This document shows, piece by piece, positions 1 through 64,000 of a stretch of 64,000 nt of DNA. Origin of the DNA: Candidatus Latescibacterota bacterium (GTDB lineage: Bacteria > Latescibacterota > UBA2968); NCBI GenBank assembly GCA_965198115.1, contig OZ240241.1, positions 5,792,001 to 5,856,000 on the forward strand. The letters run 5' to 3'. Under the pieces are notes generated by a model. That model had not been told where the DNA came from, made no database searches, and saw nothing but the letters and a program-made list of their open reading frames with translations. The position numbers were made by a program, and so were the translations under genes. The first letter of the stretch is position 1. Every line of letters begins with the position of its first letter.

Positions 1-521
1 AAGTGTCGGTATCGATCACGACACGGCCAGCTTCGCCGTGAATGCGATCCGAAGTTGGTGGAAGAACATGGGACGGCCCGCCTACGGCACTTCGACGCGT
101 CTGCTAATCACGGCGGACGCAGCGGCAGCAACGGCGCCAAGACGCGGCTGTGGAAGTGGGAGCTGCAGCGCTTTGCGAATCGCACTGGCCTGACGATCAC
201 CGTATGCCACTACCCTCCTGGCACTAGTAAGTGGAACAAGATCGAACATCGCCTGTTCTCCTTCATCGCTATGAACTGGCAAGGCAAGCCCCTGGTCAGC
301 CTGGCTGCAACCGTGAATCTCATTGCCGGAACGACCACTCAAGCCGGTCTCCGAGTACGCTCCGAGATCGACAAGCGACCCTACCCTAACGGGGTCAAGG
401 TGACCGATGAACAGATGACCCAAATCGATCTCACTCCGCACGATTTCCACGGCGACTGGAACTACACGATCCGGCCAATGGCTCAACATTGAGATCGACC
501 GTTTATTTATTCGCGAACCCT
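1..521 (+). mobile_element. ISAzo13-family IS, 3' part; transposase frameshifted near 120
   Basis: Frame 2 reads DHDTASFAVNAIRSWW...LLITAD, then frame 1 reads GSNG.KTRLWKWELQ, HYPPGTSKWNKIEHRLFS, FHGDWNYTI (stop 492). Probable right end TTATTTATTCGCGAACCC followed by TAA. Confidence 0.88.
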
Positions 522-598
522 AAGGCTCGAAGACGGGAAGACTGCAGAGAGCAGGGGTCGGGAGATGCTCAGAGAACGCGAAGGTTGCCGGTTGAACC

Positions 599-675
599 AG
601 CCCGCTTCAGCGGGCGGAGTTTATCCTGAGCGCAGTCAAAGGGCTGCCCTAGCATGGGGATTCATCCCCACGTGC
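599..675. repeat. Family A double-hairpin REP-like repeat carrying a family B insert (615-643)
   Basis: AGCCCGCTTCAGCGGGC...GTGGGG..CCCCACGTGC type as at 1627, 2749 and 7717, but the TTCG after the first hairpin is replaced by GGAGTTTATCCTGAGCGCAGTCAAAGGG. Confidence 0.85.
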
Positions 676-710
676 GTTCGGCGCGGATTCTTTTTCGGGG
701 CATTGGGCGG

Positions 711-756
711 TTCTCGACGGAGTTTATCCTGAGCCTGCCGAAGGGCTCGAACTGAC
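711..756. repeat. Family H repeat (TTCTCGAC-TCCG-CTCGAACTGAC) carrying a family B insert (718-745)
   Basis: Direct comparison with the empty copy at ~31456-31478. Confidence 0.85.
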
Positions 757-787
757 GCCGCCAACGTTGAAAGACAGGTGAACTGCA

Positions 788-1501
788 ATGACAGTCTACG
801 ACTACGGAAGATCCTTCGTCACGTTCGTGACGCCGAATCGTGGAAACAATGCGCGGCTGCAGGTGGAGTCGGTGTGCTCGTTGACGGATCGACGGTCGGG
901 GAAGACGACGGATTATTTCTTCTATGCATCGTGCAAGTCGGAGCATACGTTCGCGGAGAGGGATCTGTTCATCGAGGAGAATTACGATTTCTGTGGCATC
1001 TTCTCCGATGAGGAGTATGTGATCTTTCGAACACATTCGACTCACACGGATCGATTTCGTGATGAGGGGGTCTGGCGGGAGCGGTTCCAGGACATTCGTT
1101 TTGATATGGTGAGCGTCGAAGCGGAAGAACTTGATGGGACGCCGGCGATGGTTCAGGCGTCGTTGGACAATGTTCCGTTGGTCGGGCGAGTGGAGATTGG
1201 AGAGGGAAATCTAAGTGCGGCGATCGAGTTTCCGATCAAGACGATGAACGCGAACGACATCAGGCCCATTTACCAGGTGGATACGGGGCCGCTTCCGTTT
1301 CCTGATTTTTCGGCGAATGTGGATCTTCATATCAAGCGCCTCTCGCCAGCCTACGTGGCATACAATGCGCCAGATTTCGCGGATTTCGTGGTACAGCAGC
1401 CGGTGTCGGTGGGTGGGGTGATGGTGACGCACTATTCGAATCCCGTAAGCCTACCGGCGAAGACGTCGGTGTTGGCGGTGAAAGTCAAAGACTGCCACTG
1501 A
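788..1501 (+). CDS. Hypothetical protein, 237 aa
   Basis: Long ORF with protein-like composition, ATG preceded by AGGTGA; no motif recognised. Confidence 0.75.
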   Translation: MTVYDYGRSFVTFVTPNRGNNARLQVESVCSLTDRRSGKTTDYFFYASCKSEHTFAERDLFIEENYDFCGIFSDEEYVIFRTHSTHTDRFRDEGVWRERFQDIRFDMVSVEAEELDGTPAMVQASLDNVPLVGRVEIGEGNLSAAIEFPIKTMNANDIRPIYQVDTGPLPFPDFSANVDLHIKRLSPAYVAYNAPDFADFVVQQPVSVGGVMVTHYSNPVSLPAKTSVLAVKVKDCH

Positions 1502-1626
1502 GAACACGGAGAACATCCCTCGCCTTCGCTCGGGACAGGCTCCGGTTGGTGTTGGTCCGGACGGGACCGAGGCGCTATCCGTGGATCAGAAGCTGGATCG
1601 AGGAGTGAGTGTTAGACCCATTATTT

Positions 1627-1679
1627 AGCCCGCTTTAGCGGGCTTTGCTGCCGTTGCGTGGGACTTCAGTCCCACGTGC
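1627..1679. repeat. Family A double-hairpin REP-like repeat
   Basis: AGCCCGCTTTAGCGGGCT...GCGTGGGACTTCAGTCCCACGTGC, with a compensatory change in the second stem. Confidence 0.85.
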
Positions 1680-1698
1680 TCTGAATGGGAGAGGATCC

Positions 1699-2655
1699 AT
1701 GAAAGTCGTTATCGCTTACAATCTCGGTGAAGACTACGTCGCAGACCTTCGGGCAACGTACCCGGATGTCGATATCGTGACAGCCTACACGCCGGAAGAC
1801 CAGCTGAAGGAAACACCTGATGCAGACGTGCAGTTCGGCACGATTTCGAGAGAGGCGTTTCTGGATGCTCGGAACCTGAAGTGGTTTCAATTCATCGGGA
1901 TCGGGTTCGATGGCATTGTAACCTCGATTCCAGAGATCATCGAAAGCAACGTCACGATGACGGTGATGAAGGCTACGCACGTCCCCTCCATTTCGGATCA
2001 CGCGATGGCGATGGTTCTGGCGTTTGCGCATCGGGTGCCGGAGTTGCTCGAGGATCAACGCGCTCATCGATGGGATACAAGCAGATATCATCACCGGATC
2101 ATCGAACTGGCCGGGACGACGATGGGTATTCTGGCGATGGGGGATCTTGGGCAGGGCGTTGCCGAGCGTGCTCGCGGGTTCAGAATGACGGTTTACGGCG
2201 TCGATCTGGAGCCTAAGGAGCTGCCGCCAGGTGTCGAGGCCGTCTGGGGACTGGACCGCCTGGACGAGATGTTGGAGCTCTCCGATTGGGTCGTTGTGAC
2301 CGCGCCACGGACCGCGGCAAGTCGTGGTTTGATCGGCCCCGCCCAATTCGAACGGATGAAACAAGATGCCCATATCATCGTGGTTTCGCGGGGAAGTATT
2401 GTCGATGAAGATGCGCTGGTCGACGCCCTTCGATCGGGCAAGGTCGGTGGGGCGGCGCTGGATGCGACGGATGTCGAGCCTCTTTCGTCAGATAGTCCGT
2501 TGTGGGACTTTCCGAACGTCATCATTTCGCCGCACGCTTCAGGGGATTCCGTGCCGCTGTGGGATCGACGGAAGGGGATCTTCAAGGAGAATTTGAGACG
2601 GTATCTGGCTGGGGAAGAGCTGATGTATGTGGCCGATAAAGGGCGGGGATACTAA
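1699..2655 (+). CDS. D-isomer-specific 2-hydroxyacid dehydrogenase (NAD-binding)
   Basis: GILAMGDLG Rossmann motif, VSRG, LDATDVEPL, IISPHASG; GAGAGG RBS before ATG 1699. Confidence 0.92.
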   Translation: MKVVIAYNLGEDYVADLRATYPDVDIVTAYTPEDQLKETPDADVQFGTISREAFLDARNLKWFQFIGIGFDGIVTSIPEIIESNVTMTVMKATHVPSISDHAMAMVLAFAHRVPELLEDQRAHRWDTSRYHHRIIELAGTTMGILAMGDLGQGVAERARGFRMTVYGVDLEPKELPPGVEAVWGLDRLDEMLELSDWVVVTAPRTAASRGLIGPAQFERMKQDAHIIVVSRGSIVDEDALVDALRSGKVGGAALDATDVEPLSSDSPLWDFPNVIISPHASGDSVPLWDRRKGIFKENLRRYLAGEELMYVADKGRGY

Positions 2656-2748
2656 AAACAAGGGAACCACAGAACACACGGAAGAGGAGGTAGACTAGGC
2701 TTCGAAGCGCTATTCGCGGATGGGATCGAGGCACGGACGCCGGACCAT

Positions 2749-2801
2749 AGCCCGCTTCAGCGGGCTTCGCTGCGTTAGCGTGGGGCTTTAGCCCCACGTG
2801 C
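2749..2801. repeat. Family A double-hairpin REP-like repeat between convergent genes
   Basis: AGCCCGCTTCAGCGGGCTTCGCTGCGTTAGCGTGGGGCTTTAGCCCCACGTGC. Confidence 0.88.
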
Positions 2802-2813
2802 TTTTCGTGGTAG

Positions 2814-3788
2814 TCAGTAGCACCCCGCCACGCGCGCCCTTTGCTGAACCAGGGCAAGGACGATGTCGATGGTGGGGGTTTCTATTTCGACGAGCCGTCC
2901 CACTTCCTGGATGACGGTCAGGAGGGCGTCGATTTCCATTGGGCGGCCACGTTCGAGGTCTTGGAGCATCGAGGTCTTGTGGGCGCCCACAGCGGCCGCG
3001 CCCGCGATGCGCTGTTCGACGTCGACACCGAAGCGCACGCCCAGTTTCTCACCGATCCCCTGAGCCTCGAGCATCATCCCGCGTGCGACCGATTGCGTGC
3101 CCTCTTCGGTGGCGATGACATCGAGCGTCGCGAGGGTGAGGGCGCTGATGGGGTTGAAGGTGAGGTTGCCCCAGAGTTTGACCCAGATGTCGTTGCGGAT
3201 CCTGGGACGGATGGGCGCCTTGAATCCGGCCTTGCGGAGGATTTCGCTCAGCTTTGCGACCCGATCGGTCTTCTCACCGCTGGGTTCGCCCAGGCTGAAG
3301 CGATCGCCTTCGATGTGCTGGATGACGCCGGGTTCGATGACTTCGGTGGCGGGATAGACGACGCATCCGATGGCGCGCTCGGGGCCGATTTTCTGCCACT
3401 GCTGGCCGCCGGGATCGACGCTTTCGAGCTGGTGGTCCTTCCACGGGCCTTCGAGTCCGTAAAAGTACCACCAGGGGATGCCGTTGGTGGCGGTGATGAC
3501 GGCCGTGTCCGGACCGAGCAGAGGCTGGATCGTGTCGACGATGCCGGGAACCGAGTGAGCCTTCAGGGTGATGATGACGACATCTTGGGGACCGACTTCG
3601 GCCGGGTCGTTGGTCGCCCGGGGATGGGCGACGCGCTCATCACCGTCGATGAGGAGTTTGACGCCGTTTTTCTGCATCGCTTCGAGGTGCGGCCCCCGCG
3701 CGATCAGGGAGACGTCGACGCCCGCGAGCGCGAGGTCGACGCCCAGGTAACCCCCGATGGCACCCGCCCCGAAGATGCAGATCCGCAT
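2814..3788 (-). CDS. panE: Ketopantoate-reductase family protein (PanE/ApbA; probable oxalyl-CoA reductase type)
   Basis: IFGAGAIGG, TLKAH, NGIPWW, WVKLWGN, HKTSMLQDLERGRPMEID; start overlaps the upstream ligase stop. Confidence 0.88.
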   Translation of the reverse strand: MRICIFGAGAIGGYLGVDLALAGVDVSLIARGPHLEAMQKNGVKLLIDGDERVAHPRATNDPAEVGPQDVVIITLKAHSVPGIVDTIQPLLGPDTAVITATNGIPWWYFYGLEGPWKDHQLESVDPGGQQWQKIGPERAIGCVVYPATEVIEPGVIQHIEGDRFSLGEPSGEKTDRVAKLSEILRKAGFKAPIRPRIRNDIWVKLWGNLTFNPISALTLATLDVIATEEGTQSVARGMMLEAQGIGEKLGVRFGVDVEQRIAGAAAVGAHKTSMLQDLERGRPMEIDALLTVIQEVGRLVEIETPTIDIVLALVQQRARVAGCY

Positions 3789-5296
3789 TAACCGATTCCC
3801 AGTTTTTCGGCCAGCCCGATGCGCTGCATCTTGCCTGTCGGGCCCTTGGGGATCTCTTCCAGGAACAGCACTTTCCGTGGCACTTTGAAGTCGGCCAGCT
3901 TCTCCGAGGCGAAGTCCCTGACCTCACGTTCGGTCGCTTCCTCACCCTCCCGCAGTACGATGGCCGCGGCTACATCCTCTCCCAAGGATTTATGCGGCAT
4001 TGCGAAGGTGACGACCTGCTGGACGGCGGGATGGTCCATCAGGACATCGTCGACTTCGCGGGGTGAGATTTTTTCACCGCCACGGTTGATGATCTCCTTG
4101 AGTCGTCCGGTGATGGTCACATAGCCGTCTTCGTCCATCACGCCCTGATCGCCCGTTCTGAACCAACCATTGGTGTAGTTTTCCGCGTTCGCGGTCGGAT
4201 TGTTCTCGTAGCCGAGGGTGACGTTCGGACCACGGATGACGACCTCGCCAATCGTCCCCTGACTCACCAGCTCACCGGCTTCGTCCATAATGGAAACTTC
4301 AGGTCCTGCGGCGGGGCCCACGGTTCCAGGCTTTCGCACCCCAGGGGGCAGCTGGTTGCAGGTCATTTGGTGAGCGGACTCAGTCATCGCGTAGGCTTCC
4401 ACAACGGGCGCATCGAAGGTCTTTTCGAGTTCGGCCATTACCTGAGGCGGTAGTGATGCGGATGACGACCGGACGAAGCGGAGTCTGGCGTTGTCGACGA
4501 TTTCCTGATTGCGGCCGGCACGGGTGAGGATGGCCTGGTGCATCGTGGGGACGGCTGTGTACCAGGTTGGGTTGGCGTCTTGCAGTGAAGCGAAGAACCG
4601 GAGGGCGTTGAACCCATCGGTGCAATACACGCTGGCTCCTGCGCTGAGCGTGGAGAGGATGGCCGCCATCAGCCCGTGGATGTGAAACAGGGGCATCACG
4701 TTCATACAGCGGTCGTCGGGCGTCAGATTCAGCGTATGCCGGATGTTTCCGGCTGACGCACATACGTTCTTGTGTGTGAGTGGGACGATCTTGGGTCGAG
4801 AGGTCGTGCCGGATGTGTGGAGCACCAGAGCGACGTCGTCCGTTTCCGCCAACCCACCCGCGAATGGGCTCATCTCGGCGGCGAGGTCGAACAATCCTGC
4901 CGGTTTCCCTCCGTCGGTGGTGAGCTCGATGATTGGAATTCCAATGGACGTAGCGGCTTCAACGGCGGGAGAATCACTGCCGGATTCGACGAGGAGGGCC
5001 CTGGCGTTCAGATCCTCCATATAGAATGAATATTCTTCGACCCTGTAGGCTGGATTAAGGGGCGCGGTCGTCGCGGCCATCGCGACCGAGATGTAGGAGG
5101 TGGCCATCTCGGGGCCGTTTGGCAGGACGATGGCGACCCGGTCATTTCGTCCGATGCCAAAGCCGTTCAGTGTCGCGACCGTCTTGTCGACCTGATCACG
5201 AAGGCCCTTGTAAGTCAGGTCAGGTCGATCGGCGGCAGAGATTGCGACTGCGTCGTCATCGCCGGCCAGGATTTCGAGGATTGTGGCGTCAGCCAT
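3788..5296 (-). CDS. Acyl-CoA synthetase, oxalate-CoA ligase-like
   Basis: LHTSGTTSRPKIVPLTH, MPLFHIHGL, WYTAVPTMHQ, RSSSASL, EAYAMTE, GWFRTGDQG, INRGGEKISPREVD, PKGPTGK. Confidence 0.88.
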   Translation of the reverse strand: MADATILEILAGDDDAVAISAADRPDLTYKGLRDQVDKTVATLNGFGIGRNDRVAIVLPNGPEMATSYISVAMAATTAPLNPAYRVEEYSFYMEDLNARALLVESGSDSPAVEAATSIGIPIIELTTDGGKPAGLFDLAAEMSPFAGGLAETDDVALVLHTSGTTSRPKIVPLTHKNVCASAGNIRHTLNLTPDDRCMNVMPLFHIHGLMAAILSTLSAGASVYCTDGFNALRFFASLQDANPTWYTAVPTMHQAILTRAGRNQEIVDNARLRFVRSSSASLPPQVMAELEKTFDAPVVEAYAMTESAHQMTCNQLPPGVRKPGTVGPAAGPEVSIMDEAGELVSQGTIGEVVIRGPNVTLGYENNPTANAENYTNGWFRTGDQGVMDEDGYVTITGRLKEIINRGGEKISPREVDDVLMDHPAVQQVVTFAMPHKSLGEDVAAAIVLREGEEATEREVRDFASEKLADFKVPRKVLFLEEIPKGPTGKMQRIGLAEKLGIG

Positions 5297-5731
5297 TCAT
5301 GCACTCCGGTTGATGGTGTTCAATAGCAGACTGCTGTCAGCCTTGCGAGCATTCAATATTGTGTTTGGGGGCGGTCTGTGCAAGATCTGAGGGGACAGAA
5401 TAACCGTCTTCTGGGTTCATTGCTGGTCAGTAGTGATCCCACTTTCTTGACCGACCAAGAAAGTGGGCAAAGAAGTCGCCGCTCAGGCGCCGCGGGGGCT
5501 TGTGCCCCGGCTCCCTCGACTCCGCTCGGGACAAGCTCCAGTACGATCGAGGCGCGCGACTGCAACCTGTGATACCCTCGAAGAGCCTCCCCACCCAGCC
5601 CTATCCCCCCTGGAGTTGAAACAGCTCAGTTGCTCGCTGCCGCCTCTACCGGGGCGTCATCGTGTGGACAACAGCGTGAACCCAATAGACCACGAATCTG
5701 TCGAATGCTCCTTGGGTCCATCAGCCAAGGC

Positions 5732-7406
5732 CTACCCACGCCGGTCGGCGGTGGGGCGGAAGCGGACGCCGGCTCTGGCGGGGCCCCCGCTTAGTGCGGC
5801 TGGAGATCCGTCGGCTCGCCAGCAGCAGGCGCCGGTGATGGTGCCGTCGTTGGCGTATTGGATGCCATTCATGCCGCCGGCTACCGCTCGGACCGATCGA
5901 GTGGAGTGGCCACGTTCTGACAGCACGTCGCAGACGGTTTGGGGAATCTCGGATTCGAGTTCGAGGTCCTGACCTTGGGTCCAGACGCGAGGCGCCTCGA
6001 CGGCTTCCTGGAGCGTCATCCCGTGGTCGATGACGTTGATGATGCCCTGCGTGACCGTGGGGAAGATGCGGACACCGCCCGGTGTGCCGAGAGCCATAAA
6101 GGGCCGGCCGTCTTTGGTGATGATAGTGGGGGCGTTGCTGCTGACCATTCTACGATTGGGCGCGACCGAGTTGGGATGGCCGGGATGGGGATCGAACAGC
6201 GACATATTGTTGTTCAGCAGGAGACCGGTTCCCGGAACCATCACGTTGGCGCCGAAGCCCTCGTTGATGGTCTGCGTGAGGGTGGCCACATTGCCATCCG
6301 CGTCGGCGGCGGTGACGTGCGTGGTTGACCGTACGTTTGGTCGGTCGCGCGGGTCTGGTCGATATCAGCGCGTCGCGACTCCCCGTAAGACTTGGAGATG
6401 AGCCAGTCGACAGGAATGTCCATCTGCGAGGGATCACCGACGTGCTTGCTCCGATCGGCGAAGGCGATCTTGAAGGATTCGGCGAGGAGGTGGATGCCGT
6501 CGGGTGTGCCGAAACCGAGACCGGCGACGTCGAAGCCTTCGAGCAGATTGAGGATCTGGAGGATGTGAAGGCCACCGGAGCACGGTGGTGATGGCACGGT
6601 CAGATTGTATCCGCGATAGGATCCAGCGAGTGGCGGTCTTCTTTCCGTGCGGTAGGCACGGAGATCGTCCATCGTGAGCAGCCCGCCGTTGGCCTGAGTC
6701 TCATCGATGATCGTCTGGCCAAGTGGGCCGTCGTAGAGCACATCCGGTCCGTCTGTGGCCAGTGATCGCAAAGTCTGCGTGAGGTCGGGCTGGACGATGC
6801 GATCTACGGGTGTGGGTGGACCACCATCACGGAGGAAGACTTCGGCAGCTGCGGGCGATCTGGACAGGTCCTCTGCTCGCTCGCGGATGCTGTCGATGAG
6901 ATAGGAGCTGGGGTGATACCCTCGCTCGGAATAGCGAATGGCCGGCTGGAGGACGGTTTCGAGGTCCAGCCGGCCGTAGTCGTTGACGACCTCGACCCAA
7001 CCCTTGAGCGCACCGGGCACGCCGACGGCGAGGTAGCCGATCTTGTTCTTCCGGCCTTCGGCAAGCATCTAATCCGGCCACGTATCGGAGACGGGTGTGT
7101 AGATGTCGGGTGTGGCAGCCGCGGGGGAGGTGGCGTAGTTGTCGATAATGACGGGAGACCCATCGGCGAGACGCAGGTTGATCCAACCAGCCCCGAAGAG
7201 TCCGACCATCTGGGCTCGACAACGTTGAGCGTGAAGAGTGCGGCGACCGCGGCGTCGAAGGCGTTGCCACCGATGGCGAACATTTCGAGGCCCGCCGATG
7301 AGCCGAGCGGGTGGTTGGCTGCGACGACGCCAAGCGAACCTGAGACTTGGGATTTCGCGCAGGTGAATGGGGATTGGGTGTGGTTGCGCCAGGAGGGAGC
7401 AGTCAA
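5732..7406 (-). pseudogene. ggt: Gamma-glutamyltransferase, disrupted by frameshifts ~7210 and ~6340 and in-frame TAG 7069-7071
   Basis: Fragments: GGNAFDAAVA...VVEP / MVGLFGAG...TWPD* / VGVPG...PPCSGG...FADR / TTHVTAADADGN...GLLLNNNM...LGTPGG...AVEAPR. Confidence 0.88.
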
Positions 7407-7462
7407 GAGGACTCCGCAAATTTGTTAGAATGCGATCGGTTCACAGTCGGCGCCGGTGGACC

Positions 7463-7657
7463 AGTCATCCCGAGGCACGATGCGAATACAATTGGGTGAC
7501 GGGGCGAGACGGATCGATGTGCCGAGGGATCCCTTGTCGCGTGCAACGGGGCCGCTCATTCTCCCGGACTCCTCTGCAGCTGAGCAGGGATCCCTCATCG
7601 TGTCATTGTTCTACATAGCGGATGAGCGAATGGATTGGCCTTACGATTCGGGATGAC
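7463..7657. repeat. GTCATCCCGA...TCGGGATGAC bracketed inverted-repeat element (CGTC-type REP-like pair)
   Basis: Terminal 10-bp inverted repeats and internal GGGATCCCT palindromes; related ends at ~30228-30297. Confidence 0.6.
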
Positions 7658-7716
7658 AGCAGAGCGCCGGGAGTAGGTTCAACAACCATCTGTGACGGCC
7701 ACACTGATCGAACCCC

Positions 7717-7769
7717 AGCCCGCTTCAGCGGGCTTCGCTGCATTAGCGTGGGGCTTTAGCCCCACGTGC
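7717..7769. repeat. Family A double-hairpin REP-like repeat
   Basis: Differs from 2749-2801 at about one base. Confidence 0.88.
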
Positions 7770-7783
7770 TTGTTGCGGCCCCT

Positions 7784-9154
7784 TTAATAGACGCGGACGA
7801 CAGTTCCTCGCTCTTCATCGAGACGGGCTTTGACGGCCTCTTCTGTCACATGATTGTCAGGCCAAGCTTCAGGGGGCTGATGCGAAAGTCGGAGAAGCAG
7901 TCGCGCGAGCTGCCCTGCGTACTCTTTGAGCTCGCGGACGTTGAGTTTGTCGACGGTGTCGGCGGCTTCGTGGTGGAAGTCCGAGTCGTCGTGGCGGCCG
8001 CGGAATCGCCAGCGCCAACAGTGAGCAGCGTCTATCGCTTTTCGCAGGAAGGGAAAGTGATCGGACGAGGCGTCGAGCTGTGCCATCACGTGGCAGGTGA
8101 GTCCGTCGCCCATTTCGTCGAACTGCTGCTGGATAAACTCGCGGAGATGGGGGAAAGCGAGCACGATGCCCTTGATGTGTCCAGTCGACAGTTCGTCGAG
8201 GTTGATGGCGAGGCGCGGTGGGGTTCCCGTGTTGTAGTGTCGATTGACGTAGGCGATGGCGCCCTGGAAGCCCTGCTCTTCGCCAGCGTAGGTGACGAAT
8301 CGGATGGAACGCCCGGGGGAGATTCCGAGGTCACGTTTCAGGCCAGCGAGAACGCGGGCGGTCTCGAGTACGGCGATCGTGCCGGAGGCGTTGTCGTTGC
8401 CGCCGGGGGCGCAGAGGACGGTGTCGTGGTGACCGCCGAGGTGGAGATGCTCGTCGGGCCAGCGATCGCCGTCCAGTTGGCCGGCCACGTTGGCGCTCGG
8501 GGCATTGTAAAAGCGGCTTTCAACGGTGAACCTCACGCTGCCGCCGGTTCTGGAGAGTCGTCGCAGGCGCGCACCATCTTCTCGTGACGTAGTCGCCAAT
8601 GGGAGGAGCGGCTCGGCCCGCTCCGGCTCGCGCCACTCGCCGGCGTTGTGATACTCGGCACGCCCGCCCATCTTGGTGTCGACGCAGATCGTGGCGAGTA
8701 CACCCGCTTCCTTGAGTTTGATGAGTCGGTCATTGTGCGGCACGGGAGGCGTAAACGGTTCGTATCCCATATTCATCACGGCAATACCGCCGCTCAGCTT
8801 CGATCGGGCTGCATCGAGTTCGTGATCGGTGCCGAAGCCGACATCGACGATGGGCGCTTCAGCATCGCAGGGCGGACAGCGGTTGAAAGGCACGAAGTGA
8901 ATCGGGCAGCCTTCCTCGACGGACGCCTCGGCCTTGCCGTGAGCCCAGGTACGCACCTCGAAGGGCTCGGCTTCCGCTTGATCGAGGCCGTCTGCTTTCA
9001 TCTGTTCCTCAAGGTACTGGATGGCCTTTGCTTCGGATTCAGACGAGGACCAGCGCGGCCCGATTTCTTCACATAGGACGTGTGCGTGCTCGGCGATTCG
9101 GGAGCTTACCCAGGCTTCGCCGATGAGATAGCGGTCTATTGTTTTCCAGTCCAT
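7784..9154 (-). CDS. M28 family metallopeptidase with PA-like insert
   Basis: GGHHDT, DNASG, GEEQG, NLDE, SDHFPF and HHEAADT zinc-ligand motifs. Confidence 0.88.
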   Translation of the reverse strand: MDWKTIDRYLIGEAWVSSRIAEHAHVLCEEIGPRWSSSESEAKAIQYLEEQMKADGLDQAEAEPFEVRTWAHGKAEASVEEGCPIHFVPFNRCPPCDAEAPIVDVGFGTDHELDAARSKLSGGIAVMNMGYEPFTPPVPHNDRLIKLKEAGVLATICVDTKMGGRAEYHNAGEWREPERAEPLLPLATTSREDGARLRRLSRTGGSVRFTVESRFYNAPSANVAGQLDGDRWPDEHLHLGGHHDTVLCAPGGNDNASGTIAVLETARVLAGLKRDLGISPGRSIRFVTYAGEEQGFQGAIAYVNRHYNTGTPPRLAINLDELSTGHIKGIVLAFPHLREFIQQQFDEMGDGLTCHVMAQLDASSDHFPFLRKAIDAAHCWRWRFRGRHDDSDFHHEAADTVDKLNVRELKEYAGQLARLLLRLSHQPPEAWPDNHVTEEAVKARLDEERGTVVRVY

Positions 9155-9330
9155 TGAGATTCTCCCGAAAAGCCAACAAACCACGGAACACAGAGAACAC
9201 GGAGGGAGGTTGAGAGGTCCTCGAGGATCCAGGCCCTAATCGGGGAAAGGATCTGATGTGACCCCAAGTATTCCAGCGAGGAGCCTCTTCCGCTCCCGCT
9301 CACCCAGTCTCCCGTTCTCCCGCTCCACTC

Positions 9331-10738
9331 TTAATCGATAGGTGGCCGGAGAGTATGCCACTCGGTTGCCTGTTCGAAGGCGTGGCCTGCGCGGCAGAGC
9401 AGTTGTTCGGAGAGGTGCTTACCGACGAGTTGGAAGCTGAGGGGCAGGTTCTCGCTGTTCAGACCGCACGGTAGGGTTATCGTTGGTGCACCGCTGAAGT
9501 TATAGGGCGCCGTGAACCGCTGAAACCGGGGTTGACGCTCATCAGGCATGGGACCGTAGAGCTCCTCTTCCGTCACCGGAAACGGTGGAGTGGCTACGGT
9601 CGGGCAGGCCAGCAGATCGATGTTTTCGAATGCGCGTTGGAGATGACCGACACAGGCGGCTCTATGGTTGCTTGCCCGGGCATAGTCCGCACCGGACACA
9701 GCCTCGCCCTGTTCGAGCCATCCCAGGAACCAGGGGCCGTAGTCGTCTTTGCAAGAAGGATAGGTCGAGGTATGAGCAACAACGGCCTCGGTGGAACAGA
9801 GGGTCGGCCACACTCTGATGTAAGGATCAAGATCAGGTAGATCGATTTCGACGATTTCGGCATCGAGGTCATCGAGGATACCTACAGCAGCTCGGACCGC
9901 ATCAACGATTTCGCCGTCTATGCCCTCAGTTGCGTAGCGCTCGGCCCAGCCGATGCGGAGACGCTTGACGCCCTGATCGATGCCTTCGAGCATATCGGGC
10001 ACGGGTGACGGTAAGGAGGTGGGGTCGTTGGGATCTGGACCCGCGATGGTCTGAAGGATGATCGCCGCATCGGCGGTGCTACGCGTCATCGGACCGACGT
10101 GATCCAACGAGTCGGCCAGTGCCAAGACGCCAAAGCGGCTAACTCGTCCCCACGTGGGTTTGATGCCGACGATGCCGCAGGCGGCGGAAGGGGTAGCGAA
10201 TGGATCCGCCGGTATCGCTTCCGAGCGAGCCGTAGCAAAGACCAGCTGCGGTCGCTGCACTGGATCCACTCGAAGAGGCGCCGGCCCACCGAGAAGGATT
10301 CCAGGGATTCTTCGGGATGTCCAGGGCGGGGTTGTAGCCACCCATTGCACCCTCGGTCAGGTTCAGCTTTCCGAGCAGTACGGCTCCGGCTTTCTCGAAT
10401 CGTTCGACGACCGTGCTGTCGAAGTCAGGCACGTGGTCGACCAGTGCCTTCGTACCACCCATTGTGCGAACACCCTTTGTGAAGCAGAGATCCTTGACAG
10501 CGATGGGGACGCCGTGAAGTGGGCCTCGATAGTTGCCCGCGGAAATCTCATCTTCGGCACGCCTGGCCGCCTCTATCGCGTGATCGGCCATCAGCGTGGC
10601 GTAGCTCTTGAGTTGACCGTCGAGCTGTTCGATGCGCTCGAATATCGCAGTCGTGAGATCGACGGGTGAAAGCTCTTTGGTGGCGATCCGATCAGCGACT
10701 TGGGTGATCGTCTGGTAGTGAAGGGGAGTTTGGTTCAT
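9331..10738 (-). pseudogene. Amidase-signature family protein with one frameshift at ~10192
   Basis: GPLHGVPIAVKDL...GASSSGS...GSDTGGSIRYP, then a frame change in a 4-base run to PSAACGIVGIKPTWGRVSR. Confidence 0.85.
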
Positions 10739-10765
10739 GTCACGTCTCAGAACCGGTTGGGCGTC

Positions 10766-12217
10766 TTAACGTGGGTCATAGGACTCCGTGGCCGGATCGG
10801 TAAACCGAAGGCTGTAGAGATCAGCATCTGCAAGTACGAAGCGGAGTCTAATTGGCTTCCCCTCCAGCGATCCAACCTCTGTGCCGTGTTTCCAGAGCAC
10901 CGGCTGCTCCAGCGAATCGCCAAACAGCTCTTCGGCATCGTCGAGCGTGTATCCTTCGATCGCCGTTCCCTCAGCATCCTGAACTTCGACCCTCACCGAC
11001 CCTGCCGCGCCGGTGGCGTAGTTGATCAGGAGCTTTCGACCCGTGAACAGCAGCGGTTTGGTGATCAGCTCACCTCCCCGGAGCGGCGCGGACACCGAGA
11101 CGAATCCGTCGATTCGAACCGTGTGACGTCGCAGTCTCGCGTGAGTCGGCTGGTGGCTGCCCTCGCTCACGAAAAACGAGAGTTCGTTGATCCTCTCATC
11201 GCGATCTGAGGGTGTCTCGATCAGGCCGAGGCTCTGGTAGTTGTCACCGTAAAACCATCCGTCGCGTGACCAGAGACCTGGTCGCAGGAACGATTCTTCC
11301 CAAACGTGGAAGTGCTGACGGTCTCGACTCGACATGAATATACCGTCCGTGACCGCCGTGCCTTCCCGGTAGGAGACGCGTGCTCGCATTCTCCTGTATT
11401 CGGGGTGAGGGAGGTAGTCGGTCGCAGGCTGCCAGGGCCTCTGAACGTAACGGGTGGGGAATCCCAGGAAAATGTGAGGCGCGCGGTAATAAGGCTGAAT
11501 CTGGTTCGTATAGAGCTCGCTGACCCGGCCAGGTGTGTAGTTCAGCCACTGCGGCTCTGTCCATTCGCGAAAGTCCGCCGAGGTGCACGTCTTGATGTCT
11601 CGGCCCTCGCGGAAATCTCGAATGTAGGCCCGGTATTCCTCCCTTGTCGTGTCCCAGAACGCCAGGTTCTGAGAATCGAAGGCGCCGTCGGTGATGACGG
11701 CCGAATCACCGATCTGGGTCCAGTGAATCCCGTCTGGTGACGAGAAGGCGAGCAGGTTTCCCTTTCCACCTCCCAATGCTTTATAACGTTCCGCATCGGG
11801 GATTTCTCTTCGTGGATCGACGTGGGGACACAGATTGTGGACGGCCTTTCCGCCCACGTCTGAGGTCAGTACTACATTGTTGCGTCGATGTCCGCCGACT
11901 TCGAACAGGTCCAGCTCTGGCCTTTCCCAATGGATTCCGTCGGTGCTTTCGGCCACGCACGTGACCTGGCCACCGCTGAGATATCCGTCCGGGAGGTAGG
12001 TGGCACCAGATCCTCGGTAGTACATCCTAAAGCGGTTGTAGTCCCGGAACACCGTGACGTAGCCACACGTGTTTCCCTCCCACGGCCGATCGTAGACGAG
12101 AGCGACTTCTTTTGGCTGAGGCGTGTGCAGCCTAAGCGCGGCGCCGTCGGACAGCTGATCCACGAGATAGTCGTCGACGAAAAGCTCGAGTCTGGATTCG
12201 ATGTTCAGCGGCGGCAT
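10766..12217 (-). CDS. Glycoside-hydrolase-like beta-propeller protein (GH32/GH43-like fold) with C-terminal beta domain
   Basis: ELFVDDYL, PWEG, ESTDGIHW, SPDGIHW Asp-box-like repeats, FDSQN, RIDGFVS, LRFVLADADLYS. Confidence 0.7.
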   Translation of the reverse strand: MPPLNIESRLELFVDDYLVDQLSDGAALRLHTPQPKEVALVYDRPWEGNTCGYVTVFRDYNRFRMYYRGSGATYLPDGYLSGGQVTCVAESTDGIHWERPELDLFEVGGHRRNNVVLTSDVGGKAVHNLCPHVDPRREIPDAERYKALGGGKGNLLAFSSPDGIHWTQIGDSAVITDGAFDSQNLAFWDTTREEYRAYIRDFREGRDIKTCTSADFREWTEPQWLNYTPGRVSELYTNQIQPYYRAPHIFLGFPTRYVQRPWQPATDYLPHPEYRRMRARVSYREGTAVTDGIFMSSRDRQHFHVWEESFLRPGLWSRDGWFYGDNYQSLGLIETPSDRDERINELSFFVSEGSHQPTHARLRRHTVRIDGFVSVSAPLRGGELITKPLLFTGRKLLINYATGAAGSVRVEVQDAEGTAIEGYTLDDAEELFGDSLEQPVLWKHGTEVGSLEGKPIRLRFVLADADLYSLRFTDPATESYDPR

Positions 12218-12224
12218 ACGTTCC

Positions 12225-13052
12225 TCAAGTTCGCCTGGCGAGAAGTGGGGCGAAAGTCGCGTAACCTACGTTGCACGATTCTTCGAAGTCCATATCCGTG
12301 AATGTCTCGATCGAGATGGCCTCACTGAGTCCGATCTCTCGCAGCGTCTGAATAATCATGACGTAATCCACATCCCCCCCACCCGGAATGCGGTGTTCGT
12401 AGTCCGGATACGCACCTACGTGGTCCTTCAGGTGGGCGTGGAAGATGCGGTCGCCCCATTGGTCGGCTACCTCGGATGGGTCGTGGCCAAGTAGTGTCAG
12501 GTAACAGGGATCGAAATTGATGCCGAAGAGCGGATGATCAACCTCCTCGTGCAGCTGCAAGAACGCCTCCGGCGTCTCGACGATCCAGTTCTTCCACACA
12601 CCATCGACGGCCAGCTTGACGCCTCTTGGTTCCGCATAGTCGAGCGATCGCTTCAGATAGTCGACGACCCGGTTCCAGGCTTCGGCGCGCTTCGCTTCGT
12701 CCTCCTTCGGTCCGCCCATATGGAATACAACGAGTGGAGCACCGACGTCCACGGCGAGATCGACAGAGCCATCGAGGTCGAGCGGCGTGTCGGTGCACAA
12801 TGAATCAGCCAGCGGAGCGTGTGTGATGATGGCTTCGATCGTGAGGCCGAGACGCTCCGCGGTTGCGTGGGTCCGGCCGCGGAGGTCGGACGTGACAGAC
12901 ATCGGGTCGGCCGACTTTCCGTGCGTACCGGAGATGTCGATCCCGTCGTAGCCAGTTGCCGCGATTTTCTCGAGGGCTGGCTCGAGGGGCATCTCGAGAC
13001 GATCGGTATAGCTGTAGGTGTAGAAAGCCAACCGCACGTGTCTATCCTGCAA
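12225..13052 (-). CDS. Sugar phosphate isomerase/epimerase (xylose-isomerase-like TIM barrel)
   Basis: GYDGIDI, GINFDPCY, HAHLKD, PGGGDVDY, ISIET; start uncertain. Confidence 0.85.
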   Translation of the reverse strand: MQDRHVRLAFYTYSYTDRLEMPLEPALEKIAATGYDGIDISGTHGKSADPMSVTSDLRGRTHATAERLGLTIEAIITHAPLADSLCTDTPLDLDGSVDLAVDVGAPLVVFHMGGPKEDEAKRAEAWNRVVDYLKRSLDYAEPRGVKLAVDGVWKNWIVETPEAFLQLHEEVDHPLFGINFDPCYLTLLGHDPSEVADQWGDRIFHAHLKDHVGAYPDYEHRIPGGGDVDYVMIIQTLREIGLSEAISIETFTDMDFEESCNVGYATFAPLLARRT

Positions 13053-13977
13053 CTTTCTCGAAGACGCGCAGCCAATTACCGCCCAAGATCATCTCGATTT
13101 CGTGAGCCTGGTATCCCTTGTCCAATAAGGCAGCGGTCACGACCGGCAGGTCCGAGATGTCACTCATGAAGTGGTGTGGGATCATCTCGAAGCCATCCCA
13201 ATCACTGCCCAGGGCCACGTGTTCGGGTCCGACAAGGGCGGCGATGTGGTCGATGTGTGCGACGAATCCATCGATCGACGCGTCGTTGGGATCGTCTGTG
13301 ATGAACTTGGGTACGGGCGTCACGCCGACGAGTCCATCCGAGCGGGCGACTGCGCGTATCTGTTCGTCTGTGAGGTTCCTGGGATGGGAACAGAGCGCGG
13401 AGGCATTGGCGTGTGAAGCGACAACCGGGCCGCCGTAGAGTTCGAAAACGTCCCGGACACCGGCGGGCGCAAGATGTGAGATGTCGAGCATGATTCCGAG
13501 GCATTCGATTTCCTGCACGAGTTCCACGCCGAAAACCGTCAACCCGCCGCCACTGCGAATTTCGGATACGCCGTCGGCTGCCTGGTTGCGATCATTCCAG
13601 GTGAGGCCGCAATTTCGTAGACCGAGACGATAGAAGACGTGCAGCATCGTGAGATTGCCATTGAGGGGCTCGGCGCCCTCGATGCTGAGGATGGTCGCGA
13701 TCTTGTCCTCGGCCTTCGCTTTGCGGATGTCTTCCGCACGGGTGGCGATGGAGAAACGTTCTGGCCATCGCTCGGCGATCTGGTGGGAACGTTCGAGGAA
13801 GGGCAGGAGGTCTTTCGGCCAGCTCTGGCGGATGTGAGCGGTAATGCCGCCTGCACGCAAGATCTCGCGATCGTCGAATGCATCCTGGAGGTTTGGATAC
13901 AGACGGTCGTAGTGGCCGTCGATGACGATCGAATGGCGGTGGAGATCGAGGGCGGCTGGATCCAGGCTGTCCGTCAC
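13042..13977 (-). CDS. Membrane dipeptidase (M19) family protein
   Basis: IDGHYD, SIEGAE, LTWN, DISH, ASHAN, HPRNLTD, LGSDWDG, GGNWLRV. Confidence 0.92.
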   Translation of the reverse strand: MTDSLDPAALDLHRHSIVIDGHYDRLYPNLQDAFDDREILRAGGITAHIRQSWPKDLLPFLERSHQIAERWPERFSIATRAEDIRKAKAEDKIATILSIEGAEPLNGNLTMLHVFYRLGLRNCGLTWNDRNQAADGVSEIRSGGGLTVFGVELVQEIECLGIMLDISHLAPAGVRDVFELYGGPVVASHANASALCSHPRNLTDEQIRAVARSDGLVGVTPVPKFITDDPNDASIDGFVAHIDHIAALVGPEHVALGSDWDGFEMIPHHFMSDISDLPVVTAALLDKGYQAHEIEMILGGNWLRVFEKVAG

Positions 13978-14774
13978 CCGACTTTCTCAGCTTCGGGCTC
14001 TTCGAAGAGAGATGGGAAGTGGCGGAGGGGATCGCCCGGGGGACGGAAGAGGATTTCCTGGCGCCAGGTGAGGTCGATGTGTTCGGGCGGCTGAACCCGG
14101 TTCTGTCGCCACGCCGTATGAGCGACGCAGTACTTGTAGAGGAGCGAGCGACGCTGGTGAGCGGCATTCCAGTCCGAGGTGCCGTGAGTGAGGGCCTCTG
14201 TAAACAGGATGGCCGATCCGGCGGGTGCCTCAGGGTGGATGACGCAAGGCCAGGTGTGAATGTCATCCTGAATGACCTGGGGCAGCTTGTAGTTGCTTTT
14301 GTGGCTACCAGGGATACAGCAGAAGCCGCCGTGATCGGGTCCCGTGTCTGCCAGGTTCCAGGAGACGACGATAAATCCTTCCAGGATCTCGTGCCGGCGC
14401 AGATGATGAAACTCACCCGGCGAGGCACCCGATGTCGGGGACGTCGCGCCATAATCGGCGTGGAGCCGACCGCGCTTCATCCCTTTCTCCTGCTGCATCC
14501 CGTATAGACGATCGAGGCGAAAGGCGTCCCCCAGTCGAAACTGCAAGACGGGCATAATGCTGACGTGGTCGAGCAGATCACAGTAGGGTTTGCCGTAATC
14601 CAGGAAGCCCGACCCATCAGGGGCGCCGCCAAATCGAGTCGATTCGCGGGGCGGCGGAAGCTCCTGGGCGTCGAAGAGTTCGTTGAGCTCGTCAACATCC
14701 TCTGAAGCGAGCGCGTTCTCGATGACGAGGTAGCCCTGGAGGTCGAAGAGGTATTTTTGGAGTTCGAGGTCCAT
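13974..14774 (-). CDS. PhyH-family Fe(II)/2OG dioxygenase (HxD)
   Basis: FDLQGYLVI, LHADYG, GGFCCIPGSHK, FTEALTHGT, RRSLLYKY. Confidence 0.88.
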   Translation of the reverse strand: MDLELQKYLFDLQGYLVIENALASEDVDELNELFDAQELPPPRESTRFGGAPDGSGFLDYGKPYCDLLDHVSIMPVLQFRLGDAFRLDRLYGMQQEKGMKRGRLHADYGATSPTSGASPGEFHHLRRHEILEGFIVVSWNLADTGPDHGGFCCIPGSHKSNYKLPQVIQDDIHTWPCVIHPEAPAGSAILFTEALTHGTSDWNAAHQRRSLLYKYCVAHTAWRQNRVQPPEHIDLTWRQEILFRPPGDPLRHFPSLFEEPEAEKVG

Positions 14775-14861
14775 CGGATCATCCTCTAGAAAAACAACCA
14801 CGAAGACACGAAGGCACGAAGAAAGGCATATGCAAAGAACACCCTGCCGAATCAGGTTCGC

Positions 14862-17374
14862 TCAATCCGGATCCAAGTAACTGGGGACCACGACGGTGGA
14901 ATCAGATAGTAGGACGCGACAGGAAAATGTGAAGGCACCCCAATGGAGGCCTGGTTCCGGGTTGTCGAGGTTTACGAAGAGGATGTTTTCCCCTTTTCGC
15001 AACTCTACTTCGACGGCCCTGTATCGATAGGTTGGGGTGCCCGCCCAAATCCTGAACAGCCTCGTCATTAACGCGAATCTTCATCCCCCCGGCCCAACTC
15101 AGGTGGAGGGTGGTCGTTCCGCCTGCTGGCATCTCGAGGGCTGCTACGGTAGTCGCGTTCGCAGGCCAGGTGACGTTCGAGACGTTGCTCCTCACGTTGA
15201 AGACGTGCGAAAAGTCGATGAAGCCGTGGTGCGCCACCCGTCGGATACCCCCAGGCACGCCATCAGTGCGAGATTCGAGGACGGCGTCGCCTTCGTAGAG
15301 CGACCAGCTTCCATCATCGGGTGAAGCCTGGACGGCATCCGAAGCCTGCGATCCAATCTGGGTCAGCAGGTCGTACTTGCCCCTTTCGACCTCAACTTCT
15401 CCCATCCAGTCCCCGTACACAAGATCCTCATACGATGGCATTCGGACCGATGGACGATGTGGCTCGGTCTGATACCAGTAAGACGTCATACACATATCGT
15501 TTGCGTGGCTTCCCCACCGGAAGTGAAGGGATTTCTCGAAGGGGAGCGCATCGTGGACAAAGAACCGGTAGGCACTGAGAACGTGACGCGCGAGGGCAGG
15601 ACCAGCGTCCCGTACTCGAGGTAGGGAATACCAGCGTAGAGGTGTGTATCCGCCTGATGCCTAACCCCTCCGAAGGCCGCATCGAAGCTGTTCTCACCAC
15701 CACCGGCACGAAGGTAATGGGGAACGATGCCTGCTTCGCCGGTAGCCTCACCGTCGATGTAAAGATTCTCTGAGCCGGCGTGTGACCATCGGTGCTCGTC
15801 GGATCGCAAGCGCACCCCGATCGAAAATCCAATCAGGCGCCCACGCCCGACAGCGTCCATCACGAAGAAATCTTCACCCCAGCCGGTGGAGGGTCAGGGT
15901 TTCCTCCAGTCCTTCCTCGAGGCTTGCCACGGCAGACTGATTCATCAGCTTGAGTTCGGGTTTGAGTGATTCGAGTGCGGCCTTTGCCTCCTCGTAGGTG
16001 TCGCAGTCATAGGCTTTCTGAAGTTTCCGTCGAACTCTTGGACGTTCTGCCTCCGGGAGGTAGCTGACGACGTTCTCGCGCTTGTGCCACTGACAGCGAT
16101 GCACGCACACATCCCCTTTGAGGGCTTTGGTGACGGCACTGCGGAGTCCCTTTGAGCCGTCCAGCACAACGAGAAGGCCCTGGTCGTAGCACAGGCCTCT
16201 CCGGATGAGATCCTGGATCAGCTGACGGCAGATCCGTTCGTTCTCCGTCGCCGATTCGACGAAGCCCAGGGGGATCTTCTGGCCGTCCGTCGTGACGCCC
16301 AGAGCGATCACGATCTCTTCGTCGGCAAAGCTCTTTCCGTCGATGAACAGGGCGACCAAGTCGTAGTCGTCGAGCGGTCGTTCCTGGAACTGCTTCAGCT
16401 TCTTTGCGGTGGCTTTGATGAACCGTCGCGAGACGGAGGATGCCGAGATTCCGAACGCTTCGGGTACCGACTCTGCACAGGCTCTGTAGTTGCGACAGGA
16501 GATTCCCTTGAGCACACGAAGCAGCAGCTTCTCATCCATCGCTCTGGGCCTCTGCATCCCCCGGTATGCGGCCAGAGAAACCTCCGTATCGGACTCGACG
16601 TCGCGCACACGGGGAACGGCCACCGGCAGCTTCTGGTCCATCAGATACACGGACCCTTTCTGGCTTCCCCATCGACGATGCGACTGCTCTGAACCCTTAC
16701 GCGCATACCGAACGCCTGCGAGCTGCTCCACCTCCTGCTGGAGCACGTCGGCAACGGCCTCCAGACCCAGCGGAATCAGCGCCCGGATCACCGATAAACG
16801 CGTCTCCAAATCCATAACGTCTGACCCAACCTTGACTTCGCCATCCCCTGCAAATAGTTTCTCCATCGTGGGCTCCTTTCTTACGGGTACACGCTCTCAC
16901 ACGTCTACCCACAACGTAAGTTTGGAGCCCTTTAAGTTTCAACTAGGATAGGGACCTCACCTCAGACAGATACTTATGCCAGTCGAGCGTGTAGATGAAT
17001 GTGGATTCTTCTAAAGCCTCGACCTCAACGCGAGCCGACCGGGCGAAGGGCATCGGGAAACAGCAGGAGAACCCTCCGCGATCCTTCACCGAGAGGAAAC
17101 AGCTGTTGATCGGGTAGTAGATTTCGTCGTTGTGGATGCCGAAGAAATCGGGCAGGGGACACTCGACGCTTGGCTCGGCTTCGTCGTCCCACCAGATGCG
17201 CAGGATGAAGTTGCGATTCTCGCCAGTGCGGCGGTGAGTGACGTAGAAGTGACGGATGCAGCCTGGGCCATCGAGTTGGGCGATGACACGTTGTTCGCCT
17301 GCTTCCATCGGGTTCTTGGCGACGACGCGTTCGTAACGGAATCTGGGAGGGAGGTTAAGGCCTTGGTCGATCAC
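14862..17374 (-). pseudogene. DUF2961-family (GH172-like) protein interrupted by an IS256 remnant, plus frameshifts ~15610 and ~15035
   Basis: N-part GPGCIRHF, LRIWWDDEAEPSVECPLPDFFG, FPMPFARSARVE. C-part GSENLYIDGE, GGENSF, (shifted) AYRFFVHDALPFEKSL, YWYQTEP. Confidence 0.82.
15874..16961 (-). mobile_element. IS256-family element, right part deleted (transposase 16866-15874 truncated)
   Basis: VPRVRD, GISCRNY, FIDGK, IALGV, VLDGSKGL, RCQWHKRENV. Left end GGTGAGGTCCCTATCCTAGTTGAAA. The protein stops at TLHRLG before the TN.IE motif. Confidence 0.88.
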
Positions 17375-17416
17375 GGGAGGACTGATGAGTGCCTAATTAG
17401 AGATGACAGGGTCCAG

Positions 17417-18925
17417 TTATTCTTCCGTTTTCGTTGTTTCCCACCCGATGGGCGTCCAGTTCGAGGCATAGATCTCCTCGTTCAGGACAACTCCATCAAC
17501 GTCGTGGTGACGGAAGATGACCTGCGGGAAGCCGTACTCGCCCTGGACCGTGACGGAGAGGAAGCCGCCCACCGGGTTGATATATTTAATCATATCCAGC
17601 TCTTCATTGTTGATCTTACTCGAGTGTACGTCGGTCATCGCACCCGAGCCGAATTCGAGCACGCCAGTCGTATCTTTCGATGAAAACTGCCAATGGCGAT
17701 CTCCACAGACGACGGCCACGTTGTTCTCCGCAAGGAACGAGCGGATGATGTCGCCTTCATACTTGAAGTTGGGATTCGCGTGGTTGTCGAATTTGGTGAT
17801 GTGTTCAGGACCGACGATCGTCGAAGGACTGACCAGGATCTTGAAGGTCGCGTCTGACGCTTTGACGGTCTTCTTGAACCAGGCCATCTGTTCCTTTCCC
17901 CAAATGGTCTTCTCAGGACCGTCGGGCATCGGGTTGGGGCTGCGATAGTCACGACCTTCTGAGAACCATACTTGGAGATCCTTTCCCCATCGGGCGGTTC
18001 GGTAGGTCTTTGGCGACATCGGCAGCTGTTCCCGAAAAACGGCCTGACCGTCGGCGAGCGTGAAGTTACCCATTCGGTTGATCTGGCCCGGCCATCCGTC
18101 ATTCTGCCACGTGTCGTGATCGTCGCGCATGAAATAACTTGGGATCCGGTTGTGAAAATCAAGCACACGCGGAAGGGCGTGCATTCGATGCCAGTGGAAT
18201 CGGGCAAGGTCGATATGCGCCGCGTAGGGGAAAAGGTGATCGTAGTAAACGGCGTCGCCCGTGTGTACGAAGAAATCAGGATTCAGTCCGGCCATCACGG
18301 GGTAGATTTCGTTTCCATCCGGGTGATCCAGGTTCTTCCAACGCGTACACGACACGACGGTGAACACGATCTCCGAAGGATCACTCTTTGGCGGCGCCGT
18401 CGTGAAGCGACTCACGACGGTTGCTGAAACCGCGCCTTCCGTGCCCCGGGCGTCGACTCTGAAGTCATAGGTTGTTCCAGGCTCCAGATCCTGCAGTCCG
18501 AACTGGTAGGTATAGTCATCGTTTTCCTTAGCCGCATTCCATCCAACCACTTTCTGGTCATTCGCACCTTCTCTCCAATACGTCAACTTCACGAAACCCG
18601 GAGCGCCGGGTACGGCGTTCACCATATCTGCCAGAGCTTTCCCTTCGGGGAGTTGACGCCAATAGGGATCGTCGCTGGAGTGGTTTGGCATCTCGATCCG
18701 GTCGATGCTCGGCAGTCCATTCGCGTTGAGTGAAGTCGCAAGGTCGCCGATTTGAAAGGGAACGCCGTTGAGGTTGCGCTGGGGCAGCGCGGTCAGCCGT
18801 GACCAAATGATACCGGATGTGCTCGTGACCTCGCCGATCTTGATGCCGTTCGCCATATAGGGCTGGGCAAACGCGCCTGACACGGCAACAAGCAGAGTGG
18901 CAACTGGGAGAAGGACGTACTTCAT
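17417..18925 (-). CDS. phoD: Alkaline phosphatase D family protein, secreted
   Basis: Signal peptide, GEVT..IIWSR, HTGDAVYYD, DDHD, GRDYRS, GDRH motifs. Confidence 0.85.
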   Translation of the reverse strand: MKYVLLPVATLLVAVSGAFAQPYMANGIKIGEVTSTSGIIWSRLTALPQRNLNGVPFQIGDLATSLNANGLPSIDRIEMPNHSSDDPYWRQLPEGKALADMVNAVPGAPGFVKLTYWREGANDQKVVGWNAAKENDDYTYQFGLQDLEPGTTYDFRVDARGTEGAVSATVVSRFTTAPPKSDPSEIVFTVVSCTRWKNLDHPDGNEIYPVMAGLNPDFFVHTGDAVYYDHLFPYAAHIDLARFHWHRMHALPRVLDFHNRIPSYFMRDDHDTWQNDGWPGQINRMGNFTLADGQAVFREQLPMSPKTYRTARWGKDLQVWFSEGRDYRSPNPMPDGPEKTIWGKEQMAWFKKTVKASDATFKILVSPSTIVGPEHITKFDNHANPNFKYEGDIIRSFLAENNVAVVCGDRHWQFSSKDTTGVLEFGSGAMTDVHSSKINNEELDMIKYINPVGGFLSVTVQGEYGFPQVIFRHHDVDGVVLNEEIYASNWTPIGWETTKTEE

Positions 18926-18968
18926 CGTACCTCGCTGGTTGAGGTGGGAGCAGCTCTGAGAAAAATGA

Positions 18969-19772
18969 TCAGCGACGCTTGTTCGGCAGGACCCACACGT
19001 CTTTGAAGAATCCTTGACGACGCTCTGAGAGCCCGCCGATGACGGTGGGATTCATACAGGGCTTCGGCTCGTGATGGCGGACGGCCTGGTGATTGTAGGC
19101 CATCAGGATCGCGCAGCGCGGGTTGGCCTCGTGCGTCCATCTCGAGCCGGTGTGCCTCACGCCTTCTGAAAAGACGACGAGGCTTCCGGGTGGGCAGCCG
19201 TAGGTCTCCCAGACACCCGAATCCGGGTCGTCCGCCTCATCGGGCCACGTCTTCGTCTGAGCAGAGCCCACGTTGGCCTTGTGTGAACCCGGAACGAGAC
19301 ACGTACCACCCTTCCCTTCCGCGACTTCGTTGAGCTCCCAGACGACGCGCGTCATTCCGCTGTAGATCCGGCCGTTGTGAAATCGGTAAGACAGGCAGGG
19401 ATCGAGGTTGGTTCCGCCCACGTGCGGTCGCCATTGTTCCGAGTCATCGCCAGCAGCCCGACGAGATACAAAGACACTCTCGAGCCTGATACGTGCCGCA
19501 TCCGGATCGATGACTTCCCGCAGGATACCCATCACACGCGGATGGTCGATCAGGGATTCCCCCGGACCGGCCATCGGGGCGCGGTGATGTTCCGGTAGGC
19601 TGTCCGGATCGTCGGAATAGACGTTGACGTGGTCGCGAACCGTCGCCGCTTCCTCCGCGGTCAGGACGCTCGGTATGACTATGAAACCCTTGAGATCGAA
19701 GAGGAATTTCTCGTAATCGGACATCGGGTGAACGGCTGCGGCATCTTCGACGGGTTGGGCGGCTACTGTCAT
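18969..19772 (-). CDS. PhyH-family Fe(II)/2OG oxygenase (HxG variant)
   Basis: FDLKGFIVI, LIDHP, PHVGG, GGTCLVPGSHK, FSEGVRHTG, PRCA; the N-terminal extension in the ORF track is spurious. Confidence 0.85.
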   Translation of the reverse strand: MTVAAQPVEDAAAVHPMSDYEKFLFDLKGFIVIPSVLTAEEAATVRDHVNVYSDDPDSLPEHHRAPMAGPGESLIDHPRVMGILREVIDPDAARIRLESVFVSRRAAGDDSEQWRPHVGGTNLDPCLSYRFHNGRIYSGMTRVVWELNEVAEGKGGTCLVPGSHKANVGSAQTKTWPDEADDPDSGVWETYGCPPGSLVVFSEGVRHTGSRWTHEANPRCAILMAYNHQAVRHHEPKPCMNPTVIGGLSERRQGFFKDVWVLPNKRR

Positions 19773-19896
19773 TCGGTTGACTTTGTTGTTTGATGTGATG
19801 GGCGGGTTCTCGACCCTTCGGCTCCGCTCAGGACAGGCTCCCGCTCGAACTGACCGCCGCCAAGATTGGGCTGAATTGCTCGGCAGTCTGTTGCAG

Positions 19897-20730
19897 CTAC
19901 GACCAGAGATAGACTTCGGGATCGTCCTCGGATAAACCGATGAAGGAGGCGAGGACACATCGAGGTCGGGAGCCGGAGACGGACGGCACTTCGTGGATGG
20001 TTTCGCTATAAAAAAAGTAGAGATCCCCTGGCTCGAGGTGGACCTGGACGCGCTCGATACCCGTCTCTTCTGCGAATTCGTGGAAATCTCGCTGTTCGAG
20101 GTGGGCCTGGATCTCTGGCCGGATCGGCGCCCGGTAAAGGACACCTTGTCCGCTGTCGCCCTGCTGTTCGCTGTTCTGAAAACAGAGCACGCCTGCGTAC
20201 TGATGCTGGAAACGAGAGACGGCGAAGTTGTAACGTCTCGATCGCTTCGAGACCGAATCGTAATGCGGGCCGTGGCCGAGGCCCTCGTGGTAGGTCCTGA
20301 AGATCGACGGGCCATAGAGTCGGCCGTCCGGTTCCCGTGCGACCATCACCTGCTTTTCGGGCAACAGTTTCTGAAGCGTTCCGTAAAGTGTCTTGACGGG
20401 ATCTTCGTAGTCTTCGAAGAGCGTGGCGAAGAGTTCGTGTGTGCCTCGTGAATGTTCGTAGAACTCGTCGGGAACGTTCGCGTGATGACCGAGGCTCGTA
20501 CCGATGTCAACGCGGCGGGGCGTACCGTCTCCCTTTTGTCGCGGGTCATAGAGGAGGTCCCGCTCGTAGAACCGCTTCATCAGGGCGGCACAATGATCCG
20601 ACGGATAGGCTTTGCGGACGATGACGCACGGAATCTCGCTCGTCCGCAGTGCGTCCAAAGGCCGGGGCATCTGTTCGAGGATTTCCTCGACGGTACCCTC
20701 TACGGGAGTCCAGGTTGTGGTGGTAGACAT
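19897..20730 (-). CDS. Putative Fe(II)/2OG oxygenase (DSBH fold)
   Basis: GPHYD, LEPGDLYFF, IHEVP, RCVLASF facial-triad and Arg pattern. Confidence 0.7.
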   Translation of the reverse strand: MSTTTTWTPVEGTVEEILEQMPRPLDALRTSEIPCVIVRKAYPSDHCAALMKRFYERDLLYDPRQKGDGTPRRVDIGTSLGHHANVPDEFYEHSRGTHELFATLFEDYEDPVKTLYGTLQKLLPEKQVMVAREPDGRLYGPSIFRTYHEGLGHGPHYDSVSKRSRRYNFAVSRFQHQYAGVLCFQNSEQQGDSGQGVLYRAPIRPEIQAHLEQRDFHEFAEETGIERVQVHLEPGDLYFFYSETIHEVPSVSGSRPRCVLASFIGLSEDDPEVYLWS

Positions 20731-20815
20731 TCAGGTAACCCTTTGAATCGAGAATCGATCCGCCTTCGCCAAGGCTACGGCGGACAGAGGATCGAGAATT
20801 GAACTGCGGCTATGG

Positions 20816-21706
20816 TCATTGCTTGCTCTGAACGCGGATTTTGTGTGGTGATGGTAAAGTTGTATTGATCGGAAGGTTCTCTGGATAGCCGTACGGAAGA
20901 TCGTTTCGGTGCGCAGGGAGCGGCCAACTCTGCCCACCCAGGTTATGATAGGCTTCGTGCTTGCCACATAACCACAAGAACTTCTCCGCGACTTTCGCGT
21001 GGGTCCGGAACTGCTCCATATGGGGGCTCAAGGTACTTCCATAGTCCGCCCGTGCGAAGTCGAAATCATCCTCGACGATCCAATCTCTCTGGGGTTGTTC
21101 GGTCCGCCAGTAACAGTACTTCAGCATATTCCGTACATCATCCTTCGTTTTTCGACCCCGTCTGTGCCAGATCGAGTAATCGGTGATGAAGATCGTTCCT
21201 GCCGGCGATTCGAGCGGTAGCGACCCGCGGATGGCGTTGAGATGACTCATGAATCGTGCTCGGTTGTGTATCACGTGCGATCCGGGCAGGATTTCTGTCG
21301 GGCCCATTTCGCGTGGTGTGTGTTGCGGATAGTAGAAGACCTGGAGGTAGTTGACTTCAGGATTGAATTTCGAGTTTCCGTCGACGTGCCAGCCGTCCAG
21401 ACCCTCGACCTGCCCGACCGTTCGGTGGTTACTCATCAGGATGGGCAGATGGAAGTTCCTGCTCAGTAGACAGCGTACGGCGCCAGCAGCAGCCTGATTC
21501 AGAATGACGTTGTCGATGAACCAGTCTGCCTCGAGGATGCCGGTCGGCTCGTAGTGACCGTCCCGATCGCAGTGCTCCATTGCCCGTCTGTTCGTGTCAT
21601 CGTCGACAACGCCGGGCAGATAGACATAGCCTGTGCGGCAGAACTCGAGGACCTGTGAGTCCTTCAGTGTAGGGGCGCAGTCGTGGGTTTCGGGCTTCGT
21701 GGGCAT
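20816..21706 (-). CDS. PhyH-family Fe(II)/2OG dioxygenase (HxD)
   Basis: RTGYV, GWHVDG, YYPQ, GPTEILPGSH, SIWHRR, RNMLKY. Confidence 0.85.
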   Translation of the reverse strand: MPTKPETHDCAPTLKDSQVLEFCRTGYVYLPGVVDDDTNRRAMEHCDRDGHYEPTGILEADWFIDNVILNQAAAGAVRCLLSRNFHLPILMSNHRTVGQVEGLDGWHVDGNSKFNPEVNYLQVFYYPQHTPREMGPTEILPGSHVIHNRARFMSHLNAIRGSLPLESPAGTIFITDYSIWHRRGRKTKDDVRNMLKYCYWRTEQPQRDWIVEDDFDFARADYGSTLSPHMEQFRTHAKVAEKFLWLCGKHEAYHNLGGQSWPLPAHRNDLPYGYPENLPINTTLPSPHKIRVQSKQ

Positions 21707-21736
21707 CGTGACCTCAAATCTACGACTTCCGGACGT

Positions 21737-21994
21737 CTATTTGAAGCGCTCCAGGATGAACAGGTGTCCCAGTCCGTGCAGGTCTTCGTCGCTCGTGGCA
21801 ACGAGTGACATTTCTGGAAAGCAGACGATGCGCCACCCATCCTTTACGGCGTCGAGCACCGTTTGGTAGGGCCATTCGTCCGCGTTCTCCGGGACCGGCG
21901 TCTGCTCGCCGCCCTCCATCAGCGTCATCGCGATGACCTGGCTCGTGGGCGAGAAAGTGCTCGCGTGGAGGTAGAGAAGATCCTGTATAGACAT
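21737..21994 (-). CDS. Small hypothetical protein, 85 aa
   Basis: Fills the gap within the operon; PYQTVLDAVKDGWRIV...FILE. Confidence 0.7.
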   Translation of the reverse strand: MSIQDLLYLHASTFSPTSQVIAMTLMEGGEQTPVPENADEWPYQTVLDAVKDGWRIVCFPEMSLVATSDEDLHGLGHLFILERFK

Positions 21995-22020
21995 TGAAAA
22001 ATGAAGATTGAAAATTGTGG

Positions 22021-23544
22021 CTATTCGGTCCAGAAAGCGTACAGGCTTGCGTCCATCAGATGGAAACGGAGGCGGACAGTTTGTCCGTCAAGGTCGGCGA
22101 AGCTGTCTTTGCCTTTCCAGGAAGCCCGCACGCCAATGCCGGCTTCCGCAATCGGGACGAAGTCGTCCTGCGTAAAGCCTTGAATAGGATGGGATGCTTC
22201 GTCGAGAATTTCAACGTCAATCCGACCGTCTATCGTGTCGACGTTGATCGACAGCTGTTCACCCGTGAGCGCGATCGGTTTGGTCAGCAACGTACCCTGA
22301 CCGGCTGCGTCGAGTGAAACGAAGCCGTCTTTTCGCAGTTCTCTGACGTAGATGCCGGTGTGCGTGTCGTCGAGCCAGTCCTCGCGCTCCTCGGGCGAGA
22401 GGGTCGAGGGATCGCGGGGTGAGCCGTCAGACCAGATGTCGTGCTGTGGCACGCGTCGTTTCATTCCCTCATAGTAAAACCGTAAGCGATCGCCCGCATC
22501 GATGGGTGCGTTCGTCGGCTGGAGCTGGAGGCGGTCGTAGTTGCCGACGAGTCCGTCCGTGAGAGATGAAGGCCCGATAAAGGCTTCGCGATCGCCGAGA
22601 CGCTCCCAGGTCTTGAGATCTCGCGTCATCCCGAGCTGGAGGAGATGGAAACCATCCGTGTTACGTTTCGACGGCAGAGATTGACCCGTCGGATAGAAGA
22701 TCATCAGGATGGCGATGTAGACGTCCTCGTAGGGGAAGAGGCCGATGTTGTAGCATTCCGCCCGCCACACGGGATCCTTGTAGTCGGACGGTCTTTCGAA
22801 ACCGAGGTCCGGATCGGGCTCGACGAGGAGCGGCATTGCAAGGACGGGGTTGGCGATGCGTTTTCTAATGACGTCGATGGCGTCGAGCTGGTCCTGGTCG
22901 TCCGTTCCGAAGAGATGCTCGAGCGGCGACCAGTTCACGTAGTCTTCGCTCGTGGCGAGGTTGTAGGCCCTCCCGTGCTCGCCCGGATACTTCATGAGCG
23001 CCATAAATCGCCGCCGCCCACGATCATATGTGAGGGTACCTGCGTCACCTGACGGAAGGGTGGGACAGTCAACCTTTTCCCAATGGTAACCGTCAGGGCT
23101 GGTGACTGGATGGTGGCCGCTGGTCCCTTTGTCTCCGTCGACCTTGATCAGGCCTTTGTAGCGACGCCGGTCATCGGGATCGTCCGGATCGTGGATGACG
23201 TGCCACAACCGGAAGTCGCCGGGCGTCGGATACCAATTGGTGTCCTTCCCTTCGTACTGGACGAGCCCGAGGTCCGGTTTCTCCCAGGTCAGCCCATCGT
23301 CGGAGACCGCGATGCCGTACGCTTTCTCCTTGTAGCGGCCGGGTACGCCGCGCACCTCGTAGATCATCCGGAAGCGTTTCTCTTCAGGGATCCACATCGG
23401 TGCGGATGCCGTCGTGATGTTTTCCCCGTCGGACGGCCGGTCGGCCTTGAGCACGAGGCGACGGTTGTCGGGCTTGTGCATCGTGCGCGTAAGGCCGGTG
23501 GATTCAGCGATGATGTGGTCGTCGAGGAAGAGGTGTTTTGGCAT
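22021..23544 (-). CDS. Glycoside-hydrolase-like beta-propeller protein (paralog of 10766-12217)
   Basis: HLFLDD, SDDGLTWEKP, SPDGYHW, SEDYVNW, LRKDGFVSL, LRFHL..ASLYAFW. Confidence 0.7.
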   Translation of the reverse strand: MPKHLFLDDHIIAESTGLTRTMHKPDNRRLVLKADRPSDGENITTASAPMWIPEEKRFRMIYEVRGVPGRYKEKAYGIAVSDDGLTWEKPDLGLVQYEGKDTNWYPTPGDFRLWHVIHDPDDPDDRRRYKGLIKVDGDKGTSGHHPVTSPDGYHWEKVDCPTLPSGDAGTLTYDRGRRRFMALMKYPGEHGRAYNLATSEDYVNWSPLEHLFGTDDQDQLDAIDVIRKRIANPVLAMPLLVEPDPDLGFERPSDYKDPVWRAECYNIGLFPYEDVYIAILMIFYPTGQSLPSKRNTDGFHLLQLGMTRDLKTWERLGDREAFIGPSSLTDGLVGNYDRLQLQPTNAPIDAGDRLRFYYEGMKRRVPQHDIWSDGSPRDPSTLSPEEREDWLDDTHTGIYVRELRKDGFVSLDAAGQGTLLTKPIALTGEQLSINVDTIDGRIDVEILDEASHPIQGFTQDDFVPIAEAGIGVRASWKGKDSFADLDGQTVRLRFHLMDASLYAFWTE

Positions 23545-23595
23545 GTGAGAGGTTGGCAGATGTGAAAGCTATGGCGCCAAGTATTGCCGGCCGAT

Positions 23596-23777
23596 CACCC
23601 TGAGTAGGCGGCTTGAGGGTGGCAGTGTGCGCGCAAGTCCTATCGACCGCCATATCGAAGGGCGACCGGGCGCTGATTCGTTATCTGTTGAGCCACCGTT
23701 CGCCCTTCGATACAACCTCCAAAAGGTGTCCCGATGACTTCGTCCTTTGCGTTCCACGATGAGGTCACTCAGGGTGA
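23596..23777. repeat. Long inverted pair TCACCCTGAGT...ATCGAAGGGC / GCCCTTCGAT...ACTCAGGGTGA (expanded relative of family B)
   Basis: The two halves have mutually inverted ends; related half at ~51881-51956. Confidence 0.6.
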
Positions 23778-23833
23778 ACCGGTGGTTGTCGCGATGATGC
23801 ATTGACTCGCGCCACACTCGCTCAGCTGCTCGG

Positions 23834-25349
23834 CTAATCTACAACCACCATACTGCCCCACCAGTCGTCGTTGGGTTGCCAGTCGGGATCGAGGTAGGCT
23901 GCGTGCTGCTCCTCGAGTTCCTGCATAAACGTGTGTTCGAGATGGTGAAGACGCTCGCTTTCCTTGGCCGAATCGTATTCGGGATCGGGGGTGGGGAGCT
24001 TGGCGTCCGTTTCGACAAGCCAGCTGTCGAGACGGTCACGCATCGCTGTCGCCACGCCTGCCTGCTCCGATAAGATGTCGTTCTGTTCACCAGGATCGGT
24101 CTCGAGATCGTAGAGCTCGTCACGGTCGTCCTCGAAATAGTGAATGAGCTTCCAATCCTTGCGACGTGTCATCGCGGCAGGTTCGCCACCCTGATTGCCG
24201 TAGTGGGGATAGTGCCAGAAAAGGTCGCGGGAGTCGATGTCGGAGCTCCTCACGGCGGAGCAAGCGAAATAGGCTCATTCCATCGACGGCTTGTTCTTCG
24301 GGAACGGGGATGTCGGCAAGCTCGAGAAACGTCTTGAAGTAGTCGATGCCAGATACCGGGACGTCGCACGTCGAGCCGGGTGCCGTAATGCCGGGCGCCT
24401 TGATGTGGAAGGGCTCACGAATGCCTCCTTCCCATTGCCGACCCTTTCCGCCGCGCAACGGTAGGTTGGACGTCGCATAGGCGTCGCCAGACGACACACC
24501 TCCGTTGTCAGATGTGAAGCAGACGACCGTGTTGTCGGTGAGGTTCAGGCGGTCAAGGGTTTCGAGGACGATACCGATGGCGTCGTCCATTGCCTGGATC
24601 ATCCCGCCGTAGATGGGACAGTCCTGCACCTGACGCACGGGCAGGTAGCGATCCATCTTGAATCTGCTCTTGGACCCGTTTCCGTGCGCGATCGCCTTCT
24701 CTCGATATTTTGTCCAGCGATCCAGGCTCGTCTGGATTGGACTGTGGACGGAGGAGAACGACAAGTATGCGAGAAAGGGCTCTTCCCGATGGTCGTGGAT
24801 GAATTGCGCGGTTTCCGTACCGAGACGGATCGGCAGTGACTCTCCGTCAGGCCCGCTTTTGAGTTTGGGGTTTTCCCACGGTGCGAAGTAGCCGCCGGCG
24901 GGACTGCCGACACGCCACCCTCCCTTGTTGATCTCGAATCCGAAGTCTTCAGGATCCTGCCCCGAGTCGCCCAGATGCCACTTGCCTGCATAGAAAGTTC
25001 GGTAGTCTGCTCGGCGAAAGACTTCCGCGAAGGTGGTCTCATCGTGGCGCAGGCCGTGTTCGTAGTCGGGCGGCAGAAGCTTGTTGAATCGCTCCCTTTC
25101 GCGCCAGGCTTCACCTGATGCCGCGCCGATCCAGTCGGTGATGCCGTGTCGCGGTGTGTACTTGCCCGTCAGGATGCTGGCCCGGGACGGACTGCAGACC
25201 TGGCAAGCGGCATATCCCTGCGTGAACCGCATTCCCTCGTTTGCGATACGATCGATGTTAGGACTCTCGTAGAGCGTGCTGCCCTCGACGCTCAGGTCAC
25301 GCCAGCCGAGGTCGTCGGCGAGGATGAAGAGGATGTTGGGTTTAGCCAT
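23834..25349 (-). pseudogene. Sulfatase (Cys-type, arylsulfatase-like) with one frameshift at ~24250
   Basis: PNILFILADDLG, CSPSRASILTG, GKWHLG, SDNGG, EGGIREP, then shifted LFWHYPHY...ELYDLETDPGE. Confidence 0.85.
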
Positions 25350-25474
25350 TGAAAAACCTTACCACGGAGGACACGGAGAAAACAAAGGCAGCCACTGAGG
25401 TCGCTGAGGACACAGGAGGGTCACGATCGCGAAGGTGAATGCCACGCCTGCTCGCCGTGTCGCCTGCTCGTTCC

Positions 25475-26941
25475 TCAGAACTCGTCGTAAGGATACAGCT
25501 TCCTCCCCAGATTCTTAAACGCCAACTTCCCGCCCGCTGGGTTGTGCACGCTGGGTTCGGAGATGGAGTAGATGGCGCCGGACCAGGATTCGAAGCCTGC
25601 ACGGAAGTGGGCGGCGGATTTGACGCCGACGTAGCGCATCTGTTTGGGATCGAGTCCGAGCGTTCGGGAGAAGCCGGTACAGAAAGGCTGTTCGCGGATA
25701 TTGACGAGCAGGACGTGGATGCCATCCTGCTCGATGTGGGCGGACGGGCCCATCGAGCCTTCGAGATTGGCGTACATCGGACCATCGTAGTTGAAGCGAC
25801 CGTCTGATACAGCGATGACTTCAACGTCCATCGGGACGGGCTCGCCCTGCAGCGGCGTTGACTTAGCGCCGACTTCCAGGCTGAGCTTTGCGCCTACGCC
25901 GGCATCGTGACTTTTCTGAACGGCCTCGGGATCGACGATGTAGAGGACGCAGGCATCCTTCAAGCCGGCGTCGACGAACGTTCGCAGCATCCCAGTGCTA
26001 TCACCCGGTGATCCTCCACCCGTGTTGTCGTCACGATCCGAGAAGATGATAGGGTATTTGCCCTCGGCTTCGGCGAGACGAAGTGCATCCGCCGTCGAAG
26101 GACGAGCGAGCTGCCAGTCTTCGCGGCGTTCGAAGATCCATTCACCCAGCTCGTCGGCGCAGGTTTGCGCGAGTTCCTGGTCGTTGTCCGTGACCACATA
26201 GACAGAGGCTCCCATATCCGGTATGTCGGCGAGGGGATAGCAGGTCGCGATAGAACCACAGACGACACAAGGGCGCGATTCGACCTCGTGCAGGTAGTCG
26301 ATGGCTTCGCGCATCGGTGAATGGGCGGTGACCTGGTTCATTCCCCAGACCATCGGGATCTGATGCAAGGCCATCGTGGGTCTGAGACCGTCCCGGATGA
26401 TGCGGACGATAACGTCTGCACACTCGCGGCCGCGCGCAGCCATATCGACCTCGGGGTACGTTTCGCGACCGCAGAGGGCGTCGGCATTTTCGACCATCCG
26501 GTGCGACACGTTGGAATGGATGTCGAGCTGGGCAACGATGGGGATGTCCGGGCCCACGCGATCGCGAACGGCGGCCAGGATATGCCCCTCCCCATCAGGC
26601 ACACCCTCGGCCACCATCGCGCCGTGCAATTCCAAGAGGACGCCGTCGATTTCGCCGACGTTGGCGATCCCGTCGGCCAGGTTGCCGACGATCGTGTCGA
26701 AGTCCGATTTCGGGAGCGGCGCACTCGGATGAGCCTCCCATAACGAGGTGGAAAGGAGCTCGAACCCGTGCGCGTCAGCGCCTTCGATGAAACCACCGAT
26801 GGGAGTGTTGACGCCCCGGTAGCGATCGATGAGTTCCTGGCCGTGTAGATAGCCCTGCCGCTCCTCGGCGCTATCGATGGTCGTCGGCACGGTCGTGAAC
26901 GTGCTGGTTTCGTGACTGATACCACCCATTGCGATTCTCAT
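25475..26941 (-). CDS. M81 family metallopeptidase (MlrC-like)
   Basis: HETSTF, LELHGAMV, LDIHSN, TYPEVD, DNTGGGSPGD, VKSAAHFRA. Confidence 0.9.
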   Translation of the reverse strand: MRIAMGGISHETSTFTTVPTTIDSAEERQGYLHGQELIDRYRGVNTPIGGFIEGADAHGFELLSTSLWEAHPSAPLPKSDFDTIVGNLADGIANVGEIDGVLLELHGAMVAEGVPDGEGHILAAVRDRVGPDIPIVAQLDIHSNVSHRMVENADALCGRETYPEVDMAARGRECADVIVRIIRDGLRPTMALHQIPMVWGMNQVTAHSPMREAIDYLHEVESRPCVVCGSIATCYPLADIPDMGASVYVVTDNDQELAQTCADELGEWIFERREDWQLARPSTADALRLAEAEGKYPIIFSDRDDNTGGGSPGDSTGMLRTFVDAGLKDACVLYIVDPEAVQKSHDAGVGAKLSLEVGAKSTPLQGEPVPMDVEVIAVSDGRFNYDGPMYANLEGSMGPSAHIEQDGIHVLLVNIREQPFCTGFSRTLGLDPKQMRYVGVKSAAHFRAGFESWSGAIYSISEPSVHNPAGGKLAFKNLGRKLYPYDEF

Positions 26942-26959
26942 ACTGAAACCCCCAAACCT

Positions 26960-27065
26960 ACCACGGAGAGCACGGAGAACACGGAGGGATACAAGTGACC
27001 ATTGACAGGTGACCAATGACCAAAGCTGACTTCGCTGACAACTGACGCCTGACGACTGACAACTG
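26960..27065. repeat. 9-bp-period (CACGGAGAR) repeat followed by 7-bp-period (TGACCAA/CTGACAA) tandem repeats
   Basis: ACCACGGAGAGCACGGAGAACACGGAG, then TGACCATTGACAGGTGACCAATGAC and CTGACAACTGACGCCTGACGACTGACAACTG. Confidence 0.75.
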
Positions 27066-27068
27066 GTT

Positions 27069-27869
27069 TCATCCATCTACCCAGTGGCTGAACAAGGGCT
27101 TTACGTCTTTCGGCAGCCCGTCGAAGACGGCTCTCGGTACGGGCGGCTGCTGGTTTTCGGTCAGTCCTGTTGCTTCGACTAAGTGTTTCTGTTCAAGCGA
27201 GTCGGGCCAGAGGACTCTCGTGTTGAGCCACCAGGGGGCGTAGCGGACGACGACGGAAACACGTGGCTCGTCGGTGGCGTTCGGTGCAGTCGAATGCCAG
27301 AGTCGACTGTCCAGGACAAGGACGCTGCCTGCTGGTCCCAATGCATTCATCTCTTTAGGGTGCGGCGCTTCGGGATCGACGCCGTTCCCGCCGGTCGGAT
27401 TGTTCGACTCGAGGTGACTGCCCGGCACGATGAGCGTACCGCCGTTCTCGGCAGAGAAAGCTGAAAGCATCCATAGGGTTGTTACGTGCATTGGAATGTC
27501 GGGATAGGGGGCTTCGACGTGACCGGCGTTGTTTTGGTTGAACGGCCAGTCGGCGTGCCACGTGCCTCGTGGATTCCCTGGAAGATTGGTGGTCGCCGTG
27601 GTGAAAGATACTTTCACCACGGGTCCGAGCAGTGCTTTGACCGGGTCAAGCACGCGAGCGTCGGCCAGGTAGGGGGCAAGTACCTGGTTGAAAGACATAA
27701 ATCCACCGACGTGCCCGATCCCTTTCGCCATCGCCGTTTCGGAGTGATGGGCGTCCGTCGAAGCCTGGACTTCTTGCCTGACGGCTTCGATGTCGGATTC
27801 CGGGACGACGCCCTTGACGACGGTCCAGCCATCTTGTTTCAGGCGTTGTATGTGCTGCTCGGTGGACAT
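27069..27869 (-). CDS. PhyH-family Fe(II)/2OG dioxygenase (HxD)
   Basis: QDGWTVV, WHADWP, NGGTLIVPGSH, DSRLWHSTAPN, PRVS. Confidence 0.9.
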   Translation of the reverse strand: MSTEQHIQRLKQDGWTVVKGVVPESDIEAVRQEVQASTDAHHSETAMAKGIGHVGGFMSFNQVLAPYLADARVLDPVKALLGPVVKVSFTTATTNLPGNPRGTWHADWPFNQNNAGHVEAPYPDIPMHVTTLWMLSAFSAENGGTLIVPGSHLESNNPTGGNGVDPEAPHPKEMNALGPAGSVLVLDSRLWHSTAPNATDEPRVSVVVRYAPWWLNTRVLWPDSLEQKHLVEATGLTENQQPPVPRAVFDGLPKDVKPLFSHWVDG

Positions 27870-27885
27870 TGAGACTCCGGAACGT

Positions 27886-28911
27886 TCAGGCGTAGAGTGC
27901 AGCGAGGAGTGCCTTGATGTATCCCACGGAGTAAGCAAGACCCTGGCTGACGTCTCCTGTATCGCCTTCGATTTGGAAGATGTGATCGGGGTTGATGCAG
28001 CCGTCGAAGCCGACCTTATGCAGGGCCTCGAGAATATGGAACATATTCATATCGCCATCGTCCAGATGGACTTCCTCGTAAGCGCCCGATGTCGCGAAGC
28101 TCCCGCGCACGTTTCTGAAATGGACCATAAAGATCCGGCCCTTGCGGCCGTAGTTGTTGATCTCCTGAAGCACCAGCGGTTCGCTGCCGGCCTCGGCCCG
28201 TGTTCCAACGCAGTAGAGGTAGCCGACGTTCGGACTGGGAAAGGCGTCGATGATCCTGTGGAATCCAAGACCTCCGAACGGAGAATCCGGGAGCGGGTTA
28301 TCCGATGGGTGCATCGCGAGCTTTACATCGTACTCTTCGGCGACGGGCACGAGTTTGGCATACAGATCGACGAAGTGTTGCCACCAGTTGTCGAGCTCGT
28401 CCTTGGTCGGGGGTTTTCCGGATGTGACGTCCCAGACGTGTACCCTTTGGGCACGCAGGTCCTCGGGTGTGAGACTCGCAAGGCCTTCGGGTGTGACGTG
28501 ACCCAACGTGGATCCTGATCCGAGCATCCCGGCACGATGCACCGACCGGTAGAAGGTCGTGAGATGGTTGAACGTGTCGCCCTCACATCGCTGTCGCGCA
28601 ACAGGGATCCCGGCCTCGCCGAAGACCTTGAGCGCCTTGACCGAGTTTTCGATGTATGTCTCAGCATCGTCGTGATCGAGAAAGTAGCCTTCGCCCACAT
28701 CGGGGAGGGAGATGCGGTTGAACCTCAGGCCCCAGGAGTGTATGCGTTTCTTGATGGCGAGGAGCGCGTCGAGATCCGGATAGCCCTGCTCCTTGACACC
28801 CGGGACCGTGGTTGCTTCCCCGATATCGATACAGTCGATGCCGAGTTGGCTGTAACGCTTGAGAACCGACTCGCTAGGAACGCCGTCAGTTCCCATTGAA
28901 ACACGCATCAT
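27886..28911 (-). CDS. Mannonate dehydratase (UxuA)-like TIM barrel, copy 1
   Basis: LVPVAEEYDVKLAMHPSDNP, YCVGT, VHFRNVRG, EVHLDDGDMNM, PDH, AYSVGYIKALL. Confidence 0.8.
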   Translation of the reverse strand: MMRVSMGTDGVPSESVLKRYSQLGIDCIDIGEATTVPGVKEQGYPDLDALLAIKKRIHSWGLRFNRISLPDVGEGYFLDHDDAETYIENSVKALKVFGEAGIPVARQRCEGDTFNHLTTFYRSVHRAGMLGSGSTLGHVTPEGLASLTPEDLRAQRVHVWDVTSGKPPTKDELDNWWQHFVDLYAKLVPVAEEYDVKLAMHPSDNPLPDSPFGGLGFHRIIDAFPSPNVGYLYCVGTRAEAGSEPLVLQEINNYGRKGRIFMVHFRNVRGSFATSGAYEEVHLDDGDMNMFHILEALHKVGFDGCINPDHIFQIEGDTGDVSQGLAYSVGYIKALLAALYA

Positions 28912-28989
28912 TTGTTTTTCCTCACTTCGATAACCACGAAAACTTCAGTCGTTGAATGATGTTCGGTGGACATTGAAACTTCGGAATGC

Positions 28990-30006
28990 TCAGGCGTAGA
29001 GCGCCGCGAGGAGCGCCTTGATATATCCGACAGAGTAGGCGGCGCCCTGGCTGACGTCGTCCGAATCGCCTTCGATCTGGAAGATGTGATCCGGACTGAT
29101 GCAGCCGTCGAAACCGACTTTATGCAGGGCCCCGAGAATTCGGAACATATTCATATCCCCGTCGTCCAGATGAACCTCCTCGTAGGCACCTGATGTCGCG
29201 AAGCTTCCGCGCACGTTTCTGAAATGGACCATAAAGATCCGGCCTTTGCGGCCGTAGTTGTTGATTTCCTGAAGCACCAACGGTTCGCCGCCGGCTTCGG
29301 CCCGTGTCCCAACGCAATAGAGATAGCCGACGTTCGGACTTGGAAACGCGTCGATGATCCTGTGGAATCCGAGACCTCCGAAAGGCGTTTCCGGGAGCGG
29401 GTTGTCCGACGGGTGCATCGCGAGCTTCACATCGTACTCTTCCGCGACGGGGACGAGTCTGGCGTAGAGATCGACGAAGTGCTGCCACCAGTTGTCTAGC
29501 TCTTCCTTGGTCGGGGGCTTTCCGGTCGTGACGTCCCAAACGTGTGCCCTCTGAGCGCGCACGTCCTCGGGAGTGAGACTCGCGCGTGTGACGTGTCCCA
29601 ACGTGGATCCTGATCCGAGCATCCCAGCCCGGTGCACCGATCGGTAGAACGTCGTCAAATGGTTGAACGTATCTCCTTCGCATAGTTGACGGGCGACGGG
29701 GACACCGGCCTCGCCGAAGACCTTGAGTGCGTTCACGGAATTCTCGACGTATTTCTCAGCATCGTCGTGGTCGAGAAAATAGCCCGCGCCGACATCGGGG
29801 AGGGAGATACGGTTGAACCTCAAGCCCCACGAGTGGACGCGTTTCTTGATTGCGAGAAGCGCGTCAAGGTCCGGATAGCCCTGCTCTTTGACACCGGGAA
29901 CGGAGCTCGCTGCTCCAATATCGATGCAGTCGACACCGAGCTGACTGTAGCGTTTGAGTAGCGACTCGCTGGGATCGCCGGCAGCGCCCATTGATACGCG
30001 CATCAT
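28990..30006 (-). CDS. Mannonate dehydratase (UxuA)-like TIM barrel, copy 2 (tandem duplicate)
   Basis: Near-identical protein to 27886-28911 with a 3-aa indel. Confidence 0.8.
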   Translation of the reverse strand: MMRVSMGAAGDPSESLLKRYSQLGVDCIDIGAASSVPGVKEQGYPDLDALLAIKKRVHSWGLRFNRISLPDVGAGYFLDHDDAEKYVENSVNALKVFGEAGVPVARQLCEGDTFNHLTTFYRSVHRAGMLGSGSTLGHVTRASLTPEDVRAQRAHVWDVTTGKPPTKEELDNWWQHFVDLYARLVPVAEEYDVKLAMHPSDNPLPETPFGGLGFHRIIDAFPSPNVGYLYCVGTRAEAGGEPLVLQEINNYGRKGRIFMVHFRNVRGSFATSGAYEEVHLDDGDMNMFRILGALHKVGFDGCISPDHIFQIEGDSDDVSQGAAYSVGYIKALLAALYA

Positions 30007-30388
30007 TGTCTTTCCTCACTTGAAAGACAAAAGAAGACCACGAAATACACGAAAAACACGAACGGGGACCACGGAATACACGGAAGAATCCCTTGTCCAG
30101 ACCTCGGGTGTCATCCGAAGCGCAGCTGGCCGGACCACGAAATACCGAAAAGGAACCACCCCTTGACTGCGCTCGTGTACAGAGGGGCTGCGACATTTCT
30201 CCCCTGACTCCTTTGCAGCTGACCACGGATCCCTCACGACGTCGATACCGATGGCAATCTGGGCACAACGCCACTCCCATAGTCGTTCGGGATGACAGCG
30301 CGTGGGGCGGTTTTCGGTTTCCTGACGACTGACGCCTGCCCGCCGTAGCCGCGTCAGCGGTGAAGGCGGGACTGGCAACTGCCTTCGG

Positions 30389-31363
30389 CTAGGCCTCCCG
30401 ATAGTGCTTGGTGATGTGGGCGAGGCCGTCGCCGACGCGGACGTTGTGGAACCGGCGAAGCATAATAACGACACCATCTGTTTTGGCACAGATTTCTGTG
30501 ACGACTTCCCCGAAGAGATTGCTAATCGTGCCTAGTCTCTGGCCGGATGTGACTTCGTCGAGGAGGGAGACGTCCGCTCGGAAGTAGCCGGCCACGGGTG
30601 CCAGCGTGGCCTCGTCCATATTGCCGTCGCCCATAAGATGATGCGTTGCCTGGCTCGGGTTCGGTTCCCCTTCGACCAATCCCAGCCACTTCGCCACGTT
30701 CATCACACCGTCGTAGAAGCAGTCGATATCGTCGGATCGGGCGAAACCCCCGCCGGGCGCTTCCGTGTAGACGCAGGGGACTCCCAGGTCGACGGCTGCA
30801 CTGAGTGTGCGACCGGGAGCCAGGTCGGGGTGGCCCCACAGGACGGGCGCGCCAAAAGCACGAGCTCCCGCCTGAGACTTGCGTCCGAGAGTTGTGTCGT
30901 TGTGGATGTAACCGATGAGGGTCGGGATGTCGTAGGCCATCCCGCCGCTGTGAAGGTCGATGAAGAAGTCAGCGTGTGGCAAGACTTGATCGGTGATCAG
31001 TCGGGCGATGCGCTGCGTGATGCTGCCGTCGGCGTCCCCAGGAAAAACGCGGGCGAGGTTGAGCCCATCGATCGGGCTGCTGCGGGTGATCGTTTCGTAG
31101 GCGGGTACGTTGCAAACGGGAATGGCGAAGAACGTGCCCTTGAGAGAAGCAGGATCGAGATGGTCATAGACCCGTGGGATCGCTTCAACCCCTTCGTATT
31201 CATCGCCGTGTACGCCGGCAACGACGACGAGGGTGGGGCCCTCCGTTTGGCCAGTGACGCTGAGGTAGGGGAGCCGCCAGGTGCCGCCGTCTGGACGGTT
31301 GGCGACGTCGATCCAGCCCGTTTGCTTTGTGTTTCGTGGGAGGTTGGGGATGTCGATGGGCAT
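30389..31363 (-). CDS. Succinylglutamate desuccinylase/aspartoacylase (M14-like) family protein
   Basis: AGVHGDEYEG, NLARVFPG, IDLHSGG, TEAPGG, C-terminal biotinyl-like domain. Confidence 0.9.
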   Translation of the reverse strand: MPIDIPNLPRNTKQTGWIDVANRPDGGTWRLPYLSVTGQTEGPTLVVVAGVHGDEYEGVEAIPRVYDHLDPASLKGTFFAIPVCNVPAYETITRSSPIDGLNLARVFPGDADGSITQRIARLITDQVLPHADFFIDLHSGGMAYDIPTLIGYIHNDTTLGRKSQAGARAFGAPVLWGHPDLAPGRTLSAAVDLGVPCVYTEAPGGGFARSDDIDCFYDGVMNVAKWLGLVEGEPNPSQATHHLMGDGNMDEATLAPVAGYFRADVSLLDEVTSGQRLGTISNLFGEVVTEICAKTDGVVIMLRRFHNVRVGDGLAHITKHYREA

Positions 31364-31403
31364 TAGTATGTACCTTGGTCGAGTTTACTGCACTCCGTTA
31401 CAA

Positions 31404-31478
31404 GGTCACTTCGAGCGGAGTCGAGAAGTCCCTTCTCGCGTGTGCGAGGGGCGTGTTCTCGACTCCGCTCGAACTGAC
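31404..31478. repeat. Inverted pair of empty family H repeats
   Basis: GTCACTTCGAGCGGAGTCGAGAA ... TTCTCGACTCCGCTCGAACTGAC. Confidence 0.8.
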
Positions 31479-31490
31479 GCCGCAAACGCT

Positions 31491-32387
31491 TCATTTCATC
31501 GGGTGGGTGACGAGGCCCAGGTCTGAGATGGGCTGTCTTATTCGATCGAGTTCCTCGTCTGTCGCGGAGACCATCGGTGGACGCAGATGGCGTGAGGCGA
31601 TTCCGTTGAGCTCGAGGGTCGCGCGCCAGTGCGCCTGAAAACCACCACCGACGTGTACAGCGAGATTGGCGAATGGTTTCTCCGTCTCGCGAATGATGCG
31701 ACCCGCTGTTGCAACGTCCGTATCCTGATAGGCTTGCCAGTACTCCTTTGCGACGTGCGGTGCGAAGGACGAGAAGTAACAGAAGAAGGCGGGGCGCCAC
31801 GGCCACTGGGTGAAGTTGCGCCAAAGACCGCCACCGGTCATAAACTTCCAATGCGCCCCGTACTTCTGCATCGTGTCCGGGGCGTAGTCGACAGCGCCGT
31901 CCTCTTTGAAACAACAGATGTTTTCGACGTCGACGAGCGCGTCGAGTATTTCGTGAGGCGGCCAGCCGACGAGCATCATCGGCATCACTTCCGCGACGGC
32001 GCGATAGTGGGCGATCTTCCCTGCGGGGACTGAGTGATCCGACGGCAACACCATTAAAACGTCGACACCCAGATCTCTGCAAAAGTGCGCGAACTCGACC
32101 GCCCTGGGGTCCGGCCATCGTCGGGTCGCGGCCACGGTGAGCGCGCGACCTTTCACTTGATCCATCAGACAACGCGTCAGTTCAGTCACTTCGTCGTCGG
32201 ACAAGTGATCGAATTGACTGTCGCCGTATGTGAGGAGGCTCACTTCGCTGCCTCCGACGATGCCGACTTCGATGATGTTCCGTACGCCCTGCCAGTCGAT
32301 ATCACCGTTCGACAGGAAGGTCGTGGGAATCGAGTTGACGGGGCCGTCGAGGCGGTCCTTGATTGTTTCGGGTCTTGTCTGCGCCAT
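31491..32387 (-). CDS. Dihydrodipicolinate synthase (DapA/NanA) family aldolase/lyase
   Basis: IPTTF..NGDID, TYGDSQF..LSDDE, GVDVLMVLP, CFKEDG Schiff-base Lys, LRPPM. Confidence 0.8.
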   Translation of the reverse strand: MAQTRPETIKDRLDGPVNSIPTTFLSNGDIDWQGVRNIIEVGIVGGSEVSLLTYGDSQFDHLSDDEVTELTRCLMDQVKGRALTVAATRRWPDPRAVEFAHFCRDLGVDVLMVLPSDHSVPAGKIAHYRAVAEVMPMMLVGWPPHEILDALVDVENICCFKEDGAVDYAPDTMQKYGAHWKFMTGGGLWRNFTQWPWRPAFFCYFSSFAPHVAKEYWQAYQDTDVATAGRIIRETEKPFANLAVHVGGGFQAHWRATLELNGIASRHLRPPMVSATDEELDRIRQPISDLGLVTHPMK

Positions 32388-32486
32388 CCGCTTTCGCTCC
32401 TCTCGATCGGTGGCCAATATGCTCCAGAATGACCGCAAGTTCCACACCTCATTCTCGGGGAACGGAGTCTCCCCTCCGGGTCGACT

Positions 32487-34415
32487 TTGACCCGCCGTGC
32501 CGTTCTGATCGGCCTGACGCTATCTGCGATCATCAGCGTCTGGCCGGCGTATTCGAGTATGATCGTTCGTTCCTCGCGGGCCGACTATGCTCACCTGTCG
32601 GTCGCCTTCCTTGTCCCGTTTGTCATCCTCCTTCTGATGGACCTCGTCGCCAAGCGACGCGGGTCGGGTCTGTCATCGTCGGAGCTGATCACGATCTGTT
32701 GTATCGGGGCGCTGGCCGCGAACACACAAGGCGAGTGGCTCTCCGGTTGTTTCCTCGGCACGATTTCCTCCCCGACGTATTTCGCGACACCCGAGAATCG
32801 GTGGGACGAACTCCTGCTCGCGAGGCTCCCACCCTGGACCATCGTGAGCGACCCTGAAGCGACGACAGGGTTTTATGAGGGACTGCCGGACGGTCGGACC
32901 ATCCCGTGGCGTGTTTGGGCCGTGCCGCTGCTGTGGTGGGGAAGTTTTTTCGGCGCTCTTCTGGTCGCCAATCTGTGTGTGCTGGTGATCCTCCGAAAGC
33001 AGTGGATGGAGAACGAGCGGCTTGCGTTTCCGATCGCGACGGCACTCCTACAAATGACAGGGGGAAGTCGTGCGACGTCTACATTTCAAACCTTGATCGC
33101 ATCGCGGCTATTCCGGGTCGAGTTCTTCACTGTGCTGGGTATCTTCGCGTGGAATACGACCACGTGGTTCGTGACTGCGATCCCACCTCTGCCCGTGATG
33201 ACGCGGCACCAGCTCTTCGTCGCCCGTGGGTTCCCCTCTGCGCTGATCGTGGTCCATCCGATGACGATGGCTTTCGCCTACTTCACCAAATCGGACGTGC
33301 TTCTCAGTTTGTGGGTGTTCCAGATCTTCTCATTCATTCAGGCGGGTCTCTTCAATCGTGTGGGTTTCAGCATTGGTGCGTCCGACCCGTGGGGATCTTT
33401 CGACGCGTCGACCGGGTGGCAGAGCTTTGGGGGAATGATCGTTTTCGTGGCGTGGGGGATGTGGATCGGACGGAGCCATTTGTCAGCCGTGATTCGGCAA
33501 GCCTGGACGGGGGAGCGGACGGTCGATGATTCCGGCGAGCTTCTGTCCTATCGAACGGCCGTCTGGCTTCTGGCAGGATCCGCCCTCTTTTTAGTGTTCT
33601 GGCTCAGGGGAACGGGGATGGACTGGGCGCCGCTGATGGCTTTCTGGTTCGGGACAGCCATCCTTTACATTGGTTTGGCGAGAATCATCGTGGAGAGCGG
33701 GCTGGTCATTCTGCGAGGGCCGATCACCGCCCAGGCATTCACGTGGCATCTCGTCGGTGTGGGCGGTGTCGGCCCGGCGAGTGCGGCCGTTCTGGGTCTG
33801 ACCTACACGTTCTTCTGCGATGGCAAGACGCTGGGAATGACCGCGCTCGCCCACGTGGCAAGGCTGAGTCAGGAGATGGAGATGCGTGGAAGGCGGCTGC
33901 TCGTGCCCGTGGTTCTTCTTGGCGCGGTCGTTGGGACAGTGGCCGTGGTCGGGTTCACACTTTACGAGGGTTATCACGCCTACGGCAGCTTCAACTTCGG
34001 GGTGGTTACCTTCACCGGATCGAACAACGGGCCCGTTGGCGTGTGGCAGATCAGCGCGAATCGGATTCAGCAGGGGACGTCCGGTACGGACTGGAACAGG
34101 CTGACGTTTCTGGGCATCGGCGGACTCTTTACGGCGCTCGTGCTCTACTTGCGGTATCTCATTCCGACGTTTCCCATTTCGCCCATCGGGTTCGCAATCT
34201 CCCCGTCGGGAGTGTTGCAAAGCAGCCTGCTGTCGATTCTTCTGGTGTGGGGCATCAAGACGATTCTGCTCAGAATTGGTGGGCTGGAACGCTACCGGCA
34301 GACGGCGCCCCTTTTTCTAGGGATGCTGATCGGACACGCGATGGGTCTTGCCCTGGGTGTGGTCGTCGACACGATCTGGTTCAACGGGAGTGGACATAGT
34401 ATAAACCGATGGTAG
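32487..34415 (+). CDS. DUF6785/DUF6784-type polytopic membrane protein (putative transporter), paralog 1
   Basis: Many hydrophobic segments; TYFATPENRW, LRKQWMENERLAFPIA, ARIIVESGL, PIGF, PLFLG. Confidence 0.75.
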   Translation: MTRRAVLIGLTLSAIISVWPAYSSMIVRSSRADYAHLSVAFLVPFVILLLMDLVAKRRGSGLSSSELITICCIGALAANTQGEWLSGCFLGTISSPTYFATPENRWDELLLARLPPWTIVSDPEATTGFYEGLPDGRTIPWRVWAVPLLWWGSFFGALLVANLCVLVILRKQWMENERLAFPIATALLQMTGGSRATSTFQTLIASRLFRVEFFTVLGIFAWNTTTWFVTAIPPLPVMTRHQLFVARGFPSALIVVHPMTMAFAYFTKSDVLLSLWVFQIFSFIQAGLFNRVGFSIGASDPWGSFDASTGWQSFGGMIVFVAWGMWIGRSHLSAVIRQAWTGERTVDDSGELLSYRTAVWLLAGSALFLVFWLRGTGMDWAPLMAFWFGTAILYIGLARIIVESGLVILRGPITAQAFTWHLVGVGGVGPASAAVLGLTYTFFCDGKTLGMTALAHVARLSQEMEMRGRRLLVPVVLLGAVVGTVAVVGFTLYEGYHAYGSFNFGVVTFTGSNNGPVGVWQISANRIQQGTSGTDWNRLTFLGIGGLFTALVLYLRYLIPTFPISPIGFAISPSGVLQSSLLSILLVWGIKTILLRIGGLERYRQTAPLFLGMLIGHAMGLALGVVVDTIWFNGSGHSINRW

Positions 34416-34588
34416 AGGATGCTTCCTCGCTGAGGAGGATTGACGGGTTTCGAGGATGTAGCAAGCTGAGGGGGCGACGGGGCGAGCGGGCGAGGCGATG
34501 GCTTCGCGTGAGCGTTTTGGTGGGACCGGCCTCCCGGCCGGGAAGAACCATCGGGCGGGTGATCGTGAGGTTTTTTGGGTAGGACCGG

Positions 34589-34633
34589 CCCTTCGACGGA
34601 GTTTATCCCGAGCGAAGTCGAGGGGCTCAGGAT
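34589..34633. repeat. Family B element nested, inverted, inside another family B element
   Basis: CCCTTCGAC[GGAGTTTATCCCGAGCGAAGTCGAGGG]GCTCAGGAT. Confidence 0.8.
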
Positions 34634-34717
34634 GTACCTCCCGGCCGGGAACGCGTCTGGCGTAGAGTAGTCGCAGGCTTCAGTCTGCGTACCCAGTGGG
34701 CGATATAGGACGAAACT

Positions 34718-36640
34718 TTGACGAAGCGTGCACTCATTGTTGGGCTGGTAATGGCTGTCTGGGTCAGTGTCTGGCCGGCCTATTCGAGTATGATCGTGCG
34801 ATCCTCGCGGGCGGATTTCGCGCATCTGTCTGTCGCATTTCTGATTCCTTTCATCTGTCTCCTTGCTTTCAATCTGGTTCTGGGACGCCGTGGCAATGCT
34901 CTGCAGTCCTCGGAACTGCTCGCCATCTGTTGTATGGGGATGCTGGCTTCGAATATGCAGGGCGAGTGGCTGTCGGGCTACTTCCTGGGGACGATCTCCG
35001 CACCGACTTATTTTGCCACGCCGGAAAACCGTTGGGAGGAACTGCTTCTCGCGAACGTCCCACCGTGGTCGATTGTCGCGCATCTCAGGAGCACGACGGG
35101 GTTTTATGAAGGTCTCCTATCCGGGGACGTATTTCCGTGGTACTACTGGCTGCCCCCGCTTCTGTCGTGGGGCGGCCTCCTGGCAGCGATTCTGACGGCG
35201 AATCTCTGTACGATGGTCATCCTGCGGAAGCAGTGGATGGAACACGAGCGGCTGACGTTTCCGATCGCGATCGGGCTGCTAGAGTTGACGGGCACCTCGA
35301 GCGCCTCCAGGACGCTCGCCAGTCTGGTGCGGTCGAGGCTCTTCCAGATGGGGTTCCTGGTCGTGTTCGTTCTCTTCTGCTGGAACATCACGTCCTGGTT
35401 TTACCCCCTGCTTCCCCAGTTCCCGATTATGACCCGTCTCGATGTCTACGTCTGGCAGAGCCTGCCCCCGCTGTGGATCGTGCTTCATCCGATGTCGATG
35501 ACGTTCGCGTACTTCACCAAGTCGGATGTCCTGCTGAGCATCTGGGTGTTTCAGCTGTTGGCGTTTACCCAGGCGGCGATTTTCGATCGGATCGGCTTCA
35601 GCATCGGAGAGTCGGATCGCTGGTCTTCGCTGAAGCCCGCGATCGGCTGGCAAAGCTTCGGCGGGATGATTCTTTTCGTCGGGTGGGGGCTGTGGATGGC
35701 TCGGTCCCATCTGAAAGAAGTCTTCAAAAAGGCGTTGGGGAAGCCGTCGTCGGTCGACGATTCCGGCGAACTGCTTTCGTACCGAACTGCGGTCTGGCTG
35801 CTGCTGGGGTCGGTGGCGTTCGCGGTGTGCTTTCTCCGTGCGACGGGGATGGGTTGGGGACCCGTGCTGGCGTTCTGGTTCGCGTCGGCCATCCTCTATC
35901 TGGGGTTGGCGAGGATCATCGTGGAGAGCGGGCTCGTTTTCCTGAGGGGTCCCATTACGGCTCAGATCTTCGCGTGGAACCTGTTCGGCATCACGGGGAT
36001 GACCCCTGCGAGCGCGGCCTCGCTGACGCTGACCTACACGTTCTTCTGCGATGCGAAGACGTTCGGGATGACGACGTTCGCACACATCCCCCGACTGTCG
36101 GTGGCGATGACGCCGGAAAGACGTCGCCACGTCGCGCCGTCCGTTCTTCTGGCAGCACTCCTCGGGGCGGGCTCGGTGATTTCGTTCATTCTCTACAAGG
36201 GATTCTACACGATCGGCGCCTACAACTTCGGCGTCGTCAGTTTCAACGGATCGATCAACAGCGCGATCGGGCTCTGGGAGACGAGCGCGAGCCGGATCAT
36301 CGAAGGGACGGGTGGCACGGACTGGAAACGGCTCCAGTTTCTGGGAATCGGTGGCGCGGTGACCGGATGCCTTCTCTACCTCAGGTATCGCTTCCCCGGT
36401 TTTCCGATTCATCCGATCGGTTTCACGATCTCCTCTTCGGAAATTCTTCGTAGTAATCTGTTCTCGATCTTCACTGTCTGGCTCGTGAAGACCATCCTGT
36501 TGGGACTGGGCGGGTTGGAACGGTATCACCGCACGGTGCCGCTGTTCCTTGGAATGCTGATCGGACACCTCGCTGGGCTCGCGCTGGGCGTCGTGGTCGA
36601 CTTTTTCTGGTTCCACGGGGAGGGGCTATCCTTTGAATAG
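34718..36640 (+). CDS. DUF6785/DUF6784-type membrane protein, paralog 2 (last codons frameshifted at ~36627)
   Basis: Colinear with paralog 1; removing one T restores G-H-P-L-N-R-W-stop, matching GHSINRW. Confidence 0.75.
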   Translation: MTKRALIVGLVMAVWVSVWPAYSSMIVRSSRADFAHLSVAFLIPFICLLAFNLVLGRRGNALQSSELLAICCMGMLASNMQGEWLSGYFLGTISAPTYFATPENRWEELLLANVPPWSIVAHLRSTTGFYEGLLSGDVFPWYYWLPPLLSWGGLLAAILTANLCTMVILRKQWMEHERLTFPIAIGLLELTGTSSASRTLASLVRSRLFQMGFLVVFVLFCWNITSWFYPLLPQFPIMTRLDVYVWQSLPPLWIVLHPMSMTFAYFTKSDVLLSIWVFQLLAFTQAAIFDRIGFSIGESDRWSSLKPAIGWQSFGGMILFVGWGLWMARSHLKEVFKKALGKPSSVDDSGELLSYRTAVWLLLGSVAFAVCFLRATGMGWGPVLAFWFASAILYLGLARIIVESGLVFLRGPITAQIFAWNLFGITGMTPASAASLTLTYTFFCDAKTFGMTTFAHIPRLSVAMTPERRRHVAPSVLLAALLGAGSVISFILYKGFYTIGAYNFGVVSFNGSINSAIGLWETSASRIIEGTGGTDWKRLQFLGIGGAVTGCLLYLRYRFPGFPIHPIGFTISSSEILRSNLFSIFTVWLVKTILLGLGGLERYHRTVPLFLGMLIGHLAGLALGVVVDFFWFHGEGLSFE

Positions 36641-36697
36641 ATGGTAGGAGGTGACGGAGGAGCTTCGGAGCAGGAGAGGGCTTGGGAGTAAGACTTA

Positions 36698-37959
36698 GTA
36701 CTCCTGTTCTCAAATACGGTGACGTATTCTAAGCAGACTTTGCCAAGGGCGTATCGTAGAACCTGAGTTTGTCGATCATCTCCGCGAGATCTGTTCGTGT
36801 GAACTTCCATTTGAAGGGTGTGGCGATACGTCCGTAGCGTTCCTGAAAACCGAGGATTCTTGCCTCAAGCTCTTCGAGCGATGCAAATTCGATAGGTGTC
36901 AGAGCCTTGCGTTTGAGGATCGAGAAGTAGATCTCGATCTGATTGAGCCAGCTTGCGTGGATCGGAAGGTGAACGGGGTGGATGTTTGGCCACTTCCCCT
37001 GGATACGGTCGATGCATGTTTGCCCTCGGTGCGAGGAGCCATTATCCACGATGAGGTAGACTTTCTTTGCCGAGCAATAGGGTTTCCGGCTCATGATCAG
37101 GCTCAGGAGCCGGTTGAAGGGCTCGATACCCGAAGAAGACTCACAGAGACCGAAGATTCGACCATTGTGCACGTCGAGAGCAGCCAGATAGGCCAGGGCT
37201 CCTTTCCGCTCGTATTCGTGTTCAACGCGTGCCGCTCTGTTCGAGGCTGGCGGTAGGGTAACGTGCTTGCGAGCTCGTGCTTGAATACTGGTCTTTTCGT
37301 CGGCAGAAAGTACATATTCCCTCGGCCCTAAAGGCTTTCCTTGCCATTGGCGGTGATACAGATCAAGGACTCTACCTGCTTTGGTTTGGAAGTCCGGGTC
37401 CCGTGGGAAAATCCAGGAGCGATGATACCAAGGACGAATCGCGTCCTCGTTCAACCAGCGCCAGACAGTGGCGCCGCTGATCTTGGCAACGAAGCCCCTT
37501 TGCACTGCCTCGGCGGCAATCTCGGAACAGCTGAACCGCGAGAGCGGTATCCCGCTCTCGCTCGGTAGTTCACACGCCAGCGCCTTGATCTGAACGACCA
37601 CCTGAGGGGGGGAAAACCGGGCGGGCGCCCGGGACGAGATCTATCTTCGAGTCCCGAAAGACGCTCTTCGAAAAAGCGCTTACGCCATTTGCTTACGATC
37701 GGACGCGGGACATCCAACCGTTGGGCGATACTCTTGTTGGATAATCCCTCGGCGGCGAGAAGCACGATTTTCGATCGGATCACTTGATAATACGGTAACG
37801 TATATTGTCCAGCCATTCGCTCGAGGTCGACCCGTTCCTTCTCAGACAGTAGCACCACATAAGGCGAACGTCTTGGCATTGTTCTCCTCCTTTTGAAGGA
37901 GAACATAAGCTACAAATAATGTTCATAACATACGTAATAATGTTTATGAAACCATGCAC
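36698..37959 (-). mobile_element. IS630-family element; transposase in two ORFs (37879 start, 36729 stop) joined by a probable -1 frameshift
   Basis: HTH ORF (VSKWRKRF...RPGRP), slippery TTTTCCCCCCC at 37606-37616, DDE ORF (SADEKT, IVDNGSSH, HASWLNQIEIYFS). TTA flanks at 36695-36697 and 37960-37962; imperfect ~29-bp terminal IRs. Confidence 0.92.
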
Positions 37960-38276
37960 TTAGCTGAGCGGGAGACGGGGCGAACGGGAGAGCAAGTGTG
38001 GCGATGGCTGACGCGTGATGGTTTGGTGGGACTGGCCTCCCGGCCAGGAACCTGTGACGGATTCTTCTGCACAAATGGCATTTCCGATCTGTTCGCAGCC
38101 GGGTGGCTGCTCCCACCGCCTTGCTATACGCCAATTGAAAAAGTGGCCTCGGGGCCACAATTGTAAGTCCTGATAAATAACGTGTTATAAAATTGTGTGG
38201 TGGCGTTGCCACGCCTGCTCGCCATCGCGCCGATCTTCTTCTTCTCGCCTGCTCGCCCCACGCTTGCTCGCGAACC

Positions 38277-39272
38277 TTACTGGTTTCCCACTGCCTTGAT
38301 CAAGGCCTTGATGTAACCCGCTGTAAACGCCCTCTGCCGATGTCCCCACGGGCTGTCCTGTTCTGACTTTGGTACGTGATCGGGGCAGAAGATACCGTCG
38401 TAGCCAGACTCGCTGTAAACCCTCATCGCCTTCCACATATCGATGTCGCCGTCGTCGATGTAGGCTTCCTCGAACTTGAGAAACCCACCACGGATGTTGC
38501 GGAAGTGGACCATAAAGATCCGCTTACGTTCCGCGAAGTAGCAGATGACGTCGAAGACTTCATCGGCCGGATGCTCCAGCATCTCCGAAACCGTCCCCTG
38601 ACAGAAGTTGAGGCCGTGGTAGGGGCTGCTGGCGATGTCGATAAACCTCTTGAGGCCATCGACCCTGCCGAGGACACGGTTGACGCCCATCACACCGGTG
38701 TCGTGCGGGACGGGGACGTCGTGCTGGTGGCAGGCCATCCGGACTTTGGACGCCTCGGCGACAGGGATTACGCGCTCGAGGAAGTAGGTGATGCGCTCCC
38801 ACATCATATCCGCGGTGACGCGGCCGGCTGAGGTCATCGGCGCATCCTTGATCAGCTCGTAGTCAAAAGCCCGTACGCTGACGCCACCCCGCGCGGTCGT
38901 GCGTCCGGTCGTGAGCACGTCAAGCAAGGTCAGGTTGTATTTCAGGCAAGGGATGCCGACCTCACCCGCGATGCGCACGCTCTCGCAGATGTTGTCGATC
39001 TCACGATCCCGCTCGGGCGTACCGAGCATAATGTTGGGACTGTCGCCGGGCGTTTGGGGGTTCCACTTGCGAAGTGGGAGAGGCACGACTTCGAGCTTTA
39101 CGTCGTGGGATGAGACGAAGTCGTTGAAGCGACTGAGTGATTCGCGGGTCCAGCGAGACTCGCCTTCAGGGATGACGTCACTTGTTTTACGCCGACGATG
39201 ATGAACCCCGACCTGTTTCGCGAACTTCAGGTTGTCGGAGGTGATGTCACTCATCTGGAAGGCGACGTTCAT
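38277..39272 (-). CDS. Mannonate dehydratase (UxuA)-like TIM barrel, divergent copy 3
   Basis: FLERVIPVAE, ACHQHD, GLNFCQGT, VHFRNIRG, DDGDIDM, PDHVP, AFTAGYIKAL. Confidence 0.82.
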   Translation of the reverse strand: MNVAFQMSDITSDNLKFAKQVGVHHRRRKTSDVIPEGESRWTRESLSRFNDFVSSHDVKLEVVPLPLRKWNPQTPGDSPNIMLGTPERDREIDNICESVRIAGEVGIPCLKYNLTLLDVLTTGRTTARGGVSVRAFDYELIKDAPMTSAGRVTADMMWERITYFLERVIPVAEASKVRMACHQHDVPVPHDTGVMGVNRVLGRVDGLKRFIDIASSPYHGLNFCQGTVSEMLEHPADEVFDVICYFAERKRIFMVHFRNIRGGFLKFEEAYIDDGDIDMWKAMRVYSESGYDGIFCPDHVPKSEQDSPWGHRQRAFTAGYIKALIKAVGNQ

Positions 39273-39416
39273 AAAAACCTTGAACCACCCTTCGACTACG
39301 CTCAGGACAAGCTTCGACACGAAGACACAAAGAAAATCTGGGAGGGAAAACCATCCTGATCCCTCCGCATCGGGAACGAGAAGGAGGCTTGTCGCCCCTT
39401 CGTGTTCGCCAAAACC

Positions 39417-40883
39417 CTATCCTTCGCCAGGGCCTGACTCGCCAAGAGTTTCGGACCAGGACATCTCGGGGAGACGGGGCCACACGAATTGTTCGGGGGT
39501 GTCGACTTTCCCCGCCCACTCGACAATGACTTCCATTTCCTTGCGGCGTTCCTGGACGCGACGTGCGACGTGCCCGGGGTCCCAGCCATCGAGGACGCGG
39601 GCGCGCAGGTTGCCCAGGACCTGACGGCACGATGGGTCAGATGCCCTGTCGGATGTCTCGAGCGGATCCTCCGCCAGGTTGAACAGTTGAGGCGGCTGCT
39701 CGTGGTGATAGATCATCTTCCACTCGTCCTGACGGATCATCCGCTGCGTGATGCCTTCATAGAGGCAATATTCGGAGAATGTGACATTTTCCCAGTCGCC
39801 CGATCCCGTTTTCAGCAGGTCGAGTGCGCTCCGGCCCGGTGAGTGGGGAAGCGAAGGGGCGCCCATCGCGTCGAGCATCGTTGCGCCGAGGTCGAGAGCA
39901 GACATCACGTGGTCGCATGTCTGACCTTCGGGCAGCACGCCCGGCCACGATAGAATGGTCGGAACGCGTACGGACTCTTCGTAGAAGGTGCGCTTCATCC
40001 AGAGATCGTGGTCGCCGGCGTGGTCTCCGTGGTCTGAGCTGTAGACGATCAGGGTGTCGTCGGCGAGGCCGTTCGCTTCGAGTGCGGCAAGGATCTTACC
40101 GATCATCTGATCCATTTCGTCGGCGAGGGCCCAGTAGGCGGCTCGGCCTCTGAGGATCCACTCATCGGGCAGGGTCTGATCCAGCTTGCCGTGCTCTCGC
40201 CACCAACGCAGGAACGGGTGGAGGTCGTCGTCGAACGGTTCCCTAACACGCGGCATCGTGATGCTCTCGCGGTAGCGTTCGTATATGGGCCGTCGCGCGA
40301 GATACGGATGGTGGGGGAGCATAAAGCCGACGGATAGACTGAAGGGCTTCGTCATCAGTCCGGCACGCTTCTGTACGCCGAGACGATCGAAGAAGTTAAC
40401 GGTCGCGGCCGTGACGTCCTCGTCGTGGACCTGGTAGGCGCCCTGACCGGGACCCGCGGCTTCGACGCTGGCACGAAGGTTTCCTGGCGCGAGTCCGGAT
40501 CCACCCCAGTTGGATCCGTGGTCGCCCACAGGACGATCGACGTAGCCGTGGAGCTGATCGGGACCGTTCGAGTGCATACGTCCGATGAGGACGGGATCGT
40601 AGCCGGCTGCACCCATCGCGTTGGCGATGGTCGGGATGCCGGCGTCGAGGATCTGGTTGTTCGTCCAGACTTCGATGTCGGAGGGGAATCGCCCGGCCAG
40701 CATTGCCATTCTCGATGGGACGCACACCGGTGACGGGCAATAGACGTTCGTGCAGTTGATCCCGTTGGCGGCCAGTCGGTCGAGATTAGGCGTCTGAACG
40801 AGGGGATCGCCCGCGCATCCCATCACGAACGGGCTGTGCTGATCGGAATGGATGTAGAGCAGGTTGGGTCGGGTGTCGGGCAT
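39417..40883 (-). CDS. Sulfatase (choline-sulfatase-like, Cys-type)
   Basis: PNLLYIHSDQH, CVPSRMAMLAG, GRMH, LPHHP, SSDHGD, FYEESVRVP. Confidence 0.9.
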   Translation of the reverse strand: MPDTRPNLLYIHSDQHSPFVMGCAGDPLVQTPNLDRLAANGINCTNVYCPSPVCVPSRMAMLAGRFPSDIEVWTNNQILDAGIPTIANAMGAAGYDPVLIGRMHSNGPDQLHGYVDRPVGDHGSNWGGSGLAPGNLRASVEAAGPGQGAYQVHDEDVTAATVNFFDRLGVQKRAGLMTKPFSLSVGFMLPHHPYLARRPIYERYRESITMPRVREPFDDDLHPFLRWWREHGKLDQTLPDEWILRGRAAYWALADEMDQMIGKILAALEANGLADDTLIVYSSDHGDHAGDHDLWMKRTFYEESVRVPTILSWPGVLPEGQTCDHVMSALDLGATMLDAMGAPSLPHSPGRSALDLLKTGSGDWENVTFSEYCLYEGITQRMIRQDEWKMIYHHEQPPQLFNLAEDPLETSDRASDPSCRQVLGNLRARVLDGWDPGHVARRVQERRKEMEVIVEWAGKVDTPEQFVWPRLPEMSWSETLGESGPGEG

Positions 40884-41002
40884 TGGGTTCTCGTTGGATA
40901 AAAAAAGAAAAGGACACAGGTATGATACCTATGGCCTGGAGCGATTCACAAACGGAGGCTTTCGGGCTCTGCCCGGCCACTACAGTCACGGCAAGGACGC
41001 TC

Positions 41003-41106
41003 TCCCCCGTGCTCTGCACGGGGGACCTGTGGGAAGGCGATCGAACGAAAACCTTTACCGGTGCAAGCGGCTAGAAACTTTTGTCCCCGTGCAGAGCACG
41101 GGGACG
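41003..41106. repeat. Inverted pair of CCCCGTGCTCTGCACGGGG palindromes
   Basis: Copies at ~41005 and ~41085; related CGCCCTCGTGCTCTGCACGAGGGCG at ~52871. Confidence 0.7.
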
Positions 41107-41153
41107 AGCGAGGCGCTGTTGGATGTGGAGCGAGCGGAGCCCGCGGGAGATGA

Positions 41154-43958
41154 CTACAGGTCCAGCTGGTAGGAGAGCTTGAGGAGGACAGAACGGCTAC
41201 GCCGCGTCAGGTTGAAGCCGCCGCCGTTGATGGGGTCGTCCGTCGTGTCGTATCCGCTGTCGAAGACGAGGAAGATGTCGCTGCCCGGTCGGTATTCGTA
41301 GTTGAGGAGGAAATTGGCCGAGATGGTTTCGTCGTCGTTGTTCCACTGGGAGAACACTTTAACGAAGAAGTTGGTGGTGATGGAGTAAAGAAGTCGCGTG
41401 CCGAGGGTGTGGATGCTGAGATTCGCCTGGGGAAGCCGGATCCAGTTGCCCCTGTAGTTGACTTCGAACGACGCTCGACCGGTTGGCCTGAACGCACTTT
41501 GCGATCGGATCGAGTAGCGCCGACCCGTGTAGTAGGTTCCCGCTTCGAAGCTGAATCCAGGTCTGATCCATCTCTTTCCACTCGGTCGTGGACCGGTTCT
41601 GATCGTCGTGAATTTGTAGGTGCCGGGCGGAATGACGACATCGCTACGACGGTCGGATGGTGCGAACTCTTCCGTGACGACATCGTAAAACCGCGTCGCC
41701 TGGGACGACCACGCGTCGCCCGAGTTGAACAGTGTGTACCAGGATGCTTCGCCGGTCCAGTACTTCACGTCGTTCGCTCGGTCTGTCCATAGCTCCAACT
41801 CGGGGCCGATCGACATATAGCGGATGTTGCCGAACCCGGGTTTCGGGCGCCAGCGCAGGTAGACGTTGTAACGGCGGAATCCAGTCAGGTCGCCACGGCG
41901 GTTCACGAATCCAACGGCGGGCTCGAAGTTCTCCTCGACGTCGAGGTATTTCAATCGGGACCAGAATGTTCTGCCGCGATAATTCAGGAAAATGAACCGA
42001 GCATCACCCGTTCCCTCGATGTCCGAGTCCCAGGTTCGGGCCGCAAAGCCCTGGAAGTTCAATTTGCTCGTGGGTGAGTAGCTGAAGTCGAGACCGGCTG
42101 CCCGGTTGTAGGTGCTCCACCCGTCGATCTGTTTGTTGACCATAACGAAGCCGACGTTCGATCTCGCGAAGAGGTCGCGTCTGACGCGGAGAACGGAATA
42201 GTTCGTGCGCCGGACGTGGATGCTGTCACCGTCGTCTTCGAACGAGATGGGATCGGTCAGGACGTTGAGGGCGCCGATGCTCGTTCGACCTTCTTTTCCG
42301 GCCAGTTTCGTGCCGACCAGGATCGGGACCTGGCGTCTCTCCTCCAGACCGATCCGCCTCGAGTAGAAAAGAAGCGTGGGGGGCTCGGTCCCACTTCCTC
42401 TGAATCTGGCAGCCTCGCCAAACTCGAACAGGTTGGCTCCCTCGAGGAAGAATTCCCGTTTTTCTGGAAAGAAGAGACTGAATTGCGTGAGGTTGGTCCG
42501 TTCCTGATCACCCTCGACCTGGGCAAAGTCCGTTTTGTATGAAACATCGAGACCGATGTTGGAGGTGATGCCGTAGCGGAGGTCGAGTCCCGTGTCGAAG
42601 GAAGAGTTTTCTGCAGGATCGGTGACGCGGAAATCTTTTGATGTTCCAGGCAGAATGTAGGGCCTGATCTGGATGGGCCGCCTGGTCTTGACCTGTCGTA
42701 GACCCTTGAGCTCGCCGATGTCCATCATCAGGTAACGCTCGGTCGGTGAAGAGCTCTGTACGCCGACGACAAGCTGGGTGGCTTCGTTCTTCCTTGCGTT
42801 GAAACGGGAGAGATTGATGCCCCAGACCATATCGTCGCCTGGTTTGAATCGGAGCTGGCTGAAGGGGATCTGAACTTCGGCGGTCCAGCGATCCGCTTTT
42901 CGCTCCGTGCGACAGGTCCAGTTACAGTCCCAGTCTCGGTTGTAGGTGCGCCCTTCGTTGGAGAGCATATAGTCGGCCTGGGCCCCGAGGGGATTCACGA
43001 AGAAGAAAAACCCGTTCTGACGATCGTTGAACGTGTCGAGCAGGATCTGGACGTTGTCGTCGCTCGTCAGCTCCGAATCCCGGCGCATATTGTTCGCCAC
43101 CGACCCGTTCCCTTCAGGAATGGGGCAGTCGAAACCGAAGTAGATGTTCTCGTCGTCGTAGATGATCCGGGCTACGGTGTTCTCGGCGCTCGGAGCCCAG
43201 TAGTTCGGGTCGCGTTGGACGAATCCTTCGATCGGTCTGGCGGACGCCCACACGGGGTCGTCGAGCACGCCGTCGAGGTTCGGACCGTCTTCCACGCGTG
43301 CGGCGTGGACGGTCCGTCGGGCCTTTCGCCTGTTTCCGTTTCCGAGAGCGACGTGGATCAGGCGATCAGCAGGCTTGTAGGACGCTCGCTCGGATGAGGT
43401 GGTGCGTGCGACGATGACGTCATCGAGTTCTTTGATGACCTCGAGGTCCTCGCCGAACCCGTTTTCGCCCGATGTGGAGAGGCGACTCCAGAGCGGGACC
43501 GACCCGTTCATCCCTTCGACATAGACGAGGTCGCCGCTGACTTCACGAACTCTGCCCTCGATGTTGGAGACGGCTACTCGCTCTGGCGCGGCTTCCGAAT
43601 CACCGTTGGTCGATTCCGAGGCCAGACTGACGATCCACAGGCCCTCATGGGCGGACCGGATAAGGGCGACTTGCGACATCCCGGGTTCCAGATCGACGAT
43701 CTCACCGCGTGCGAATCGGTTTGAGCCATCGATGATCTCCACGATGCCTATTGGGGTGGCGCCACCATCGGCGGTGTATTCGGACAGGGGTCCTCCGACA
43801 ATGCGCAGACGATCTCCCTGTCGCACAGGTTTACCGTCCCGCAGGTCTATGAAGACTTTGCCGTCGTAGATTCGTACCACGTGCCCGCGAATCTCCTGGC
43901 CCGCGACCGGTGTAGACAGTGCAAAAATCAGGGTGATGATTGTGAGGGTTCTGTGCAT
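41154..43958 (-). CDS. Secreted/outer-membrane protein with CBM9-like and DUF5916-type domains
   Basis: Signal peptide, LDGVLDDPVW, QILLDTFND, WTAEVQIPFSQLRF, TDFAQVE.D, FFPEKREFFLEG, LFYSRRIG, C-terminal LKLSY. Confidence 0.82.
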   Translation of the reverse strand: MHRTLTIITLIFALSTPVAGQEIRGHVVRIYDGKVFIDLRDGKPVRQGDRLRIVGGPLSEYTADGGATPIGIVEIIDGSNRFARGEIVDLEPGMSQVALIRSAHEGLWIVSLASESTNGDSEAAPERVAVSNIEGRVREVSGDLVYVEGMNGSVPLWSRLSTSGENGFGEDLEVIKELDDVIVARTTSSERASYKPADRLIHVALGNGNRRKARRTVHAARVEDGPNLDGVLDDPVWASARPIEGFVQRDPNYWAPSAENTVARIIYDDENIYFGFDCPIPEGNGSVANNMRRDSELTSDDNVQILLDTFNDRQNGFFFFVNPLGAQADYMLSNEGRTYNRDWDCNWTCRTERKADRWTAEVQIPFSQLRFKPGDDMVWGINLSRFNARKNEATQLVVGVQSSSPTERYLMMDIGELKGLRQVKTRRPIQIRPYILPGTSKDFRVTDPAENSSFDTGLDLRYGITSNIGLDVSYKTDFAQVEGDQERTNLTQFSLFFPEKREFFLEGANLFEFGEAARFRGSGTEPPTLLFYSRRIGLEERRQVPILVGTKLAGKEGRTSIGALNVLTDPISFEDDGDSIHVRRTNYSVLRVRRDLFARSNVGFVMVNKQIDGWSTYNRAAGLDFSYSPTSKLNFQGFAARTWDSDIEGTGDARFIFLNYRGRTFWSRLKYLDVEENFEPAVGFVNRRGDLTGFRRYNVYLRWRPKPGFGNIRYMSIGPELELWTDRANDVKYWTGEASWYTLFNSGDAWSSQATRFYDVVTEEFAPSDRRSDVVIPPGTYKFTTIRTGPRPSGKRWIRPGFSFEAGTYYTGRRYSIRSQSAFRPTGRASFEVNYRGNWIRLPQANLSIHTLGTRLLYSITTNFFVKVFSQWNNDDETISANFLLNYEYRPGSDIFLVFDSGYDTTDDPINGGGFNLTRRSRSVLLKLSYQLDL

Positions 43959-43981
43959 TGCCGGATCTATGCCTTTTACAG

Positions 43982-44018
43982 AAAAGAAAGGGGGCCCTCG
44001 ATCTCGGGACCGAGGGCC
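43982..44018 (-). terminator. Intrinsic-terminator-like hairpin just upstream of the DUF5916 gene
   Basis: Minus strand GGCCCTCGGTC-CCGA-GATCGAGGGCC followed by CCCTTTCTTTT. Confidence 0.6.
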
Positions 44019-44254
44019 TTAGTAATATCGACCTGATAAATCGTTGTATTTACAGTTATTTGCGACTGGAAGGATGGAGAATGTCCATCGGGATCGGATC
44101 TGTCGTGAGATCTGGGCAATGTCGAGACACTGTGGGCGGTATCTGAGACGCCGTGGCTGGCGATCGAGCATAAATCCTGCGACCTGTGTGCGTGCCCGGC
44201 TGAGGACGACGAACCGTCAAATTATACGGTGAATCGAAGGGGACGCCACCCCAT

Positions 44255-45595
44255 TCAGGAGGCACCGAATTCCTTCGTCGCCTGACCGAGGGCAAGGTCG
44301 AGCGTGGAGACGGCTGTCTCGATCTCCTCACGATCGATGATGAGCGGAGGGTAGAACCGGACATCGTCTCCGTTGATCCAGTCGGCGCAACCCGAGGTTG
44401 CGGACATGTGGAGGCCGTGCTCCATCGTGATCTGAGGGATTCGCGCGGAGACTTTCTGGTCGGCCGAAAACGGTTCCTTGGTCTCGCGGTCCTTGACGAG
44501 CTCGATTCCCATCATCAGGCCCTTGTGGCGGATGTCGCCGACGATGGGATGCTCGTAAAGTCGTTTTGCCGCCGTCTCGAGGTAGGCGCCCATCTCGACG
44601 ACGTGGTCGAGGATTCCTTCTTCTTCGATGATGTCGAGCACGGTCGATGCGACGCGTGTGGCCACTGGGTTGTTTACGTAGGTGAAGACGTGCGGGAAGG
44701 ATCCGGCTCCGTCGAGCGCGTCCCGAATGTCGTCGGATACGAGCACACCGCCCAGCGGCATATACCCGGCTGTGGCCCCTTTGCCGAAAACGAGGAGATC
44801 GGGGACGATGTCCCAGTGTTCGATGGCGAAGTAGCGGCCCGTTCGACCGAAGCCTGTGATGATTTCATCGGCGATGAAGAGAACGTCGTAGCGGTCGCAG
44901 ATCTCACGTACCCTTGCATAGTAGTCTTCGTGCGGTGAGCTGACGGTGATGCCCCCGTTGACGACGGGCTCTCCGATGAAGGCTGCGACGGTTTCGGGTC
45001 CGGCTTGCAGGATGGCTTCTTCGAGTTGGTCGGCACAGGCCAGATTGCACGATCCCTCGCATCCCGCAAACTTGCATCGGTAGGGATAGCTGGGATCGAT
45101 TTTTGGAAAATCGGGAATCCACGGAGCGAAGGGAGAGCGCATCGCGGGCAAACCCGAAGCCGACAGCGCACCGAGCGTGGCTCCGTGGTAGCTTCGCCAC
45201 CGGGAGATGACTTTGTGCTTACGCTCACGGCCGTGCTGGAGGTGGTAGAGGCGGGCGAGCTTGAAAGCGGTCTCGTTGCCCTCCGAGCCACCCGAGACGA
45301 AGTAGACGTGATTCAGGTTGCCCGGGGCCAGGCCCGCCAGGCGTGAAGCGAGGTCGAGGGCGGGTCGATTCGTGAAGAAGGCGGAGAAGCAGTAGGCCAT
45401 CGTTTCGGCCTGGTCGGCCATCACCTCGGCGATGCGTTTCTGACCGTGGCCGAGCGTAACGTTGCCCGCGCCGGAAACGCCATCGATGTAGCGGTTGCCT
45501 TCGTCGTCGATCAGGTAGATGCCTTCGCCCCGGACGATGACGGGATACGTGCCTTGGGGGTCACGGTGGATCAACGCGTCTCTGGATGTGGTCAT
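44255..45595 (-). CDS. Class III PLP-dependent aminotransferase
   Basis: GEGIYL.D..GNRYID, SGGSEGNE, SYHG, FIADEIITGFGRTG, PDLLVFGKG, PPLII. Confidence 0.92.
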   Translation of the reverse strand: MTTSRDALIHRDPQGTYPVIVRGEGIYLIDDEGNRYIDGVSGAGNVTLGHGQKRIAEVMADQAETMAYCFSAFFTNRPALDLASRLAGLAPGNLNHVYFVSGGSEGNETAFKLARLYHLQHGRERKHKVISRWRSYHGATLGALSASGLPAMRSPFAPWIPDFPKIDPSYPYRCKFAGCEGSCNLACADQLEEAILQAGPETVAAFIGEPVVNGGITVSSPHEDYYARVREICDRYDVLFIADEIITGFGRTGRYFAIEHWDIVPDLLVFGKGATAGYMPLGGVLVSDDIRDALDGAGSFPHVFTYVNNPVATRVASTVLDIIEEEGILDHVVEMGAYLETAAKRLYEHPIVGDIRHKGLMMGIELVKDRETKEPFSADQKVSARIPQITMEHGLHMSATSGCADWINGDDVRFYPPLIIDREEIETAVSTLDLALGQATKEFGAS

Positions 45596-47532
45596 TGCGA
45601 CTCCAACAGATCGATGGTCAGGTCGTTGCAGGGTGCGTGCAAGTGTAGGGCTTGATCGCTGACTGCGGCGGTTACGATCCCCTCGGGAGTTTCGATTTCT
45701 CAGCCGCTGTCGGTGTCGTGCCACTGTACGGTCGGTCGACCCGTGGAGGAAACTGCGAACAGGGACAGGAGGCGACATCGTGAAGCCTTCACCGTCGTTT
45801 CGACATAGGGTTCGTGGCGTTGCTTGAACACGTCGCCGAGCCGGTGGCGATTGTAGGGTTCACGGTATTCGTGCCTATGGTCGGTCAGGACGAGGTCGGT
45901 CTCGTCGAGCGAAACGACACGTGCGGAAAGGGATGCCCGCTCGGTTTCGACGGTGAATGATCCGGTCTCATCCGGGGTCGAGGGTACGGACGGATGCCAA
46001 CGGAGGGAGATCGTTTCTTCGGTCTCAAGGTCAGCTTCATCCAGGACGGCGATCGTCGTGGGGAGAAGGTGTGCGACCGTTCGTCGTACGGCCGTCACGT
46101 CGTCGTGTTTTCCCGTGAGATCGATCTGCCAGATACCGCCCTCACCGTCTTTGAAGTCCGCGCTGAGAATCGTGGCTTCGACGGCCGATTCGTGTCTCAT
46201 TTCGCGTCCACCGAAGACGAGGATGTTGTGCCCGAAAGCGGCGGCGTTGTAATACTCGTATTTCTTGGCACCGTAATCACCCGGGTAACCGGGCGGCGAC
46301 CCGAGATCGACGATGAGACGCTCACCATATCCGTCGATGCAGACCTGGCCGACGTCGTGATTGCCGTGGACGATGACGCCGCTGCCGCCCTTGCCGTAGA
46401 CGATCGACGGGGGCGCAACGGGATCCCAGTTGGTGCGGCTGCTGAAGCCGGCGTCGTGCTTGCGAAAGGCGCGCCCCGTTGGGATGAGTCCATCGAGTGG
46501 GACCGGTTCCAGACTCGGGTCGTACCAGAGGAGTTCCCACACGAGCGACCGCCGGGCCTCGTCTATCCCGGCGTAATCCAGGTAGAACTGCTGGAGACAG
46601 CCATCCCGCGTCGCGTCCGCCACAGCGGGAAGATAGGAGAGGGCGGGTGGCGCGTCGACATCGCCGTCGCCGAATGCGGCGTAGCGACCGGGCGGCAGGG
46701 TGAAGTAGAAGATCCAGCTGCAGGTCTGCGGGAAAGGAGGCTCCGCGAGCCGGTTGACCCCACCGCCGCTGGCGTAGCGCTGCGCGGTGAAGAAGGCGAC
46801 GGGCTGGACCGTCGAACTGGCGTAGCCGACGGATTCGCTGAATTCGCCTTCCGGCCCGAACTGATCGAGGTATTCGATCATTCGAGGAAGAGCAACGTCG
46901 ATCAGCTCCCTGGCGCGTGGATGATCGTCGCCGAGCGCCATCCCTGCGATACCGTGTCCCCCGACGACGACGGTCAGCCAGTTGGTGCGCACGTCGAGCC
47001 AGTAGGCGTTTTCAGCGACGTCCGCCAGATAGAGCTGTAGATCGCATCGGTCGAGCCCCTCGATGATGGCGTCGCGGTCGGCCTGATCCAAAAGGGGATA
47101 CATCCAGTCGTAGGCCAGCCCGATCGCCTGGGAGAGCTGGCCTCCACGGAGGTCGACGCGGGTCTTGGGGTGAGCTTTGTCGCGCCAGTCCGGGTAGCGG
47201 TTGGGATCGAAGACCGCCTCCATCTGGTGGAGGACGTCGTCGCGGTATTCCGCTTTTTCGCTGATGAGGTAGGTCAGGGCCGCGCGCTGGATGCGCTGGG
47301 CGACAGCGTTGATGAGGGTCCAATCCCTGTTTTCGTGATCGACGTCGAGCTGGGGCCTGCCGGGAAGGGTGGAGGTGGGTAGGAAGGGGTCTTTGGCGAT
47401 ATCCGCATCGGCGAGCGCCTGTAGTTTCCCCCAGAGCGTTCTGAGATGGCCGGATCGAACGCCCTGGCGCAACTCGTCGACGGATCTCAGGCCTTCGATC
47501 TTCTCAGCAGTGACGAAGATGTGTGGATGCAT
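45592..47532 (-). pseudogene. Heparinase II/III-like polysaccharide lyase with premature TGA at 45700-45702
   Basis: TNW...G, GEFSESVGY, FGDG, HGNHDVG, GHNIL. The frame stays open after the TGA for 35 codons, to a TGA overlapping the next ATG. Confidence 0.7.
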
Positions 47533-47630
47533 TTGTAGGCTAACCTTGACAAGGTTGGTCAGTCGCGGCATTAAGGGGGCTGTGAACGGGGAGGTCAAGC
47601 CTGAACTGGACGGCCTCGACAATGGGCGAG

Positions 47631-47718
47631 TTCTCGACCCTTCGACTCCGCTCAGGACAAGCTCGCGCTCCCGACTACGCCAAGGCTACGTCGGGAATGC
47701 GAACTGACTCCGCTCGAG
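47631..47718. repeat. Family H repeat containing a family B and a family C insert
   Basis: TTCTCGA-CCCTTCGACTCCGCTCAGGACAAG-CTCGCGCT-CCCGACTACGCCAAGGCTACGTCGGG-...CGAACTGAC. Confidence 0.75.
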
Positions 47719-47757
47719 TTGGCCACTTTCATACCTTGTATGTAAAATGGGTGGACT

Positions 47758-49452
47758 ATGAGTGAAGAAATTATCCTGTCGGATATGGGGCAGTGCCAAC
47801 CGACCACGGCGCTGTCTCCCGCCCGGCGTCTCAACCACTGGCAGCTGATCCCGTATGAAACGGAGACGTTCGCGGGGCAGCTGATATCTGCGGGCTTTAT
47901 GACCGAACCGCCGGAGGTGAGACTGCCATCCTCGCACCAGGGATGTTTCGCCATTTACGTCGGTTTGTGGATGGCAGGAGAAAGCGCCGGCGGGTGGGGA
48001 AGGGCGACGATGGGGTCCGACGCGGTCGGGAGTCTGAAGATCAAGCTGGAGAGCGACGCCTGCTTTGTCGCGTTCCGTCGAGAAGCACCGGCGAGGGACA
48101 ATCTGGAGGATGTGTTCTGGAAGATTGCCGATCTGGACGGCGACGACTTTGTGTTCGCGCAGCAGGCGTCCGGGATCAAAGGTCAGTCCTCGGTCGCCTA
48201 CATCCGGCTCGTGCAGCTGTCGGCAGATGAAGAGGCTGCGTGGCGCGAGGATGTCGCGAAACCCGAACACAAGCGGCTCGTGGCGACGAACGATGCGTTC
48301 GGCGTGTTCTTCCGGAACTGTATTACTACGCGGGAAGGTATCTGGGAACAGGTCGAACCGTATCGGAATACCGATTTCAAGATGCTGTGGTGGGAAATCG
48401 TGAGCGGGATGTTCGGGGCGTGGCGGAAGGAAGGAAAGACCTATGGGGAGGGTGTGGAGGATTACCCCAGGCCGGGCGATCTGTTTGCGGCTGAGAGCTA
48501 TAGGACAATGCGTGAGGAGGGGATCAATCCGCTGAAGACGGCGATGGATTACGCGCACGACATCGGCCTGGAGTTTCACGTCAGCCAGCGGTCCGAGATG
48601 TTCCAGACCGGACCCCCGTTCGAGGAAGTATTCAGTACCCAATTCTACCTGGACCATCCCGAATGGCGGCTGCGCGACATCGATGGTACGGAAGTGACGG
48701 GAATGAGCTACGCGCACCAAGGCGTTCGTCAATACCTGGTCTCGCTCCTGGAGCAAGCGACATCTCTCGGCGCAGACGGTGCGTGTATCATCTACCCCCG
48801 GTCGGCGCCGTTCGTGCTCTACGAAGACCCATTCGTCGATGCGTTCGTGGAACGTCACGGCGAGGATCCCCGGGAGATCGATGAGGAAGACGAGCGCGTG
48901 ATCGATCTGCGCGCCGAGTTTATGACGGCCTATATGTGTGAGTTGCGAGAGGCGATGGACCGCGTGGGTCAGAAACTGGGACGCCGTCTGGCGATGTCGG
49001 CGATTGTTTTCGCGACGGAAGCGGAGAACCGGCTAGCTGGACTGGACCTCGCGAGATGGATTCGAGAGGGTCTGCTCGACCACCTGAGTCCGTATCCATA
49101 CAGCCGCGCAAAGAAGGTGATGGATATCGAGACCGGCTATTTTCGAAGCATCACGGCAGAAACAGGGTGCCGGCTCTACCCCAACGTGATGCCGCGCCAT
49201 ATGCCGGCTTCGGAATACCGGGAATTGGCAAAACACTACTACGATGAAGGTGCGGACGGTCTGCTGTTCTGGGACACCTACCAGCGACACGACGGCAGTT
49301 CGCAGTGGGAGACGATTCGACGTCTCGGGCGCAAGGAAGAGATCGAAGCGGCAATCGCACAGGCGGATCCGCAGAACGAGCCCAGAATCGTTCCGCTTAC
49401 CAAACTGGCCGGTCACCATATGCACCGATACTCCCCTTATCGCGGTGCGTAG
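47758..49452 (+). CDS. Uncharacterised protein with GHL10/DUF187-like TIM barrel
   Basis: GINPL..AMDYAHDIGL, FYLDHPEWR, MSYAHQGVR, GLDLARWIREGL, GADGLLFWD. Confidence 0.65.
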   Translation: MSEEIILSDMGQCQPTTALSPARRLNHWQLIPYETETFAGQLISAGFMTEPPEVRLPSSHQGCFAIYVGLWMAGESAGGWGRATMGSDAVGSLKIKLESDACFVAFRREAPARDNLEDVFWKIADLDGDDFVFAQQASGIKGQSSVAYIRLVQLSADEEAAWREDVAKPEHKRLVATNDAFGVFFRNCITTREGIWEQVEPYRNTDFKMLWWEIVSGMFGAWRKEGKTYGEGVEDYPRPGDLFAAESYRTMREEGINPLKTAMDYAHDIGLEFHVSQRSEMFQTGPPFEEVFSTQFYLDHPEWRLRDIDGTEVTGMSYAHQGVRQYLVSLLEQATSLGADGACIIYPRSAPFVLYEDPFVDAFVERHGEDPREIDEEDERVIDLRAEFMTAYMCELREAMDRVGQKLGRRLAMSAIVFATEAENRLAGLDLARWIREGLLDHLSPYPYSRAKKVMDIETGYFRSITAETGCRLYPNVMPRHMPASEYRELAKHYYDEGADGLLFWDTYQRHDGSSQWETIRRLGRKEEIEAAIAQADPQNEPRIVPLTKLAGHHMHRYSPYRGA

Positions 49453-49626
49453 GCGTGCCAAAGGGGGAATAGGGTAGCCCGCGCGAGGCTTCTTTCCGAT
49501 ATTCGACCTTCATCATCGCTGCAGGGCTCGGCATAGCGTGCCGCAGCCCTTGATCCTTCGACTTCGCTCCCACCTGCGCAAAGCTACGGTAGGACGGGCG
49601 CCGCTCGGGGTGACCGCCGCTTCACG

Positions 49627-51678
49627 GTGGGTCGAGTAGCGATCTATTGTGTCCCCCAGCCGGAGATGTCGTTGTCCGCAGATCCTCTCAGAATGCCTTC
49701 TTCCGAGGATGAAGCCGAGTCGGAAGGGTCATCGATCATCACACGAAGGGCGTTGATCGTCGGTCTGGCGATGGCCCTTTGGATGCCGTTCTGGCCCACC
49801 TACACGAGTCTCGTCCTCCATTCCACGCGCGCCGATCACTCGCACCTGTCGATGGCGATGCTCATTCCCTTCGTCGCCCTTCTGATCCTGAACGTCTTTC
49901 TCGAACGATACGGTGTCGGGTTCTCACCCACGGAGCTTCTCACGGTTTGCTGCATCGGAATGGTAGCCGGTGTGATGCAGGGCGAATGGCTGACCATCTG
50001 GTTTCTGCAGCTTCTGACGATGCCAGCTTATTTCGCGTCCCCCGAGAATCGCTTCGAAGAAGTCCTGCTACCCCATATGCCGAGTTGGACGACGGTCACC
50101 GACAAGGATGTCGTGAGGGGATTCTACGAGGGCGTTCTGCCGGGAAGCCCGTTCCCTTGGGCAGAGTGGGGTTCGGTCCTGTTCTGCTGGGGTCTGTTCC
50201 TCCTCACCGTGCTGACGATCAACCTGTGTCTGAGCGTTCTGCTGCGGAAGCAGTGGCAGGAACACGAGCGCCTGGCCTATCCGGTGGCCACAGCGCTGCT
50301 CGAACTGACGGGCGTATCCGGCACGCGGGGGACGTTGTCGACTCTGGCGCGCAACCGGCGCTTTCAGCTGGGATTCGCGTTCACGTTTATCGTGATCGCG
50401 TACAACGTCTCGACGTGGTTTACGGTTAATCTGCCGATGATCCCGTTCCTGGCAGGGCGATACGGACGACACGTGATTCCCACAATGCCCGGTTTTCCGA
50501 GCATCGTTACGACATTCGTTCTGCTCACGTTTTGTCTGGGCTACTTCACGAAGACGGAGGTGCTGTTCAGCCTGTGGTTCTTCCATCTGGTCCAGATCGT
50601 GCAGAAGGGCATCATGAACCGTCTGGGCGTAGACTTGGGATCGTCGGACCCGTGGAGCTCCGGTCATCCGGCCATCGGATGGGAGACGTTCGGCGGGATG
50701 ATCGTGTTCGTGCTATGGGGGTTCTGGACGGCTCGATCGCACTTTCGGGACGTTTATCGAAAGGCTTTTCACAAGGACGAGACCGTAGACGATTCGGAAG
50801 AGTTGATGTCTTACCGAACAGCCCTCTTTCTGCTGATCGGTTGTACCGCGTTTCTGATGCTGTGGCTCAACCAGGCGGGTATGAACTGGGGGCCGATCTT
50901 CGCGTGGTGCTTTGCGACGCTGATTCTTTTCGTCGGTCTCGCACGGATCGTGGTCGAGAGCGGGTTGGTCTATCTCCGGGTGCCGATCACGGCGCAGGCC
51001 TTCACCTGGCACACGTTCGGGATCGCCGGCCTCGGTCCGGCGAGCGCGGCGATCCTGACGCTGACCAACACGATCGTGGCGGACGGCAAGACGTTCGCGA
51101 TCACGCAGATGGCTCACGTTCCGCGGTTGAGTATGGCGATGGCACGTCGAAGCCGGAAAGCGCTCGCGCCAGCTGTCCTGACAGCCTGCGCCCTGGGCGG
51201 GACGATCGTGATCGCGTTCCTCCTCTACCAAGGCTACTACGTGATGGGGAGCTACAACTTTGGGACGGGCAGCTTCAACGGAACGGGTGGCGCCGTTGCG
51301 TGGAGTCGCCTTGCAGTCGGCCGCATTCAGGACGGCACGACGGCAACAGATTGGGACCGAATGGCGTGGCTTGGCGTGGGCGGAGCCTTTACGGCAGGGC
51401 TTTTCTATCTGAGATATCGGTTTACGAGCTTTCCGCTCCATCCGATCGGCTTCACGATCTGCGGGATGGTGGAGATGGCCGACAACGCCTGGAGCCTCTT
51501 CCTCATCTGGAGTGTGAAGACCCTGATTCTGAAGATCGGCGGGCTGGAAAGTTATCGACGCAACGCTCCGATTTTCCTGGGGATGATTATGGGCTACGTG
51601 GCGGGTGTGGCTTTAGGGGTGATCGCGGACGCCTTCTGGTTTCCGGGGGAAGGACATGAAATCCATTGTGACCCCTGA
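49627..51678 (+). CDS. DUF6785/DUF6784-type membrane protein, paralog 3 (start uncertain)
   Basis: ITRRALIVGL, YFASPENRF, LRKQWQEHERLAYPVA, ARIVVESGL, LHPIGF. Confidence 0.75.
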   Translation: MGRVAIYCVPQPEMSLSADPLRMPSSEDEAESEGSSIITRRALIVGLAMALWMPFWPTYTSLVLHSTRADHSHLSMAMLIPFVALLILNVFLERYGVGFSPTELLTVCCIGMVAGVMQGEWLTIWFLQLLTMPAYFASPENRFEEVLLPHMPSWTTVTDKDVVRGFYEGVLPGSPFPWAEWGSVLFCWGLFLLTVLTINLCLSVLLRKQWQEHERLAYPVATALLELTGVSGTRGTLSTLARNRRFQLGFAFTFIVIAYNVSTWFTVNLPMIPFLAGRYGRHVIPTMPGFPSIVTTFVLLTFCLGYFTKTEVLFSLWFFHLVQIVQKGIMNRLGVDLGSSDPWSSGHPAIGWETFGGMIVFVLWGFWTARSHFRDVYRKAFHKDETVDDSEELMSYRTALFLLIGCTAFLMLWLNQAGMNWGPIFAWCFATLILFVGLARIVVESGLVYLRVPITAQAFTWHTFGIAGLGPASAAILTLTNTIVADGKTFAITQMAHVPRLSMAMARRSRKALAPAVLTACALGGTIVIAFLLYQGYYVMGSYNFGTGSFNGTGGAVAWSRLAVGRIQDGTTATDWDRMAWLGVGGAFTAGLFYLRYRFTSFPLHPIGFTICGMVEMADNAWSLFLIWSVKTLILKIGGLESYRRNAPIFLGMIMGYVAGVALGVIADAFWFPGEGHEIHCDP

Positions 51679-51715
51679 TTATGAAATTAGGGAATTGGCA
51701 CATTAGAAACTACGT

Positions 51716-51823
51716 GTCATCCCGGTGGGCTTCTGAGCCGGGATCTGATTTCCCGCGCCTACACGGTTCGACAGTGGTGCGCGGAGTCAAATGGACCCCG
51801 GCTCAACACACTACCGGGGTGAC
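51716..51823. repeat. GTCAT/GTGAC-tagged inverted hairpin pair between convergent genes
   Basis: GTCATCCCGG...CCGGGAT and ACCCCGG...CCGGGGTGAC. Confidence 0.65.
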
Positions 51824-51973
51824 ATTATTTTTGCCGTAGCGTGTTGTTCAAACTCTCGTCCAACACCATCACCAACCGATCATCCTGAGTGACGTTCTCG
51901 GTCACGGCATTGCGTGAGCATTCACCGAACGCAGTCACACGTTGTATCGAAGGGCGAGTGGTGGGCTGTTGCG

Positions 51974-52775
51974 TCAACGGTGGGTAGGACCGCCCTGGGC
52001 TGGCTGGAGCATCTCACCATCCACCACATCCGGGCGCTCGTGGACGCCAGGACGGAGCAAAATCCGCTTCTGCTGTTCGGTCAGGTCTGTGTACTCCTCT
52101 TCGTTATAGCCCCCTGGTTGAGCCACAAGATGACCGGGGCCGAATTTGTAAAGCAGAACCTTTCGCTCGTGGTCGGCCATCCAGGGCAGGGTGCCGTGGG
52201 TCAATGCTTCCGTGAAGAAGATGGCGTCGCCCGCTTTGACTTCTGGCTGGACGACGTAATGCGGCACGCGCTCGAACTTTCGAACATCTTCCGGCAGACC
52301 CGTGCGGAAATTGGTTTTGTGGCTTCCACGCACGCACGCAAACCCGCCGTCGCGTCAGACAACACGTAGGTCATCACCGATAACCCGCACTGCATCACCC
52401 CGTCCTGGTAGCGGTAGTAGTGATGGAACAGGTTGGGGAGCCCACCGTGGAGTGCGCCTCGCTTTGCCCCTGTGGTCATGAAAATGCCGTAGTCGTGGTC
52501 GAGGCGGAATCGAGGCCCCAGAAACTCGATGAGGTAGGGGAGGACCTTCGGATGATCGATCAAGTTCTGGCACGCCACATCCCAATGGGATATGCGAGGG
52601 CTCGGCGAACACCGGGATGGTTTCCCTGAATGCTGTCAGCCTCTGAATCACCATAATCTCTCGTAAATTCGCGATCGACGACCTCGAGCAGCGTATCGAT
52701 CTCGTCCTGGCTCAGGACGTCACGGATGACGAGGTAACCGTCCAGGTCGAACATGAATTTTTCTTCGGGTGTCAT
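51974..52775 (-). pseudogene. PhyH-family oxygenase (HGG variant) with two frameshifts (~52610, ~52350)
   Basis: FDLDGYLVI / LIDHP...FRLDHDY...LHGG / GFACVRGSHK...FTEALTHGT...LLYKF in three frames. Confidence 0.82.
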
Positions 52776-52906
52776 CGGTTGCTCCTGCGCGTCCCTGTGC
52801 ATAGGTCCCTGTGCATAGCACAGAGACGAGCTCAACGCACTGTCTTAGTGGGGAAATGTAGCGCCACCCTCGCCCTCGTGCTCTGCACGAGGGCGCAGTT
52901 CCTCTA

Positions 52907-53701
52907 TCATTCAGGAGGCGCGATCGTATAGCCCTCATATGGACTGGTGTGGCCCGAATATTCGCGCTCCCCGCGAATGAGAGTCTTTTCGGGATCGTCC
53001 TTGATCACGTTCTTGACGTCGTGCGGACGATAGGCGAGCGTCAGCGCACGTCTCGAGCTGTCGGTTTCGTTGACGTCCGATCCGTGATAGCAACGGTCGA
53101 TGAACAGGAGCACGCCGCCTCTTGGCATTGGCACGGGGAGTGACCGTCGGTAGAGCTCGATTTTGCGAAACTCGCCCTTGGGTCTTCGTTCCTCTGGATC
53201 TTCCCTGCCCTGATAGCGGAAGGGTCGCTGATGGCTGCCCGGTACGATTCGGATGCACCCGTTTTCCAGGTCGGATGCTTCCAGAAAGATCGAGGCTGTG
53301 ACCAGCAGGTAGCTATAGGGTGACTCGCCGCTGTGCCACGGAACGGGGTAGGAGTTCCCGGGACGAATCATCATATGGTTGTGCTTGTTGGTTACGAGTT
53401 CGATGTTGGGTCCGAGGATGCTATCCAACGCATCCAGGATGATGGGATGCCGTGCCGTTTCGAGGTAGACAGGGTCTCGATCGAGGATCTTCGAAATCCT
53501 TCTGATATTGCCGGGGGTAATCGGTTCGTCCGTGTTTTCCCGAACGATTGGAGGAACCCCCATCTCGATCTGCTTATCCGTTGCCTCGTTCAGCCGGTCG
53601 ATGAGATCGTCCGGCAGGAGTTCGGGTATCCTGTAGAATCCGTTGTGTGTGAAGTACCAGAGATCTTCGTCCGTCAGCGACGTTGTCCTCTCTGCTGGCA
53701 T
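52907..53701 (-). CDS. PhyH-family Fe(II)/2OG oxygenase (HxG variant)
   Basis: HNGFY, ILGPNI, PWHSGE, ENGCIRIVPGSH, CYHGSDVN, SRRAL. Confidence 0.88.
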   Translation of the reverse strand: MPAERTTSLTDEDLWYFTHNGFYRIPELLPDDLIDRLNEATDKQIEMGVPPIVRENTDEPITPGNIRRISKILDRDPVYLETARHPIILDALDSILGPNIELVTNKHNHMMIRPGNSYPVPWHSGESPYSYLLVTASIFLEASDLENGCIRIVPGSHQRPFRYQGREDPEERRPKGEFRKIELYRRSLPVPMPRGGVLLFIDRCYHGSDVNETDSSRRALTLAYRPHDVKNVIKDDPEKTLIRGEREYSGHTSPYEGYTIAPPE

Positions 53702-53767
53702 TGATTTTTGTCCTTTCGCGACCTTTCCTTGGCGTCCACCTGCGTTTCAAAACCAACCGGAGAAAAC

Positions 53768-54964
53768 ATGAACCGAAGTGGCCCCTTAGCAGGCGTCAAG
53801 GTTCTCGATTTCACACACGTGCTCTCGGGGTCGTACGGCACGATGCTGCTCGGAGACCTGGGTGCGGATATCATCAAGGTCGAGCGCAAGGGGGTTGGTG
53901 ATGCCCTGCGAAGCACACCTCCGCTGAAAGACGGCCAGAGCGCCTACTTCTTCTGTACCAATCGCAACAAACGATGCCTGTCTCTCGACCTGAAGAAAAA
54001 GGGAGCCCTCGAACTGGTCAATCGCCTTGTGAAGGGCTGCGACGTGTTCGCAGAGAATTTCAGACCCGGCGTGATGGATCGGTTGGGATTGGGATACGAA
54101 GACATTCAGAAGGTCCGACCCGACATCATCTACGCCAGTCTGTCGGCTTTCGGTGAAAAGGGCCCTTATCGGGACAGACCGGGGTTCGAACTGATCATCC
54201 AGTCTCTGGTGGGGCTCGTGGGTGTGACATCCGAACCCGGCGGACGACCTGCGAAGGTTCAACCGCAGGTTGCAGATATCTGTGGGGGAATGTATCTGGC
54301 GGTCGCCATCCTGGGCGCCCTTTATCACCGCAGTCAAACCGGGAAGGGCCAGCGAGTCACGACTTCGCTGACAGAGGGTCTGTTCGCGTTGATGACGAAC
54401 TTCGTTTACCTGCATTTGATGGGCTCCCAGATTCCGGATCATCTCGGCACCCGCAACCCGATGTTGTTTCCATCTCAATCCTTCCGAACTCGCGATGGCT
54501 ACGTTTCGACGGTGGTCGTGCCGGCACATTGGGAGCGGTTCTGTCGTGCGTTGAGTAAGGTCGAGTGGATCGACCATGCAGACTACGGCGACGTGGTCTT
54601 TCGAGTTCAGCACTACGACGAAATGGAAGCGATGGTCGAGGAGGTGACGACAACCAGAGACACGTCTGACTGGGTGACCCAGTTCGAGCGGCACCAGGTG
54701 GCAGCTACCCCGATCAACGAGGTGGAGGATTTCTTCAATGACCCGCAGTTCAGCGCGTTGGAGTTGCTCACCACGGTGAATCACTCGAAAGCGGGTGACG
54801 TGCAGATCCAGACACCACCCTGGCAAATGTCTGAGACACCGTGCGAGGTAGACTTGCCTCCGCCGTCGTTGGGTGAGCATAGCGTTCAGATTCTGCTCAA
54901 GAACGGATTTTCAGAAGATGAAATCGAGTTTCTGTTGAAAGAAAACGTGATCGAGGGGGACTGA
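53768..54964 (+). CDS. Class III (CaiB/BaiF) CoA-transferase
   Basis: GPLAGVKVLDFT, LGDLGADIIKVE, NRNKR, ENFRPGVMDRLG, VADICGG catalytic Asp, PPSLGEH. Confidence 0.92.
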   Translation: MNRSGPLAGVKVLDFTHVLSGSYGTMLLGDLGADIIKVERKGVGDALRSTPPLKDGQSAYFFCTNRNKRCLSLDLKKKGALELVNRLVKGCDVFAENFRPGVMDRLGLGYEDIQKVRPDIIYASLSAFGEKGPYRDRPGFELIIQSLVGLVGVTSEPGGRPAKVQPQVADICGGMYLAVAILGALYHRSQTGKGQRVTTSLTEGLFALMTNFVYLHLMGSQIPDHLGTRNPMLFPSQSFRTRDGYVSTVVVPAHWERFCRALSKVEWIDHADYGDVVFRVQHYDEMEAMVEEVTTTRDTSDWVTQFERHQVAATPINEVEDFFNDPQFSALELLTTVNHSKAGDVQIQTPPWQMSETPCEVDLPPPSLGEHSVQILLKNGFSEDEIEFLLKENVIEGD

Positions 54965-54968
54965 GCCT

Positions 54969-56904
54969 TTACCAGGCGCGATTGACTTCGTGACCGTGTC
55001 CGTGGAACCAGATCGTGTCGACGACGACGTGGAAGGCAACCCCCATCGCGAAACCCACGAGCAACCTAAAAGCAGAGGCGTTGTTTTCCTGTAAAGCTGG
55101 AGGCCTCCGACACGCATCAAGATGACTTTGAGCAGCCAGACCAAAAAGACAGAGATGACGATTCGTCTCGACACGAGGGATGCTGGGAAAGTGAATCCGA
55201 TCGGGTGGATGGGGAATCTTGGAAAGAGATAGCGGACGTAGAGCAGCCCGCTCACGAAAACTGCGCCGATCCCGAGAAACGTGATCCTCGCCCAATCCGT
55301 ACCAAGCAGTTGACCCTGAATCCGGTTAGCTGTGAACGTCCAGATGCCGACCGGACCATCGTTGTGTCCGTTGAAGCTCCGCACACCGAAGTTGTAGCTG
55401 CCGGTGACGTGATAGCCGTAGTAGAGGATGAATCCGAACACGGTGATTGCGCCGGCGAGGGCTGCGAGCATCACGGCGGGAGCGAGCGTTTTTCGGGTTC
55501 GGACGTTGATGGCCTGTCCGAGACGTGGGATGTGAGCGAGCATCGTCATACCGAACGTCTTGGCGTCGCAGTGAAAGGCGAACGTGAGGCCGAGCGCAGC
55601 GGCGCTGGCTGGGCCGAGACCGGCGATGCCGTGGACGTACCAGGTGAAAGCCTGGGCGGTGATGGGCCCTCTCAGGAAGACGAGACCGCTTTCGACGACG
55701 ATGCGGGCGAGCCCTAGATAGACGACGAGCGTACCGAACCAGAAGGTCAGCATCAGAATCCAGTCGAAGCCTGCCTGCCTCAACCAGAGCAACGTGTAGG
55801 CGCAACTTCCCAAAAGCATCCAGGTGGCCGTGCGATAGCTGAAGAGCTCCTCCGAATCGTCCAGATCGCCACGTCCGGTGATGCCTTGACGATCACCTTT
55901 TGCAGGTGGTCCCGGGCCGACCAGACCCCCCAACCGACGAACACGATCATTCCGCCGAAGTTCTGCCATCCGATGGAGGCTGCGGATGAGCACCACATAT
56001 CTGCGCCACCGATGGAAAATCCGAGTCGATTGAAGATCCCCGCTTGAACCATCGTGACTAGGTTGAAGAACCAGAGGCTGAAGAGGACGTCCGACTTGGT
56101 GAAATAGCCGAAGATGATGGTCAGGATGCTCTCTGTAAGAATGAATCCTGGGAAGCCTCGGGTGATGACGATCGTTCTCTCGAAACCCTCTTCCCTCAAG
56201 AGGGGCAGATCGGGGATGGTCGGAACGAACCAGGAAGCCACGTGCCAACAGACGATGCCGAAAACGAGCGAGAATCCTGTCCAGAAGAGCGAAGACCGCA
56301 TCGCGATGAGGAGAGTGCCTCGGGTTCCCGATGTGCCGGTCAGTTCGAGGAGGGTTCGAGCGATGGGGAAGGGCAGGCGCTCGTATTCCATCCACTGTTT
56401 GCGGAAGATCAGGCTGATCGAAAGATTGACGAGCAGTATGGCACCCAGGAACGTTCCCCACCAGAACATGGGCGTGACCCACGACGCCCACGGAATCGAC
56501 TGACCCGGGCCGAGACCTTCGTAGAACCCGGCCGTGGCGTGGGCGTCCACGATCGTCCACTCCGGCAGGCGGCTGACGATCAGCTCCGCCCAGCGATTTT
56601 CCGCCGAGGCGAAGTAGGTGGGTGCGGTGATGACGCCGAGGAAATAGCCGGAGAGCCATTCGCCCTGCATACAGGCTGCGATCATCCCCATACAGCAGAT
56701 CGTCAGAAGCTCGGACGGCGACAGGCCGCGGTCTTGTGAAAAGAGGAGGTTCAGCCCGAGGAGGATGAAAAACGGGATCAGAAGGCCGATCGAGAGTTGA
56801 GAGAAGTCAGCCCGTGACGAGTCCACGACCAGGCTGGAGTAGGCTGGCCAGAGGTTGACCCAGGACGCCATCAGCAGTCCCAGCAGGAAGGACCGACGCG
56901 TCAT
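54969..56904 (-). pseudogene. DUF6785/DUF6784-type membrane protein, paralog 4, two frameshifts (~55881, ~55064)
   Basis: Three consecutive frames align with paralogs 1-3, from MTRRSFLLGL to WFHGHGHEVNRAW. Confidence 0.8.
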
Positions 56905-56958
56905 TGACCTACGTTTCGAGGGGCTCGTTCGGCGAGAAGCGGCAAAGGACCCTCGCCG

Positions 56959-57333
56959 TCACTGTAAGCTCGGAAGCGGCCAGAGCTCCTCACACTGCTT
57001 CTGTGTAAACGACGGGGACGCGGCACTCAAGTACCGTAGTGTGCACCCACTCGTGTTTCGGAGGCCGTGTTCGGATTCGGATGGAATGAAGACGCAGTCT
57101 CCCTGCTCGACCTCTTGCTCATCGCCATCCGCTGACATTACTCCACTGCCTTCGAGGATGTAGTACATCTGTTCGGGCTTGTGAGAATGGGGATGCTGGA
57201 ACCCTTCAGCCTCCATCTCCACGAGCGTGACGGTCAGATGGTCGGAACGAGATGTCCTGGCCGACACGAGCAGGAAGGATTCGATGCCGTCTCGTCGATA
57301 CCGTGGTGCTGTACCGGTTCGAAGAACAATCAT
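56959..57333 (-). CDS. Cupin domain protein
   Basis: HPHSHKPEQMYYILEGSG and GDCVFIPSESEHGLRN cupin motifs. Confidence 0.88.
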   Translation of the reverse strand: MIVLRTGTAPRYRRDGIESFLLVSARTSRSDHLTVTLVEMEAEGFQHPHSHKPEQMYYILEGSGVMSADGDEQEVEQGDCVFIPSESEHGLRNTSGCTLRYLSAASPSFTQKQCEELWPLPSLQ

Positions 57334-57384
57334 TTGGGCTTGGCCCTTCGTGTGCGGAGGCCCAGGCTCCCCGGACGACCGACG

Positions 57385-58938
57385 TTAACGATAGTTGATG
57401 ACGAGCTCGATGGACTCGAGGCGCGGGGATCTCGTGTTCGGTTCGACGCATTTGGGCAGGGCAACCGTTATCTCGTTCGGGCCCTGCACCGCCGGAACGT
57501 CGCGGTGCACGACGGTCGTACAGCCAGGGAATTCTACCCAATGACTGTCGATCAGAGGATCCCCGTTGAGGGTCGTCGCGACTTCCTTCATCAGCCGATC
57601 GAATCCCGTAAACGCGAAGCGCAACCAGATACAGCTCAGAGCGTTGTCGTGCCTGGCCGACTCGATATCGTCTCCGACCCAGACCGTGAAGGATGCGCTA
57701 TCACCCGGATTCGTCAGATCCAGGGGCAGGGGCATCGCGCCCCCTTCTTCGCACGTCCGTCTGAGGATATCGCTCGTGACCCAGTAGCGTTTGTTCTCGC
57801 GCGCAAGAAGCGACGGGTTCCCAATTCGTTCGAGCACGCCGATCTCCGCGGGTTCGTAGGGCAGGTTTCCTCCTGCTGTGCGGTGACAATCGTAGTTGAA
57901 GAGATAGATGAAGCTTGCGCCCTGGTGCCAATAGCTCAGGGCGCCGGCGTAGAGCATATCGGGACCTGGAACGAGCGGGGTCCGCGATCCGTAGCCTCTG
58001 AACCGATGCTCGAGTCCACCTCCGATTCGGCATTCCGTTCCCCTGGCCAGATCGGCAAATCGTCTCACCTCGGCTCCCATATCCAGGTGTTGCGAATCCA
58101 TCGGAACGATCAAGTCGACCAGGTTTTCCTCGATCCAGGTCGGGGCATCGAGTCCAAGTGACAGACACCACTCCACCGTGGGCGGTACACGGGCCATCAG
58201 CGTAAGAGGACGGCCCTTCCTTTCGGAGATTGCACGCGTTCCCGACCGAACGGCACGGACGAAGTCCGTCATCAAGGGCAGACCCGCTTGCTGCTCTCCG
58301 TCTTTGAAATACCAGGGTCCTCGCTGAAAGTTCATCTCAAACCCATCGACATCGTGCTTCTCGCAGGTTTCCAGGATGAGACCTAGCTTACGTTCGCGCA
58401 CTTCCGGTCGGGCGAAATCGAAACACCAGGTGTAACCCTCCTTTGGAGGTCCGTAGGGATGGTCCCGAGGGTACGATGCGCCGATGAGCAGCTCCGGATG
58501 CTCCTTCTTGTACGTGCTGCGCAACGTGCCGAATCGAGGTGTGTCGTCCTCGTGATTGTCGTTCATCCTCAACGCCGGCCAAAATCCGAGACCCCGGTCG
58601 TGAGCCCGCTCGGCCAACAGATCGAGGATGTCGATTTCGGCATCGAGGAAGGTTCGTGTGTTGTCGGCCATCCGACGAATCCATTGAAGCGATTCGTCCT
58701 CCGGCCATTCATCCACGTTCTCGCCATAGACTTCAGCGAACTCGGATCGGTGGGAGAGCGTCTCGTCGCCCCGGCCGATGGAGTTGGTGAAGACATCCAC
58801 ACCCGTGTCCACGATTTCTTCGATGTCCCGACAGGCCTGCTCGGGTGTGATCGGTGCAGGGAAAGCGGACAGCGTGGTGCTGTCGCCATCGGAGTTATAA
58901 ATGAGGCGAGGGAAACTTTCCGTTATGCGGTCAGCCAC
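57385..58938 (-). CDS. Uncharacterised protein with GHL10/DUF187-like TIM barrel
   Basis: RLIYNSDG, LRMNDNH, KEHPE, FDFARPEVRE, DVDGFEMNF, GLDAPTWI, IYLFNY. Confidence 0.65.
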   Translation of the reverse strand: MADRITESFPRLIYNSDGDSTTLSAFPAPITPEQACRDIEEIVDTGVDVFTNSIGRGDETLSHRSEFAEVYGENVDEWPEDESLQWIRRMADNTRTFLDAEIDILDLLAERAHDRGLGFWPALRMNDNHEDDTPRFGTLRSTYKKEHPELLIGASYPRDHPYGPPKEGYTWCFDFARPEVRERKLGLILETCEKHDVDGFEMNFQRGPWYFKDGEQQAGLPLMTDFVRAVRSGTRAISERKGRPLTLMARVPPTVEWCLSLGLDAPTWIEENLVDLIVPMDSQHLDMGAEVRRFADLARGTECRIGGGLEHRFRGYGSRTPLVPGPDMLYAGALSYWHQGASFIYLFNYDCHRTAGGNLPYEPAEIGVLERIGNPSLLARENKRYWVTSDILRRTCEEGGAMPLPLDLTNPGDSASFTVWVGDDIESARHDNALSCIWLRFAFTGFDRLMKEVATTLNGDPLIDSHWVEFPGCTTVVHRDVPAVQGPNEITVALPKCVEPNTRSPRLESIELVINYR

Positions 58939-58980
58939 GGTGTTTCTCTTTGGACCTGGTCCTAGAGGCGGCGGTGAGAC

Positions 58981-59200
58981 TCAGTCGAACGACAACGGCA
59001 GGCCGATGAGCACCCACAGTGCCCACACGACTGCGAGAACCGAAGCTCGGACGATGGATGCGCGGAAGGTGGGAACCCAACGGTCGGATCGAGCGCGCCC
59101 GACCCGGACGGTGATGGACGCCAGGTCGATTTGCGTGACGATGTTCCAGCCCAGCACGGCGTAACGGTCGGGCGTCAGACCGTACTCGAACGTTCGGCTG
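58981..59200 (-). pseudogene. C-terminal remnant of a DUF4153-like membrane protein
   Basis: Reads SRTFEYGLTPDRYAVLGWNIV...LAVVWALWVLIGLPLSFD-stop with no room for an N-terminus; absent from the ORF track. Confidence 0.55.
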
Positions 59201-59235
59201 AAACTTCTGGCAGCCTATTTCAGGGATCGAGTTGA

Positions 59236-61269
59236 TCAGTTCACGCGAACAAATATATCGCAGGCGCTTCGGATCGCTGCGGCCGGTCCGATGAAGTAGA
59301 CCTGATCTTCCTCGTCGATCGTCGTTCCGCCGCGAGGGACCACAAAGTTGTTGTCCCGAATGATGGCTGCGATCAGGCATTCTTTCGGGATTTCGAGTTC
59401 GCGGATGGGTCGACCGCTCACGTGCGCCCCTCCCGGCACGATGACATCGAGCACACTGGCGGCGCCGATCCCGAACTCGAAGAGCTGTGTCAGGCCGGGT
59501 CGGTCGAGGAGACTCTCGATCATTGCCGCGGTCGTCCAGGGCGCACTGATGGCCACGACGTCGTTCTGCTCGAGGAGTTGCGCATACTCGGGGTCCTGGA
59601 CGATGGCGATCACCTGTTCCAACCCGAGTTGTCTTGCCTGGAGCGCAACGATCACGTTGCGCCCATCGTCGTCGGATGCGGCTATGACGACGTCGATGTT
59701 TTCGACGCCGACTTGCTCGAGCAACTCTTTCTTCGTGCCGTCACCCTGGAAAATGGGTGTGTTAAAACGTTGCTCTATCTCGTCGCACAGGTCGGTGTCT
59801 TCCTCGATGAAAGTGATCTGGTGCTCCGCCGAACGGAACATCACCCGCACTTCGTCTTTCGCCAGCAGACGGTTCGCGATGCTCTGTCCCTGTGTTTTTC
59901 CGCCTACGATCAGCACGCGCATTTGCGTCCTCCTCAGTCTTGCGATCAGTAACCTCGTTCTTCCTGCAATGGCCGCTTTGATTTCGAACACTTCGGCACG
60001 GTTCTCCGCTCTCATCAGGTAAATGGCCGTTCCCAGGAGTGTCAGAGCGCCCCCGAGCACGAAACTCCTCGTCTCGAGAGCGGGGACGAAAACCCAGGTC
60101 GTGATGACCCCCACGATGGGCACGACGGGAAAATACCACGTCTCGAAGGGTCGCCTCAGATTGGGCATTTTCTTGTGTAACGGGATGACGGCGTAGTTGA
60201 TGATCCCCAGACCCATCAGGTAACCGAAGTCGCTGAGAGATGCGACGAACTTCACGATCCCGGACGAGCTGAAGACGATCACGATGGCCGCACACACGGC
60301 AAGGGCAATGTCGGGGGTCTGGTATTTGGGGTGCAATCGGGCGAAAAATTGGGGAAAATGGCGGTCCCGACCGAGGGCGAACAGAATGCGGGCGCTGGCT
60401 CCGAGTGTGACGCTGAAAGCGGACAGGCTGGCCATAATCGTCGCGACGATGGCGGCCCAGCGTCCCCAGGCGCCGAAGAGCGCATCCGCGAAGTAGATGA
60501 ACGGCACGTCGCTGTGGGCGAGCTCCTGGTAGCTGATCGTGCTCATCATCACCCCGACAACCAGGACGTAAATCGTCGTGCTGACGCCCAACGTGATCAT
60601 GATGGAACGTGGCACGTTCTTGTGCGGTTCGATGATCTCTTCGGACGCATTCGAGATGAGCTCGAACCCGACGTAGGAAATGTAAATGAGAGCCATCGCG
60701 GGGATGAATGGACGCCATCCCATCGGTGCCAGGGGCTCGAGATTCGCGGGCTCGATGTCGGTCAGACCGAGGATCGCCGCGCCGATGAGCACCGCCAGCT
60801 CCACGAGGTTCATGACGGTGATGACGATGAGGGCTTCCCTCATTCCGAGGTAGTTGACCCCGGTGAACACCACTGTGGTGATCAGGGCGATGAGGGCGAT
60901 GTTCGCGTCGGCGACGAAATACGACCGGATCGTCAGGGCGAAAATAAGCGCGTACATCGCGCAGGCGAGCGTGTTGCCGATCCAGAAGAACCAGCCGGAG
61001 AAGAACGCGATCGGACGATTCATCGTTCGGCTGGTAAAGGAGTAGCCGCCGCCGGCAAGCGGAATCGCAGCACCGAGCTCGCTGTAGTTGAGCGCGGTGA
61101 ACACCGTTATGACGCCCATTACCAGATAAACGACAATGCCGAGCGGGCCGACCATATGGGCCAGCTCGCCCGGCAGGGCGAAGATTCCCGGGCCCATCGT
61201 GGCGCCGATACCGATCATCACCGCCATAAACAGGCCGATATTTCGCTTGAAGCTGACTTCCTCTGGCAA
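59236..61269 (-). CDS. APC-family permease fused to TrkA-N/TrkA-C (RCK) domains
   Basis: GATMGPGIF, YSELGAAIPLAGGGY, YVGFE, EEI.EP.KNVPR, ~12 TM; then MRVLIVGG, GDGT..LLEQVG, IAASDDD..N, IIRD...VPRG.T.I..DQV. Confidence 0.88.
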   Translation of the reverse strand: MPEEVSFKRNIGLFMAVMIGIGATMGPGIFALPGELAHMVGPLGIVVYLVMGVITVFTALNYSELGAAIPLAGGGYSFTSRTMNRPIAFFSGWFFWIGNTLACAMYALIFALTIRSYFVADANIALIALITTVVFTGVNYLGMREALIVITVMNLVELAVLIGAAILGLTDIEPANLEPLAPMGWRPFIPAMALIYISYVGFELISNASEEIIEPHKNVPRSIMITLGVSTTIYVLVVGVMMSTISYQELAHSDVPFIYFADALFGAWGRWAAIVATIMASLSAFSVTLGASARILFALGRDRHFPQFFARLHPKYQTPDIALAVCAAIVIVFSSSGIVKFVASLSDFGYLMGLGIINYAVIPLHKKMPNLRRPFETWYFPVVPIVGVITTWVFVPALETRSFVLGGALTLLGTAIYLMRAENRAEVFEIKAAIAGRTRLLIARLRRTQMRVLIVGGKTQGQSIANRLLAKDEVRVMFRSAEHQITFIEEDTDLCDEIEQRFNTPIFQGDGTKKELLEQVGVENIDVVIAASDDDGRNVIVALQARQLGLEQVIAIVQDPEYAQLLEQNDVVAISAPWTTAAMIESLLDRPGLTQLFEFGIGAASVLDVIVPGGAHVSGRPIRELEIPKECLIAAIIRDNNFVVPRGGTTIDEEDQVYFIGPAAAIRSACDIFVRVN

Positions 61270-61398
61270 GTCGGGGTCTCTGGATTGGTTGGATAAGGTG
61301 GTGGCGTAGTCGGGAAGAAGATAACTGTTGCGGTGGGTCCTCGCTTGGATAACACGGTGGGCAGGACCCTGCCCGAGGAGGGGCGAATCGTGCGACGC

Positions 61399-62655
61399 CT
61401 AGCGCAGCAGATCTTCTTCGAAAGGATAATGAGACAGTATTTCCATTCCGTCTTCGGTGATCAAGACCTGTTGCTCCAACTTGACGCCCTCGCGGCCCCC
61501 TACTTCGCCGATAAAGCTTTCAACGCAGATCGTCATACCCGGTAGGATCTCACCATCGTAGCCGGACTGTGGGAAATCATCTCGATGATAGAGTTGAGGG
61601 TACTCGCCGGTCATGCCCACGCCGTGGGAAGAGAGGTAGTAGCGGTGGGCAAAATACTTTTTCGGAATTTCCCACGCCGTGTCGGCGTACTCTCGAAAAC
61701 CCATCCCTGCTTTCAAGATGCCCACGTTGTGATGCACCTGTTCGTGAGCCACTTTGTAGAGTGTTCGTTGCGTCTTCGTAGGTTGATCAGGACCGGCGTG
61801 GAACGTCCGGGAGAAGTCCGAATAGTAGCCGTGGCAGCCCACCACGTCCGTGTCGAGGGCGATGAGTTCGTTCTCCCCGATCACTTTGTTCGCGGCTTCT
61901 CGAAACCAAGGGTTGGTACGATCTCCTGAGCTCATCAGCCGTGTCTCGCAGTAGTCACCATTCTGTGCGATCACCGATTGGTGAAGGACCGACCACAGCT
62001 CATTCTCTGTGATACCCGGGCGAATCGCCTCTCTCAGCTTGCCAACGGCCACCTCCGTGGCTCGCAGGGAAGCCCTTACGCATTTCATCTCTTCGTCCGA
62101 TTTGATGCTGCGTGCGATTTCGATGGGCTCCTGGGCGTCGACCAGTTTGGGACACAGATCCGCCATCGCAAGAGAAACACCCGCATTCATCCGTTCCATC
62201 CCCACGATGGTGTTTTGACCCACTAACTCATTGATCGTAGACCACATCTCCGAAGCCCAGGTCCGCTCGCGCGCGGCAATGTCGGTCCCTGCTGCTTTGA
62301 AGGTCGCCGACATTGCAGGGCGCACCTCATCGACGGTTTCATAACCCTCAGCCAAGTGTTCGCAACTCGTGAATTCGTAAAGGATGGTTCGATCCTGAGT
62401 GACGAGTAGATACCGGGCCGGTGCGTTGCGCGCACAGTAGACCTGCATATTCCTGGTGCCTGTGGTGTAACGGATGTTCACGGGACAGGACAGAACGAGT
62501 GCACCGATGTCTCGCTTCTTCATCTCATCCCGAACGCGCGCAAGACGGTAAAGTCTGACAGACTTGAGGTCGATGCCCTCACTCTCCGGTGCGCGGTCGA
62601 GCAATACGAGGTCGGAGAGATCGGTCCGGTCTGCGTGCCAATCGAGTGTGGGCAT
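61399..62655 (-). CDS. M24B (Xaa-Pro peptidase fold) protein, DddP-like
   Basis: NIRYTTGTRNMQ, ARSIKS, ETRLMSSGDRTNPWF, LDTD..G..GY.SD.SR, HGVGM..EYP, CVES, GVKLEQQV. Confidence 0.8.
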   Translation of the reverse strand: MPTLDWHADRTDLSDLVLLDRAPESEGIDLKSVRLYRLARVRDEMKKRDIGALVLSCPVNIRYTTGTRNMQVYCARNAPARYLLVTQDRTILYEFTSCEHLAEGYETVDEVRPAMSATFKAAGTDIAARERTWASEMWSTINELVGQNTIVGMERMNAGVSLAMADLCPKLVDAQEPIEIARSIKSDEEMKCVRASLRATEVAVGKLREAIRPGITENELWSVLHQSVIAQNGDYCETRLMSSGDRTNPWFREAANKVIGENELIALDTDVVGCHGYYSDFSRTFHAGPDQPTKTQRTLYKVAHEQVHHNVGILKAGMGFREYADTAWEIPKKYFAHRYYLSSHGVGMTGEYPQLYHRDDFPQSGYDGEILPGMTICVESFIGEVGGREGVKLEQQVLITEDGMEILSHYPFEEDLLR

Positions 62656-62799
62656 CGTGTCTTCCTGTCTATTTCACTCTGGGTAGGGAGGGTGGGAGCA
62701 ACTTCAATGACCTGAGGTTCCGGTTGAGTCAGCTCTTGGATGGCAAAGGATGATCAGGGAGCGGTAGGTAGTCGTTATTCGGGTTTTTTGGTGACCTGG

Positions 62800-63298
62800 C
62801 GTTACTCATTCGAATGAAGCTGAAGTTGAGTGTGGAATGATAAATCGTCTCGCGTAGCTCCCAGAGCTCGTCGAGAATACGGAGCTCAATATCGCCATTG
62901 AGGAGGTTGAGAATCGGTTTATCGATTCAGTCGACTGATGATGGTGTTTCGGTTTTCTCCGACACGTAGACGCCTTCACGTTTGACGAATTCGTAGAAAT
63001 TCCCGAGCTCGAATTCGTATCGGTAGAGAATGGTTGAAAAACATCTCTCGAGCCAATCGCCTTCAATCCCATAGAGGATTTTATCTCGATTTCCACCGAG
63101 GATGTTTTCGATGTCCTCGTCCGTCGTTCCCTGATCCGCCCACCCCGTCACCCGCGGGCAGTCTCTTGGAACGTGAAACTTGTAGCTGCGCGCCTCATCG
63201 ATCGCCCAGACGACGTTCTTGCCGATGTCAGACCGGGGCGCCGGATGTGGCACGAATCGCTCGATCTCGCTTTCCTCAGAGAAGTGGTAGACTTTCAT
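62800..63298 (-). pseudogene. DUF6886-like protein with in-frame TGA at 62927-62929
   Basis: YHFSEE..I..F.P, VWAID, PRDCPR; after the TGA the same frame continues ELRILDELWELRETIYHSTLNFSFIRMSNA. Confidence 0.65.
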
Positions 63299-63542
63299 TG
63301 TCTTGCCGCGCTTATCGTGTGGGCTGGGAATGCGGACTTTCGATTTATTGACTGACAGCGCATCAAGGGCCCATCTCGATGACCGACACTTCGACTCGCG
63401 CTCAGTGTGACGGTGTTTCTGCCAACCATCTATCTGGTAATGCATCGGCTCCGTTTGGTGTTATTCCCTGTCACTCCGTGTGACCTGTGTGGTCTGTGGT
63501 TCCAACCTCAGTGATCTCAGTGTCCTCAGTGGCGCCTTTCGT

Positions 63543-64000
63543 TTATTCGGAATCCGGACGCAAGTCCATCGCGAGGTCCCGAAAATTCCTCACGCGATGG
63601 AAGGTCGCATAGTCGGCGTCGTGTCTATTCGGCGCGTCGACGCTGGAGCGTGAGATGATGCCCAGGTCATCGTCGTCGATGACGAGCTTGGGGTACATGA
63701 ACGACTGCGAGAGCTTGCCGGCTCGTGCCACGCATCCGGCCGGGAACCAGTTGAGTCCGTCGACGCCGTAGTAGAGCATCAAGAACCGTCGATCGTTTGA
63801 GCCGCGACCGGGCCTGCCCTCCTCGGTGTGCCAGCCGAGCGCATCCTGGCCATCGGCCGCCAGGTTCAGAACCGCCCAGAACATCCTTGAAATGTCGTCC
63901 CAGACGATGTCGAACTTCAGCTGACCGCCCGGCATCGGATGGTACTGCCTGAATGACAGATCTACCGTTTCACCGTCGTCAGTGATGTCGAACACCGCGC
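63543..64000 (-). CDS. C-terminal part of a sialidase/BNR-like hypothetical protein (runs off window)
   Basis: PGGQLKF.I.WD, RRFLML, DGLNW Asp-box-like, FHRVRNFR. Confidence 0.65.
   Translation of the reverse strand, partial: AVFDITDDGETVDLSFRQYHPMPGGQLKFDIVWDDISRMFWAVLNLAADGQDALGWHTEEGRPGRGSNDRRFLMLYYGVDGLNWFPAGCVARAGKLSQSFMYPKLVIDDDDLGIISRSSVDAPNRHDADYATFHRVRNFRDLAMDLRPDSE

Follow-up and report, generated by a model that had tools for sequence, protein, structure and literature searches.

The DNA analysed here, a 64-kb window within an 8.43 Mb genome that was itself searched for further copies, is dotted with a short hairpin that we call element B. The unit spans 23-25 bases (24 in a typical copy) and consists of a short stem, an inner hairpin with a bulge and a loop of 2-4 bases, a second stem arm and a five-base tail. 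It lies inside other repeats and inside itself, as set out below; plain coordinates are those of the window, and those preceded by "genome" refer to the genome as a whole.

599..668, plus strand: host repeat A, filled; empty A copies lie at 2749 and 7717
616..643, minus strand: B in A; junction C at 643, 24-mer at 619-642
710..756, plus strand: host repeat H with B (722-744, minus strand, 23 nt); loop overwritten
1516..1543, plus strand: B in a 9-base-period tandem repeat; 24-mer at 1517-1540, junction T, TCC tail
2749..2800, plus strand: empty host A
5512..5539, plus strand: B; 24-mer at 5513-5536, T junction, TCC tail
7717..7768, plus strand: empty host A
19806..19854, plus strand: host H with B at 19815-19838, same polarity, right after the loop C
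31405..31478, plus strand: empty doublet of two H-type hairpins as an inverted pair; H at 31455-31478
34589..34637, plus strand: outer B (34590-34637, TGTAC tail) in a GTAG-type host; three layers
39288..39315, plus strand: B in a 9-base-period tandem repeat; 24-mer at 39289-39312, TTC tail
47630..47708, plus strand: host H with two inserts, B (47639-47662) in the loop and family C (47671-47700) in the arm
49554..49615, plus strand: parent-type hairpin, not insertion-form B; carries a 30-base family-C insert at 49570-49599

In the filled copy of A, the terminal TCC at 616-618 replaces the GAA of the empty host, and in the three-layered site the inner B (34601-34624, minus strand) occupies the loop of the outer B at 34590-34637. 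The host family of the copy at 5512..5539 reads C/GGCA when empty (the slash marks the insertion point here and below), and an orthologous pair exists for a sister site of this copy, at genome 401318. The original prediction had placed B at 615, 718, 1517, 5513, 19814, 34589, 39288, 47638 and 49555. The first eight are indeed B copies, and the empty forms of A (2749, 7717) and H (31455-31478) are present as claimed; the ninth is instead the parent-type hairpin with its different, 30-base insert. Short-read contigs from runs X1 and X2, which possibly derive from the same sample as the assembly, span 1517, 5513, 19814, 47638 and 49555 without letter differences. As had also been noted, no candidate gene for a mobilising enzyme lies within the window.

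B is real and widespread. Its exact pattern occurs 121 times genome-wide, with none for the reversed-pattern control, and a looser core gives 230 matches compared with 10 per 2 Mb of simulated sequence; 151 of the 230 carry a YRRRC tail. Taking the looser core with such a tail together with stem variants, we count 186 copies in the genome, some 6-8 of which are probably degenerate, chance matches. Although 80% of the genome is coding, 171 of the 186 copies lie outside roughly called genes and 15 inside. The stem covaries (T-A 100, C-G 50, T-G 6, C-A 2), and its predicted folding energy is slight, at -0.5 to -1.2 kcal/mol. Insertion forms end in CAGGC, TAAAC, CAAGC, TAGAC, TGAAC or TGTAC, and a TGAC tail is found only on parent forms. 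Since these parents are present in the same genome, B would most simply be a CGTC-tagged REP whose tag has changed. Its exact pattern was found in 18 of 61 genomes searched (source genome counted), and a fixed 28-mer of B recurs, letter-identical across phyla, in at least 121 stretches of a genome collection. Titles among the 80 matches listed include Acidobacteria, Chloroflexi, Verrucomicrobia, Deltaproteobacteria, Rhodothermales, Gemmatimonadales, Pirellulales, Eremiobacterota and WOR-3, among others, and viral contigs gave 84 stretches. Rfam returned no family match for B and one unrelated, sub-threshold match for the window.

Orthologous pairs and an in-frame insertion in a phage gene show that B inserts. 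Empty paralogues exist elsewhere in the genome for 116 of the 186 sites; the controls gave 39 of 186 for neighbouring positions and 29 of 150 for random ones. A comparison with the same-genus genome G001, which covered 1.96 of 5.6 Mb, identified sites filled there and empty in the source genome (L078, L079 and L086) as well as sites filled in the source genome and empty in G001 (genome 401318 and 8324389). The original reading of B as a separately inserted, trans-mobilised micro-element is supported, and filled and empty alleles do occur between genomes, with these five pairs running in both directions. At genome 5773312, G001 holds a different insert at the same C, and the nested insertion L087 is common to both genomes. 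The 25 copies of G001 yield at least three clear filled/empty pairs and at least one shared insertion; from the source genome, 42 of the 186 sites are syntenic with G001, 36 of which are uninformative because they have no recognisable host. The doublet at genome 7383109/7383206 was rejected as a filled/empty pair: both arms are empty in G001, but inverted. In a phage tail gene (PHROG 394), B forms a clean 24-base in-frame insertion, with 2 filled, 7 empty and 1 otherwise occupied among the 10 of 27 loci aligned; the filled genes are 99% alike and the empty relatives share about 90% identity. Three further in-frame copies lie in histidine-kinase-like paralogues whose sister paralogues lack B. 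A glycosyltransferase (3 filled and 15 empty among the 18 of 22 aligned) was set aside as a 24-base insertion, its gain being +21 rather than +24 and its homologues reaching at most 72%. Filled/empty pairs carry no target duplication beyond one ambiguous C. Population polymorphism at B sites was not seen in runs X1-X3, which represent contigs from one study.

B is preceded by C in 161 of the 186 copies, by T in 18, by G in 6 and by A in 1; at 83 viral loci the preceding base is C in 71 and T in 12. The junction T lies opposite a stem A in 17 of 18 copies and is therefore element-derived. Register is kept at 90 of the 116 sites with empties, 22 of them clean insertions and 68 with the next three bases changed, and about 63 of the 68 changed ends carry TCC, TCT, TTC, TCG or GCC. 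The gain in length is constant, and at overwritten sites the element's TCC, TC or GCC overwrites 2-3 target bases. TCC follows only 9 of 83 viral copies, so overwriting is not universal. Junction T and TC tail show no significant linkage (p=0.31). A reciprocal junction, with target bases replacing B's first three, was absent from 79 tail-only matches read by eye. The GCC end follows GGG stems in 8 of 11 cases, which hints that the tail arose by fold-back, but since TCC is found after either stem the idea was dropped.

The target had been predicted to be a CTYCG pentamer used in either orientation. At the 29 host sites with real empties, the reverse complement CGRAG (C/GRAG) is in fact the commonest class, found at 9 compared with a background of 1.3% (p ~1e-10, the sites being not fully independent), whereas CTYCG itself accounts for 1 and neither motif for 19. 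For the copies at 1517 and 5513, empty host forms elsewhere read C/GGAG-like and C/GGCA. Inversion of a pentamer does not describe the ends either: 9 of 10 filled sites of the CGAAG type end in TCC and not TTC, 0 of 6 of the CGTAG type end in TAC, and orthologous C/GGC targets are changed to TCC when filled. Excising the 24-mer in silico does leave CTYCG at 63 of the 186 sites, but only because the element itself supplies the CTCC end, which misled the first reading. A C is required before B, and C/GRAG is the preferred target class, so that the predicted motif holds only as the favoured class read on the other strand; B's own loop is a site of this class.

The hosts of B are repeats of unrelated systems, with RAYT, Y1, PD-(D/E)XK and GIY-YIG neighbours. 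Copies of family A lie on either side of a Y1-type transposase gene (genome 1604940), another host family flanks a RAYT-like gene at genome 3908052, and H flanks small GIY-YIG genes. Nine-base tandem repeats of the same type as those hosting B flank PF13366 genes (a family we take to be GxxExxY), and in G001 a CGTC REP host flanks an Ssn-like gene (L612). B also inserts into its own loop and arm, with self-nesting of up to four layers in host-B-B-B stacks (e.g. genome 5406224), and the predicted nesting both in other hairpin repeats and in B itself is thereby borne out. Single host sites hold 4-12 B variants, and families C and D, unrelated hairpins with the same YRRRC-type tail, land cleanly at the same C as B; so many variants and families at one nucleotide argue for repeated events. 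Host-plus-B composites are also copied as units, several of them near-identical and multi-copy, and 62 junction-context clusters can be distinguished among the B copies.

A search for enzymes flanked by B or co-occurring with it, along the lines originally suggested, had a divided outcome, with the hairpin core tied to small GIY-YIG genes and RAYT tracking B-rich genomes more tightly. Of 80 small GIY-YIG genes from metagenomes, 58 have a B-core hairpin no more than 700 bases away, compared with 0.1 of 80 after shuffling, in a sample that is biased toward the core because its loci are the closest of 591 to a core-flanked query. The core flanks these genes as inverted pairs, and the full insertion form of B was found at only 1 of the 80 loci. 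Among 80 B loci spread across phyla, not one lies within 1 kb of a GIY-YIG gene, and none of 23 viral GIY-YIG homologues has the B core. The associated nucleases match PF01541, and in a tree of 34 sequences the genes flanked by the core fall both in the Ssn-like clade and in the P0001/L002 group; an NCBIfam search gave no name for P0001. The source genome has two small GIY-YIG genes, of the P0001/L002 type only, which fall outside the Ssn-like clade in that tree, and a B-filled hairpin sits at the stop of the gene L002, which is split by an IS and has a copy of H upstream of it. RAYT scores above cut-off in 7 of the 10 relatives that are rich in B and in 4 of the 43 that are free of it; the corresponding figures for a small GIY-YIG gene are 9 of 10 and 22 of 43, these relatives being kin and not independent. 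No single GIY-YIG subfamily is common to all B-rich genomes: only types other than P0001/L002 were seen in G061 and G062, and no small GIY-YIG gene was found in G031. The RAYT-like gene at genome 3908052 is flanked by its host family and not by B, and the B core is absent from the flanks examined of the genome's Y1/RAYT genes, apart from a single copy that lies some 450 bases from a RAYT fragment. No PF00078 match, and hence no reverse transcriptase by this measure, was found in the genome.

Several known systems resemble B in part. The NTS/SRM repeats are, like B, tagged imperfect hairpins of ~28 bases, and the B core likewise flanks small GIY-YIG genes. According to the available part of Chenal et al. 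2025 (PMC11893778), SsnA, a single-domain GIY-YIG protein, cuts single-stranded DNA 4 bases before the CGTCA tag, giving a 20-base product from NTS75, and a homologue differs by one base in cut position; placed in register, this cut falls within one base of the edge of B's variable (overwritten) tract. What that part of the paper shows is cutting by Ssn and the restriction of transforming DNA; it does not show insertion, nesting or overwriting. B's tag is GYYYR instead of CGTCA, and none of the 186 copies matches the SRM pattern, which has 74 matches elsewhere in the genome. With CGTC-tagged REPs, B shares the form of a 20-40-base imperfect palindrome, multi-copy and mostly intergenic, and a parent form with a TGAC tail occurs in the source genome, but the insertion forms have no CGTC/TGTC tag directly before the stem. 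The accessible portion of Di Nocera et al. 2013 (PMC3733652) describes REPs that lie within genes and, in three species, within other palindromes, as well as CGTC REPs without a dedicated transposase, and gives no junction rule, self-nesting or overwriting. The trans-mobilised hairpin, cut after C and single-strand logic of REP/REPIN-RAYT systems, as described in the available part of PMC8266576, resemble B; H-type doublets resemble REPINs, and B's junction bases are, from sequence alone, compatible with RAYT cleavage after C (C/T, C/A). However, GTAG is absent from both strands of the B consensus, and B moves as a single 24-base hairpin that lands inside REPs and not beside them. Like MITEs and the palindromic elements of Rickettsia, both as presented in the same portion of PMC3733652, B is non-autonomous and can be in frame in genes (24 bases equal 8 codons), but it falls far short of a length of 70-300 bases and has neither terminal inverted repeats nor a target duplication beyond one ambiguous C. 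B behaves like a passenger of Ssn/REP-type systems yet fails the SRM, GTAG-REP and MITE definitions. The accessible text of the Minerva preprint (10.64898/2026.09.22.753630) uses NTS repeats only as a benchmark. Our literature search, whose reach excluded most subscription papers, found no description of B's nesting or overwriting rule, which apparently is undescribed; the original prediction, too, knew of no account of the self-nesting rule.

Our tentative proposal, in which our confidence falls a little short of even, is that B is a gene-less hairpin of 23-25 bases that inserts after a C, for the most part within other small repeats, and is delivered as single-stranded DNA by a trans-acting small GIY-YIG (Ssn-like) nuclease. 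The insertions, junction classes and nesting are read directly from the sites described above; the cutting, the joining and the identity of the enzyme are what we infer. B would be a CGTC-type REP whose five-base tag became GYYYR. A small GIY-YIG nuclease would cut the tagged strand some 3-4 bases beyond the tag, so that the freed piece would carry up to three flanking bases, and this piece would be joined at a break ending in C, with C-GRA-G triloops or sites opened by the host repeat's own nuclease as the favoured breaks. Joining before or after the three loop bases could give clean or overwritten ends, respectively, of equal length. B's loop and tail are C-NNN-G sites in their own right, so every insertion would add targets, and the composites may afterwards be copied as units with their host. 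GNA mini-hairpins, to which such loops correspond, are stable. Against the proposal count the lack of any SRM match among the 186 copies, the full B at only one of the 80 metagenomic GIY-YIG loci and the bias of that sample, the distance of cross-phylum B loci from GIY-YIG genes, the closer tracking of B-rich genomes by RAYT, the want of a GIY-YIG subfamily common to those genomes, the slight folding energy and the unlinked junction T and TC tail. Moreover, GIY-YIG enzymes hydrolyse DNA and are not known to join it.

An HUH enzyme (RAYT/TnpA-REP or IS200-type Y1) would provide the joining chemistry, cutting after C in donor and target and joining them via a tyrosine link, with B as a one-hairpin passenger. 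In the available part of PMC8266576, TnpA-REP cuts C/T, and also C/A and C/C, and performs strand transfer. B is bounded by such a C on both sides with T most often the next base, two host families flank Y1/RAYT genes in the genome, and the distribution of RAYT among relatives fits as well. We nevertheless consider this explanation unlikely, since B has no GTAG guide, its core flanks GIY-YIG genes and, in the flanks examined, comes near the genome's Y1/RAYT genes only in the single copy beside the RAYT fragment, and clean strand transfer alone leaves the 2-3 overwritten bases unexplained. A dedicated enzyme might also be dispensable if a 3' end with a terminal C, at a nick or a stalled fork within a repeat, switched template onto a B hairpin, copied 24-27 bases and returned. 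Such switching would account for single-base homology at the junction without target duplication, for hosts of unrelated systems and coding DNA being entered alike, and for the distance of B from nuclease genes, but it is rendered improbable by ends exact in register at 90 of 116 sites, by the letter-identity of the 28-mer across phyla and by unrelated hairpins bearing the same five-base tail, which points to protein recognition. It is just as improbable that B is no longer mobile on its own, its copies stemming from a handful of old insertions multiplied as host-plus-B composites and its TCC ends from later gene conversion among the copies. The near-identical multi-copy composites, the nested site L087 shared with G001 and the lack of polymorphism in runs X1-X3 agree with this history; against it stand the 29 host sites with empties and the 62 junction-context clusters, the filled/empty pairs in both directions within one genus, and the phage tail gene, whose filled versions are 99% alike, with empty ones at 90%. 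Gene conversion may explain part of the overwriting.

The way in which REP-like repeats spread has long been in question, and cutting is the only activity so far shown for Ssn nucleases. In B, donor ends and targets are defined exactly and the junctions fall into two classes, so that a few oligonucleotides should suffice to identify the mobilising enzyme. B is probably among the smallest mobile DNA elements. A broader view, which we regard as possible but rather doubtful, is that B and families C and D represent a class of 24-37-base hyperparasitic micro-transposons with a shared five-base tail, each a single hairpin that cutting and rejoining would place in a C-NNN-G loop, at times trading the three loop bases; they would ride the repeats of at least four unrelated nuclease families, cross phyla and phages unchanged and write 8-residue peptides into proteins. 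If confirmed, B would rank among the smallest mobile DNA units as a parasite of other parasites, would supply the proteins of bacteria and phages with in-frame insertions of 8 residues, and may offer a minimal chemistry for single-strand insertion.

An H-type doublet, two hairpins of the repeat type H that hosts the micro-insert B, has a counterpart in the same-genus genome G001.

Genome 7383090-7383230: H-type doublet
G001, L313:1720-1800: counterpart of the doublet

The same genes flank the doublet in both genomes, but the doublet itself is turned round in one relative to the other, and both of its arms are filled in the present genome whereas both are empty in G001.

B is accompanied by two further families of hairpin micro-insert. 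Family C measures about 30 bases, usually ends in a YRRRC-type tail and numbers about 20 copies in the whole genome; it is inserted after C, and its hosts are 7- and 9-base tandem repeats, H and B-type hairpins. Family D is a hairpin of 37-38 bases with a CAGGC tail, which enters the 9-base tandem repeat cleanly at the same C as B, and its core is similar to the repeat that flanks the genome's intact GIY-YIG gene (genome 214165).

Window about 20761-20787: family C insert
Window 47671-47700: family C insert
Window 49570-49599: family C insert
Genome 916958, 1668101, 7181705 and 7676151: family D

Insertion sequences are very abundant genome-wide, one element reaching ~249 copies, and its tested motif was not found in the window. 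Y1 matches number 75 across the genome, mostly to one IS200-type element.

Window 1-527: multi-copy sequence
Window 36729-37601: DDE_3 transposase coding region, within the stretch 36694-37963
Genome 508900-510700: L002, a small GIY-YIG gene interrupted by an insertion sequence

B also lies within coding sequence. Histidine-kinase-like genes and a 1932-residue open frame carry it in frame (genome 393376, 4795581, 5287576 and 4366052-4366076), as a tandem pair in the 1932-residue frame. Among the compared phage tail gene loci, L530 has another, shorter insert (360-436) where L525-L527 have B. At L002, the GIY-YIG gene ends on a stop codon made up of the three bases that vary in the B copy next to it.
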